Source: Amoebophrya sp. A120
Lineage: Eukaryota > Protista > Dinoflagellata
Direction: 5' to 3'
DNA length: 64,000 nt
NCBI GenBank assembly: GCA_905178155.1
Contig: CAJINV010000005.1
Location: forward strand, 5,126,256 to 5,190,255
In this document: piece by piece, positions 1 through 64,000 of the stretch
How the letters are laid out: every line of letters starts with the position of its first letter
Numbering within the stretch: the first letter of the stretch is position 1
Program-made: the position numbers and the translations under genes
Notes under the pieces: generated by a model
Databases searched by the model: none
What the model was told of the DNA's origin: nothing
Seen by the model: the letters and a program-made list of their open reading frames with translations, nothing else

Positions 1-13413: not shown

Positions 13414-14038
13414 GTGCTAGAAGTGCAACTTCTGTACGAGGAAAATATATCACACGCAGCGGAGCCGACTCCGCCAGGAACAGTGCGGGTCGTGTCTCTG
13501 TTTGTCGAAAGTGCGCCTCATTTCGTTTTTTATTTTTCCAATTTTTTTTTTTTGCTAGTTAGTTTCGTTTTTCTTATGTTTTTTTTTTTGGTTTTTTGGA
13601 AATGGAAGCTTTTCAATTTTATAATCTAATAAGCGCACCACTCTCAAGACATGCGCCGCTTTTATTTTTACTATCACAACCGCACTCAGGAGGGGCATTG
13701 CTTAGCTTCATGTTAAATCTTTTTACGCCATTTCGAAATACGAGCTTCAGTAGTAAAAGTTGTTGCTTTTATTGAAGTTGTAGCGCTAGAAGACACATGA
13801 CGAGAAGAAAGAACAGCGCCAACTTTCAACCGGTTTCCCAACAAACAAACAACAAACAATAAAAATTGCGACCACCCAGCTGCAGTAGTTACGATCCCCT
13901 TTCGTTCCTTGAGTTAAGCATGCAACCACTTCACGACCACGTGCTAAAAGTATTTCTCTACGAAAATATATGACACGCAGCGGAGCCGACAGGAACAGTG
14001 CAGGTGTCTCTGTTTGTCGAAAGTGCGCCTCATTTCGT
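13414..14038 (+). repeat. ~100-bp diverged direct repeat pair (13414-13526 and 13941-14038)
   Basis: GAAAATATAT.ACACGCAGCGGAGCCGAC...GTGTCTCTGTTTGTCGAAAGTGCGCCTCATTTCGT occurs twice. Confidence 0.8.
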
Positions 14039-14402
14039 GTTCCTTGCGTCTTTTCTACAACTTCCAGTGGTATTTACAGATTAGGAGATACTAGATACTG
14101 TCTTGTCCCCTCGATCCCGGTTCGTAATTGTACCAGCGTGAGCATTATTTAGTAAGTAGCCTTTCATCTGGTGTAGTCCGCGATCACCTTGTTCTTCATG
14201 TCGTTGGTGCCAGGGGTGGGATTGGATCCACTTTTCGTCGTCTGTCAATCGTTGTAAATGCTTTTTCCAGCAAGAAACATGAAAGATATACTTAAATCGA
14301 AGGAGCAGATGAAGGGAAATTTTTATACCGGAACAGGCTAAGACAGGAATAATTGTATTGAATTTCAAAAGACGAAAATCGTACACATCAAAATAAAAAG
14401 TC

Positions 14403-17400
14403 ATGGTCACCTCGTCCTCTTGGCTGCGTCGTAATCTTTCGCCTTTGCTCACTCTCCTCGCAAAAAGCGTCTTGCTGGCACCGAAAGAACAAGAAGTGCG
14501 TTGTGGGTTCGCTCTACTCTCGTCTGACAGTGCAGTGCCGGCGCGACCACGAGCTGCTGCACTTCCAGTAGCGTCCTCACTCGCAGCAAACTTCGCAGAG
14601 CCGGTCGACCGAGTTCGCATCTTGCGGCACACTAGCACTGCTACAGCTACAGCTATCGAACCACAAAGCGACGACCCTCACAGGGCCGACGCGCACTACA
14701 TACTGAACCAACAAACAGTTGCACACACGGGGGGGCCTCAAGAGCCGTCGAGAAGTGGAATTCTGACCTCGTCCACGACGATATGAACTGCAAAAGTATC
14801 GTACTCGTGTAAATGCATTACAAATTTTCTCAGCATGAGAAATAAAATTTGTAATGCTGATTTGCCTCGACAAATAAATTGCAAGACCTGCATTTATACG
14901 AGTGCGATACTTTTGCACAGCATAGACGACCCTCCAGCCCTCCGCCTTCTGCACCATCGTAACCGAAACCGCTTTATCAAATGCAAATTATATGTCTGGC
15001 TCTGGAAGAATGCAAGTTTGTCATGCTTGTCTGGCATGACTCGAGAATCTGTGTTGCATAGGCACGAAAATGCTCTCTGTCCTGTCATGCAAAAATGCGG
15101 TTTGCCATGCGGAATACGTAAGACATGAGAGCCAAAGAATTTGTCATGCGTAGCTGCGTATTGCAGTGCGTCTACCTTTCAGTTTTAGCATTACAAGTTT
15201 CCAGACCCAGACATATTTGCAATCCATACGCTTTGCCTGACTTTTTCGCGTACCTCCTCACCCTGAACATCCATCACCCAACCACCACCGTCTACGTCTT
15301 AGCCGACGAGGAGTCGGAGCGACGGACAAAATTGATGGATTTTTTCCCAAAACTCTCCATCAAAGTCAACTTTGTTAGTGGAGACGACCTACTTCTACCC
15401 GCCTCTACTGCGGACGCAGCTCCGTCGGAACAATTTCAATTTGCAGCACCAAAGCGCCGGCCGAAGTTATTCCAATCCCGCATGGCCGTTTTCGAGCACT
15501 GGTTGTCCAATCGAAACCACACGGAGGACAGGCGGCTTATGAGGTTCTCAAACGTTACACTCTCAACTGTTACATGAATTTGTCATGCAAAACTCTCATC
15601 AGCATCACTATCATCAAGCTGCTTCGCATGACAAGTTCCCAAAGGGCTAATCAGCATCTAAACCCGCTGTGCCGAACCTGTAATGCAAACGGCGGAATCT
15701 TCACCCTTGCACTTTTGCCATTCTTGCATTACAAACTCAGGTGCCCTAGTGTGGGTCGCGCTTGTGGTTTCGGTCGGTTTAGCATTAGAAATTCATGTAA
15801 CAGTTGAGAATGTAACGATTGAGAACGCCATACGGTTGCTGAATTTTGAACAGTTTCAGAAGTACGTGAAACCGGTTTTGGACCGTCGTGACGGTCGTAT
15901 GGCGGCGAGGAACAGAGGCTCAGTTGCAGATGTTGATCATGCAGCGCCCAGCTCTGTCGTGTCTCTTATCCAGGACGAGATCGACTGGCACTCTGGCCGC
16001 TCGGTAGAGGAGAAGCGGGAGAAGATCAGTCCGAGGGTGCACAAAGAGCTGAATTTGTGGTGGAACAATAAGATGAAGATTATCCGGTACGCCTTGAAAA
16101 AAGAGGCAGAAAGGATGAGACTTCATTTAGTACCGGAGCAGATCCTCGCGGCTGATACTGATAGTCCTCGTCGCACTGGTCGTGTTCCTCCTCCTGACGT
16201 CCTGTACACGGACTGCGACACCTGGTTTTTGAAGCCCTTCGAAATTATCTTCAAGGAACGAGAAGATGCGGAGGAACACCAAGAAGCTGCTGTACTAGGT
16301 AGAACTACATCTTCTGCAACTACTCTTGAAGAGACGAACCAGGACCAGTCCTCGAAATCGAATGAAGAACCCCGTGTTGATCATCCTGATCGTCCGTCCT
16401 TCTGCATCCTACCGAGTACAACACATCTGGACAATATGGATCTGTCAGGATTGAAATCGTCAAAGTTGAAATAATTTGTGACGCGTAAAACGGATTATAC
16501 CAGTTGGCGCCTAGTTTTCAAGTGGCGCATGACAAATTTTCCTGGCCTTTAGAGCAAGTCTGTCATGCTGTTTCGGGCAAAACAAGGGCTCCCCTCTGTC
16601 ATGCTAATCAGCAACCCAATTCTGGACGACCCTTGCCAGCACTACAATCTGCCTCCCTTGCGTCCTCTGCAATAGAGACAGTCTCGTCTGAGTTGCATTT
16701 TAATATGCATGACAAATCATTTCAACTTTGTCGATTTCAAACCTGACGCTTCCATAGACAAAAGATTCCAGATTCCGCCAAGCGCCCCTGGTGGTGTTAT
16801 GTTCGAGGGGACGCCGGTTTGGGTTTTTGGCGACGACAAAGGGCAAAGAATGTTGGATTTCTGGGAGAAAGAGAACACGAGACTAGCGGAGAACCTCGTC
16901 GACCACTACATGACAGATTTGCGGGCGCTCAGAAGAGTGGAATGGAGGTACAACAGTGTAGATCAACCTTCTACAACTTCAACTCCCGCACAGGCACACC
17001 TCTTAGGGGTCAAAGTCAATGAAGATGCTGCAGCTAATCTTGCAAATGCAAATGCGCGTTCGACTCCTAGCTATGCACGCCCACCAGTCGCCCGTCTGCC
17101 GACACATAGCACGTCGATTTTTGCTATCCTGTGCAAAAGCTGCATCGTATTCGTATTGCAATCATGGATGCGTTACAAATCTTTTTGTTAAGTCAAATCC
17201 GCATTACAAATTTTATTTCTCATGCTGAGGAAATTTGTAATGCAAGTATACGAGTGCGATACTTTTGCAATCCATATTTGCGGTGCGCCATTTGTACGCG
17301 GAGTTTGGAATGAGTTTGAATCAGAAGGGAGAGTTGAAGTTTAGTCCGAAGAAGACATCAGCCGGAGCGAATCACGAAGTAGAATTTGATGATGCAGCGA

Positions 17401-18305
17401 GGTCGCCGTTTCTGGTTGAAGAAGCCGTGCAGAAGATGTCGGAAAGAACTACAGAAGCAACTACAGCGTCTAGCACGTCAACCGATTTTTATGCGGGGAC
17501 GGATCAAGAAGTTGGTGAAACAGAAATGCCAAACCCTCCTCGACGTCGTTTGGGAATTTTCCTTCCTCCGGCAGCAAGAAACGACGCCTCACCTCCGAGC
17601 ATAACAGCAATAAATGACGACCGTATTAAGCCTCTTGGTCTTGAAAGAAATATTCCCGACGAAGCGCAGCTGATGCACGTGCACATTCAAAATTTGAACT
17701 ACAACACTGCCCACGTTGTCGCCTACCTGCTCACCGTCCTCCACACCGCCGAACGGTTCCGGGAAATCGCCTGTCTTCTGGCTGTGCTTAGGCACGCGAG
17801 TGCTATTGGGGTGTTGTACCATCATGGGTTATTTTTACAGATGATGAACCAGGTAGAACCATCAAGTTCAAGTACGCAGGAGGAAAGCGAGATGAATGTT
17901 CTTTTTCCTGCAGACGTGGCCCTAGATAGTTTTTTCAGAGATGAACCGGACCAAAAAACAGCAACTCAAATGGACACATGTCTGGGAAGTAGAACAAGTG
18001 ACTACTATATCAAAAACGGGACGGATTCTCTGTACAATCGCAATGCACCGATAGAAGCGTCTCCGACGAGAGCAACAATAACGGCACACCAGTTACAAGA
18101 AGTTATTCGAACTTTTATCGCATATAATTGCCGCTTGAGGATCGTCTTGTTTCAGGCAGAAACAATCTTGTTCCGCGGAGCAGTGGTGGTTCACGCGTAC
18201 ATTCTTTCCACACGAAAAATTGTTCCACAGTCATCTTCTTTCCACATCTTGGTTCGATGTCGCTTTCCGCTTTTCCGGTCGCGGCGAAGGAGCGTTTTCG
18301 GGTGA
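14403..18305 (+). CDS. GT-A fold nucleotide-diphospho-sugar transferase (GT77/GT8-like), ~900 aa, 5 introner introns
   Basis: Spliced frame contains FCTIVTETALPDFF..VYVLAD, WWNNKMKIIRYAL and the DxD motif DVLYTDCDTWFLKP. Both ends uncertain. Confidence 0.65.
14782..14924. mobile_element. Introner family C
   Basis: TIR; DR GACGA; opposite orientation to 11949. Confidence 0.9.
14975..15228. mobile_element. Introner family A
   Basis: TIR; DR CGCTT. Confidence 0.9.
15538..15832. mobile_element. Introner family G
   Basis: TATGAGGTTCTCAAACGTTACACTCTCAACTGTTACATG TIR; DR CGGCT/CGGTT. Confidence 0.9.
16435..16756. mobile_element. Introner family E
   Basis: TIR; DR GACAA. Confidence 0.9.
17125..17276. 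mobile_element. Introner family C
   Basis: TIR; DR TTTGC. Confidence 0.88.
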
Positions 18306-19565
18306 GAAGGAATTACTGCTCTCCAGCCCCTTTGCAGACGAAATCATGGAGATCACTTTCTTACGGAAGAAACAGGGGGTCGGCACGTGAGTTGAGGATC
18401 TGGATCTAGTTGCTATGTGAGGCGTGCGCTGCTAGCTTTCATTCCCAACTATCTTCTAGCCGATTTCTTCGCTATTTCCATTTGTTTTCAATTTTCAATC
18501 AGGAGCAGTATTCGTCTTTTCCATTTGTCTGTAGGTTGCTGTTGTTTTTTATTTTCATCTGTAATTAGGTATGTTCTTTATCTTTTGCTATCGCAATTAC
18601 GACTACTGTATGTAGTTAGGGCTTTCTCTCTGGAAGTAGGTAGGTTGGGCCATCGCTATCGCTATTTTTTCCCACTGTTGTTTGTTTGTTGGTTGGTTGC
18701 TGATGTTGCCATGATGTTTCGCGACCAGACCGTCGGGCTCTCACCACGATTTTGGTGTGTGGCCTCGATGGTGGAACGCGCAGTTTTCAGTGTCCTTGTC
18801 GGGGTTTATGGCCTAACTTCCCAGTCCCACCCAGTAGGCATGATATTCAGGCCGGGGCTTTTATGATCACGTGGGGGGAGGACAAGGTCACTGTTAGCCG
18901 CCTCTACTAAAACTAGTAAGCGTGGTCAAGTTTTAGCTCATGAAAGCTCCAGCTGCACTCTTAAAGTTCTGGAACGCCGCCCCGCAGCCAAGCCAAGCCA
19001 AGACCTCTCTGATTCTGATTCTGATTCAATCACTGTGCTGTAGATCATTATGTTGCTCCTGTCACGGAGGCGGAATAGCAAGAAGTCATCGGGAAGATCT
19101 TCTATGAAAAAAACGAAAAGTTTTCATCACCTCCCGTCGCTCTTGCTGCTGAGTCTTTTTCCCTGCGATAGTACTGATCGAAACATATTAGAGTTGTTGA
19201 AATGAATTCTTTGGTCAGAAATACCGCTTGATGCTGTTGTGCTTTTCGTTTCTGATTGGATTTTTTGGATCATACACTTCTAGCGTTTACTGATAAAGTA
19301 CCTATTTCTTGTAGTCGAAGAAAGAACTTGATGAGGGCAGTTCTCCTGCGGGCGCCGGTTTTGCGTAGCCTTTGTTTCGAGGTGGATTGCGCAAGAAGTG
19401 CTGGAAGCATTCACCCTCTTGATGCGTTTTCCATGATGGCGGTTCGTGGTTCGTAAGAAAATGTGCCCCGTCGTGAGCCATATTATGGATAAAAACAGCG
19501 TCCAGCATGAGCAATTAGAAGTGCGTTGAGTATACAAAATTACCTTCAGCAAGTAGATGTAAAAG

Positions 19566-22500
19566 ATGAAGACCATGGATTTCGAGTCGCGGCGGCGCGC
19601 GTTCAAGCAGACGCAGGACTTGTATGACAGTGCACAACTTCCCCTCCCCCACTTTTGTATAGCATGAACGGCAACAGAAGCATCAGCAAGAATGCCGGTT
19701 TTGCATGACAAATTTACACTGGAGTGTAGTGCTGTTTGAGCTTCCAGAACTTGTCATGCGAACAGTGCTAAGAGGCAAAGCGTGAATTGGGTATTTTGCA
19801 TGACAAATGAGGGGGAGGGGGAGTTGTGCACTGTCATAACTTGAACGACGTGCGACGGAAGCGCGAAGACGAGGAAGTGCAGCTGCGGAAAACGGAAAAG
19901 GAGGTGCTCCTGCAGAAAAAGCGCCGGGATTGCCGCAGCGATGGTTGTAGTACACCAGCAGCTCCGGCGTCCACCTCGACTTCCTGTGCAGCTGCATCCT
20001 CTTCCACCACGGAAACAAGCATGGGTAGTACTTCTACCCACGGTAATTATAACAGCGCGGCAAGTAGGACAACCTCGAACAACAGTTGTGCCAGTGCTTC
20101 CAATTATACCGCACAGAAGATTTTAGGGCAGAGGAACACGCTGCTTTCGACAACCGACGAAGAGCACAGTTCGGGAGCGATGAATTCAAAAATGAGTCTG
20201 AATCTGAATGCGAGTGCAAGTGCACATCTTCAACTGCAGGCGACAGATCAACATGGTGCAGCTGTTGGCAATAATATTAACTCGCCTTGTGTGTTCCGTG
20301 ACCATCATGATCATGGCCCGCCAGAAGACTGCTCCCCATTACTGCATATGCACTGCAAGAGATATAATGTCTGGATTTGGAAGGTTGCAACTTGTCATGC
20401 TAAATCTGGATCGTGCCAAAAATATGTGTTGCATGAATTAATACCAAAAGATGTCCACTTTCGAACAAGTTCAGAGGCAGTTTGTCATGCAGGATAGGGA
20501 TGATAGAGGTTTCACAGAATCTGTCATGCTAGGTCCTACATGCCAGACCTCATGGGTCATGGAAAATCTGCGCCACAAGTCTTGCATTCTTCCAGACCTA
20601 GACATATTTGCAGTTTATACTGCAGTGGTTCGAGAACGCGACAACGGCACAGCTCTGCAAAATTATAACAGTTCACAACTCCCCCCTCCTCATTTGTGAT
20701 GCAAAATCCCAAGTCTAAACTTCGCCTCTTGGCACTGTTTGCATGACAAGTTCTGGCAGCCCAAACACCACTACAATCCTGTGAAAATTTGTCATGCAAA
20801 AGCTGCACTCTTGCAGGCCCGTCTATTGCTGTTCATGCAATACAAATGAGGGGGAGGGGGAGTTGTGCAGTCTCATAAAAATCGTGTTACAGGCAGACGA
20901 CAACGGCGAGATTGTTGAAGAAGGCGTAACATTGCCGCAGTTCGGCAACTACCCTAATTCCACCGGTAGTACAACTTCTGCGATCATGGGTACGATGAAG
21001 ACAGGAGATGCCGCTTCTTCAGGAACTGTAGTTCCTGAAATAAACAACAAGCTTGTTCTCACTGGCACCACGAAATCTGCATCCAGTTCGACGGGTGGAA
21101 GTACTACAACTGTGGCGCCCACGAGTGGTACATTCATCCGACATATCAACTGCAAATATGTAGTCTGGGTCTGGAAACTTGTGATGCTGAACTGTGGATG
21201 GCTGAAATATTTGCCAACGCAGCCAAGCATGACAAGTTTGCAGATCGCTTTCTCATGCTCAGTACGCATGGGAAACTGCGCTTTTGTATGACCAAAGAGG
21301 GCGTCTTTTTGTTTAGTCATGCAATACAGATTTTACAGGAATGTAGGACTGGCATGACAAGTTCCATGTTTCCAGACCCAGACATATTTGCATTGCATCC
21401 GACACCCACCTTCCAACCCGCACACGCCAATCAGCAAAACACGGGTGAAAGTCCTGCACGCGGTCACGGAGCTGCGGAAACGGCGTATCCTATGTAAAAA
21501 CATCCCCACACCATAGTCAAGGTGGGAAGTCTGCAACACAAATTCCCAAGTTTTGGGAGTTCTGCATGATAAGTTTCCATCTGCAGTGTAGTGCTGGCGA
21601 GCAAGGAAAGCCGCATAAGAAAGCCTAATTTCTGATCCTGTTTACAGCATTACAAATGGCAAAACACGATTGGAAATTTTGCCTCCCATGGAGATGCGCA
21701 TTACAGATGTTCCTGTCATTGTGCATCCGCATGACAACTCTGGGGTGGGGACGTTTTTACACAGGATACGGCTGTCGCGGCCGGAAAACCCCCCGATCCA
21801 GGAAATTTTGGACTACGGGCTGCAGGTTGCAGCGGCTGCAAGTAAGAGTAGTAGAAATGGAACAGGTGTAATATCGGGAACAACTACAACATGTGGAGAT
21901 CATACAGTGGGAAGCTGTACCTCCAATGGCAATAGAAATTGTCCTGAGCAAGGTCTTCAATATCATGGCAAGAATCACTGCATCAGGAAGATGGTGACGA
22001 TCATGCTGAATACCGACGATCACAAACTGAAATTCGAGCTGGCCTAGGCAGGAGAAGAACTGTGGTCTAGTCAGTGTAAGATGAACTCTCTTGGAGTGAC
22101 AGCATGACAAATTTGCTGTGCATGATAGAAAAAATCTGTGATGCATGGTTACTACGTGATGAAATTGCAATTGCATGTGAAAAGTAGCGGGCCTCATGGC
22201 AGCTGTCTCTGGCATGACAAGTATATGTTACTGTGTTGCTTTTTCTGCGTCACAGATGAATTTACACTTCTTTGCACAGTTTTTTTCTTGCATATAATCT
22301 GGACTTTGACCAACATCGCCAGCGGGAACTCCGAGCACACGAATGCTGTTGTTGAGTCGGGCGGTTTGGAGGCGTTTTTGCAGATCTTGAACAGCCGATC
22401 GGCGTTGCGCTCCGAGCTGTGTGAGCAGGCGATTTGGGCGTTGGGAAACATCGCGGGGGACGGCCCGGTGTTGCGGGACAAACTACTGGAGAGAAACGCC

Positions 22501-25500
22501 ATCAAAGTTCTCCAGAACATTTGCTCCGCTGTGACGCAATTGCAGTGGAATGACAAGGAGAAGACTGACGTGCTGCGAAACGTCATGTGGCTCATGAGCA
22601 ACCTGTGTCGGGGAAAGGTAGAATATCCTGAGTAAAAACGTATCCACACCAGAGTTGTAATGCAGATTTGCAAAGACAGGAAGACTTGTAATGCGCATCC
22701 CCACGAGAGCCATTTCCAGTCGTGTTTTGGAATTTGTGATGCTGTGAACAGGTTGAGCAGATGAATCTGTGATGCGGCTGCACTTGCTAACCTGCACTAC
22801 ACTGCAGAGTACAACTTGTCAAGCGTGACTCACAAAGCTCCTAGGTTTGTGTTGCAAAATCCCCATCCTGGCTCTGGTGTGGGTACGTTTTTACTCAGGA
22901 TATAGAAGGAAATAAATTCAATATGTTTTTTCAGATTTCATGATCAGCAGCCGCTGCGGCTGTGGTCTCTGTCTCATCTAACTAACTTTAAGTGTGCACA
23001 GCACCTCCATCACCACGCTTAGACTTCTGCAGCATAATTCCGGATTTATTATTTTTCACACGATAAAAAATCTTTATCTTCCTGAAGGCGATAGATGTAG
23101 AGCTTAAGTCAGTGCAGCCATCTCGTCGTCTTCACTGAACAGCTATCAAATGCAAAAATGTCTGGGTCTGGAAGAGTGCAAGTTTGTCATGCTTGTCTGG
23201 CATGACTCGAGAATCTGTGTTGCATAGCCACGAAAAGGCCCTCTTACCTGTCATGCAAAAACGCAGTTTGCCATGCGGAACACGTAAGATATGGCAGCCA
23301 AAAAATTTGTCATGCATAGCTGCGTATTGCAGTGCGTTTAGCATTCATTTTTAGCATTACAAATTTCCAGACCCAGACATATTTGCAATCCATAACAGCC
23401 GTCGCCACCGTTCGAAGTGGTGTGCCCGGCGTTCGAAGTGTTCGCAGAGGTGGTCGGGCGGAATTTATGGATAGGATGAAATTCATCTTGTATATGCCAA
23501 ATGCGGCATGGGCATGAGGAACGAAATTTGTGATGCCTGTGTTGCTGGATAAAAATGATGAAAGTTGTTCAGCAAGATAGAACTTGTTTACCTTGCGACT
23601 GGTTCATTTTTTTCCCATGCTTGTACAACATTTGGATGACAAGCATTTGGTTTTTCCCATTTCATATACACTCGACCACGACATGACGATTGACTCGATG
23701 TGGGGGCTGTCGTACCTGACGCAGAGCACGGGCGACGAACAAGAAGACGTGCGAAGGTGTGGGTGATTTTTTCTTGAATATGATTTGGCTTTTTGTTTTT
23801 GAAGAATTTTCTTTTGCGAAAGTCGAAACATGCATCTAGGATTTCGTCTGAGTTTGTCGTGCAAAATGCTCCAATTACCCCGATGAAATATTAAACATCG
23901 CTCATCAGAGCCTACGCCCTGCTCCTGTCCGGCCAGGCGCAGCGGGACTATCTGGAGGAACACCAGCCGAATCTGCTCATCCGGTGCCTCCTCAACATTG
24001 TCCGCTATGGCCGAATATCAAATGCAAAAATGTCTAGGTCTGGAAACTTGTGATGCTGAGTGGCGTAGCATGAGGAGGCCACGAGTGCTGGCTCAGCATG
24101 ACAAATTTCTGAGCTTGTAGATGTTACCTATTCTGCATGACAAACAGCGTCTCCGCATGACAGAAAAGCGCGGCTCTTGGGCAACGTGCGTGACAGATTT
24201 AAGAGTCATGCCAGAGAAGCATGACAAACATTCATTCTTCCAGACCCAGACATTTTTACAGTTGATACCGAAAAGCAGGCGGGGCCGCGGATACCGGGCC
24301 TGTTGTCAAGGACCTCACGTATGATCACGCAAGCAGTACGTGGAAAAACGAAGCCACACAAGCCGAGGACTTCTTGCTCACCCATCCCGCGCTGCGCGTC
24401 ATAGGTACTTACTGTAGAATTCATCTAGCTGCAGTGTGGTTTGTAATGTACTTCTTACTAGTGGGGGCGATGATAGTATCCTATCGTGTGAGCAGCTACA
24501 AGAACATCTTTTGCACATCTGCACCGTTGTAACTGCAGTGCGCTATCAACGAACTAGACGAATCATGATGTGGTCCACCAAGTTTTCAAATGTGAACACT
24601 CGGCGGCGGCCCAAGGAACTACAGTAAGTACTTACAACAGTCTTTTTCTTGATATTTATCAAAATTCTATTCCGCAGGCAACCTAATTCAAACACCGGAC
24701 CACCGATATGCCGACATCTGTATCCAGTCGGGGTTGCTTCCCGCATTGATATATGCATTGCAAATATCCCTGAATGTCTGGAAGGATGCAACTTGTGATG
24801 CTACATTTGGACTCCAAAAAAATTTGTGTTGCATGAGCAGCAAATGGAGTATAATTTTTGCTACGCGGAGACGAGGGCATTTGTCATGCGAAATAGGCAT
24901 CAAGAACCTGTCACAAAATCTGTGATGCTACGGCATGCATCACAGACATCATGGCTCATGCAGAACGTGCATGACAAGTCTCAGAATCTTCCCGACATCC
25001 AGGGATATTTGCAATCCATATGATAACTCTGCTGAAGAACTACGGCGGATATCGCAAGAAAAAAGTCTTACAGTTACACATTGTGCTGCAGGCCAAGCAA
25101 GACAGACAAGCTCTGTCATGCCGGATATGCATGGGAGCCTCGTTTCATAGCTGTTTTCCCGTACCACTACTAGGATTTCTGCATTACAAGTTTTCTCTCT
25201 CAACATGCCGAGAAATTTGTGTTGCTGATTTCACTACAAAGGTGTAAGTGTAACACTTTTTTCGTGGGATTGCGGAGGAGGTAGTACTCATAGAGGAGCT
25301 GCGCCCAGCCCCCCTGGAACCGCTACAAATCCACCATGTACAACAAACGGCCAACAAACCACAACACGAACAAATGGCGGTCCAGTTCTTGCAGGAGTTT
25401 CTTCGACGTCGGAGCAAAAAAACCTCCAAAACGGTTTTAGAAGTATTTCGACAGGGGCGGAGAATCTGAATCACGATCAACAGGCAACAATATTTAACCC

Positions 25501-28500
25501 GCAGCGGAACAAAGCGCGAGAGAAGCAACTTTTGAAGATCCAGAAAGAAGCCGTGTTATGCATTGCAAAAGTATCGTACTCGTATAAATGCAGATCTTGC
25601 ATAACAAATCTTGTTCCCAAGGCAAAGGCGCATTGCAAATTTTATTTTTCATGCTGAGGAAATTTGTGATGCATTTATACGAGTGCGATGCTTTTGCAAT
25701 TTATACGTGTGGGTGCTCAGCAATATTGCGGCCGGGTCGCCGCATCAAGTGAAATTGTTGGTCGAGCCTTTGTATCAAATGCAAAAATGTCTCGGTCTGG
25801 AACAAGGCAACTTGTCATGCTAAATCTGAATGATGTAAAAATTTGTGTTGCGTGATGACCAAAAGATGTCCACTTTTTATCTAATCGAGAGGCAGTTTCT
25901 CATGCAGGATAGGCATGATGGAACTCTCACAGAATCTGTCATGCTATGTCCTACATGCCAGACCTAATGGATCATGGAAAACCTGCATGACAACCCTGGC
26001 ACTTTTCCAGACCCAGACATATTTGCATTTGATACTTTGAAGATGCTCCCGCAGTTGTGTCGCTGCCGTTGTCCGGAGACGGGGAAAGTTTACATGCAGG
26101 ACGTTTTCGACGTGATCAAAGACGACTTCATTCTGCCGGGCTTGAAACCGAGGGTGCTCATGCAGGAAGCGGGCTACGTGTTCGCGAACGCGGTGTGTTC
26201 TGCCGCGGCGAATAACATCCTGGTTTGCATTCCCACCGACTACTCCGCTTTCAACCAGCAAAAGGAAGATCACAATTTTGATCATTTGCAAGAACCTCCT
26301 TTCAATGGTGCGGGAAGAAATAGCTGTAACTACAACATGTCCAACATTCATTCGGGCAGAACCTCTACAACAATAGAACCACAGGAGGTCGTCGTGCATC
26401 AAGGTCAACATCATCATCAAAACTTCCTTCCCGACAGGAGCACCACGACGACCTCTTCGACCTCGATGCTTGTTGTTTCCTCGCCGGTGGAAGTTGTAGA
26501 TGACTACAAACAGGGTAGAACTTCGACGACCTCAACCTCCTCGCTGTCCAGCACGAAAACCACGAGCAAGAGAGAGGTCCCGCTGATCGAAACGCTGATC
26601 TTCAAAAAGGACTGCTACCGACTGATCTCGCTGGTGCTGAAGGGCGAAATCAAAGCGAACCGCAGCACCGGGTCGGAGCGCCTGATTCAGGCTTGCTTGG
26701 ACGCGATTATCAAATGCAAAAATGTTTGGGTCTCAAGGTCGTGCTGCTTTTGCATGACACAGAAGGTCTGGCATGGAAGCTCTAGCATCACAGGTTTCGA
26801 GAAGCTTCCGCAATGCCGAATCCGCATGACAAATCCCCCACTGTGGTGACAGAAAGTGGGCAGCTTTTGCTGCCTATGCATGAGGGATTTTTCTGTGTTC
26901 TGAAATGCGCAGCACAAGTTTGTATTCTCCCAGACCCAGGCACATTTGCAATCCATAGCGATTATGGAGGGGCTGAAATGGGACGACTTGACAAGGCAGT
27001 TGGGGGAGGGCAAAGAAGATGAAATGAGCGCTGCAAAAATCACCGGGGGTAGAAACTACAAGTCCGTGAAGCAGATAATCGAGGAGAACGGTTTGATCGT
27101 ATCAAAATGAAAAATCCCCCCTTCCCATATGAAAATGAAAATCCGTGTTGCGGGATTTGTGTACACAAATCAGCTTTGTTCTGCAGTAGAGGAGTACAGG
27201 CAGATACAAAGCCTGGAGAGGGGCGCTTTCTGGAGGTGGCCGCTTCGCACCATGGCAGACGTCTGCCCTGTAGGCGCAATAGCGCCTAAAAATGCGGAAG
27301 GAGGCTCTGGCTTTGCTCTCTTGCAAGACAGAACCTAGCTGTGGCCGCAAATCTGCATGACAAATTTTCAGAAGGGTGCGCTTTCGATATGGGGAGGGGG
27401 TTTTTTTTCTCAGAATAGATCGAGTCCGTGCTTCATAACGTCACCGACAACACGAAGGAGGAATCGGAATCTTGCCGGAAAGCCACGGCTATCAACTGCA
27501 AATATGTTTGGGGCTCCTGGAAAGTTGGAACTTGTATATGCTCGTCTGACTTTCGTGTGAGATTTGTATTGCATGACCAACAACAAAAGTCGCAGCCTCG
27601 TCTCTGGTCAGACAAAAACGCAGTTTTCCATGCGGGCTGCGTATGAGAAAGCGTTCCGGACGATGAAACTTGTCATGCTTGGCTGCGTTCGGAAGTGTTT
27701 TCATCATTCACAATTCAGCATCACAAATCTCCGGACCCAGATGACATGTTTGCATGTGATAACTGCGATTCTTCAGCGGTGGTTCTCATCCGCCTCGGGC
27801 ATGAGCGATGGGTTATGCCTTGCAAAAGTACTTTCGCAGTCGTAGTAATCGCAGCCTTGCATTACAAATCTTCGCCCCAAGGTAGATCAGCACGACAAAT
27901 TCCATTTGTCGTGCTGAGCTAACTTGTGATGCAATTACTACTGCAGATGAAGCGCGATACTTTTGCACAGGATATGGGTTCGACGAGGAGGACAATTTTC
28001 TGCTTCAAGAAGATTTCGTACGACAATGCACAACTCCCCCTCCCCCTCATTTGTCATGCAAAATACCAAATCCACCCCTTTCTCTTAAGCATTGCTTGCA
28101 TGACAGATTCCGAAAGCTGAAACAGCACCAGAATCGGTCACTAATTTGTCATGCAAAAGCTGCACTTGTGTTGCTGCTTATGGCCTTCAAATGAGCGGGA
28201 GGGGGTGTTGTGCACTCTCATATTTCGAAAACGCCATTGCCAGCAGCTTGTTCGATACTGCCATGGGAACATCCAACAGAAGCATTGCTGCAGCTTCTTG
28301 TGAGGAACGAGTAGAAAACGACACGATCAAGATGACCGGGGGGATTTTTGGAGGTGGCTCATCAACATCTCACCCGCCTCCGATGGCGATGGCGACGGGG
28401 CAAGAAAATTTTGTCTTCGATTTTACCGAGGGACGGAGCACTACTGGGAACAATCCGGGAAGTTGTGGAGCGAATTTCAACAAAGCAGGACAACAAGTTC

Positions 28501-28565
28501 TTGTAAAAGACGACCCGTTTGCGCTTTCCCGGCAGCATTTCTCGTTCGGGAGCGGGACGACCTGA
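19566..28565 (+). CDS. KPNA: Importin subunit alpha (karyopherin alpha), ~1218 aa with low-complexity insertions; 19 introners and 3 GT-AG introns
   Basis: IBB domain (RRRAFK..VRRKREDEEVQLRK..LLQKKRR), RKRLSRPENPPIQE, FELAWTLTNIASG, EQAIWALGNIAGDG, WLMSNLCRGKPSPPF, WGLSYL, PALRVIGNL, KEAVWVLSNIAAG. GT-AG introns at 22618-23398, 23757-23908, 24405-24677. Spliced length 3657 nt. Confidence 0.92.
19623..19838. mobile_element. Introner family D (absent from paralog at ~34753)
   Basis: TATGACAGTGCACAAC...GTTGTGCACTGTCATA; DR ACTTG. Confidence 0.95.
20347..20619. mobile_element. Introner family A
   Basis: TIR; DR CTGCA. Confidence 0.88.
20664..20877. mobile_element. Introner family D
   Basis: TIR; DR AAAAT; opposite orientation to 19623. 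Confidence 0.88.
21144..21399. mobile_element. Introner family A
   Basis: TIR; DR CGACA. Confidence 0.88.
21486..21768. mobile_element. Introner family B
   Basis: TIR; DR CGGCG/CGGCT. Confidence 0.9.
22045..22294. mobile_element. Introner family H, degenerate
   Basis: TAGGCAGGAGAAGAACTGTG / CACAGTTTTTTTCTTGCATA; DR decayed (TGGCC/TAATC); joins FELA/WTLTN. Confidence 0.8.
22624..22902. mobile_element. Introner family B nested in a canonical intron
   Basis: TIR; DR TAGAA; 6 nt downstream of the GT donor. Confidence 0.92.
23144..23394. mobile_element. Introner family A inserted at the AG acceptor
   Basis: TIR; DR ACAGC. Confidence 0.92.
23466..23666. mobile_element. Highly degenerate introner
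   Basis: TATGGATAGG / CCCATTTCATA; removal plus 5 nt restores VVGRN(L/F)DHDMTIDSMWGLSY. Confidence 0.65.
24016..24267. mobile_element. Introner family A
   Basis: TIR; DR CCGAA. Confidence 0.9.
24752..25020. mobile_element. Introner family A variant
   Basis: TATGCATTGCAAATATCCCTG / CAGGGATATTTGCAATCCATA; DR TGATA. Confidence 0.9.
25050..25271. mobile_element. Introner family H
   Basis: TIR; DR GCGGA. Confidence 0.85.
25557..25705. mobile_element. Introner family C
   Basis: TIR; DR CGTGT; joins KEAV/WVLSN. Confidence 0.92.
25773..26034. mobile_element. Introner family A
   Basis: TIR; DR CTTTG. Confidence 0.9.
26708..26957. mobile_element. Introner family A
   Basis: TIR; DR GCGAT. Confidence 0.88.
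27100..27417. mobile_element. Introner family F
   Basis: TIR; DR GATCG. Confidence 0.88.
27490..27761. mobile_element. Introner family A
   Basis: TIR; DR ACGGC/ACTGC. Confidence 0.85.
27814..27974. mobile_element. Introner family C
   Basis: TIR; DR TGGGT. Confidence 0.85.
28019..28222. mobile_element. Introner family D
   Basis: TIR; DR TTTCG. Confidence 0.88.
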
Positions 28566-30077
28566 GAAAACTTTATTTATCCGACGACTAGCATCAGCGT
28601 TCAAGAAGCTAGATCTGGAATGTGAATGAGTTTCAATTTCTGCGAAAGGTGGAGGCTCTGGGTTTTATGTACTTTTTACCTCAATAAACTACAACGCGAT
28701 AATATTCGAAGAATGAAAAATTTTGCATTTCCAACATCCAGAGGACAAACAATGCCAATTAAGTTTAAGAATACTAAGTAGTAGCATGATGCGGCCGTCG
28801 TGGTGGCTTTGGCTTTTGCTCTTCCGAGAAAGGTTTTGCCGAAATAAACGAATCTTCGAGCGGGGCCACTGTATGCAGGCCACTGCTTATGGTCCACGTG
28901 CAGACTACTTAGTTCGTCATGCAGACTTGACCGCTGCATGCAGATCGATCATTGTACACATGCAGTCCTAAAAATTGACATCTTCTGTTTCAAACTAAAT
29001 CCTTTGTTTGCTTAGAAAGGAAATGAAACTCAAGAGAAGAAAAAGGAGAGTGCTTAGTAGGTGGATGAATCTCCTGCTCTGCACCATTTCTGCCCGGAAT
29101 CTGTCAGCGACTTTTCGCGACGACTAGAAATTTCAAGCTCGACGAGCAGGAAACGAACCGAAATTTTAGCATGACTTTACGCTTCTATAATCAGTTGAAG
29201 GAAGGTTTTATCGGGGAGGTCCCTTTCGTTCTAAAAAACGAAAAAAAGATTATGCTTTTACTTGTTGAAGAGTTCAAGAACATCGAAAGTTACGTCGAAG
29301 CATTTTGTAGGTCCTGCAGTACGTAGACGTAGTTCATCTTTGAACTTACGTGAATAGATGGTCCTCGTCTCCGACTTCTTCGTAGATCTAGATGGCATGG
29401 TTCACTCGGTAACTAGTCTAGACCGTGGCCGTGGGTTTTGTGTTATTTGTCTAGATCGTAGACATCGTCACCCAGTACCTCAAAGATGAAGTTCTCTCGT
29501 CCACTGTTGGCTCCGTGCATGGCCGCTCGTGTAGTTGTCCGGCAAGATTTCGTGGGAACATCCGATCAGGAAGGAAAGTCGAACTAGTACATCATCAACC
29601 AAGTTCGTCATCGTATGCCAAAAATCACCACAGATGAAGTGGTGATCTATTACTCAGTACTTCGTTTATGTCGTAAAAATCTTCCGCACTTCAAGAAAAT
29701 GAAAATCGTGCTGCCCGTCGTCGTCGTGATGAAAGACCCCGGCGGCGTATTTACTATTTCCAAGCTGTGGAATGTAGTTCTTCTTCTTTACGCCTCAAAT
29801 CAACAAGACCTACAACCAGTTGCAACCGTTTTTTTTTTGACATCTGACTTCCTTGAAAGAAGGGTGGAAGAATTGTTGTCTTCACGCTAAAAAGCTTATT
29901 AAGCTTTTCAACATCATCAAGATCAATTGCGATCGAGAGATCTGCACACTGAGTACTGTACTTACTTACCACATCAAGTGGGCGGGGTAGAAGTAAACAA
30001 GAAGAAGTGTAGACTCGAGCTCGTACAACTACCAATCGCCTTGTTGTGCTGGAAGATTGTACAACGACAGCAAGAAA

Positions 30078-33000
30078 ATGAAACTCGCCAACAAGAATAT
30101 GAAAGCTACCTTCTTCCTCGCCGTGGCTCCGTTTGGCGAGAAGTCGGGGACGAAGATGATGATGCAGATCGTTTCCGCCGTGGAGCAGGGTAAGAAGAAG
30201 AACACTAATGGTCCGGGTCGTGCTGGTAAAAAAGCTGCTGTGCCGGTCGTCGCGCCCGGAGGAGCTTCTGGCGGCCGTGGCGCGACCACGACTATGGCGT
30301 TCTCACCTGTTACATTCTCAACTGTTACATGGGTTTATGATGCAAGAATGGCAAAAGTCAAAGCAGGGAGGTTGCAGCTGTAGCATTACAAATTCCGCAC
30401 AGATTTAGGCGCTGTTTAGCCTTTCCAAAATTTGTCATGCGAAGACGCTTCACCTTGTGAGTGTTGATGTTCGTTTTGCATTGCAAATCATGTAACAGTT
30501 GAGAATGTAACAGTTGAGAACGCCATAACGACGCACCTGTGGGTCGGGAGCGAGTTGGCCGGGACTGCCCAGTACGAGAGTTGGAAAAGCATCGGTGACT
30601 AGTAGAAATTTTTGCATTTATAAAAAATAGTACAACAAAAATCAAATATGCTTGTTGCTCACCAGCAAAAAAAATTTCTACGTAAGATTCGTTATGCGGA
30701 TCTGACCTGGAGGAAAGAGGAAGATTTCGATTTGTCATGCATAAATAGCAGTACGAATACGACTACGAGTGTGCGATACTTTTTCACAGGATACAAAGGG
30801 ATTCCTGCAGGTCGACCGTGCGACTGCGGCGGAGATGAAGCGGGTTGGCGATGACGACGACGACGACAACCCGACGGAGAAGGTAGCACCTAATTCATTC
30901 CCAACCTAGCCATCGCATTTTTCGAGACACCAAATTGAAATTCTAAGCATCACAAATAGGACTAGGTCGCGCAGACCAGCGCGAACAGCGTGAGGGCCGG
31001 AATGGGTCAACCACCTCTGTGGCCTCATTTTTGTTCTCCCATGGCCAGCGGCCCCTGCCTACAAAAATGGTCTACGCCGTGGGATTGCAGGAACGAGGCA
31101 TGCAGGCTACACAACCTGGTAAAGAAGTCGAAGATGGCGCGCGCGCATGCTAGAGAAGCATGCGCGGCTTACTGCTCACCTCTTTTTTATGTTCACACAC
31201 TACAAAGGCACATCCTGACGTCTATGACGCGAATATGTAGAATCTAGCGGGCTCGCAGCCCCTCTCTCCGGCGACGTGGTGGCCGAGCAAGCTATGTGAG
31301 GGCACACGCCTCCCGTAGCGAGCCGTTACGCTAGCGACCTCTGCTGGGGAGGGTCCGGGGGGATTTGTTGCAGCCTGTGTTGCGTCCGGCGCTGTTACCT
31401 CTCGGCGCAGTGCTGGAGCACGGTTCGACCCACGTCTGTGGGCGCAGAGTGCGACGTCCCGCAGCCACCTCTGTGGCGCGGGCGTTGCGGTGCGGTCCCT
31501 GTTGCGCGCCCCGCGACTGTATGTAGCTGTACATAGGACGCTGCGACGAAGCAGCGCGGGTACACTTTTATACAGAAGCCTTGTCCGCCACTGAGAAGGG
31601 TGCGGCCCTTTGTTGTTGAGAACATAGATACGGACTAGAGCTACGACCCCATGCGCCCGCAGAGCTGCGGGGATTTGGGAAGGAGTTTGCGTTCGCCTCA
31701 GTATGATAACCAAAATGCTACCCAAATCACATCAACATGAATCAGGTACCAACAGGGCGGAAGCGGGTTGGCGATGACGACGACGACGACAACCCGACGG
31801 AGACGAGGGGAGCCGTTGCATATGAAATATCAAATGGAAATATGTCTTGGTCTGGAAGGTCGCAACTTGTCATGCTGTTTTTGGATTCTAAAAAAATTAG
31901 TATTGCATGACCAGCAAGAAAGGTCCAGTTTGTGCTACGCGGAGAGGGCATTTCTCATGCGGAAAGCGCATCAGGAAGCCCTCTAAAAGTCTGTGGTGCT
32001 AGGTCATGCATTACAGGCATCAGGGGTCATGAGAAATATGCGTGACAAGTCTTGCATTGTTCCAGACCCAGACATATTTGCATTTGATATGAACCCAAAG
32101 CCGTGACGGACTGGGCGCAGGAGTGTGAGGAATTGAATGCGGAGTGGAAAGAACAAGCGGGACAATGTCCTCCTGATACCGCGTCAAAAGTAGTACTCGC
32201 ACACATGATCGAGAAGGACTGTCCTCATGTGAGTCCCGACGTCAACAAGTGGCCGAAAATGCTTGGCCTCGAAAAAACCGACGCGACCGAAAAATGTTAC
32301 CGCCTTCTCGAAGGTTACTCTCAGTTCTCGACTCTCATCCGCGGCGTCTTCAATATGGGACTCTCAAACGTTACACTCTCAAGTGTTTGATACATGACTT
32401 GTCATGCAAAGTTAGATGTGCCATAGATAATGATAACCCTAACCCTAAGCCGCCAGACGATCTTCAAGCTGCTTCGCATGACAAATTCTCGAAGGGCTAA
32501 ACAGCGTCTAAATCTGTGTCAAATGATGTGCGTCGCGAGAGCTGCAAGCATGTCCCTTAATATCTCACTGGTGCCTGCACCTGCTGTTGTTGCGTGACGA
32601 AAACAAATGGATCGAACAGTTGGGACTGTAACGTTTGAGAGCTCTTGTCCCATACTCTAAGGCGGCATGTTGTTGAGCGCAGATACTTATGCATTGCAAA
32701 AGTATCGCACTCGTATAAATGCATTACAAATTTCCTCAGCATGAGAATTTGCAATGCTGATTTACCTGAAGCTGAAGAAAAAGACTTGTAATGCATGATT
32801 GCAATACGAGCGCGATACTTTTGCACAGGATAATACCAAGCTCATCCGCAACGTGACCGGCGACTCCGCCCCTTCCCCGGATCTGAGCGCTTGGGACGCT
32901 ATCGCGAAACACAAATCGGTGATCGACATGATCGAGGCCAAGAAAGAAATGTACCAGCTGTACATCGACCACTGGAAATTATGCCGTGTAAAAACATTTA

Positions 33001-33424
33001 AGTTTAACATTGCCACCCCAGAGTTGTCATACACGTCTGCAAGCCTCAGAGTCAGACGTTTCTCATGCGCAACCCCATGAGGAGCACTCTGTAATGCTGT
33101 CTGGCAGTTTGTCATGCTAGAATCAGGATCATGCCGCTACAATTATGTTGGCTAAAAAACGCGAGTTGTACACTCTGAGCCCAAAATTGTCATGCGCGAC
33201 AGCCAAAAGATGCTAGTTTATGTAGTAAAGTCACCATGATCTTGAGGACTATGGGGTGGGGACGTTTTTGCTCAGGATAGAAATGCGCGGAGCTGGGAAA
33301 CGGCTGGCCGAAGGCCGAGGACTTTGTGGAAGACATCAATTTTCCCAGCAGCGAAATCGGCCAGGCCTGGGAAAAATACGTTGCCGATGCCGTGGCGGGT
33401 CTCGACAATTATTTTACCAACTAA
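30078..33424 (+). CDS. Hypothetical protein (~340 aa), 6 introners plus one 863-nt GT-AG intron
   Basis: Frame restored across 30293, ~30600, 30883-31745 (GT-AG), 31828, 32354, 32688 and 32980 to TAA 33422-33424. Start and the ~30600 junction are uncertain. Confidence 0.6.
30293..30527. mobile_element. Introner family G
   Basis: TATGGCGTTCTCA...TGAGAACGCCATA; DR ACGAC. Confidence 0.92.
30600..30793. mobile_element. Degenerate family C introner
   Basis: Right TIR CGATACTTTTTCACAGGATA intact, left end decayed; left boundary inferred from frame. Confidence 0.5.
31828..32089. mobile_element. Introner family A
   Basis: TIR; DR TGAAA/TGAAC. Confidence 0.9.
32354..32654. mobile_element. Introner family G
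   Basis: TIR; DR decayed (TTCAA/CTCTA); frame restored. Confidence 0.8.
32688..32832. mobile_element. Introner family C
   Basis: TIR; DR ATACT/ATACC. Confidence 0.9.
32980..33279. mobile_element. Introner family B
   Basis: TIR; DR GAAAT. Confidence 0.88.
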
Positions 33425-33960
33425 ACATGTTGTTGAACTTAAACTTATTTACTTTTTTCGCTTCAGAATCAATCTTTCTCGCGATCTATTCCACCTCCGG
33501 TTTCAAGAGTACACTTTTTTTGTTTTTGTTTACAGCTGCACATGTTGTTTCAATTTAATATTTCATTTCATACATGTATGTCAATCACCAGTTGGGTATT
33601 ACTCATTTATTCATTCACTCGTCCACATGACAGCGATGCCTTTTGGTATTTATTGGGAAAACGAAAAGAATCTTACTCATCCACCATAATCCGCAAGATA
33701 GAAGCACAAGAACCTGACAACTCCAAAAATGTAAATGTTAGTGCCTGTAGCTGTGCCGACGTACTTTCTTGCGACGGAGAGGGAGAGCTAGTACTTAGCA
33801 GTGTAAGAACTGCAACTGCCGTCAGCTTTCTCTCTCCTGTCGCAGCAGATTAAAGTGCTGTCCAGCCGTTGTACTAACAGAGTCGCGTATGTTGATACTG
33901 CAGTGGTTCTTTTTACAATTCACAGATCAAAGCTGCGTCTTCCCGCTCCAGCAGGAGAAC

Positions 33961-35489
33961 AACAATAACGGCACACCAGTTACAAGAAGTTATTCGAACT
34001 TTTATCGCATATAATTGCCGCTTGAGGATCGTCTTGTTTCAGGCAGGAATCTTGTCCCGCGGAGCTGTGGTGGTTCACGCGTACATTCTTTCCACACGAA
34101 AAATTGTTCCACATTCATCTTTCCACATCTTGGTTCGATGGCGCTTTCCGCCTTTCAATCACTGTGCTGTAGATCATTATGTTGCTCCTGTCACGGAGGC
34201 GGAATAGCAAGAAGTCCTCGGGATCTTCTATGAAAAAAACGAAAAGTTTTCACCTCCCGTCGCTCTTGCTGCTGGATCTTCCCTGCGATAGTACTGATCG
34301 AAGCATATTAGAGTTCTTGTTGAAATGAATTCTTTGGTTAGAAATACCGCTTGATGCTGTTGTGCTTTTCGTTTCTGATTGGATTTTTTGGATCATACAC
34401 TAATAGCGTTTACTGATAGGTTACCTGTTTTCTGTAGTCGAAGAAAGAACTTGATAAGGGCAGTTCCTTCTCCTGCGGGCGCCGGTTTTGCGTAGCCTTC
34501 GTTTCGAGGTGGATTGCGCAAGAAGTGCTGGAAGCATTCACCCTCGTCATATGTTTTCCATGATGGCAGTTCGTGGTTAGTATGAAAATGTGTACAACGG
34601 TCATGAGCCATAGATAATAAATAGCATCGATCGTGGTCCAGCATGAGCAATTAGAAGTGCGTTGAGTATACAAATTACCTTCGGCAAGTAGATGTAAAAG
34701 ATGAAGACCATGGATTTCGAGTCGCGGCGGCGCGCGTTCAAGCAGACGCAGGATTTGAACGACGTGCGACGAAAGCGTGAAGACGAGGAAGTGCAGCTGC
34801 GGAAAACGGAAAAGGAGGTCCTGCTGCAGAAAAAGCGCCGGGATTGCCGCAGCGATGGTTGTAGTACTGCACCAGCAGCTCCGGCGTCCACCTCGACTTC
34901 CGCTGCAGCATCCGCTTCCTCTTCCACCACGGAAAGCATGGGTAGTACTTCTACCCACGGTAATTATAACAGCGCGGCAAGTAGGACAACCTCTAACAAC
35001 AGTTGTGCCAGTGCTACCAACTACACGGCTCAGAAGATTTTAGGGCAGAGGAACACGCTGCTTTCGACAACCGACGAAGAGCATAGCTCGGGAGCGATGA
35101 ATTCAAAAATGAGTCTGAATCTGAATGCAAGTGCAAGTACGCATCTTCAACTGCAGTCGACAGATCAACATGGTGCAGCTGTTGGCAATAATATTAACTC
35201 GCCTTGTGTGTTCCGTGACCATCATGATCATGGCCCGCCAGAAGACTGCTCCCCATTACTGCATATACACTGCAAGAGATATAATGTCTGGATTTGGAAG
35301 GTTGCAACTTGTCATGCTAAATCTGGATCGTGCCAAAAATATGTGTTGCATGATTACCAAAAGATGTCCACTTTCGGACAAGTTCAGAGGCAGTTTGTCA
35401 TGCAGGATAAGTAGGGATGATAGCGGTTTCACAGAATCTGCCATGCTAGGTCCTACATGCCAGACCTCATGGGTCATGGAAAATCTGCA
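33961..35489 (+). repeat. Diverged segmental duplicate of 18074-20571 with a ~750-bp deletion
   Basis: Colinear homology to the GT gene 3' end, the intergenic region and the importin 5' end; 18275-19024 is missing. Confidence 0.9.
34701..35489 (+). pseudogene. Truncated importin alpha paralog (IBB domain only)
   Basis: MKTMDFESRRRAFKQTQDLNDVRRKRED..., broken inside its copy of the 20347 introner (35264-35489); unspliced ORF runs to 35414. Confidence 0.85.
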
Positions 35490-36160
35490 TGGAATAAAGT
35501 GTCCAGCCGTTGTACTAACAGAGTCGCGTATGTTGATACGACTCGGGATTTTGATGTGCTACTTGTGCAAGGACGCGGGCAAAATTTCGCCCCGGATTTT
35601 TGAACATCTTGAAGATTTGGATGGTTGGGTAAGACCAAAAAAAAATTTCTTCCTCGGAGGACGACCTCTTGCATTTCTCAAGGAGGATGCAAGTGGCACG
35701 GTGAAAAATGTCGATTTTCAGAAATTTTTCTGTTGTTCACAGTTTGTCGTGCTTCCTGTGTATTGTTTCACAGACGGTTCAATTAGTTTTAGTGTTACAA
35801 CTACCGTGTACTTACCTTGTACTTTTTTTTGTTTTTCTACTCTGGCAGCTGAGGACGCGCTAGTAGTAAGTTCTCTCGCAGGTGCACCTCCTTGTTTTTC
35901 GACGGTCGTGCGAAATTTCTCTCACTTCGGTACAGGTTTCTATTTTAAGAAGCGCACACGTCATTCTATCTTTCTGCGCCCTCCCGTCGTTTTATGATTT
36001 ATTAATACAAATTTGTCACATCGATAGATTTTTGCTACGAGGTTTTTTCTTCATCTTCACCCAAGTTAGAAGACTACTGTCGTTTTGATTCTGTAATAGT
36101 GCAACTGCAACAAATAGTACGTAGGTAAATTTTCTGAATCAGCAACAGCAACGACACGAG

Positions 36161-38621
36161 ATGTTCACCTCTAGAACCCTGATCTCAGGTTCCGAAGACG
36201 CAGGGCCTCTGCTCGGCCCAACAAGTACGATGTTGTCCGACAGTCCTCCATTGAGACCGGGTTCAAACGATCCAGACCCGGATCCTCTTCTACGTGAAGA
36301 TTTTCCTTGCACCAGACCAACAGCACATGGGGCTCCCGAAGCCGCAAATGCGAAAAATGCAAAAAGGAAGAACACCAGCACGAGCACTAGCAGCTTGGGA
36401 GCGGCTACTACTGGAGGTTCTTCTTCCTACAGCGGCCCAAGTAGGACATTGTCGTCTTCAACATCGTCGACTGGTGCGGGGTTGAGCAATGATAACAAAC
36501 ACCAGCGCATTATCAAATGCAAATAAGTCTGGGTCTGGAAACTTGTGATGCTGAATTGTGGATGACTGAAATACTTCCCAATGCAGCTAAGCATGACAAG
36601 TTTCCCGCACACTTTTGCATGCGCATTCCGCATGAAAAACTGCGCTTTTGTATGACAAAAGGAGGTATCTTCTTGCTAGTCATGCAACACAGATTTTACA
36701 GGAGTGCAGGACTAGCATTACAAGTTCCATGCTTTCAGACCCAGACATATTTGCAATGCATACGCATTCTGAATTACCCGCTCACGCCGGAAGTTGGCCC
36801 AAGGGAAGTTGTGCTCCTAGAAGCTCCACCGATCGAGAAATTCGACGTAGCAACAAGACCCGACGGAGAAACGGGCGTGCTGGAACATGATAGGGAACAG
36901 CATCACGCCGGTATAATATCTTCAAACCAGGGCGGAGGAGGAGGAGGAGCATATCAGCATAATGGAAATGAGGGTCTTGTGGCAGGACCACGAGGAGCAT
37001 CTTCTTCAAGAACACATGAGCTGCGGAAGAATACTTCTAGTACGACGAGCATAAAAGATCTGTACAACGTCGTTCCAGCATCATCTGTGAATGATGATAA
37101 GCCCCAACAGACGATGAAAACTCGCAAGCCGCGACATTCCTGGAGCGTGCACAACTATGACCCGCTCAGGTGTCAACTTACAGGCTACGTAAACGTTTAC
37201 AATAGATGAACATGCAAGTCTGTGATGCAAAAGGTGATGCAAAAGGTAGCCTACTTGTACTCCTGCAGAAGTGCGCATGACAAGTTCTGGAGTTGTCCCA
37301 AACGACCGCACTAGAATCGTGCGAAATTTGATTGTATTGCAGAAAGTGGAACGTTGTGCGAGTCTGTCATGCTCGTCATCATGCAATACAAAACGCAGAC
37401 TCTATTGGAACGCTTGAGATTGTAGTAACGTTTGAGCAGGTCATAACAACCTCCGGGATTTTCTTGCTGACGAGGAAGAAGTGGACTCGGATTCCTACAC
37501 CCGCATTTATGGCCTGCTCAAGTTGTGTTACAATCTGTGATGCAAAAGGTGCATGATCCATCATCCTCTTCTCACAGGAGAGTGCATCACAAGTTCGGGA
37601 CGAGTACTTCTTACCAAACCGCACTAGAATCATCCGGCTAAATTTGTATTGCAAAAAGCGGAACTACACGGCTCTGTGTGTCTCTTATGCTGATCAAGCA
37701 ACACAAAATCCAGACACAGATTCTGTGTACTGTAACCACGTCTGAGATTTTTGTAATAGCTGAGCAGGTTATAGCATTCCCACCGCGTTTTTCTCTACTT
37801 CGTTGACATCGGAAGATGACGACCATAACAAATTCGACGATATTAGTCTTTTTCGCAGCTACGCTGCCGAGGACCCTCACGCGGCACTCTCCCCCTCTAG
37901 CCGAACAGGACATCATAACCCGGCCTCCTCAAGTAGCAGGCAGCAGCGCATGGCTATCCTATGTAAAAACGTCCCCAACCCATAGTCAAGATGGGGAATC
38001 GGCTACACAAATCTACAAGTTTTGGCTGCTTTGCATGACAAATTTGGATTCGTAGTGTCGTGCTGTTTGAGCTAGCTCAGCAGCGTCACAGATCTAGTAC
38101 ATCAGGCTGATTGAAGCATGACAGATTCCAAAACACGCCTAAACAATGCCTCTCATGGGGCTCCGCATGAGAAACAGTTTCAGCATGCAGATTTGCAATA
38201 CAAATACAACTATGGGGTGGGGACGTTTTTCAATACGATAATGGCCATGGCCTCCTTGCTCCTGGACCGGTGGCGTTTCGAGGTTCTATGACAATGCACA
38301 ACTCCCCCTCGTCCCCCTCATTTGTCATGCAAAATACCAATTATACATCCCTTTCCCTTAAGCACTGCTTGCATGACAGGCTCCGGAAGCTGAAACAGCA
38401 CTAGAATCGGTCGCTGATTTGTCATGCAAAAGCTGGATTTATGCCAGCACTTGTGTTGCTGCTTATGCACTTCAAATGAGGGGGGGGGTTGTGGACTCTC
38501 ATAGGTTCCGTACGGCACGTACAAACGCATCGCACTGTTTCTCGCCATTGAGTCAGAGATTGAACCAGAGTGCGGCGACTTTTGTTTTTGCATTTGCAAA
38601 CAGGACGTCGAGAGCTCATAA
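36161..38621 (+). CDS. Truncated paralog (~374 aa) of the 49365 gene, array copy 1
   Basis: Frame intact after removing 5 introners; jumps at ~38547 into sequence homologous to 55226-55320 and stops at TAA. Confidence 0.6.
36511..36762. mobile_element. Introner family A (also at +3147n; absent from paralog at ~50327)
   Basis: TIR; DR CGCAT. Confidence 0.93.
37156..37445. mobile_element. Introner family I (also at +3147n)
   Basis: TATGACCCGCTCA / TGAGCAGGTCATA; DR ACAAC. Confidence 0.88.
37508..37773. mobile_element. Introner family I (also at +3147n)
   Basis: TATGGCCTGCTCA / TGAGCAGGTTATA; DR GCATT. Confidence 0.88.
37955..38240. mobile_element. Introner family B (also at +3147n)
   Basis: TIR; DR ATGGC. 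Confidence 0.9.
38287..38503. mobile_element. Introner family D (also at +3147n)
   Basis: TIR; DR GGTTC. Confidence 0.9.
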
Positions 38622-39307
38622 TTAGCCGCAGCTTTCGTGTGGATACAAATAGAATAAAGTGTCCAGCCGTTGTACTAACAGAGTCGCGTATGTTTAATAT
38701 ACGACTCGGGATTTTGATGTGCTACTTGTGCAAGGACGCGGGCAAAATTTCGCCCCGGATTTTCGAACATTCATTTTGAAGATTTGGATGGTTGAGTAAG
38801 ACCAAAAAAAGATTCCTTCCTCGGAGGACGACCTGTTGCATTTCTCAAGGAGGATGCAAGTGGCACGGTGAAAAATGTCGATTTTCAGAAATTTTTCTGT
38901 TGTTCACAGTTTGTCGTGCTTCCTGTGTATTGTTTCACAGACGGATTACGGTGTATTTACCTTGTTGCACTTTTTTTGTTTTTCTACTCTGGCAGCTGAG
39001 GACGCGCTAGTAGTAAGTTCTCTCGCAGGTGCACCTCCTTGTTTTTCGACGGTCGTGCGAAATTTCTCTCACTTCGGTACAGGTTTCTATTTTAAGAAGC
39101 GCACACGTCATTCTATCTTTCTGCGCCCTCCCGTCGTTTTATGATTTATTAATACAAATTTGTCACATCGATAGATTTTTGCTACGAGGTTTTTTCTTCA
39201 TCTTCACCCAAGTTAGAAGACTACTGTCGTTTTGATTCTGTAAAAGTGCAACTGCAACAAATAGTACGTAGGTAAATTTTCTGAATCAGCAACAGCAACG
39301 ACACGAG

Positions 39308-41768
39308 ATGTTCACCTCTAGAACCCTGATCTCAGGTTCCGAAGACGCAGGGCCTCTGCTCGGCCCAACAAGTACGATGTTGTCCGACAGTCCTCCATTG
39401 AGACCGGGTTCAAACGATCCAGACCCGGATCCTCTTCTACGTGAAGATTTTCCTTGCACCAGACCAACAGCACATGGGGCTCCCGAAGCCGCAAATGCGA
39501 AAAATGCAAAAAGGAAGAACACCAGCACGAGCACTAGCAGCTTGGGAGCGGCTACTACTGGAGGTTCTTCTTCCTACAGCGGCCCAAGTAGGACATTGTC
39601 GTCTTCAACATCGTCGACTGGTGCGGGGTTGAGCAATGATAACAAACACCAGCGCATTATCAAATGCAAATAAGTCTGGGTCTGGAAACTTGTGATGCTG
39701 AATTGTGGATGACTGAAATACTTCCCAATGCAGCTAAGCATGACAAGTTTCCCGCACACTTTTGCATGCGCATTCCGCATGAAAAACTGCGCTTTTGTAT
39801 GACAAAAGGAGGTATCTTCTTGCTAGTCATGCAACACAGATTTTACAGGAGTGCAGGACTAGCATTACAAGTTCCATGCTTTCAGACCCAGACATATTTG
39901 CAATGCATACGCATTCTGAATTACCCGCTCACGCCGGAAGTTGGCCCAAGGGAAGTTGTGCTCCTAGAAGCTCCACCGATCGAGAAATTCGACGTAGCAA
40001 CAAGACCCGACGGAGAAACGGGCGTGCTGGAACATGATAGGGAACAGCATCACGCCGGTATAATATCTTCAAACCAGGGCGGAGGAGGAGGAGGAGCATA
40101 TCAGCATAATGGAAATGAGGGTCTTGTGGCAGGACCACGAGGAGCATCTTCTTCAAGAACACATGAGCTGCGGAAGAATACTTCTAGTACGACGAGCATA
40201 AAAGATCTGTACAACGTCGTTCCAGCATCATCTGTGAATGATGATAAGCCCCAACAGACGATGAAAACTCGCAAGCCGCGACATTCCTGGAGCGTGCACA
40301 ACTATGACCCGCTCAGGTGTCAACTTACAGGCTACGTAAACGTTTACAATAGATGAACATGCAAGTCTGTGATGCAAAAGGTGATGCAAAAGGTAGCCTA
40401 CTTGTACTCCTGCAGAAGTGCGCATGACAAGTTCTGGAGTTGTCCCAAACGACCGCACTAGAATCGTGCGAAATTTGATTGTATTGCAGAAAGTGGAACG
40501 TTGTGCGAGTCTGTCATGCTCGTCATCATGCAATACAAAACGCAGACTCTATTGGAACGCTTGAGATTGTAGTAACGTTTGAGCAGGTCATAACAACCTC
40601 CGGGATTTTCTTGCTGACGAGGAAGAAGTGGACTCGGATTCCTACACCCGCATTTATGGCCTGCTCAAGTTGTGTTACAATCTGTGATGCAAAAGGTGCA
40701 TGATCCATCATCCTCTTCTCACAGGAGAGTGCATCACAAGTTCGGGACGAGTACTTCTTACCAAACCGCACTAGAATCATCCGGCTAAATTTGTATTGCA
40801 AAAAGCGGAACTACACGGCTCTGTGTGTCTCTTATGCTGATCAAGCAACACAAAATCCAGACACAGATTCTGTGTACTGTAACCACGTCTGAGATTTTTG
40901 TAATAGCTGAGCAGGTTATAGCATTCCCACCGCGTTTTTCTCTACTTCGTTGACATCGGAAGATGACGACCATAACAAATTCGACGATATTAGTCTTTTT
41001 CGCAGCTACGCTGCCGAGGACCCTCACGCGGCACTCTCCCCCTCTAGCCGAACAGGACATCATAACCCGGCCTCCTCAAGTAGCAGGCAGCAGCGCATGG
41101 CTATCCTATGTAAAAACGTCCCCAACCCATAGTCAAGATGGGGAATCGGCTACACAAATCTACAAGTTTTGGCTGCTTTGCATGACAAATTTGGATTCGT
41201 AGTGTCGTGCTGTTTGAGCTAGCTCAGCAGCGTCACAGATCTAGTACATCAGGCTGATTGAAGCATGACAGATTCCAAAACACGCCTAAACAATGCCTCT
41301 CATGGGGCTCCGCATGAGAAACAGTTTCAGCATGCAGATTTGCAATACAAATACAACTATGGGGTGGGGACGTTTTTCAATACGATAATGGCCATGGCCT
41401 CCTTGCTCCTGGACCGGTGGCGTTTCGAGGTTCTATGACAATGCACAACTCCCCCTCGTCCCCCTCATTTGTCATGCAAAATACCAATTATACATCCCTT
41501 TCCCTTAAGCACTGCTTGCATGACAGGCTCCGGAAGCTGAAACAGCACTAGAATCGGTCGCTGATTTGTCATGCAAAAGCTGGATTTATGCCAGCACTTG
41601 TGTTGCTGCTTATGCACTTCAAATGAGGGGGGGGGTTGTGGACTCTCATAGGTTCCGTACGGCACGTACAAACGCATCGCACTGTTTCTCGCCATTGAGT
41701 CAGAGATTGAACCAGAGTGCGGCGACTTTTGTTTTTGCATTTGCAAACAGGACGTCGAGAGCTCATAA
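39308..41768 (+). CDS. Truncated paralog, array copy 2
   Basis: Matches 36161-38621 at offset 3147. Confidence 0.55.
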
Positions 41769-42454
41769 TTAGCCGCAGCTTTCGTGTGGATACAAATAGA
41801 ATAAAGTGTCCAGCCGTTGTACTAACAGAGTCGCGTATGTTTAATATACGACTCGGGATTTTGATGTGCTACTTGTGCAAGGACGCGGGCAAAATTTCGC
41901 CCCGGATTTTCGAACATTCATTTTGAAGATTTGGATGGTTGAGTAAGACCAAAAAAAGATTCCTTCCTCGGAGGACGACCTGTTGCATTTCTCAAGGAGG
42001 ATGCAAGTGGCACGGTGAAAAATGTCGATTTTCAGAAATTTTTCTGTTGTTCACAGTTTGTCGTGCTTCCTGTGTATTGTTTCACAGACGGATTACGGTG
42101 TATTTACCTTGTTGCACTTTTTTTGTTTTTCTACTCTGGCAGCTGAGGACGCGCTAGTAGTAAGTTCTCTCGCAGGTGCACCTCCTTGTTTTTCGACGGT
42201 CGTGCGAAATTTCTCTCACTTCGGTACAGGTTTCTATTTTAAGAAGCGCACACGTCATTCTATCTTTCTGCGCCCTCCCGTCGTTTTATGATTTATTAAT
42301 ACAAATTTGTCACATCGATAGATTTTTGCTACGAGGTTTTTTCTTCATCTTCACCCAAGTTAGAAGACTACTGTCGTTTTGATTCTGTAAAAGTGCAACT
42401 GCAACAAATAGTACGTAGGTAAATTTTCTGAATCAGCAACAGCAACGACACGAG

Positions 42455-44915
42455 ATGTTCACCTCTAGAACCCTGATCTCAGGTTCCGAAGACGCAGGGC
42501 CTCTGCTCGGCCCAACAAGTACGATGTTGTCCGACAGTCCTCCATTGAGACCGGGTTCAAACGATCCAGACCCGGATCCTCTTCTACGTGAAGATTTTCC
42601 TTGCACCAGACCAACAGCACATGGGGCTCCCGAAGCCGCAAATGCGAAAAATGCAAAAAGGAAGAACACCAGCACGAGCACTAGCAGCTTGGGAGCGGCT
42701 ACTACTGGAGGTTCTTCTTCCTACAGCGGCCCAAGTAGGACATTGTCGTCTTCAACATCGTCGACTGGTGCGGGGTTGAGCAATGATAACAAACACCAGC
42801 GCATTATCAAATGCAAATAAGTCTGGGTCTGGAAACTTGTGATGCTGAATTGTGGATGACTGAAATACTTCCCAATGCAGCTAAGCATGACAAGTTTCCC
42901 GCACACTTTTGCATGCGCATTCCGCATGAAAAACTGCGCTTTTGTATGACAAAAGGAGGTATCTTCTTGCTAGTCATGCAACACAGATTTTACAGGAGTG
43001 CAGGACTAGCATTACAAGTTCCATGCTTTCAGACCCAGACATATTTGCAATGCATACGCATTCTGAATTACCCGCTCACGCCGGAAGTTGGCCCAAGGGA
43101 AGTTGTGCTCCTAGAAGCTCCACCGATCGAGAAATTCGACGTAGCAACAAGACCCGACGGAGAAACGGGCGTGCTGGAACATGATAGGGAACAGCATCAC
43201 GCCGGTATAATATCTTCAAACCAGGGCGGAGGAGGAGGAGGAGCATATCAGCATAATGGAAATGAGGGTCTTGTGGCAGGACCACGAGGAGCATCTTCTT
43301 CAAGAACACATGAGCTGCGGAAGAATACTTCTAGTACGACGAGCATAAAAGATCTGTACAACGTCGTTCCAGCATCATCTGTGAATGATGATAAGCCCCA
43401 ACAGACGATGAAAACTCGCAAGCCGCGACATTCCTGGAGCGTGCACAACTATGACCCGCTCAGGTGTCAACTTACAGGCTACGTAAACGTTTACAATAGA
43501 TGAACATGCAAGTCTGTGATGCAAAAGGTGATGCAAAAGGTAGCCTACTTGTACTCCTGCAGAAGTGCGCATGACAAGTTCTGGAGTTGTCCCAAACGAC
43601 CGCACTAGAATCGTGCGAAATTTGATTGTATTGCAGAAAGTGGAACGTTGTGCGAGTCTGTCATGCTCGTCATCATGCAATACAAAACGCAGACTCTATT
43701 GGAACGCTTGAGATTGTAGTAACGTTTGAGCAGGTCATAACAACCTCCGGGATTTTCTTGCTGACGAGGAAGAAGTGGACTCGGATTCCTACACCCGCAT
43801 TTATGGCCTGCTCAAGTTGTGTTACAATCTGTGATGCAAAAGGTGCATGATCCATCATCCTCTTCTCACAGGAGAGTGCATCACAAGTTCGGGACGAGTA
43901 CTTCTTACCAAACCGCACTAGAATCATCCGGCTAAATTTGTATTGCAAAAAGCGGAACTACACGGCTCTGTGTGTCTCTTATGCTGATCAAGCAACACAA
44001 AATCCAGACACAGATTCTGTGTACTGTAACCACGTCTGAGATTTTTGTAATAGCTGAGCAGGTTATAGCATTCCCACCGCGTTTTTCTCTACTTCGTTGA
44101 CATCGGAAGATGACGACCATAACAAATTCGACGATATTAGTCTTTTTCGCAGCTACGCTGCCGAGGACCCTCACGCGGCACTCTCCCCCTCTAGCCGAAC
44201 AGGACATCATAACCCGGCCTCCTCAAGTAGCAGGCAGCAGCGCATGGCTATCCTATGTAAAAACGTCCCCAACCCATAGTCAAGATGGGGAATCGGCTAC
44301 ACAAATCTACAAGTTTTGGCTGCTTTGCATGACAAATTTGGATTCGTAGTGTCGTGCTGTTTGAGCTAGCTCAGCAGCGTCACAGATCTAGTACATCAGG
44401 CTGATTGAAGCATGACAGATTCCAAAACACGCCTAAACAATGCCTCTCATGGGGCTCCGCATGAGAAACAGTTTCAGCATGCAGATTTGCAATACAAATA
44501 CAACTATGGGGTGGGGACGTTTTTCAATACGATAATGGCCATGGCCTCCTTGCTCCTGGACCGGTGGCGTTTCGAGGTTCTATGACAATGCACAACTCCC
44601 CCTCGTCCCCCTCATTTGTCATGCAAAATACCAATTATACATCCCTTTCCCTTAAGCACTGCTTGCATGACAGGCTCCGGAAGCTGAAACAGCACTAGAA
44701 TCGGTCGCTGATTTGTCATGCAAAAGCTGGATTTATGCCAGCACTTGTGTTGCTGCTTATGCACTTCAAATGAGGGGGGGGGTTGTGGACTCTCATAGGT
44801 TCCGTACGGCACGTACAAACGCATCGCACTGTTTCTCGCCATTGAGTCAGAGATTGAACCAGAGTGCGGCGACTTTTGTTTTTGCATTTGCAAACAGGAC
44901 GTCGAGAGCTCATAA
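42455..44915 (+). CDS. Truncated paralog, array copy 3
   Basis: Matches at offset 6294. Confidence 0.55.
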
Positions 44916-45601
44916 TTAGCCGCAGCTTTCGTGTGGATACAAATAGAATAAAGTGTCCAGCCGTTGTACTAACAGAGTCGCGTATGTTTAATATACGACT
45001 CGGGATTTTGATGTGCTACTTGTGCAAGGACGCGGGCAAAATTTCGCCCCGGATTTTCGAACATTCATTTTGAAGATTTGGATGGTTGAGTAAGACCAAA
45101 AAAAGATTCCTTCCTCGGAGGACGACCTGTTGCATTTCTCAAGGAGGATGCAAGTGGCACGGTGAAAAATGTCGATTTTCAGAAATTTTTCTGTTGTTCA
45201 CAGTTTGTCGTGCTTCCTGTGTATTGTTTCACAGACGGATTACGGTGTATTTACCTTGTTGCACTTTTTTTGTTTTTCTACTCTGGCAGCTGAGGACGCG
45301 CTAGTAGTAAGTTCTCTCGCAGGTGCACCTCCTTGTTTTTCGACGGTCGTGCGAAATTTCTCTCACTTCGGTACAGGTTTCTATTTTAAGAAGCGCACAC
45401 GTCATTCTATCTTTCTGCGCCCTCCCGTCGTTTTATGATTTATTAATACAAATTTGTCACATCGATAGATTTTTGCTACGAGGTTTTTTCTTCATCTTCA
45501 CCCAAGTTAGAAGACTACTGTCGTTTTGATTCTGTAAAAGTGCAACTGCAACAAATAGTACGTAGGTAAATTTTCTGAATCAGCAACAGCAACGACACGA
45601 G

Positions 45602-48062
45602 ATGTTCACCTCTAGAACCCTGATCTCAGGTTCCGAAGACGCAGGGCCTCTGCTCGGCCCAACAAGTACGATGTTGTCCGACAGTCCTCCATTGAGACCG
45701 GGTTCAAACGATCCAGACCCGGATCCTCTTCTACGTGAAGATTTTCCTTGCACCAGACCAACAGCACATGGGGCTCCCGAAGCCGCAAATGCGAAAAATG
45801 CAAAAAGGAAGAACACCAGCACGAGCACTAGCAGCTTGGGAGCGGCTACTACTGGAGGTTCTTCTTCCTACAGCGGCCCAAGTAGGACATTGTCGTCTTC
45901 AACATCGTCGACTGGTGCGGGGTTGAGCAATGATAACAAACACCAGCGCATTATCAAATGCAAATAAGTCTGGGTCTGGAAACTTGTGATGCTGAATTGT
46001 GGATGACTGAAATACTTCCCAATGCAGCTAAGCATGACAAGTTTCCCGCACACTTTTGCATGCGCATTCCGCATGAAAAACTGCGCTTTTGTATGACAAA
46101 AGGAGGTATCTTCTTGCTAGTCATGCAACACAGATTTTACAGGAGTGCAGGACTAGCATTACAAGTTCCATGCTTTCAGACCCAGACATATTTGCAATGC
46201 ATACGCATTCTGAATTACCCGCTCACGCCGGAAGTTGGCCCAAGGGAAGTTGTGCTCCTAGAAGCTCCACCGATCGAGAAATTCGACGTAGCAACAAGAC
46301 CCGACGGAGAAACGGGCGTGCTGGAACATGATAGGGAACAGCATCACGCCGGTATAATATCTTCAAACCAGGGCGGAGGAGGAGGAGGAGCATATCAGCA
46401 TAATGGAAATGAGGGTCTTGTGGCAGGACCACGAGGAGCATCTTCTTCAAGAACACATGAGCTGCGGAAGAATACTTCTAGTACGACGAGCATAAAAGAT
46501 CTGTACAACGTCGTTCCAGCATCATCTGTGAATGATGATAAGCCCCAACAGACGATGAAAACTCGCAAGCCGCGACATTCCTGGAGCGTGCACAACTATG
46601 ACCCGCTCAGGTGTCAACTTACAGGCTACGTAAACGTTTACAATAGATGAACATGCAAGTCTGTGATGCAAAAGGTGATGCAAAAGGTAGCCTACTTGTA
46701 CTCCTGCAGAAGTGCGCATGACAAGTTCTGGAGTTGTCCCAAACGACCGCACTAGAATCGTGCGAAATTTGATTGTATTGCAGAAAGTGGAACGTTGTGC
46801 GAGTCTGTCATGCTCGTCATCATGCAATACAAAACGCAGACTCTATTGGAACGCTTGAGATTGTAGTAACGTTTGAGCAGGTCATAACAACCTCCGGGAT
46901 TTTCTTGCTGACGAGGAAGAAGTGGACTCGGATTCCTACACCCGCATTTATGGCCTGCTCAAGTTGTGTTACAATCTGTGATGCAAAAGGTGCATGATCC
47001 ATCATCCTCTTCTCACAGGAGAGTGCATCACAAGTTCGGGACGAGTACTTCTTACCAAACCGCACTAGAATCATCCGGCTAAATTTGTATTGCAAAAAGC
47101 GGAACTACACGGCTCTGTGTGTCTCTTATGCTGATCAAGCAACACAAAATCCAGACACAGATTCTGTGTACTGTAACCACGTCTGAGATTTTTGTAATAG
47201 CTGAGCAGGTTATAGCATTCCCACCGCGTTTTTCTCTACTTCGTTGACATCGGAAGATGACGACCATAACAAATTCGACGATATTAGTCTTTTTCGCAGC
47301 TACGCTGCCGAGGACCCTCACGCGGCACTCTCCCCCTCTAGCCGAACAGGACATCATAACCCGGCCTCCTCAAGTAGCAGGCAGCAGCGCATGGCTATCC
47401 TATGTAAAAACGTCCCCAACCCATAGTCAAGATGGGGAATCGGCTACACAAATCTACAAGTTTTGGCTGCTTTGCATGACAAATTTGGATTCGTAGTGTC
47501 GTGCTGTTTGAGCTAGCTCAGCAGCGTCACAGATCTAGTACATCAGGCTGATTGAAGCATGACAGATTCCAAAACACGCCTAAACAATGCCTCTCATGGG
47601 GCTCCGCATGAGAAACAGTTTCAGCATGCAGATTTGCAATACAAATACAACTATGGGGTGGGGACGTTTTTCAATACGATAATGGCCATGGCCTCCTTGC
47701 TCCTGGACCGGTGGCGTTTCGAGGTTCTATGACAATGCACAACTCCCCCTCGTCCCCCTCATTTGTCATGCAAAATACCAATTATACATCCCTTTCCCTT
47801 AAGCACTGCTTGCATGACAGGCTCCGGAAGCTGAAACAGCACTAGAATCGGTCGCTGATTTGTCATGCAAAAGCTGGATTTATGCCAGCACTTGTGTTGC
47901 TGCTTATGCACTTCAAATGAGGGGGGGGGTTGTGGACTCTCATAGGTTCCGTACGGCACGTACAAACGCATCGCACTGTTTCTCGCCATTGAGTCAGAGA
48001 TTGAACCAGAGTGCGGCGACTTTTGTTTTTGCATTTGCAAACAGGACGTCGAGAGCTCATAA
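45602..48062 (+). CDS. Truncated paralog, array copy 4
   Basis: Matches at offset 9441. Confidence 0.55.
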
Positions 48063-48748
48063 TTAGCCGCAGCTTTCGTGTGGATACAAATAGAATAAAG
48101 TGTCCAGCCGTTGTACTAACAGAGTCGCGTATGTTTAATATACGACTCGGGATTTTGATGTGCTACTTGTGCAAGGACGCGGGCAAAATTTCGCCCCGGA
48201 TTTTCGAACATTCATTTTGAAGATTTGGATGGTTGAGTAAGACCAAAAAAAGATTCCTTCCTCGGAGGACGACCTGTTGCATTTCTCAAGGAGGATGCAA
48301 GTGGCACGGTGAAAAATGTCGATTTTCAGAAATTTTTCTGTTGTTCACAGTTTGTCGTGCTTCCTGTGTATTGTTTCACAGACGGATTACGGTGTATTTA
48401 CCTTGTTGCACTTTTTTTGTTTTTCTACTCTGGCAGCTGAGGACGCGCTAGTAGTAAGTTCTCTCGCAGGTGCACCTCCTTGTTTTTCGACGGTCGTGCG
48501 AAATTTCTCTCACTTCGGTACAGGTTTCTATTTTAAGAAGCGCACACGTCATTCTATCTTTCTGCGCCCTCCCGTCGTTTTATGATTTATTAATACAAAT
48601 TTGTCACATCGATAGATTTTTGCTACGAGGTTTTTTCTTCATCTTCACCCAAGTTAGAAGACTACTGTCGTTTTGATTCTGTAAAAGTGCAACTGCAACA
48701 AATAGTACGTAGGTAAATTTTCTGAATCAGCAACAGCAACGACACGAG

Positions 48749-48937
48749 ATGTTCACCTCTAGAACCCTGATCTCAGGTTCCGAAGACGCAGGGCCTCTGC
48801 TCGGCCCAACAAGTACGATGTTGTCCGACAGTCCTCCATTGAGACCGGGTTCAAACGATCCAGACCCGGATCCTCTTCTACGTGAAGATTTTCCTTGCAC
48901 CAGACCAACAGCACATGGGGCTCCCGAAGCCGTGTAG
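48749..48937 (+). pseudogene. 5' fragment of the array gene (partial fifth unit)
   Basis: MFTSRTLISG..APEA, then breakpoint at ~48932. Confidence 0.75.
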
Positions 48938-49364
48938 CTAAATCTATGTTCACTTTTTTGTTTTTCTACTCCGGCGGCAGGAGAGCTGAGCAGTCGCTAG
49001 TAAGTAGCTCTTTCGCAGCATGGTCGTGCGAAATTTATTAAATTTCTGGCATTTCCTCGGTCATGGTCTGTCTCTTTCATCTGCGTCCCCTCCTCGTCGT
49101 ATAAATTTGTGGTAGAGCTTGCCACTGGCACACTAGATCATTTTTGCTTGTCAGGGCTTCATCAATCTGCCTTCATTCCTCCCAAGATTCGGCTTTCGTC
49201 TTGTTTCCACCGCGTTCACGAGATTTTTTATCTTCGGCTAACTAAAAAGAAGAACTGCTTGCTTTGTATAATTCAAGAGTAGAGCAACGCGTTCTGGAGC
49301 GTACCATATATACTTAAACTACTTTCTCTAACTATTTTCTCTTTTTGGGAAAGTAAGAAGCAAG

Positions 49365-52300
49365 ATGTTCGCCTCGTCTAGCAATACCCTGATCATGTCT
49401 TCGAATTCCGAAGACGCAGGGCCTCTGCTCGGCCCAAGAAGTTGTACGATGTCCGACACCAGTATGGAAGTGTCAGAATCGAAATCGACAAAATCGAAAA
49501 ATTTGTGATGCGCAAAATCGTAGCCAGTTAGAGCCACAGTTTGGAGTCGGCGCATGACAAATTTTCCCCGTCCTGGAAGCGAGTCTGTCGCGCGGTTTAG
49601 GGCAAAAGAGCTGCCTTCTGTCATGCTAGTCAGCAGCCCAACATTTGACCCTTACCAGGACTATAGTCCTCCTTCCTTGCATCCTCTGCAATAGAGTCGC
49701 TTTCTGTGTAGCATTTCATGCATTACAGATAATCTCGATTTTGACGATTTCGATCCTGACACCCCCATAACCAGTCCTCCATTGAGGCCCGGTTCAAATG
49801 ATCCAGGACCAGGAGTATCCTGAGTAAAATCGTCCCCACCCCATAGTCAAGATGGGGATTTTGCAACACAAACCTGGAAGTCTTGGGACTCATGCATCAC
49901 AAGTTGCAGTCCGTAGTGTAGTGCAGGTTAGCAAAGGCAAACGCATCAGAAATCCACCTGCTTATCCTGGTTACAGCATTACAAATTCCAAAACACGACT
50001 AGAAACTCCTCTCATGGAGATGCCCATTACAAATGGTCCTGTCGTTGCAAATCTGCATGACAACTCTGGGGTGGGGACGTTTTTACAAATGATAAGGAGA
50101 ACCGGACCCTCTTCCCCCTGATTTTTCTTGCACCAGACCAACAGCACATGGTGCTCCCGTAGCCGCAAATGCGAAAAATGCAAAAAGGAAGAACACCAGC
50201 ACGAGCACTAGCAGCTTGGGGGCGGGTACTACTGGTTCTATTTCCTGCAGCGACCCAAGTAGGACATTGATGTCGTCCTCAACATCGTCGACTGGTGCGG
50301 GGTTGAACAATGATAACAAACACCAGCGCATTCTGAATTACCCACTCACGCCGGAAGTTGGGCCAAGGGAAGTTGTGCTCCTAGAAGCTCCAGTGATCGA
50401 GAAATGCGACGTAGGAACAAGACCCGACGGAGAAACGGGCGTGCTGGACCTTGTTGATAGGGAACATCATCATGCCGGTATAATATCTTCAAACCACCGC
50501 GGAGGAGCACAATATAATGGAAATGGAGCATATAAAGGAAATGAGGTTGCGGCAGGACCACGAGGAGCATCTTCTTCAACACATGAGCTGCGGAAGAATA
50601 CGTCTAGTACAACGAGCATAAAAGATCTGTACAACGTAGTTCCAGTAACATCTGTGGATGATAAGCACGACCAGCAGACGAAGACTCGCAAGCCGCGACA
50701 TTCCTGGAGCGTGCACAACTATGACCCGCTCAGGTGTCAACTTGCAGGCTACGTAAACGTTTACAATAGATAAATATGCAAATCTGTGATGCAAAAGGTG
50801 CATGATTTAAGTTAAGTAGCCTACTCGTACTCCTGCAGGAGTGCGCATGACAAGTTCTGGAGTTGTCCCAAACGACCGGACTAGAGTCGGGCGAAATTTG
50901 ATTGTCTTGCAGAAACTGGAACAGGAACGTTGTGCGAGTCTGTCATGCTCGTCATCATGCAATACAAAACGCAGAGGCAGACTCTATTGGAACGCTTGAG
51001 ATTTTTGTAACGTTTGAGAAGGTCATGACAACCTCCGGGATTTTCTTGCTGAAGAGGAAGAAGTGGACTCGGATTCCTACACCCGCATTTATGGCCCGCT
51101 TAAGTTTTGTTAGAATCTGTGATGCAAAAGGTGCATGATCCATCCTCTTCTCACAGGAGTAAGTACGCATGATAAGTTCGAGACGAGTACCAAACCGCAC
51201 CAGAATTATTCGGCTCAATTTGTATTGCAAAAAGCGAAACACAACTACTCTGTGTGTCTCTCATGCTGTTGATCATGCAACACAAAATCCAGACACAGAC
51301 TCTGTGTACTGTAACCACGTCTGAGATTTTTGTAACAGCTGGGCAGGTTATAAAATTCCCACCGCGTTTTTCTCTACTTCTTTGACATCGGAAGATGACG
51401 ATCATGTATGAATTGCAAAAGTATCGTACTCGTAGTCGTATAAATGCATTACAAATTTCCTCAGCATGAGAGATAAAATTTGTGATGCTGATTTACCTTA
51501 AGAGAAAGATTTTTAAATGCATGACTGCAATACGAATACGATTGATACTTTTGCACAGGATATCACGACAAATTCGACGATATTAGTCTTTTTCGCATCT
51601 ACGCTGCCGAGGACCCTCACGCGGCACTCTCCCCCTCTAGCCGAACAGGACATCATAACCCGGCCTCCTCAAGTAGCAGGCAGCAGCGCATGGCTATCCT
51701 ATGTAAAAACGTCCCCAACCCATAGTCAAGATGGGGAATCGGCTAGACAAATCTACAAGTTTTGGCTGCTTTGCATGACAAATTTGGATTTGTAGTGTAG
51801 TGCTGTTTGAGCTAGCTCAGCAGCATCACAGATCTAGTATATCATGCTGATTGAAGTATGACAGATTCCAAAAAACGCCTAAACAATGCTTCTCATGGGG
51901 CTCCGCATGAGAAACATTTTCAGCATGCAGATTTGCATATACAACTATGGGGTGGGGACGTTCTTCAATACGATAATGGCCATGGCGTCCTTGCTCCTGG
52001 ACCGGTGGCGTTTCGAGGTTCTATGACAATGCACAACTCCCCCTCGTCCCCCTCATTTGTCATGCAAAGTACCAATTATCCATCCCTTTCCGTGAAGCAC
52101 TGCTTTGATGACAGGTTCCGGAAGCTGAAACAGGAACAGCACTAGAATCGGTCGCGAATTTGTCATGCAAAAGCTGCATTTATGCCAGCACTTGTGTTGC
52201 TGCTTATGCACTTCAAATGAGGGAAAGGGGGGAGTTCGTTGTGGACTCTCATAGGTTCCGTACGGGACTTACAAACGCATCGCATTGTTTCTCGCCTTGC

Positions 52301-54742
52301 TGGCGAGTGGGTATGTTGTGGTCGTGTTTTTCGCTGGAACAACGTCGAGTGCCCTGGCGTCTGGCGAGCACTATTCGGGAACCTCCGCCGCAGCTTCATC
52401 TTCTAGCCGCAGTGCCGATCATACCAGAGGTGATACATCAACCGGGGAGTACTATGGCGCGGGTGGCGCACATGGCGCGAGTGCGGATAGCACATCATTG
52501 CACGGAATCGCAACGACCGTGGATAGCAGTGCAGGAGGTACAGGGGAGAAAGGGATGCAGGTACACAACAAGAAGGATCTCGCTTGTGTCTCTGCGCACC
52601 GAACAGTTGAAAATCATGCGGATCTTACATAATTTCCCGCCCATGTTCTTCTACAGAACAGCATTAGCCGATGCTGTGGAACCAAAATCAAGAAAAAAAA
52701 TATCAACAGGCCATCTGCTGCGACCTGCGGCAGCTGATTTTCCTCGGTTTCCTGTTAGCGCACCTTGCGTCCCTGCAGGACAAAGTGCGTTTTTATCCCA
52801 ATGCAAAAACGTCCCCACGACCCCAGATCCAAGACAAGGATTCCGCTTCACAGAACCAGCATCTTTTGGCTGTCGCGCATGACAAGTTTGGGCTCGCCGT
52901 TTCATCGCGTTTACGTTTAACTATTGTACTAGCTGCATCACAAATCGATCCCCTTATGCTGCTTCTAGCATGACAAAGTGCCAGACAGCATTACAGGATA
53001 GTACTCATGGGGCTCTGCATGACAAACATTTGAGGCTTGCGGATTTGCACGACAGCTCTGGGGAGGCCGCGGGGACGTTTTTGCTCTGGATAGCTTCGAG
53101 TACTTGTTCAAGTTTTCCGAGAAAAAGCCGCGGGGCTACATTTTCGTGTGCATCTTTTATGAACTGCAAAAGTATCTGATACTCGTACTGCAATCATGCA
53201 TTACAAATCTTTTTCTTGAGGTAAATCCGGATTACAAATTTTATTTCTCATGCTGTAATTTGTAATGCATTTATACGAGTACTACGAGGATACTCTTGCA
53301 GTTCATATCTTTTTTCTCACGGCAACTGACTTTTTCACCAAGATGTACGACAAGCTCTTCAGTGGTATCAAATGCGAAAATGTCTGGGCCTGGAAGAATG
53401 CATGTTTGTCATGCTTGTATGGCATGACTCTTAAATCTGTCATGCGCCTTACCTAATAGCCCCATTCTTCTGTCATGCAGAAACGCAGTTTGTCATGCAG
53501 AATAGGCAACACCTAGGTAGAAGCTCAAAAACTTGTCATGCTGAGCCAGCATTTGTGGCCTCCTCATGATACGCCACCCAGCGTCACAAGTTTCCAGACC
53601 CAGACATATTTGCAATGCATAAGTGGCGTCTTCGGACTAATTTTCTCGATACTCCACTCCGTCGCCCGGTTCTGCCTCCCCGGGTTTATCGTTCGAACTT
53701 TTTCATCTTCTTCTTCAAGCACCTCGGCTGAACAAGAAGCATCCTCGCACGCTGGTGTTTCAAAGTCAGAGCACCTCCGTGAAGATGGACAACAACCCAC
53801 TTTACTGGTTTTACTCTGCGCCGCACCGTTGATCCTGTGGCACATCTACATTGCGCGGAAAGCAACGACGAAGACCGGATTTCTGTGCTATTTGATGTGG
53901 AAGTGCTTCTTCGTTCTGGTGATCGTGTTGCCAAAGACCATATGCATTGCAAATATGTCTGGGTCTGGAAGGTGGTAACTTGTCATGGTAAATCTGAAGC
54001 ATGCAAAAGTCTGTGTTGCATGAGTGCTAAAAGCAGCTGTCCACTTTCGACCAAGTTGGGAGGGAGTTTCTCATGCAGGATAGGCATGGCGGAGACCTCG
54101 CAGAGTCTGTCACGCTAAGTCCCGCATTCCAGACCTCATGGGTCATGGAAAATTTGCATGACAAGTTTACACTCTTCCAGACCCAGACATATTTGCAAGG
54201 CATAGACCAATTTTCTGGAGTCGATCGGGTTTCTCCTGGCGCTCTTCGTATGCATTGCAAAAGTATCGTATTCGTATAATTGCATTACAAATTCTTTCAG
54301 CATGAGAAATAAAATTTGTAATGCGGATTTAGCTTGAGAACAAGATTTGTAATGCATGTTTGCAATTGCTACGAGCACGATACTTTTGCACAGGATACTT
54401 CGGCGAGTACAACCATCCCTTGTCCGTAATCAGTCTGGCGTTTGGCTGCGGGTTGTGGGTTATCAAATGCAAATAGGTCTGGGTCTGGAAGGATGCAAGA
54501 TAGATTCCTAAATCTGTAATGCATGAGCAGGAAGGCAGCCTCGTACCTGTCATGCAAAAATGCAGTTTGTCATGCGGGAAGCGAAACATATAGGACCTCA
54601 GAAACTTGTCATGTGTGGCTGCGTAACGCAGTGCACCCATCATTCACAAACTGGCATCACAAGTTTCCAGACCCAGACATATTTGCAGTCCATATGGGTC
54701 CGGGGCTTGGGCATTTACAGGACCGACCACTTACTGTATTGA
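49365..54742 (+). CDS. Hypothetical multi-pass membrane protein (~638 aa) with disordered N-terminus; 13 introners plus GT-AG intron 52561-52778
   Basis: Spliced length 1917 nt in one frame; several hydrophobic helices (IALFLALLASGYVVVVFF, YIFVCIFFL, LLVLLCAAPLILWHIYI, GFLCYLMWKCFFVLVIVL). Confidence 0.75.
49463..49769. mobile_element. Introner family E (absent in array paralog)
   Basis: TIR; DR ACCAG. Confidence 0.9.
49816..50094. mobile_element. Introner family B (absent in array paralog)
   Basis: TIR; DR AGGAG. Confidence 0.9.
50720..51027. mobile_element. Introner family I
   Basis: TIR; DR ACAAC. Confidence 0.87.
51090..51352. mobile_element. Introner family I
   Basis: TIR; DR GCATT/AAATT. 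Confidence 0.87.
51407..51562. mobile_element. Introner family C (absent in array paralog)
   Basis: TIR; DR TCATG/TCACG. Confidence 0.9.
51695..51975. mobile_element. Introner family B
   Basis: TIR; DR ATGGC. Confidence 0.9.
52022..52253. mobile_element. Introner family D
   Basis: TIR; DR GGTTC. Confidence 0.9.
52794..53092. mobile_element. Introner family B
   Basis: TIR; DR GTTTT/GCTTC. Confidence 0.85.
53158..53307. mobile_element. Introner family C
   Basis: TIR; DR TCTTT. Confidence 0.88.
53366..53621. mobile_element. Introner family A
   Basis: TIR; DR AGTGG. Confidence 0.9.
53941..54204. mobile_element. Introner family A
   Basis: TIR; DR GACCA. Confidence 0.9.
54249..54397. mobile_element. 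Introner family C
   Basis: TIR; DR CTTCG. Confidence 0.9.
54461..54694. mobile_element. Introner family A
   Basis: TIR; DR TGGGT. Confidence 0.9.
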
Positions 54743-55653
54743 ATGGCGATGGTGCAGCTGCAGCAGCTGGACCGAATCGAGAAGTGGAGCACAAAATTGC
54801 TGTTCTTGGTGGACGAGGGAAAATCTTCTCGGGTCAGAAAGAAACTTCTTCTTCAGGAGCAACGACGTGCTGAATAAAGATGCGAGCGCAACATGTCACT
54901 GACATTGTCAGTTCCCTGGACGTCGATTTAGCACGACTAACGTGTTACAACGCCTGGACCTCATTGGTAATTAGAAGGGTGTGGTTGTAAATGTTCTACG
55001 AGACGGAGACATGTTTTTCTTTTTTCTCGATGGAGTTGATTATGATTTCAAATTTGCTTTTCCGCACCCTCAAACTCGCTGAGAAATAAGCGCAAGAAAG
55101 AACCCGAAGAGGTCATCAAGAAGAAATGTATTGTCCTGCTGGTGTATATTCGAGGAGGGAAAAAAACAAGAACTCTCGTAGCTTACACCGACATCTTCAC
55201 ACGTCACACGACGACCTGGCGCTCTTTGAGTCAGAGATTGAAGAAGTAGAGTGCGGCGACTTTTGTTTTTGCAAACAGGACGAGAGCTAAGGCTAACCGC
55301 AGCTTTCGTGTGGATACAAACGAACAAATTAACGGCCTACTTCGAACGACGTCGTGATAAAATCTTTCGTGTGGATTTGTTTTTGTTTAGTACTGTACCT
55401 CCTGCGGTTAGTTTACGAACTACCCCTTCATATCTTTCCGTTAAGACTTAATGCAACAACGCTTTGGAAGTCGATAGTTCGACAAAGAAAAAGACTAGCA
55501 TGTTGTGCCGGTGCACTCCCACTCCGCCCGCGCCTCCTCCTGGTCTCCAGCAATTGAGGTAGAGTGTGCAGCGCAGAACTGCTAGTAGACCCCAACTGCA
55601 GAACCTCTTGGAGGTCCGTTTGAATAAAGTAGGACGAGAGCCAGCTAACAACT

Positions 55654-58600
55654 ATGGGCGAGCGGCAGCAGCGGATCCGGGATCCGCGGTCGGTGCCGCT
55701 CACAGGGGTGGTTGTTCCAAGCGGGGAAGGAAATCAGCAGGACTCTGTGGCGGCGAGGACATCCGGTGAAAGTAAACTAGCAAACGTCGACGATTCCTTG
55801 CCGCCGAAGAGAAAAGTATATCTCGTTTTATTTAAGTGTTGTGCAGGTACTATGTGAATGTGCATGAGCATGTGGCAGAAAAAAGAGATGAAAAGAAATG
55901 TTGATGCAATAAATGCGTTCACATCTTCCACACCCAGTTGCCACATTTGTACTAAACGCAGAAACATTTATTTCGCCACAGGTGATTTTGATCACTCTCG
56001 CCATGTTCTCTGGGTACGCTGCGACTATGCATTGCAAATATGTCTGGGTCTGGAAGGATGCAAGGTTTGTCATGCTTTTCTGGCATGACTGAAGAGTTTG
56101 TGATGTGTGTCCAAGAAGACACACTTTCGTTTGTTATGCAAAACGCAGCTTGGCATGCGGAAAGCGCAACACTAAGCAGCGCAAATATTTGTCATGCTTG
56201 GCTGTGCATTACAGAGAGTTCACTACTCGCAACTCAGCATTACAAGTTTCCAGACCCAGACATATTTGCAATCCATAGCGACCGTGACGATGCAACACGA
56301 GCTGCAACTGCACTTGAAAATTCCCAACGACCCAAATTCACCCGAGAAAAAAGCCTTCACGATCGCCGTTACCTGCCAATACCTGGGCAACCTGATTTTC
56401 CGGCTGGGGCACAACGTCTTCTACTGTTTGTCCGCCAGTCAGCGGGTGTCGCTCTCCCAACTGGCTATGATGGTGGCCATGTCCTTGATTCTCCTCCTCT
56501 TCTACTATCCGATCAGTAGCTTCGTGCTGCTCTCGCCCCTGTATCATGAGTAAAAACGGCCCCACCCCATAGTCAAGATGGGAAATTTGCTACAGAAATT
56601 GCTAAGCTTTGACTGGCGCGCATGACAAATTTTTGGGGCTCGCAATTTATAGTCGTTTTGAGCTAGTGCAGCAGCGTTACAGATCCACCTTGTGATGCTG
56701 AGTCGAGCATGACAAACACAAATCTTAAATCACCACTAGAAAACGCCTCTCATGTTGGGTCTCCGCATAAGAAACATTTTAAAAAGCATGCGGATTTGCA
56801 TTACAACTTTGCGGTGGGGACGTTTTTGTACAGGATACCCTGTCCATCGTGATTATCGCGTACTTGCTCTCCGGTTTGGCCATCGGGACGTTTGAATCCA
56901 ACTGCATGGCGAGTCTGGCGATTCTAGGACCGATATCACCTGCAACTATGTTTGGGTCTGGAAGAAAGCGGACACTTTTCATGCATATTTTGCATCCGCA
57001 GGAGGGTCTATCATGCGTGCAGAGCAGGTGCATGACAAATGGCACTTCTACTCTGCATGAGAAGTGCTCTCTCCTGGACGCAAAACCACACATGACTCAC
57101 TGACTATGCAAGTCAGAGTTCCTTTTTTTTCTTTCAAAATGAGCATGACATCCTCCCAGACCCAGACATGTTTGCAATGCATAACCGAACACGAAGCTGT
57201 GGGCGGTGATTGGCTTGCCGTTGGGCTTCAACATTATCTCCGTCGGGGGAATGGCGCTGCTGTCTTTCGGCATGCCGCGGTACGGCGTGTATCTGTTTGT
57301 TCTGGTGATGAACTTCTTCGGTTTCTTACTGTACAAGTGCGGACTGCCGAAGGGGGTGCACATCGACAGAAGTGTAGTTCTTGTTCCCAATACGATTACG
57401 AGCAGCACTGGAGATCATGACCATGCCACCAATTTCGTCGAGAGCGCAGTACCAACATCTTCGTATGCGGTAAGAACTACTGGTGCACGTGAAGACCAGT
57501 CAGCAATGGGAAACCGGCAACAGGATCATGGTGCTCATATCACGACCGAAGTTGCAGCGGCCAGGACCACTACTTCTTCCCCTGTGGATTTGGAAGCCGT
57601 GCCAGGTGCTGGGGTGGTATTACAATGAAAAATGCCACCACCCCAACATATTCAAAAGACAATTTGTGTTGCTGGATTTGTGTACACAAATGATCTTTGT
57701 ATTGCAGCAAGAACTTCTTGTCAACCTATTCTAAGCCCATTTGGGTACGCATCCGGCTAGCAGCTCCTGAGCATGAGAAACAGGTCTGACGTAGGCGAAA
57801 ACGCATGACAGACTCGCTGCACAGTGCGCCACATGGGTGCCGGTTGCCTTGTGCGCAAGGCAAAGCTGATTTGTGTTCACAAATCAGCATCACAAATTCC
57901 TTTTCGATATGGGGAGTGGGGATTTTTCCTTACGATAGGCGGTCCGCTTTAACGACGCAGTGATAAGTCGGAGAAGTGGTGCTGGGTGTTGTGGCAAAGC
58001 AGTGCGGCAGGGGATAAGAAGTACTTACTTACTACTTTTTTCAGCATCTGTCGCAAATAAAGTTTCATTTTGTCACACGATATTATGGCCATTTTGTACT
58101 TCGCCACCTTCCGTCTGGCGATCAAACATTCTTGCAATTATTTGAAGACCACACAAAAACATCTCTCTCCACCGCAGGTCTGTGCAACTATCTCCCAAAA
58201 GTTCTCCCGCACTCCCTCGCGCTTCTCGTGGCCATGTTTGGCGTATGACAGGGCACAACTCGTCCCCCTCGTTCTCATTTCTCATGCAAAATACCAACTC
58301 CACGCTTTATTCCCTCCTGTCACTATTATGCATGACAAGTTCAGGTAGCCTAAGAAAATAGCACTACACTCCAGTGCAAATTTGTCATGCAAGAAAACCG
58401 GCATGCTTGCTGATGTGTTTCTTGCCGTTCATGCTATACAAATGAGGGGCACGAGGGAAAGTTGTGCACTGTCATATGGCGTCGCTTCCTGCACTGGGAT
58501 TACCACGAACATTTTTAGCGGAAAGAAGGTCCCTAGGCAAGAAAAAAACTGTGTAAGTGTAAGTCTGTGATGCAAAGGTATGTAACACAATTATCACTTG

Positions 58601-59925
58601 TCATGCTACCAACCATGAAGTCCTATTTCATTTGTTTTTTCACTTACTAGCTGCGCATGACAGGTCTTGTCATGCAGAACAGATTTGTCGTGCCGTCACC
58701 TCAAGACACCTACACTAACACAGCTTTTTTTTTTTGGATAGTCCCGCTGTTCGCCGACACTCCCGACTCCGCTTTTCTCATCGACCAGCACTTATTTTTG
58801 TCCATCCTGAACGCGTTTGTGTTCCTGGGCGACAGTATTGCAATGAAAAATGTCCGCCCCACGACCCGAGTAGAACTTGGCAGCATTTGTATTGCAAACC
58901 TCTCCCGTGGAAATAGTTGCCATCTTGCATGTATCAGCATCATAAATTTTATTCAATGCTGAACAGCTGAAATTTCAATTTGCGTTGCAAAGGAACGCAG
59001 CAAGAACTCGCCGGCCCTGTGATGCAAAACATGCCTAGCGCAGTCTAAGTTCTGCTGCACCAGAAAGACTCTTAGTCCTTTCATGCATAGATAAAAAGTT
59101 TTTCACTTGAAAACCTTATATGCATCAGAAAATTTTTTTGCTGCAACTATGAGGGTCCTCGTGCGGGCGCTTTCCATTGTGACAGAGAGCGTAAGCAGAA
59201 AGATCGCCTACTTGATCCCCGCGTTTCCGAAAACAACGAGTGCGGAAGTAGAAACTGGCGCAGAAGAAAATCCTGTGGCATCGATGTCAACATCAAGACG
59301 GATAAATCGGAAGATTTTTCTGCGGCAAATCATCCTCCTGCTTTTCTTCAACGTGTTCTGCACTCTCTCCGGGCTGTATTTTCTCTCCCTGAAAATGGGC
59401 TTCTTCGCGATTATCGGAGCTTTCCTGATTTTCTACGGTAACGTATCCTGAGAGACAACGTCCCCACCTCATAGTCAAGAAATGGGAAGTTTGCAGCTAC
59501 ACAAACCAACAGCGTTTGGCTGTTGCGCGTGTCAAATTCGTGCTCGCAGCGTGAGATTACGTAGCTATTGAAGCTGCATCACAATTTGATCCTTTCTATT
59601 CTGATAATTTTAATTGTAGTATGACAAACTGCCAGACAGCACGAAGAAATGCTTATCATGAGAAGCATTTGAGGCTTGCAGATTTCTTTGCATGGCAAGA
59701 ATTCTGGGGCAGGGGCGCCTTTACATCGGATACAACGGCTCAGTCTACGCGACGACCACCCGGTTTGTCGACAAGCAACTCGCTATGGAGTTTCACGTTC
59801 GGGCACTGTCCGTCTGGCTTTTCGTCGGCGATTTGGGGAGCGTTTCCGGGAGTAGTTTGACGGATGTGTTTCATCGGCACTTGTGCGGCTGCGGGAGTGT
59901 GAAGCACTACTGGATTTGCAAGTGA
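55654..59925 (+). CDS. CLN3/BTN1 (battenin)-like MFS-fold transporter, ~570 aa; 8 introners plus GT-AG introns 55816-55981 and 58021-58177
   Basis: Spliced length 1713 nt; many TM helices; motifs AMFSGYA, YLGNLIFRLGHN, GLAIGTFESN, LGPNTKLWA, FLGDSVSRKIAY, NGSVYATTTRFVD, SVWLFVGDLGSV. Family assignment is from recalled resemblance only. Confidence 0.65.
56026..56277. mobile_element. Introner family A
   Basis: TIR; DR GCGAC. Confidence 0.92.
56542..56837. mobile_element. Introner family B
   Basis: TIR; DR CCCTG. Confidence 0.9.
56934..57183. mobile_element. Introner family A
   Basis: TIR; DR ACCGA. Confidence 0.88.
57618..57937. mobile_element. Introner family F
   Basis: TIR; DR GGTGG/GGCGG. 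Confidence 0.85.
58244..58476. mobile_element. Introner family D
   Basis: TIR; DR TGGCG; inverted relative to 19623. Confidence 0.9.
58534..58740. mobile_element. Introner family H
   Basis: TIR; DR GTCCC. Confidence 0.88.
58836..59184. mobile_element. Introner, family F-like
   Basis: TATTGCAATGAAAAATG / TTTCCATTGTGACA; DR GACAG/GAGAG. Confidence 0.8.
59444..59732. mobile_element. Introner family B
   Basis: TIR; DR TAACG/CAACG. Confidence 0.85.
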
Positions 59926-60924
59926 TCGATGTTGTTGTGCGTCGAAGCCTGATCTGGGAAAGAAATGCTCACAACCGCGAGCTCATCCGCGAAGGCGAAC
60001 TCATGATTTAAACTCGCCACACCCTGTTTTAAGTATCTGTCTCAGACAGAGTGAGCTGCTTTGACTCTTCGAAGATCCCAATGTTCTTGCGTGGTCGTGC
60101 CTACGTTATGCTGGTATGTTGATATGTCAGCACCGGAGGTGTAAGTGCTTTTACAAAAGTTTCGCACTGTAAGATTTTTCAACGCTCCGGATGGCGTTCA
60201 TGATTCGCCCACCGTTGTAGTGTCAGGACGATCGTCATGATGATCCTGCTGCTGCTCACAGGTGTGAGTCTTGTTCTCCTCTCGCCTCGATCATCTATAT
60301 TTTTGTCTACATCAACATCTTCATGCCCCAATGGCGGCGACAGATTATCTTTTACAAACAGAAACATAAAAGGTGCCTCCCGTTCTCCCCTCTGAGCGAG
60401 ATCATGGAGAGCTAGCAGAGGAGCGACTGAATTTCAGGGTTGTTTTTCTGTTCTTGGTCTGCTGGTAGTCGTAGTTGTCGTGAACCGATGTCTTCATTAT
60501 AATCGCCGTCAGTAGGTACCACCGGCCTCAAACCTTTTTCTATTAGGTGAGCTTCGTCAATCTTCTGAAATAAAGAGGATCTGTGCACCAGCGGCCTTGG
60601 AGAGAAGGTAAGAGGAGTGAGAAAGGGATAGGGGTCGTGAATCATCTTAGCAAGAAGACCGAAAATATTGCACGTATAGTAAAGCGAAACCTGCTCGGTG
60701 GCGTCATGATAAGCAAACTGGACGACGTTTAGAAGACGGGGCTAAGTACACAAAAACTGAAATATGCAAATGAGATGACGGCAGTGATGCATTACTTTAG
60801 ATAGAAATTCCAATTCTTCCAGAATTCGGTTACCGAGCCGATCACCTTTCTCAATTGAAACAACTGGTCAACATAGGAAACAAATAGTCGTTGGATTGGT
60901 ATCAAGCTAAGTTTTGATAATTTC

Positions 60925-61927
60925 TATGGCGTTCTCAATTGACAAATCATATTATACAGTTAAGAATGTAACATTTGAAATGTTACATTCTTAACTGTAT
61001 AATATGATTTGTCATGCAAAATGACCATGATCCGCAAGACGATCAAGCGGCTTCGCATGACAAATCATCGAATGGCTAAACAGCATCCAAATCCGTGCCA
61101 AATTTGTGATGCAAGACTTGCAAGCTTTCCCCTTTCCCTATTGCTGTTTTTGTATGTAGTGAGGTCACCGAACGGTTCTAACCTGGCAGTTTTCTTGACA
61201 TGAAGCGCCAAAAACGGCCGGCAGTTTTCAAGCCTATAGAGAGTTTTTTTCCCTGAAAAAGTTCGCAGCGTGCAAGCCTGTTTGGCTTTGTTATCAACGA
61301 ATCTCCGGCGGATTCTATCGCTCGCCGCTGGATAAAACGACGCAAGGGAGCCGGCAAAAGGGGCGCCCTTCTGAGGCGCCCACCGCCTTAGTTTCTGGCG
61401 ATTTGAGGCGCCCAAAAGGGCGCCCCAAAAAAACGAGCCCAAAATCAGAACAGCGAAACCGCATGGCACGGCCTCGATTTCGGAGCATTTTGGGCGGCCG
61501 CGAAAGCGGCCGCCTTTTCGCCGGTTTCAGAGCCTGGGAAGCTTTGCAAAAAGCGCCGGCGCGAAAAATAAAAACGCAAAAAAGAAAAAGCGCGCGAGAC
61601 GCGCGAAGCCAATCCGCATGCTATGGGCCCTATTTTTCTTTGGTTTTTGGGCGCCCCCCGTGGCGCCCGGATCGGCCCCATAGCGTCGGGGCTGGCTTCC
61701 GGACAGGAATTTCGGAAATTTGCCAAAAATCTGACATGTTTTTCAACCGGCCGCCATGCCGTGCGGCATAACCTTACCCACGGCGGCACGGCGGGCCCAG
61801 AAAAAGCAAAGCCGTGGCCAAGGCAACGGCCGGCAAGAAAACGCCACCGACCTCACTACCTCCGCCCCGGCGGCTATCATGACAAATCCATGTAACAGTT
61901 GAGAATGTAACAGTTGAGAGCGCCATA
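60925..61927. mobile_element. Long (~1 kb) family G element with GC-rich interior
   Basis: TATGGCGTTCTCAA...TTGAGAGCGCCATA; DR ATTTC/ATTTT; same TIR as 30293. Confidence 0.85.
60940..61014. repeat. Perfect palindrome, 37-bp arms, 1-nt loop
   Basis: TGACAAATCATATTATACAGTTAAGAATGTAACATTT-G-AAATGTTACATTCTTAACTGTATAATATGATTTGTCA. Confidence 0.95.
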
Positions 61928-61983
61928 ATTTTCGTTTGCCTTTGACCAGACTCGCCTTTGACGAGTTGTTCTCCACCTGCAAA

Positions 61984-62585
61984 ATGCTGCCTTACTGGTG
62001 GAGGCGGAAGCCGTATCAAATGCAAATATGTCTGGGTCTGGAAACCTGTGATGCTGTATTGCGCATGACTGCAACGCTTGTTATGGCAGCTAAGCATGAC
62101 AAACTTTCGGAACGCTTTCTGCTGCGTGTTGCGCATGAGAAATTGCTTCTTTGCGTAACAAAGAAAGCTGCTCATTTGCTGCTCATGCAGCACAGATTTT
62201 CCGGGAATGCAAGATACGCATTTACGAGTTGCAACCTTCCAGACCCAGACATATTTGCAGTGGATAGGCCGCTCATTGCTGCCCAACTGGTGGCCACGTC
62301 CCAGATCGCAGGCGCGGCTGGGTACGAGGACGCGAGCAAGAACTTCCGCGGGGGGGGGGGCAAAACCAAAAGCCCTCCTCCTTGACCCTCAATCACGACG
62401 GCAGTAACTCCGGCGACGCCATGAACCCCGTCACGAAGGACGAGGAGTCGTCCTCTGGGACGAGCTTCATGTCGCGGGCCGCAGTTCTTAGTAACCCTCA
62501 CCTTATTAGTAGCCCTCATGCCCGCGAGCAAGCTGCAAAGAAGGCGTCTCAGTCGCTGAACAGTACTCACATACATACGCTTTGA
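61984..62585 (+). CDS. Possible small secreted protein or pseudogene (one introner, possible frameshift in a G run near 62350)
   Basis: MLPYWWRRKP/LIAAQLVATSQIAGAAGYEDASKNFRG reads across the 62014 element; the frame stops at 62385 unless the G homopolymer length is wrong. Confidence 0.3.
62014..62266. mobile_element. Introner family A
   Basis: TIR; DR AGCCG/GGCCG. Confidence 0.9.
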
Positions 62586-63559
62586 CTTTGCCGATTGCTC
62601 CAACTTCGCCGATTAAGTAGTGGCTGTTGTGTGCAGCTTACGTAGTTACTCTGCATGGTTCTTACGGCCATAAGTTTTTTTCTTGAGACAAAAATACCAA
62701 TACAACTCATGCAGGTGAATGCTACATCGAGGTCCGTTGCGTAGAGTGGCGTCCTAAGCAGTGCTCAGCAATTGCCTATTGGCAGCCCGAAACTGTGTTT
62801 TGCGGAAACCCAAACTCGCACGTCCTGACGGGCAGTCGCCAAACCTACTGTGACGCGGCCTGCAAACCGCTCCCGAAACCAAACTGGTCCACCCCAACGG
62901 AACAAACCAATCACTGGAACACCCTGGTGGTGAACACCGTTCCGCTTCCGCGTTCCTAGGAAAGATAAAAAAGTAGCTGAGAGAAGATCGCAAAAATCAA
63001 ATTCATGCTCAGACCAAAGAAGATAAAGATAGATAAGCTAGTTGAAATAAGGTCGGAACCTGACCGTTAAAAAATGGAAAGTTGTTGTGCGACGGTCGAG
63101 GTGGAGGTGATGAAGTTGAAGCCTCGTTATCGTTTGACACCAAGAAAGCTGTTGGCTTTGATGTGCGATTTTATTTCCACAATGACGGCGTGCTACCGTC
63201 CACCAGGCCATGGTCTTCTTGTTCACCAGTGTGAGTTTTGTTCTCGTCTCGATCATTTCCTGTGCTTTTATATGCTCCAAAGCGCGGGGACGGAAGATCA
63301 TCTTTTGCAATCAGATCACATGTGAGTGTGTTAAATCGCCTTCCTCTTTTTTGGCATAAATTGGTGTTATATATTCTAGTGCCTCACGTTCCACCCTCTG
63401 ACTCTGAGCAAGATGGAGACAAATCTTGCCGACTAGCTGCTTCTTTCTACGGAGATCTCCTTTCTGATTCTGACAACCGTGAAGATCATCCTTTCATTCT
63501 GTATCTGTTTGACTTTCAAAGTGGTCGTTACTACTGAGTGAGGTAACAAATTAATCGCT

Positions 63560-63614
63560 TAAGTTACCGGGTAACTTAGCGTCCGGCCGGCCGCCGGACG
63601 CTAAGTTACCCGGT
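63560..63614. repeat. Perfect 22-bp hairpin overlapped by a 9-bp palindrome
   Basis: ACCGGGTAACTTAGCGTCCGGC-CGGCC-GCCGGACGCTAAGTTACCCGGT; TAAGTTACC-G-GGTAACTTA. Confidence 0.9.
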
Positions 63615-64000
63615 TCCCAGCCGCCAGCCCGTTCCAGCGGATCGGATTCAAAATAGTCTGCTAAGAAGTGGTATTTTTTGGACGTTGGAATCTTAAATAA
63701 GACCATGTGGTTTATTTAGTCGCCGTAGTTGCACTTGTAAAAAGTGCAGACGGTGAGAGAGAGCCCCTTTCACACCGTGCGATTTCTGGTTCGGACAAGC
63801 AGTTGCTTACTGTTACTCCACATAAAGATAAACTCGAAGTTGCTGTGTAGTTGGTTGTGGGGCCAAGTTTTTCATCACGCAATGATGTCGCGCTTCTCGC
63901 CCGCAGGCACAGTCTACCTTATGTCGGGTCGACTCCCGTCCGGTCGTCCCAGGCGTCAGCACACAGCGTTCTCGCACTACATCCGGGCCGCGGTCGCTGT

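Follow-up and report, generated by a model that had tools for sequence, protein, structure and literature searches.

How more than 60% of the introns of Amoebophrya are removed without GT-AG ends or U1 is a question posed in the accessible parts of the genome paper (PMC7789003) and of a review from 2024 (PMC11282704). For strain A120, the text available from the first of these reports U2, U4, U5, and U6, U1 not having been found, and describes introners of about 260 nt with direct repeats at their borders and inverted repeats starting from TAT, followed by seven looser bases and AAA (PMC7789003). Their direct repeats are given there as 3–5 nt long, their splice sites as "variable" relative to the hairpin, and their borders as "unknown". 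The stretch analyzed here (the window) is 64,000 nt long, and two of its exons show 100% identity to annotated proteins of Amoebophrya sp. A120. Where these elements are cut, and by what, was addressed using the copies whose two direct repeats differ.

Seventy-one elements were curated by hand in the window, 15 identical copies from tandem units being excluded; the 1-kb element at 60925–61927, which has no coding context, did not enter the end counts. A second sample consisted of 145 loci (L001–L145) from another assembly, where neither the repeat nor the terminal 3 nt contributed to the calling of 374 end pairs. The direct repeat is 5 nt long and perfect in 50 of the 71 window elements and mismatched in 21, and none of them matched at 3, 4, 6, or 7 nt. 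Among the end pairs from the loci, 256 showed a perfect repeat, 53 matched at four of the five positions, 22 at three, and 43 at two or fewer, perfect repeats being favored in these counts because the end library was seeded with perfect-repeat elements. The end logos of both samples give an inverted repeat (TIR) composed of TAT, seven loose bases, and AAA, with TAT/ATA at intron positions +2 to +4 and -7 to -5. The median length is 261 nt. The bodies of 244 of 318 elements match another element over at least 100 nt, with the best hit in the same orientation in 130 cases and in the opposite one in 114, which indicates insertion both ways. The elements show the features of MITEs, namely TIRs, a constant TSD, either orientation, and no long ORF; a TIR family with an integrase-like ORF has been described in A120 (PMC12130899). 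They are thus introners of a MITE-like kind, flanked by a target duplication of 5 nt, and they belong to the A120 introners of Farhat (2021).

Since the repeats of the 50 perfect-repeat elements (1470–58740, + strand) are identical, the register cannot be read from them, and they feed the end-conservation counts. The genes flanking the mismatched-repeat elements all lie on the + strand, as do all the features listed below. The first-pass annotation had proposed that bases 1–4 of the duplication are retained from the left copy and base 5 from the right one (4|1), giving introns of the form N-TAT...ATA-NNNN. Two informative RNA junctions were available, both on one spliced contig from one run labeled "RNA?", 15 of whose 50 joints were listed. 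The intron at 23465–23670 (T-TAT...ATA-TACA, TIR ends at 23466 and 23666) lies in a decayed repeat, GAATT/TACAC, and the joint 23464|23671 is unambiguous (both=0); the pieces sum without extra letters (433+486=919, the next piece starting at 920), and the product reads GRNLDH in the annotated protein P0001. At 22044–22298 (TGGCC/TAATC), the joint 22043|22299 (both=2) takes bases 2–4 from the left copy and yields FELAW in P0001, as had been claimed, where the homolog has FEAAW. The 4|1 junction is thus shown at 23461, which was not among the sites named in the first-pass annotation, and compatible at 22040. The elements are removed from RNA at the joints read, the type of the run being a guess, and the same contig also lacks three GT-AG introns. 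One of these (22618–23398, joint 22615|23397) contains two introners (22624–22902 and 23144–23394), and its acceptor, ACAG, lies 4 nt past the second TIR. The acceptor coincidence previously noted at 23395 is therefore real, but it does not discriminate, since the acceptor is restored whatever the register when the repeat is perfect; at perfect-repeat joints, both=5. In the raw-read runs X8–X10, the matches were confined to repeat bodies and covered no exon junctions.

Most of the readable junctions are located in an importin-alpha-like gene (19566–28562), which encodes P0001 (1218 aa); others occur in the gene of P0002 (30078–33421; 329 aa, with no Pfam family). Both annotations are transcript-based and hinge, like Table S4 of PMC7789003, on aligner choices. 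At 21485–21772 (CGGCG/CGGCT), base 5 comes from the right copy, giving the expected RKRL in P0001, the homolog having LRKLLS. The intron at 30572–30797 (G-TAC...ATA-CAAA; CCCAG/CAAAG) takes bases 2–3 from the left copy. At 31827–32093 (TGAAA/TGAAC), one of the sites proposed for checking, base 5 again comes from the right copy (YEPK in P0002), and at 32353–32658 (TTCAA/CTCTA), base 4 must come from the left copy because a stop codon would otherwise arise (VFKGG in P0002). For the gene at 4567–13387, no annotated protein of its own was found in searches subject to a length limit, and two paralogs, P0003 and P0004, were retrieved. The predicted intron at 8317–8633 (GGACC/GGAGA) gives D-K only under 4|1, in keeping with DK in P0003 and NK in P0004. 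At the predicted intron 7323–7637 (GCAAA/GCCAA), paralog conservation is divided, with K in P0003, from which base 3 is likely to derive from the left copy, and H in P0004, the latter being closer to the right-copy codon. At 6347–6610 (CATGA/CGAGA), conservation disagrees with the proposed register: 4|1 predicts M, and both paralogs have K, the product of a 2|3 cut, which makes this site (6343) a possible counter-example. It would also be compatible with 4|1 given a single exonic K-to-M change. Eight sites in the window constrain the cut; every one of them admits 4|1, and 23461 and 8313 admit nothing else. The register of the first-pass annotation is thus supported by the two joints, the P0001 and P0002 residues, and the paralogous DK, evidence stronger than that on which it was first proposed, and we infer that it is the same genome-wide.

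The other mismatched repeats carry less information. The introns at 27489–27765 (ACGGC/ACTGC) and 32687–32836 (ATACT/ATACC) are silent at the protein level, as are the predicted introns at 15537–15836 (CGGCT/CGGTT) and, in the likely frame, 52793–53096 (GTTTT/GCTTC) and 59443–59736 (TAACG/CAACG); the sites 32683 and 52789 had been suggested as checks. The predicted intron at 12628–12969 (ACGAC/ACTAC) has no paralog cover, and two more were listed at 57617–57941 (GGTGG/GGCGG) and 62013–62270 (AGCCG/GGCCG). The repeat pairs reported at 21481, 22040, 51085, 51402, and 58831 are all present, but the last three carry little weight as regards the register. The predicted intron at 51089–51356 (GCATT/AAATT) has a paralogous copy at 37508–37773 (site 37503) with GCATT on both sides, as described, which excludes only 0|5. 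The one at 51406–51566 (TCATG/TCACG) is silent, and its empty paralogous site does exist (CCATA, in the stretch at 37811). At the predicted intron 58835–59188 (GACAG/GAGAG), the register would decide between D and E.

In the loci, the 74 mismatched positions yielded a single stop codon (right copy, base 2). Codon likelihood, a weak test, preferred the left copy for base 5 at 8 of 13 sites, which is not significant. Clean TAT...ATA ends were found in 11 of the 43 pairs matching at two positions or fewer; one of these is interrupted by a stop codon whichever of the six registers is applied, and the other 10 have no stop at 4|1, one at 3|2 (L061), and one at 0|5 (L067). A Pfam scan of 25 flanking exons gave one site with a usable homolog, L060, where the homolog has H and the right and left copies of base 5 would give R and P, respectively, which weakly favors the right copy; the left exon of L060 had no match.

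At the element ends, the constancy of particular bases follows the direction of the gene. Among 318 gene-oriented elements, the 5' T (intron +2) shows no variants, as against 9 at its 3' mirror (Fisher p 0.004), and the 3' A (-7) none, as against 13 at its 5' mirror (Fisher p 0.0002). In the 252 elements from the loci alone, where the terminal bases were unscored, the corresponding counts are 0 vs. 6 (Fisher p 0.030) and 0 vs. 8 (Fisher p 0.007), and the asymmetry is stable across four orientation cut-offs. U at +2 and A at -7 are therefore both present in 318/318, five 3/5-repeat pairs lacking the conserved end bases having been set aside as presumed mispairs, and the loci sites L017 5361 and L056 2499 having been judged as such. 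The constant T at +2, which had been predicted, agrees with the boundaries in Table S4, where all nine of the predominant non-canonical A120 boundaries have T at +2 and all four bases occur at +1 (PMC7789003). G is not enriched at +1 in the loci (84/252, the base before it giving 80/252), nor is terminal AG (24/252), and 4|1 gives GT-AG ends in 0/65 window elements and 8/252 elements from the loci. No further strand-asymmetric position was detected at TIR positions 4–40 (p<0.02), and no U2-pairing motif beyond A-7 was found in the loci. We found no earlier statement of the strand asymmetry or the invariant -7 A; the register may already be shown in subscription papers or in Fig. 3 and S19–S25 of PMC7789003.

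The fact that the constant end bases depend on the strand makes it likely that the normal splicing machinery is at work, guided by an invariant U and a predicted branch A. The reading we consider most probable is that the duplication is cut at 4|1 and the element removed by the spliceosome via T+2 and the predicted branch A-7, the acceptor being determined by distance. The U2/U5/U6 spliceosome would perform the chemistry, with T at +2 as the donor mark; one end of the palindrome would supply U+2 and A+3, and the other end of TAT...ATA the A-7 that would act as the branch nucleophile. AG and the stem would have no part in placing the acceptor. Because the end is palindromic and the duplication 5 nt long, insertion in either orientation would provide a ready-made seamless intron within an exon. 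Whether all this amounts to a spliceosomal code without U1, G, or AG, in which TAT...ATA is both donor and branch point and a count of 7 nt from the branch gives the acceptor, we regard as evenly balanced.

A 4|1 cut might also be made by a spliceosome-independent nuclease and ligase measuring from an RNA hairpin, the T and A being recognition bases of the enzyme. We consider this unlikely, although a similar process has been proposed for the nonconventional introns of euglenids, with an offset stem and circles, in the accessible text of PMC11282704, and the reported lack of U1 in A120 would fit it. The ends of most elements are indeed predicted to be paired (mean probability 0.65–0.73 at TIR positions 1–3 and 0.93 at position 12, in 150 of the 318 elements sampled). 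However, there was no signal of selection on pairing in terms of G.U counts or duplex energy: G.U pairs show no sense-strand enrichment (287 vs. 249, p 0.11), nor does the sense strand form the more stable arm duplexes (156 vs. 146, p 0.35). TIR position 3 has the unpairable C.A in 10 cases and the pairable U.G in none, the ends of the exactly cut intron 23465–23670 are predicted to be unpaired (p 0.09), and the constrained bases stand where a spliceosomal U+2 and branch A would be expected. Taken alone, the invariance of the 5' T would be equally predicted by U.G wobble (6 of the 9 variants). The hairpin may help to draw the ends together but seemingly does not determine where the cut falls, and the earlier idea of a cut measured from the TIR stem is not borne out as a pairing mechanism.

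With spliceosomal removal at 4|1, branching might instead occur further upstream, A-7 being read by a protein, for instance a divergent form of U2AF or SF1. The A is constrained alone, with no U2-pairing context, it lies very near the acceptor, and a divergent U2AF is reported for the non-canonical introns of tunicates in the available part of PMC13326754; against this, the absence of further asymmetry at TIR 4–40 means that no upstream branch motif is visible at a fixed place, and we give this alternative slightly less credence than the hairpin nuclease. That the register varies, 4|1 being merely the commonest cut, seems improbable. Site 6343, the base-5 codon preference, and the variable positions described in the legends to Fig. 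3 and Fig. S23 (PMC7789003) speak for it; the eight constraining sites, two of them uniquely 4|1, and the one K-to-M change that would explain 6343 speak against it, and published variability is to be expected because alignments are ambiguous in perfect repeats. Excision from DNA, as in the eliminated sequences of ciliates, would be allowed by the guessed nature of the run, but it is very improbable given the three GT-AG introns missing from the same contig and the end conservation that tracks the direction of transcription.

Spliceosomal removal at a fixed 4|1 register, with two strand-dependent invariant bases, leads to single-nucleotide predictions: branching at -7, an essential U+2, and a dispensable hairpin. 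If it is correct, the minimal spliceosomal code would be U+2, one A, and a ruler; the harmlessness of transposons inserted into exons in either orientation and the tolerance of about 30,000 copies would be explained, and the roughly 30,000 ambiguous A120 borders could be annotated exactly.

The comparisons with known systems are based on the accessible portions of the sources cited. The introners of Farhat (PMC7789003) are from the same organism and are the same elements, with TAT-start inverted repeats, border repeats, and a length of about 260 nt; 3–5 nt repeats and variable sites are described there, whereas we find a single repeat length of 5 nt, a single 4|1 register at the readable junctions, and end bases whose invariance depends on the strand. 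Those of Gozashti et al. (2022; 10.1101/2022.06.06.494994) likewise have a TIR/TSD DNA-transposon origin and borders within the duplication that restore the mRNA, but in these families GT/AG is taken from the duplication or the flank, G+1 and AG being unenriched here. The nonconventional introns of euglenids share non-GT-AG ends, inverted repeats at a fixed offset, and TSD-like repeats (PMC11282704; PMC11170887). Their CAG/CTG motif at +4 to +6 and -8 to -6 (PMC11282704) is absent here, where TAT/ATA occupies +2 to +4 and -7 to -5, and their terminal pairing is held to be central, with circular release, whereas in A120 T+2 and A-7 are asymmetric and pairing bears no selection signal (PMC11282704; PMC11170887). 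Although no relevant literature was found on a fixed or minimal branch distance as such, a predicted branch point 8 nt upstream of the acceptor provides a precedent in Entamoeba invadens, and diplomonads and parabasalids also have a putative branch A at this fixed short distance (-8); these introns have kept GT-AG and the AYTRAY motif, in contrast to the single A at -7 and the lack of AG in A120 (10.1101/2022.06.08.495308). The MITE-derived introns of Fritillaria borealis resemble those studied here in their mass transposon origin and in being handled by an adapted U2 spliceosome, which is likely for A120, and differ in having AG-AC or AG-AT ends and a conserved U1, as against NT-NN ends and no U1 found in A120 (PMC11282704; PMC13326754).

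Two exons in the window match annotated Amoebophrya sp. A120 proteins at 100% identity, and its repeats agree with the introners described by Farhat et al. (2021; PMC7789003). In the accessible text of that paper, the inverted repeats begin with TAT, seven looser bases and AAA and are accompanied by short direct repeats, the splice sites are described as varying in position with respect to the hairpin, and the border is described as unknown. The elements themselves are thus known, and the present analysis concerns their splice register and its mechanism. In the window, 71 elements were curated (15 identical tandem copies being excluded): the direct repeat was 5 nt and perfect in 50 and mismatched in 21, and no repeats matching at 3, 4, 6 or 7 nt occurred among the 71. 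The surrounding genes read on the + strand. One TIR element (60925-61927; 1003 nt, about four times the usual length; repeat ATTTC/ATTTT) has no clear coding frame.

The first-pass annotation, every repeat pair of which was found as written, proposed that bases 1-4 of the direct repeat come from the left copy and base 5 from the right (4|1 register; intron N-TAT...ATA-NNNN). The junction reads come from run X2 (labelled 'RNA?'), in which one 3209-nt contig tracks the importin gene; raw-read runs X8-X10 covered no junction. Because the GT-AG introns are also absent from this contig, it represents a spliced transcript. Among the 15 of 50 joints listed, 11 belong to it: three GT-AG introns, six perfect repeats, each leaving 5 or 8 nt of ambiguity, and two informative sites. 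The repeat at 23461 has decayed (GAATT/TACAC), and the joint there is 23464|23671 with zero ambiguity: the left copy supplies four bases and the right copy one, and the intron is T-TAT...ATA-TACA. The pieces sum exactly (433+68+84+104+135+71+24=919, the next piece starting at 920), so no letters lie between them at this joint. The joint at 22040 (22043|22299) draws bases 2-4 from the left copy, as had been claimed; base 5 is C in either copy.

According to the accessible text of PMC7789003, the A120 gene models were built on transcript alignments with no GT-AG rule, and the annotated proteins therefore likely carry the mRNA allele at mismatched repeats. The importin-alpha-like protein P0001 (gene 19566..28562, +) reads RKRL at 21481, which fits base 5 from the right copy, and FELAW (at 22040) and GRNLDH at its introner junctions; a solved importin homolog has LRKLLS and FEAAW at the positions of RKRL and FELAW. 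In protein P0002 (gene 30078..33421, +), YEPK at 31823 again places base 5 on the right, VFKGG at 32349 places base 4 on the left (a stop codon arises otherwise), and bases 2-3 at 30568 come from the left. In the predicted gene at 4567-13387, removal of ten introners opens a 2053-aa frame with no canonical intron; it has two A120 paralogs (P0003 and P0004) and no Pfam match in the seven exons scanned. At 8313 the possible registers yield EK, DK or DQ, DK arising from 4|1 only, and the paralogs read DK (P0003) and NK (P0004); at 7319 they read K (P0003; base 3 left) and H (P0004). The 4|1 register is compatible at eight sites (7319, 8313, 21481, 22040, 23461, 30568, 31823 and 32349), at two of which it is the unique fit, and is exact at 23461. 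It disagrees at 6343, where its product is M and both paralogs carry K, the 2|3 product, a mismatch explicable by one putative exonic K-to-M change. Parts of the original argument carry little weight: any register rebuilds the acceptor at 23395, and the reasoning at 51085, 51402 and 58831 is weak. Taken alone, the 4|1 register is highly probable. In Table S4 of PMC7789003, as far as accessible, 9/9 predominant non-canonical A120 boundaries have T as the second base, with all four bases occurring at the first, in which aligner preference may play a part. The 9/9 predominant A25 boundaries (TT-NN) also have T at +2, though A25 repeats begin TTA, which suggests that a second strain follows the U+2 rule too.

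Paralogous and nested copies occur elsewhere in the window. As assembled, 36100-48600 comprises four tandem 3147-bp units carrying identical introners, and 49300-52600 is a diverged paralog of this unit with extra insertions. A partial paralog of the importin 5' half (34324-35488) lacks the introner at 19623, and an open frame spans its copy of the 20347 element; the joint 19619|19841 probably derives from its empty site. The GT-AG intron 24405-24677 starts with G-TACTTACTGTAG, whose mirror lies at 24619-24630, 47 nt ahead of the AG; it may be an old element sitting at a canonical donor. The canonical intron 22618-23398 contains two nested introners, one of which duplicates the acceptor ACAG|C, so that stepwise (recursive) removal is possible.

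A motif scan gave 145 loci, 407 kb in total, from a single other assembly; they carry the same element families, and none of them is orthologous to the window. When ends were called with neither the repeat nor the terminal three bases scored, 374 pairs resulted, 331 with at least 3 repeat matches; 267 were oriented by reading frame, by a method correct on strand in 61/63 window cases, and the 252 oriented pairs with at least 4 repeat matches were used. Five pairs with 3/5 repeats and without the conserved end bases were excluded as likely mispairs. At the 5' end, all 252 have T as their first TIR base, and six deviate at the 3' end (Fisher p 0.030). The third base shows the reverse: 8/252 vary at the 5' end, and its 3' counterpart, the A at -7, is invariant (Fisher p 0.007). 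This asymmetry is stable at four cut-offs and is seen in the hand-curated window set. In the combined 318 elements, variants at the 5' and 3' ends number 0 vs 9 for the first base (p 0.004), 1 vs 4 for the second and 13 vs 0 for the third (p 0.0002); the assertion that intron position +2 is always T holds in all 318. The free end positions vary at a rate close to that of mismatches at a repeat position (9-19/267). No further asymmetry was found at TIR positions 4-40, and both G at +1 and a terminal AG occur at background level. As the elements are inserted in both orientations (best match same in 130, opposite in 114), the asymmetry tracks transcription, not the element.

The motif TTGT(C/G/A)ATG and its reverse complement are present in 308/318 element bodies, at about 5.6 per kb each way, vs about 0 in coding sequence; facing inward from both ends, they look like subterminal transposase-binding repeats. 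In five loci (L031, L034, L052, L061 and L067) the TAT...ATA ends are intact, the repeats have decayed and the frame is open on either side, and the clean TAT...ATA element L145:301-555 lies between AGAAG and GAAGA, which may be a 4-nt duplication.

Spliceosomal removal is the reading we favor, with some reserve. U+2 (with A+3) would be the 5' mark used by the spliceosome, the lone adenosine at -7 would be the branch A shortly before the acceptor, and the acceptor would be chosen by distance. This proposal is based on the fact that the constrained bases occupy places a spliceosome needs. Removal measured by the hairpin, as in euglenids, is unlikely: the ends are predicted to pair in most elements, but so they are for any TIR, the arms show no sense-strand enrichment in G.U (287 vs 249) and no greater predicted sense-strand duplex stability (156 vs 146), and the ends of the exactly mapped intron 23465-23670 are predicted to be unpaired. 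Wobble could be an alternative reason for the constant T at +2, 6/9 of the relevant variants being U.G, but cannot be the reason for the constant A at -7; at TIR position 3, C.A is tolerated ten times and U.G zero times.

That the A at -7 is a protein contact is slightly less likely still than a hairpin measure. A variable register, with 6343 on its side and eight compatible sites against it, is improbable, and loss at the DNA level is hardly credible with the GT-AG introns absent from the same contig.

In the accessible literature, the elements are known and the register is hinted at, yet declared unknown. The accessible texts of PMC12130899, PMC12005148, PMC11282704 and PMC13326754 and of the preprints bioRxiv 10.1101/2022.06.08.495308 and 10.1101/2022.06.06.494994 mention neither A-7 nor the end asymmetry, and literature searches returned no statement of either; figures and subscription literature may bear on it. 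The spliceosomal proposal also draws on known systems: the accessible text of PMC7789003 reports U2, U4, U5 and U6 in A120, U1 not having been found, and that of bioRxiv 10.1101/2022.06.08.495308 describes fixed branch positions in diplomonads and parabasalids and sets a precedent in Entamoeba invadens, where the predicted branch A lies at -8, whereas the A120 candidate lies at -7.

Follow-up and report, generated by a model that had tools for sequence, protein, structure and literature searches.

The introners of Amoebophrya A120 are the closest described relatives of the elements analysed here. They carry inverted repeats made up of TAT, seven variable bases and an A run, have direct repeats of 3-5 nt and are removed at non-canonical junctions (PMC7789003); the nine predominant A120 junction classes (Table S4, Farhat et al.) all begin N-T (PMC7789003). 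The published view is one of 1,954 introner families with variable splice sites and with diverse or unknown transposons as their source (PMC7789003; PMC12130899). Farhat et al. report finding no transposase in A120 and argue against transposase mobilisation, and both the mobility and the splicing of the introners are stated there as open questions (PMC7789003). One family, A120 family 38 (~808 bp), is Ginger-like with integrase homology and is listed as TIR DNA with a 5-bp TSD and TA/TA termini; the authors describe it as being without Ginger termini and TSDs (PMC12130899). The parts of this literature drawn on here describe neither an internal motif nor a rule for its spacing, nor a cut register that is fixed (PMC7789003; PMC12130899).

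Subterminal motifs are likewise already known as a kind of signal. In the portions of the literature considered, the hAT subterminal repeats (CG/AATTCAT in Herves; also Ac, Tol2 and Tag1) and those of the Emigrant MITE share with the present elements a short multi-copy motif at both ends near the terminal repeat, for which cooperative binding is proposed, and the transposase is reported to bind the repeated subterminal motifs of Herves (PMC3143072) and Emigrant (PMC1636448). Euglenid nonconventional and Fritillaria non-canonical introns resemble the introns discussed here in being transposon-derived, in having a terminal stem that joins the ends and in having conserved bases at fixed offsets from the cut; they differ in their end signals (CAG/CTG; AG-AC), and a phased internal motif is not mentioned in the part of the source considered (PMC11282704).

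The window, i.e. the whole 64,000-nt stretch of DNA analysed, contains an importin-alpha-like gene that carries the family-1 element 24016-24267. The features of this locus are as follows.

19811-29193, plus strand: host region, importin-alpha-like gene with IBB and Arm domains and ~20 introns; ends approximate
24011-24015, plus strand: left 5-bp target duplication CCGAA
24015-24271, plus strand: inferred intron of the 24016 element, 257 nt as set by RNA; the -1/+4 register is inferred from decayed copies
24016-24267, unstranded: introner element of family 1, 252 bp, TAT...ATA termini, absent from transcript contigs
24016-24045, plus strand: left terminal inverted repeat, ~30 bp
24048-24056, minus strand: motif site 1, GCATCACAA, outward-pointing, its centre 37 bp from the left element end
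24096-24104, plus strand: motif site 2, GCATGACAA, 48 bp from site 1, with which it forms the facing pair named in the sequence-only reading
24135-24143, plus strand: motif site 3, GCATGACAA
24155-24163, plus strand: motif site 4, GCATGACAG
24188-24196, plus strand: motif site 5, GCGTGACAG, 33 bp beyond site 4
24219-24227, plus strand: motif site 6, GCATGACAA, 31 bp beyond site 5, outward-pointing, its centre 45 bp from the right end
24238-24267, minus strand: right terminal inverted repeat
24268-24272, plus strand: right 5-bp target duplication CCGAA

The sequence-only reading had noticed several motif copies on both strands of this element, and six sites were indeed found, one on the minus and five on the plus strand, spaced 48, 39, 20, 33 and 31 bp apart. 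Other elements of the window to which we refer are listed below.

19623-19838, unstranded: family-5 element, with an empty paralogous site near 34752
21486-21768, unstranded: family-3 element with six sites, all on the plus strand, and no facing pair
22045-22294, unstranded: old element, TAG...ATA, duplication decayed; spliced, start offsets -1 to +1 permitted
23466-23666, unstranded: old decayed element, target duplication gone; its RNA junction 23464 to 23671 is unambiguous and fixes -1/+4
25557-25705, unstranded: family-2 element, 149 bp, spliced
25773-26034, unstranded: element with the terminal repeat type of 24016 and a reversed motif array, spliced out of the same transcript as 24016
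27490-27761, unstranded: element whose duplication has one mismatch; spliced, start offsets -2 to 0 permitted
36511-36762, unstranded: second family-1 copy, also named in the sequence-only reading, with an empty paralogous site (single CGCAT) at 50327

The elements are 109-350 bp long, with inverted repeats that start with TAT and end with ATA and with 5-bp duplications without sequence preference; an exact 5-bp direct repeat was present in 420 of 566 elements, and one of 7-8 bp in three. They are non-coding, high-copy TIR insertions, for which empty paralogous sites were found at 50327 and near 34752. By their terminal inverted repeats, fixed-length duplication, empty sites and lack of coding capacity they fit MITEs, or non-autonomous TIR DNA transposons, and by their TAT-start repeats, direct repeats at the borders and non-GT-AG junctions they match the published A120 introners, whose family lengths in the material considered (~107, 149, 208-214, 234, 256-278 and 305-322 nt) match those of the families here (PMC12130899 supplement 8). 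The host is likely a parasitic dinoflagellate. At the related locus L067, Rpb1 is divergent; its best match stands at 86%, and its best named matches, mostly alveolates, at 62-64%. Flanks were coding-like in 445 of 518 profile-detected copies from the window and the loci described below and clearly non-coding in five, so the insertions lie almost all in exons. Two complete elements (22624-22902 and 23144-23394) were seen within a GT-AG intron, 22618-23398. Short insertions, often of 3 nt, are abundant in paralog alignments and old copies, and disrupt old terminal repeats.

A larger sample was obtained by a pattern scan that gave 143 partly overlapping loci (765 kb) from one related public assembly sharing the families. 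The caller, which on random sequence made one false call in 100 kb, returned 594 elements, and 554 elements in 68 clusters, a sample enriched for the query family, were kept after removing those with a score below 16 or a length above 400 and tandem copies. With a caller that admitted TAT/ATA ends with at most one mismatch, the terminal bases were T 0.98, A 1.00 and T 0.98, followed by A at 0.83-0.91 at positions 11-13; the full A run is absent in families 5, 7, 10 and 13. The arms of the terminal repeats agree within copies above shuffled expectation (8971 vs 8812 +/- 26), a rough control, as the caller selects on this agreement.

By sequence, about nine unrelated types of terminal repeat can be told apart, with little in common beyond TAT. 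The sequence-only reading had spoken of otherwise unrelated families, which is true of the terminal repeats and does not extend to the spacers, since families that differ in their terminal repeats have homologous spacers (families 3/5/10/13/9 and 6/7). The spacer TGTAGTGC-GTTT with a degenerate site GCACTACA, for example, was seen under different terminal repeats in families 3, 5, 9, 10 and 13 (e.g. 19623-19838 and 21486-21768), which on sequence comparison suggests that interior segments may have been swapped. Element lengths are multimodal and not smoothly distributed, as had been anticipated; the peaks are family sizes, with medians of 112-322 that rise in irregular steps, and the proposed ladder of ~50-nt modules was rejected. 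In the smallest family, family 11 (109 bp), an element comprises two repeats and a pair of same-direction sites at a distance of 32 bp.

The window contains 166 matches to the strict motif GCATNACAA, where chance would give 3.5; the tandem repeat at 35489-48932 inflates the count. With the extra tandem copies removed, 140 strict matches lie in 18.5 kb of element DNA and two in the 35.2 kb outside, no excess over the 1.1 expected, and the suggested rarity of the motif outside elements was thus borne out. At least one strict match was present in 67 of 71 delimited window elements, and the stretches of RNA-verified GT-AG introns that were checked contained none. The motif core is GCA(T/A)NACA(A/G), nine bases, within the relaxed profile (T/A)GCA(T/A)NACA(A/G)(A/G)Y. 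Two or more sites were found in 541 of 554 elements, and the motif occurs in all 15 families of at least five copies, whose counts are not independent because the families share ancestry. Elements with different TIRs, of about nine types, therefore do share the motif, as first supposed. In all 15 families identity to the consensus was higher in motif columns (0.82-0.99) than in the rest of the interior (0.70-0.88), and over the 554 copies from the window and the related assembly the conservation of the motif is close to that of the terminal repeats. Searches of viral contigs gave no match to the terminal-repeat pattern or the three-site pattern and one to the two-site pattern, taken as chance; prokaryotic genomes gave no matches.

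As assembled, the tandem repeat consists of about four copies, 99% alike, of a 3.15-kb unit with five elements in each, and an older diverged copy of the unit lies at 50327-52299. The 5' region of the importin-alpha gene, with its IBB domain, is partly duplicated (89-95%) at 34154-35488; the duplicate is without the 19623 insertion and is truncated within an element at the tandem boundary. A 49-bp near-perfect palindrome with 22-bp arms, without motif or TAT ends, was noted at 63566-63614.

The sites follow a spacing code. Facing pairs, found at 46-49 bp and 33-34 bp with a few at 16-18 bp, had been proposed to form the modules; they are outnumbered by same-direction pairs, of which there are 652 at 30-34 bp against 251 and 120 facing pairs, and the direct pair 31-33 bp apart is the main module. 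Among cluster representatives, 71 of 168 adjacent spacings fell at 15-17, 31-33 or 46-49 bp, bins picked after inspection of the data; randomly placed sites gave 25 +/- 4.6. Spacings of 16-18 bp are minor, and the idea of a continuous 16-bp lattice was dropped. The distance between the element end and the outermost outward site is 36-38, 44-48 or 56-59 bp (~37, 47, 57) and is phased at 10.5 bp (p <= 0.0002; Rayleigh R was 0.81 when 21 family ends were used and 0.85 with 11 repeat-type values). From the three-turn spacing of 31-33 bp and the one-turn steps at the ends, we infer proteins placed on one face of duplex DNA.

We consider it reasonably likely that the motif is a double-stranded DNA binding site of a single trans-acting transposase, or of its DNA-binding partner, which would mobilise all families. 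Enrichment, conservation within each family, helical phasing and strand symmetry, all properties of the sequence, favour a duplex binding site, and this is the part of the earlier proposal that we retain, in which a trans factor shared by the families would bind the motif as transposases bind subterminal sites. Protomers would bind the phased sites along one face of the helix and so put a catalytic unit on the terminal TAT, and staggered insertion with a 5-bp duplication would follow; after insertion the motif array would be largely dispensable. TAT being all that the ends have in common, the internal array and not the terminal repeat would confer specificity.

No such enzyme was found in the sequences searched: Pfam gave no transposase in 233 of 370 long open frames plus one exon, there was no integrase family match in 234 frames, and no autonomous copy was found in ~0.8 Mb (window and loci), including 14 long elements inspected. 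The long elements are nested copies or carriers of unrelated inserts. One of them, a family-10 element of 1,003 bp at 60925-61927, has intact left sites and ~750 bp of unrelated GC-rich DNA in its middle; long forms resembling it were seen at L067:11017-11988, L017:505-1608 and L023:632-1465. Compared by description, A120 family 38 may be the best published candidate for a relative of the mobiliser. Ginger and other integrase-like elements have TGT...ACA termini, whereas the elements here end TAT...ATA.

Target duplications of hAT elements are typically 8 bp, compared to 5 bp here. The present elements also differ from hAT elements in having one motif across at least nine unrelated terminal-repeat sequences and strict helical phasing. 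The arrangement of the sites and their constraint along lineages fit a hAT-like subterminal system. A 523-bp TAT...ATA element at L013:1612-2134, nested in a family-1 element, has a different terminal repeat and an 8-bp duplication, CAAATGCC, and possibly belongs to a second, hAT-like system. No motif site was found in it, and this single case would tie the motif to the 5-bp system.

The timing of selection bears on whether the motif works during transposition or in place. On internal tree branches the motif core changed in 129 of 15248 cases (0.85%) and the interior spacers in 2127 of 54450 (3.9%), i.e. 4.6-fold fewer changes in the motif, whereas on terminal branches the values were about 3.4-3.6% and 7.8%, with 544 motif changes against 1177 expected from the interior (46%). 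The two terminal bases freed after insertion served as post-insertion neutral clock (17/689; 2.5%, 95% interval 1.4-3.9), and the terminal-branch core rate of 3.6% was not different from it (p 0.14). The duplications mismatch at 113 of 1995 positions (5.7%), which suggests a faster clock than that of the terminal bases; duplication mismatch is a poor proxy for copy age. The branch rates fit selection on the motif during the copying of elements, followed by near-neutral decay once a copy is inserted.

It is possible that some constraint also acts on the motif in place. The sites might then be occupied by a protein of the host, DNA-binding or chromatin-associated, that works on the inserted element, e.g. 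by marking it or by recruiting excision machinery during transcription, and transposition would use that factor or another. Strand symmetry and helical phasing suit any double-stranded binder. The core G and C changed by only 2.1% on terminal branches, strong sites persist in relic elements, and in copies with at least two duplication mismatches, motif deviation rose less (60/1381, 4.3%) than interior deviation (230/2339, 9.8%). Against this stand the core rate, which is not under that of the neutral clock, a constraint twice as strong on internal branches, and the chance level of the motif outside elements; with motif-blind detection, moreover, the most diverged copies had lost many sites (458 of 1077 mismatches, a figure inflated by misregistration). 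A comparison of paralogs (7/179 vs 48/816, p 0.37) was underpowered. We regard the in-place host protein as unlikely overall. The lack of a transposase in the sequences searched and in the report of Farhat et al., the terminal-branch change at only 46% of expectation, the faster clock suggested by the duplications and the in-place conservation in relics nevertheless count against the transposase-site reading.

The motif could also be a relic of common descent and local duplication, with families pieced together from a few ancestral segments and a motif that is read by no factor. The spacer homology across terminal-repeat types agrees with such a history, but the 4.6-fold deficit of changes relative to adjacent spacers on internal branches largely refutes it, and spacing and end phase are retained where spacer sequences are unrelated; we hold this explanation to be very unlikely.

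A role in RNA had been the other half of the earlier proposal, as hairpin modules, a shared multibranch fold or the site of an excision factor. In the stems cited for it (24047-24104 and 36543-36599) G faces G, unpaired, at the centre of the motif, and the extension of the stems past the motif is not conserved. Of 27 family-1 copies with the transcription direction of 24016, 26 have the cited stem broken at its centre; covariation in the stem is 0.089 against 0.094 when shuffled, and RNAalifold kept eight pairs, none of them (0/8) compensatory. Among 251 facing pairs, 76 agree in their centre base, against 78 after shuffling, and pairing is at background just past the motif profile. The sites share one orientation in 71 of 541 elements, and some families are without any facing pair. 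The 24016 RNA folds well (z -4.9), by its terminal stem, with site 1 pairing with site 3 and not with site 2; the 48-bp facing-pair helix was predicted in 7 of 30 cases and the terminal stem in 71 of 71. Hairpin modules and a shared multibranch fold are thus not upheld.

Strand preference was equally absent. Gene direction was assigned for 407 of the 554 copies (336 of 341 agree within loci), and no family among these showed an orientation bias; family 3 was 15:13, and family 11, which has no sense site in one orientation, was still 5:3. Site totals were 937 sense and 1012 antisense, and on terminal branches sense and antisense sites changed equally (231/6594, 3.5%, vs 255/7028, 3.6%; p 0.71), as did the putative branch A (44/942 vs 43/1005), which speaks against the excision-factor site in RNA. 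Rfam gave no match in 20000-38600. A function of the motif in RNA, whether as fold, branch point or site of an excision RNA-binding protein, is likewise very unlikely, even though TNAC in the motif resembles the U-n-A-y branch-point core, facing pairs are able to pair (137 of 317 sites were predicted to pair with some motif with probability >0.5), outward sites at both ends would put a sense site near the 3' end either way in most families, and the 3'-most sense sites changed slightly less (69/2358 vs 162/4236).

With the motif read as a transposition site, removal from RNA would be a distinct process, carried out through the stem of the terminal repeats and strand-specific end bases with a fixed -1/+4 cut. 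The contigs used were those of runs X1 and X3, one sample, taken as RNA by guess; raw reads of runs X8 and X9 cover repeat ends only. The transcript-like contigs skip 12 listed elements in the importin-alpha-like gene, each as the element plus 5 nt and with non-GT-AG junctions; at 24016-24267 they jump from 24010 to 24268, leaving out 257 nt. The junction 23464 to 23671 permits one register only, with the cuts one base ahead of TAT and four bases past ATA; the junctions 22043 to 22299 and 27487 to 27765 are compatible with it, so that the -1/+4 register stands on one unambiguous and two compatible junctions. The corresponding introns at these decayed copies are 23465-23670, 22044-22298 and 27489-27765, where the register is kept without a direct repeat. 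The introns would read N-U-A...A-U-A-N-N-N-N, and the N-T start of all nine published A120 junction classes is what a -1 cut predicts.

At the 5' end of the transcript T1 and A2 showed no change on terminal branches (0/344 each) and T3 showed nine in 344; at the 3' end the last A changed in 8 of 345 cases, the preceding T in 2 of 344 and the A in 1 of 344. This constraint is strand-specific (variant counts, p 6e-6), and the same test finds none at the motif. Splicing would depend on the strand-specific terminal bases (5' UA, 3' AU) and not on the motif, and the end constraint together with the fixed cut points to a splice signal at the element ends. The constrained 3' A, at -7 from the 3' cut, is a possible branch nucleotide, and donor +2 U and +3 A agree with canonical donors. 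Every RNA-verified element kept at least three sites, so splicing of a site-less element was not observed. RNA reads or contigs were also seen to fuse element ends to other flanks at 23144, 24267 and 25557, meaning either that some copies elsewhere are unspliced in RNA or that the runs contain DNA.

A wider picture, which we offer as a conjecture and consider possible though rather doubtful, is that a single system underlies the introner families of Amoebophrya, which number hundreds to thousands. A single protein, possibly integrase-like or host-domesticated, would ignore the terminal-repeat sequence and read the helically phased internal code and the TAT end. Any self-complementary sequence would then do as terminal repeat. 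In RNA the repeats would form the stem from which a ruler independent of U1 sets its cuts, one base ahead of the stem and four past it, undoing the 5-bp duplication exactly, and the DNA-bound protein may also pass the element to the splicing machinery.

The literature searched, including supplement text, yielded no mention of the shared motif, its spacing code or the fixed cut register; published figures could show the motif or the register. A motif and spacing code common to all families would merge them into one mobilisation system. The motif provides a bait for the missing protein and a query for autonomous copies, and family 11, with 109 bp and two sites, a minimal substrate. The fixed -1/+4 cut and the strand-specific end bases define a candidate splice signal, which would correct intron annotation in these genomes.
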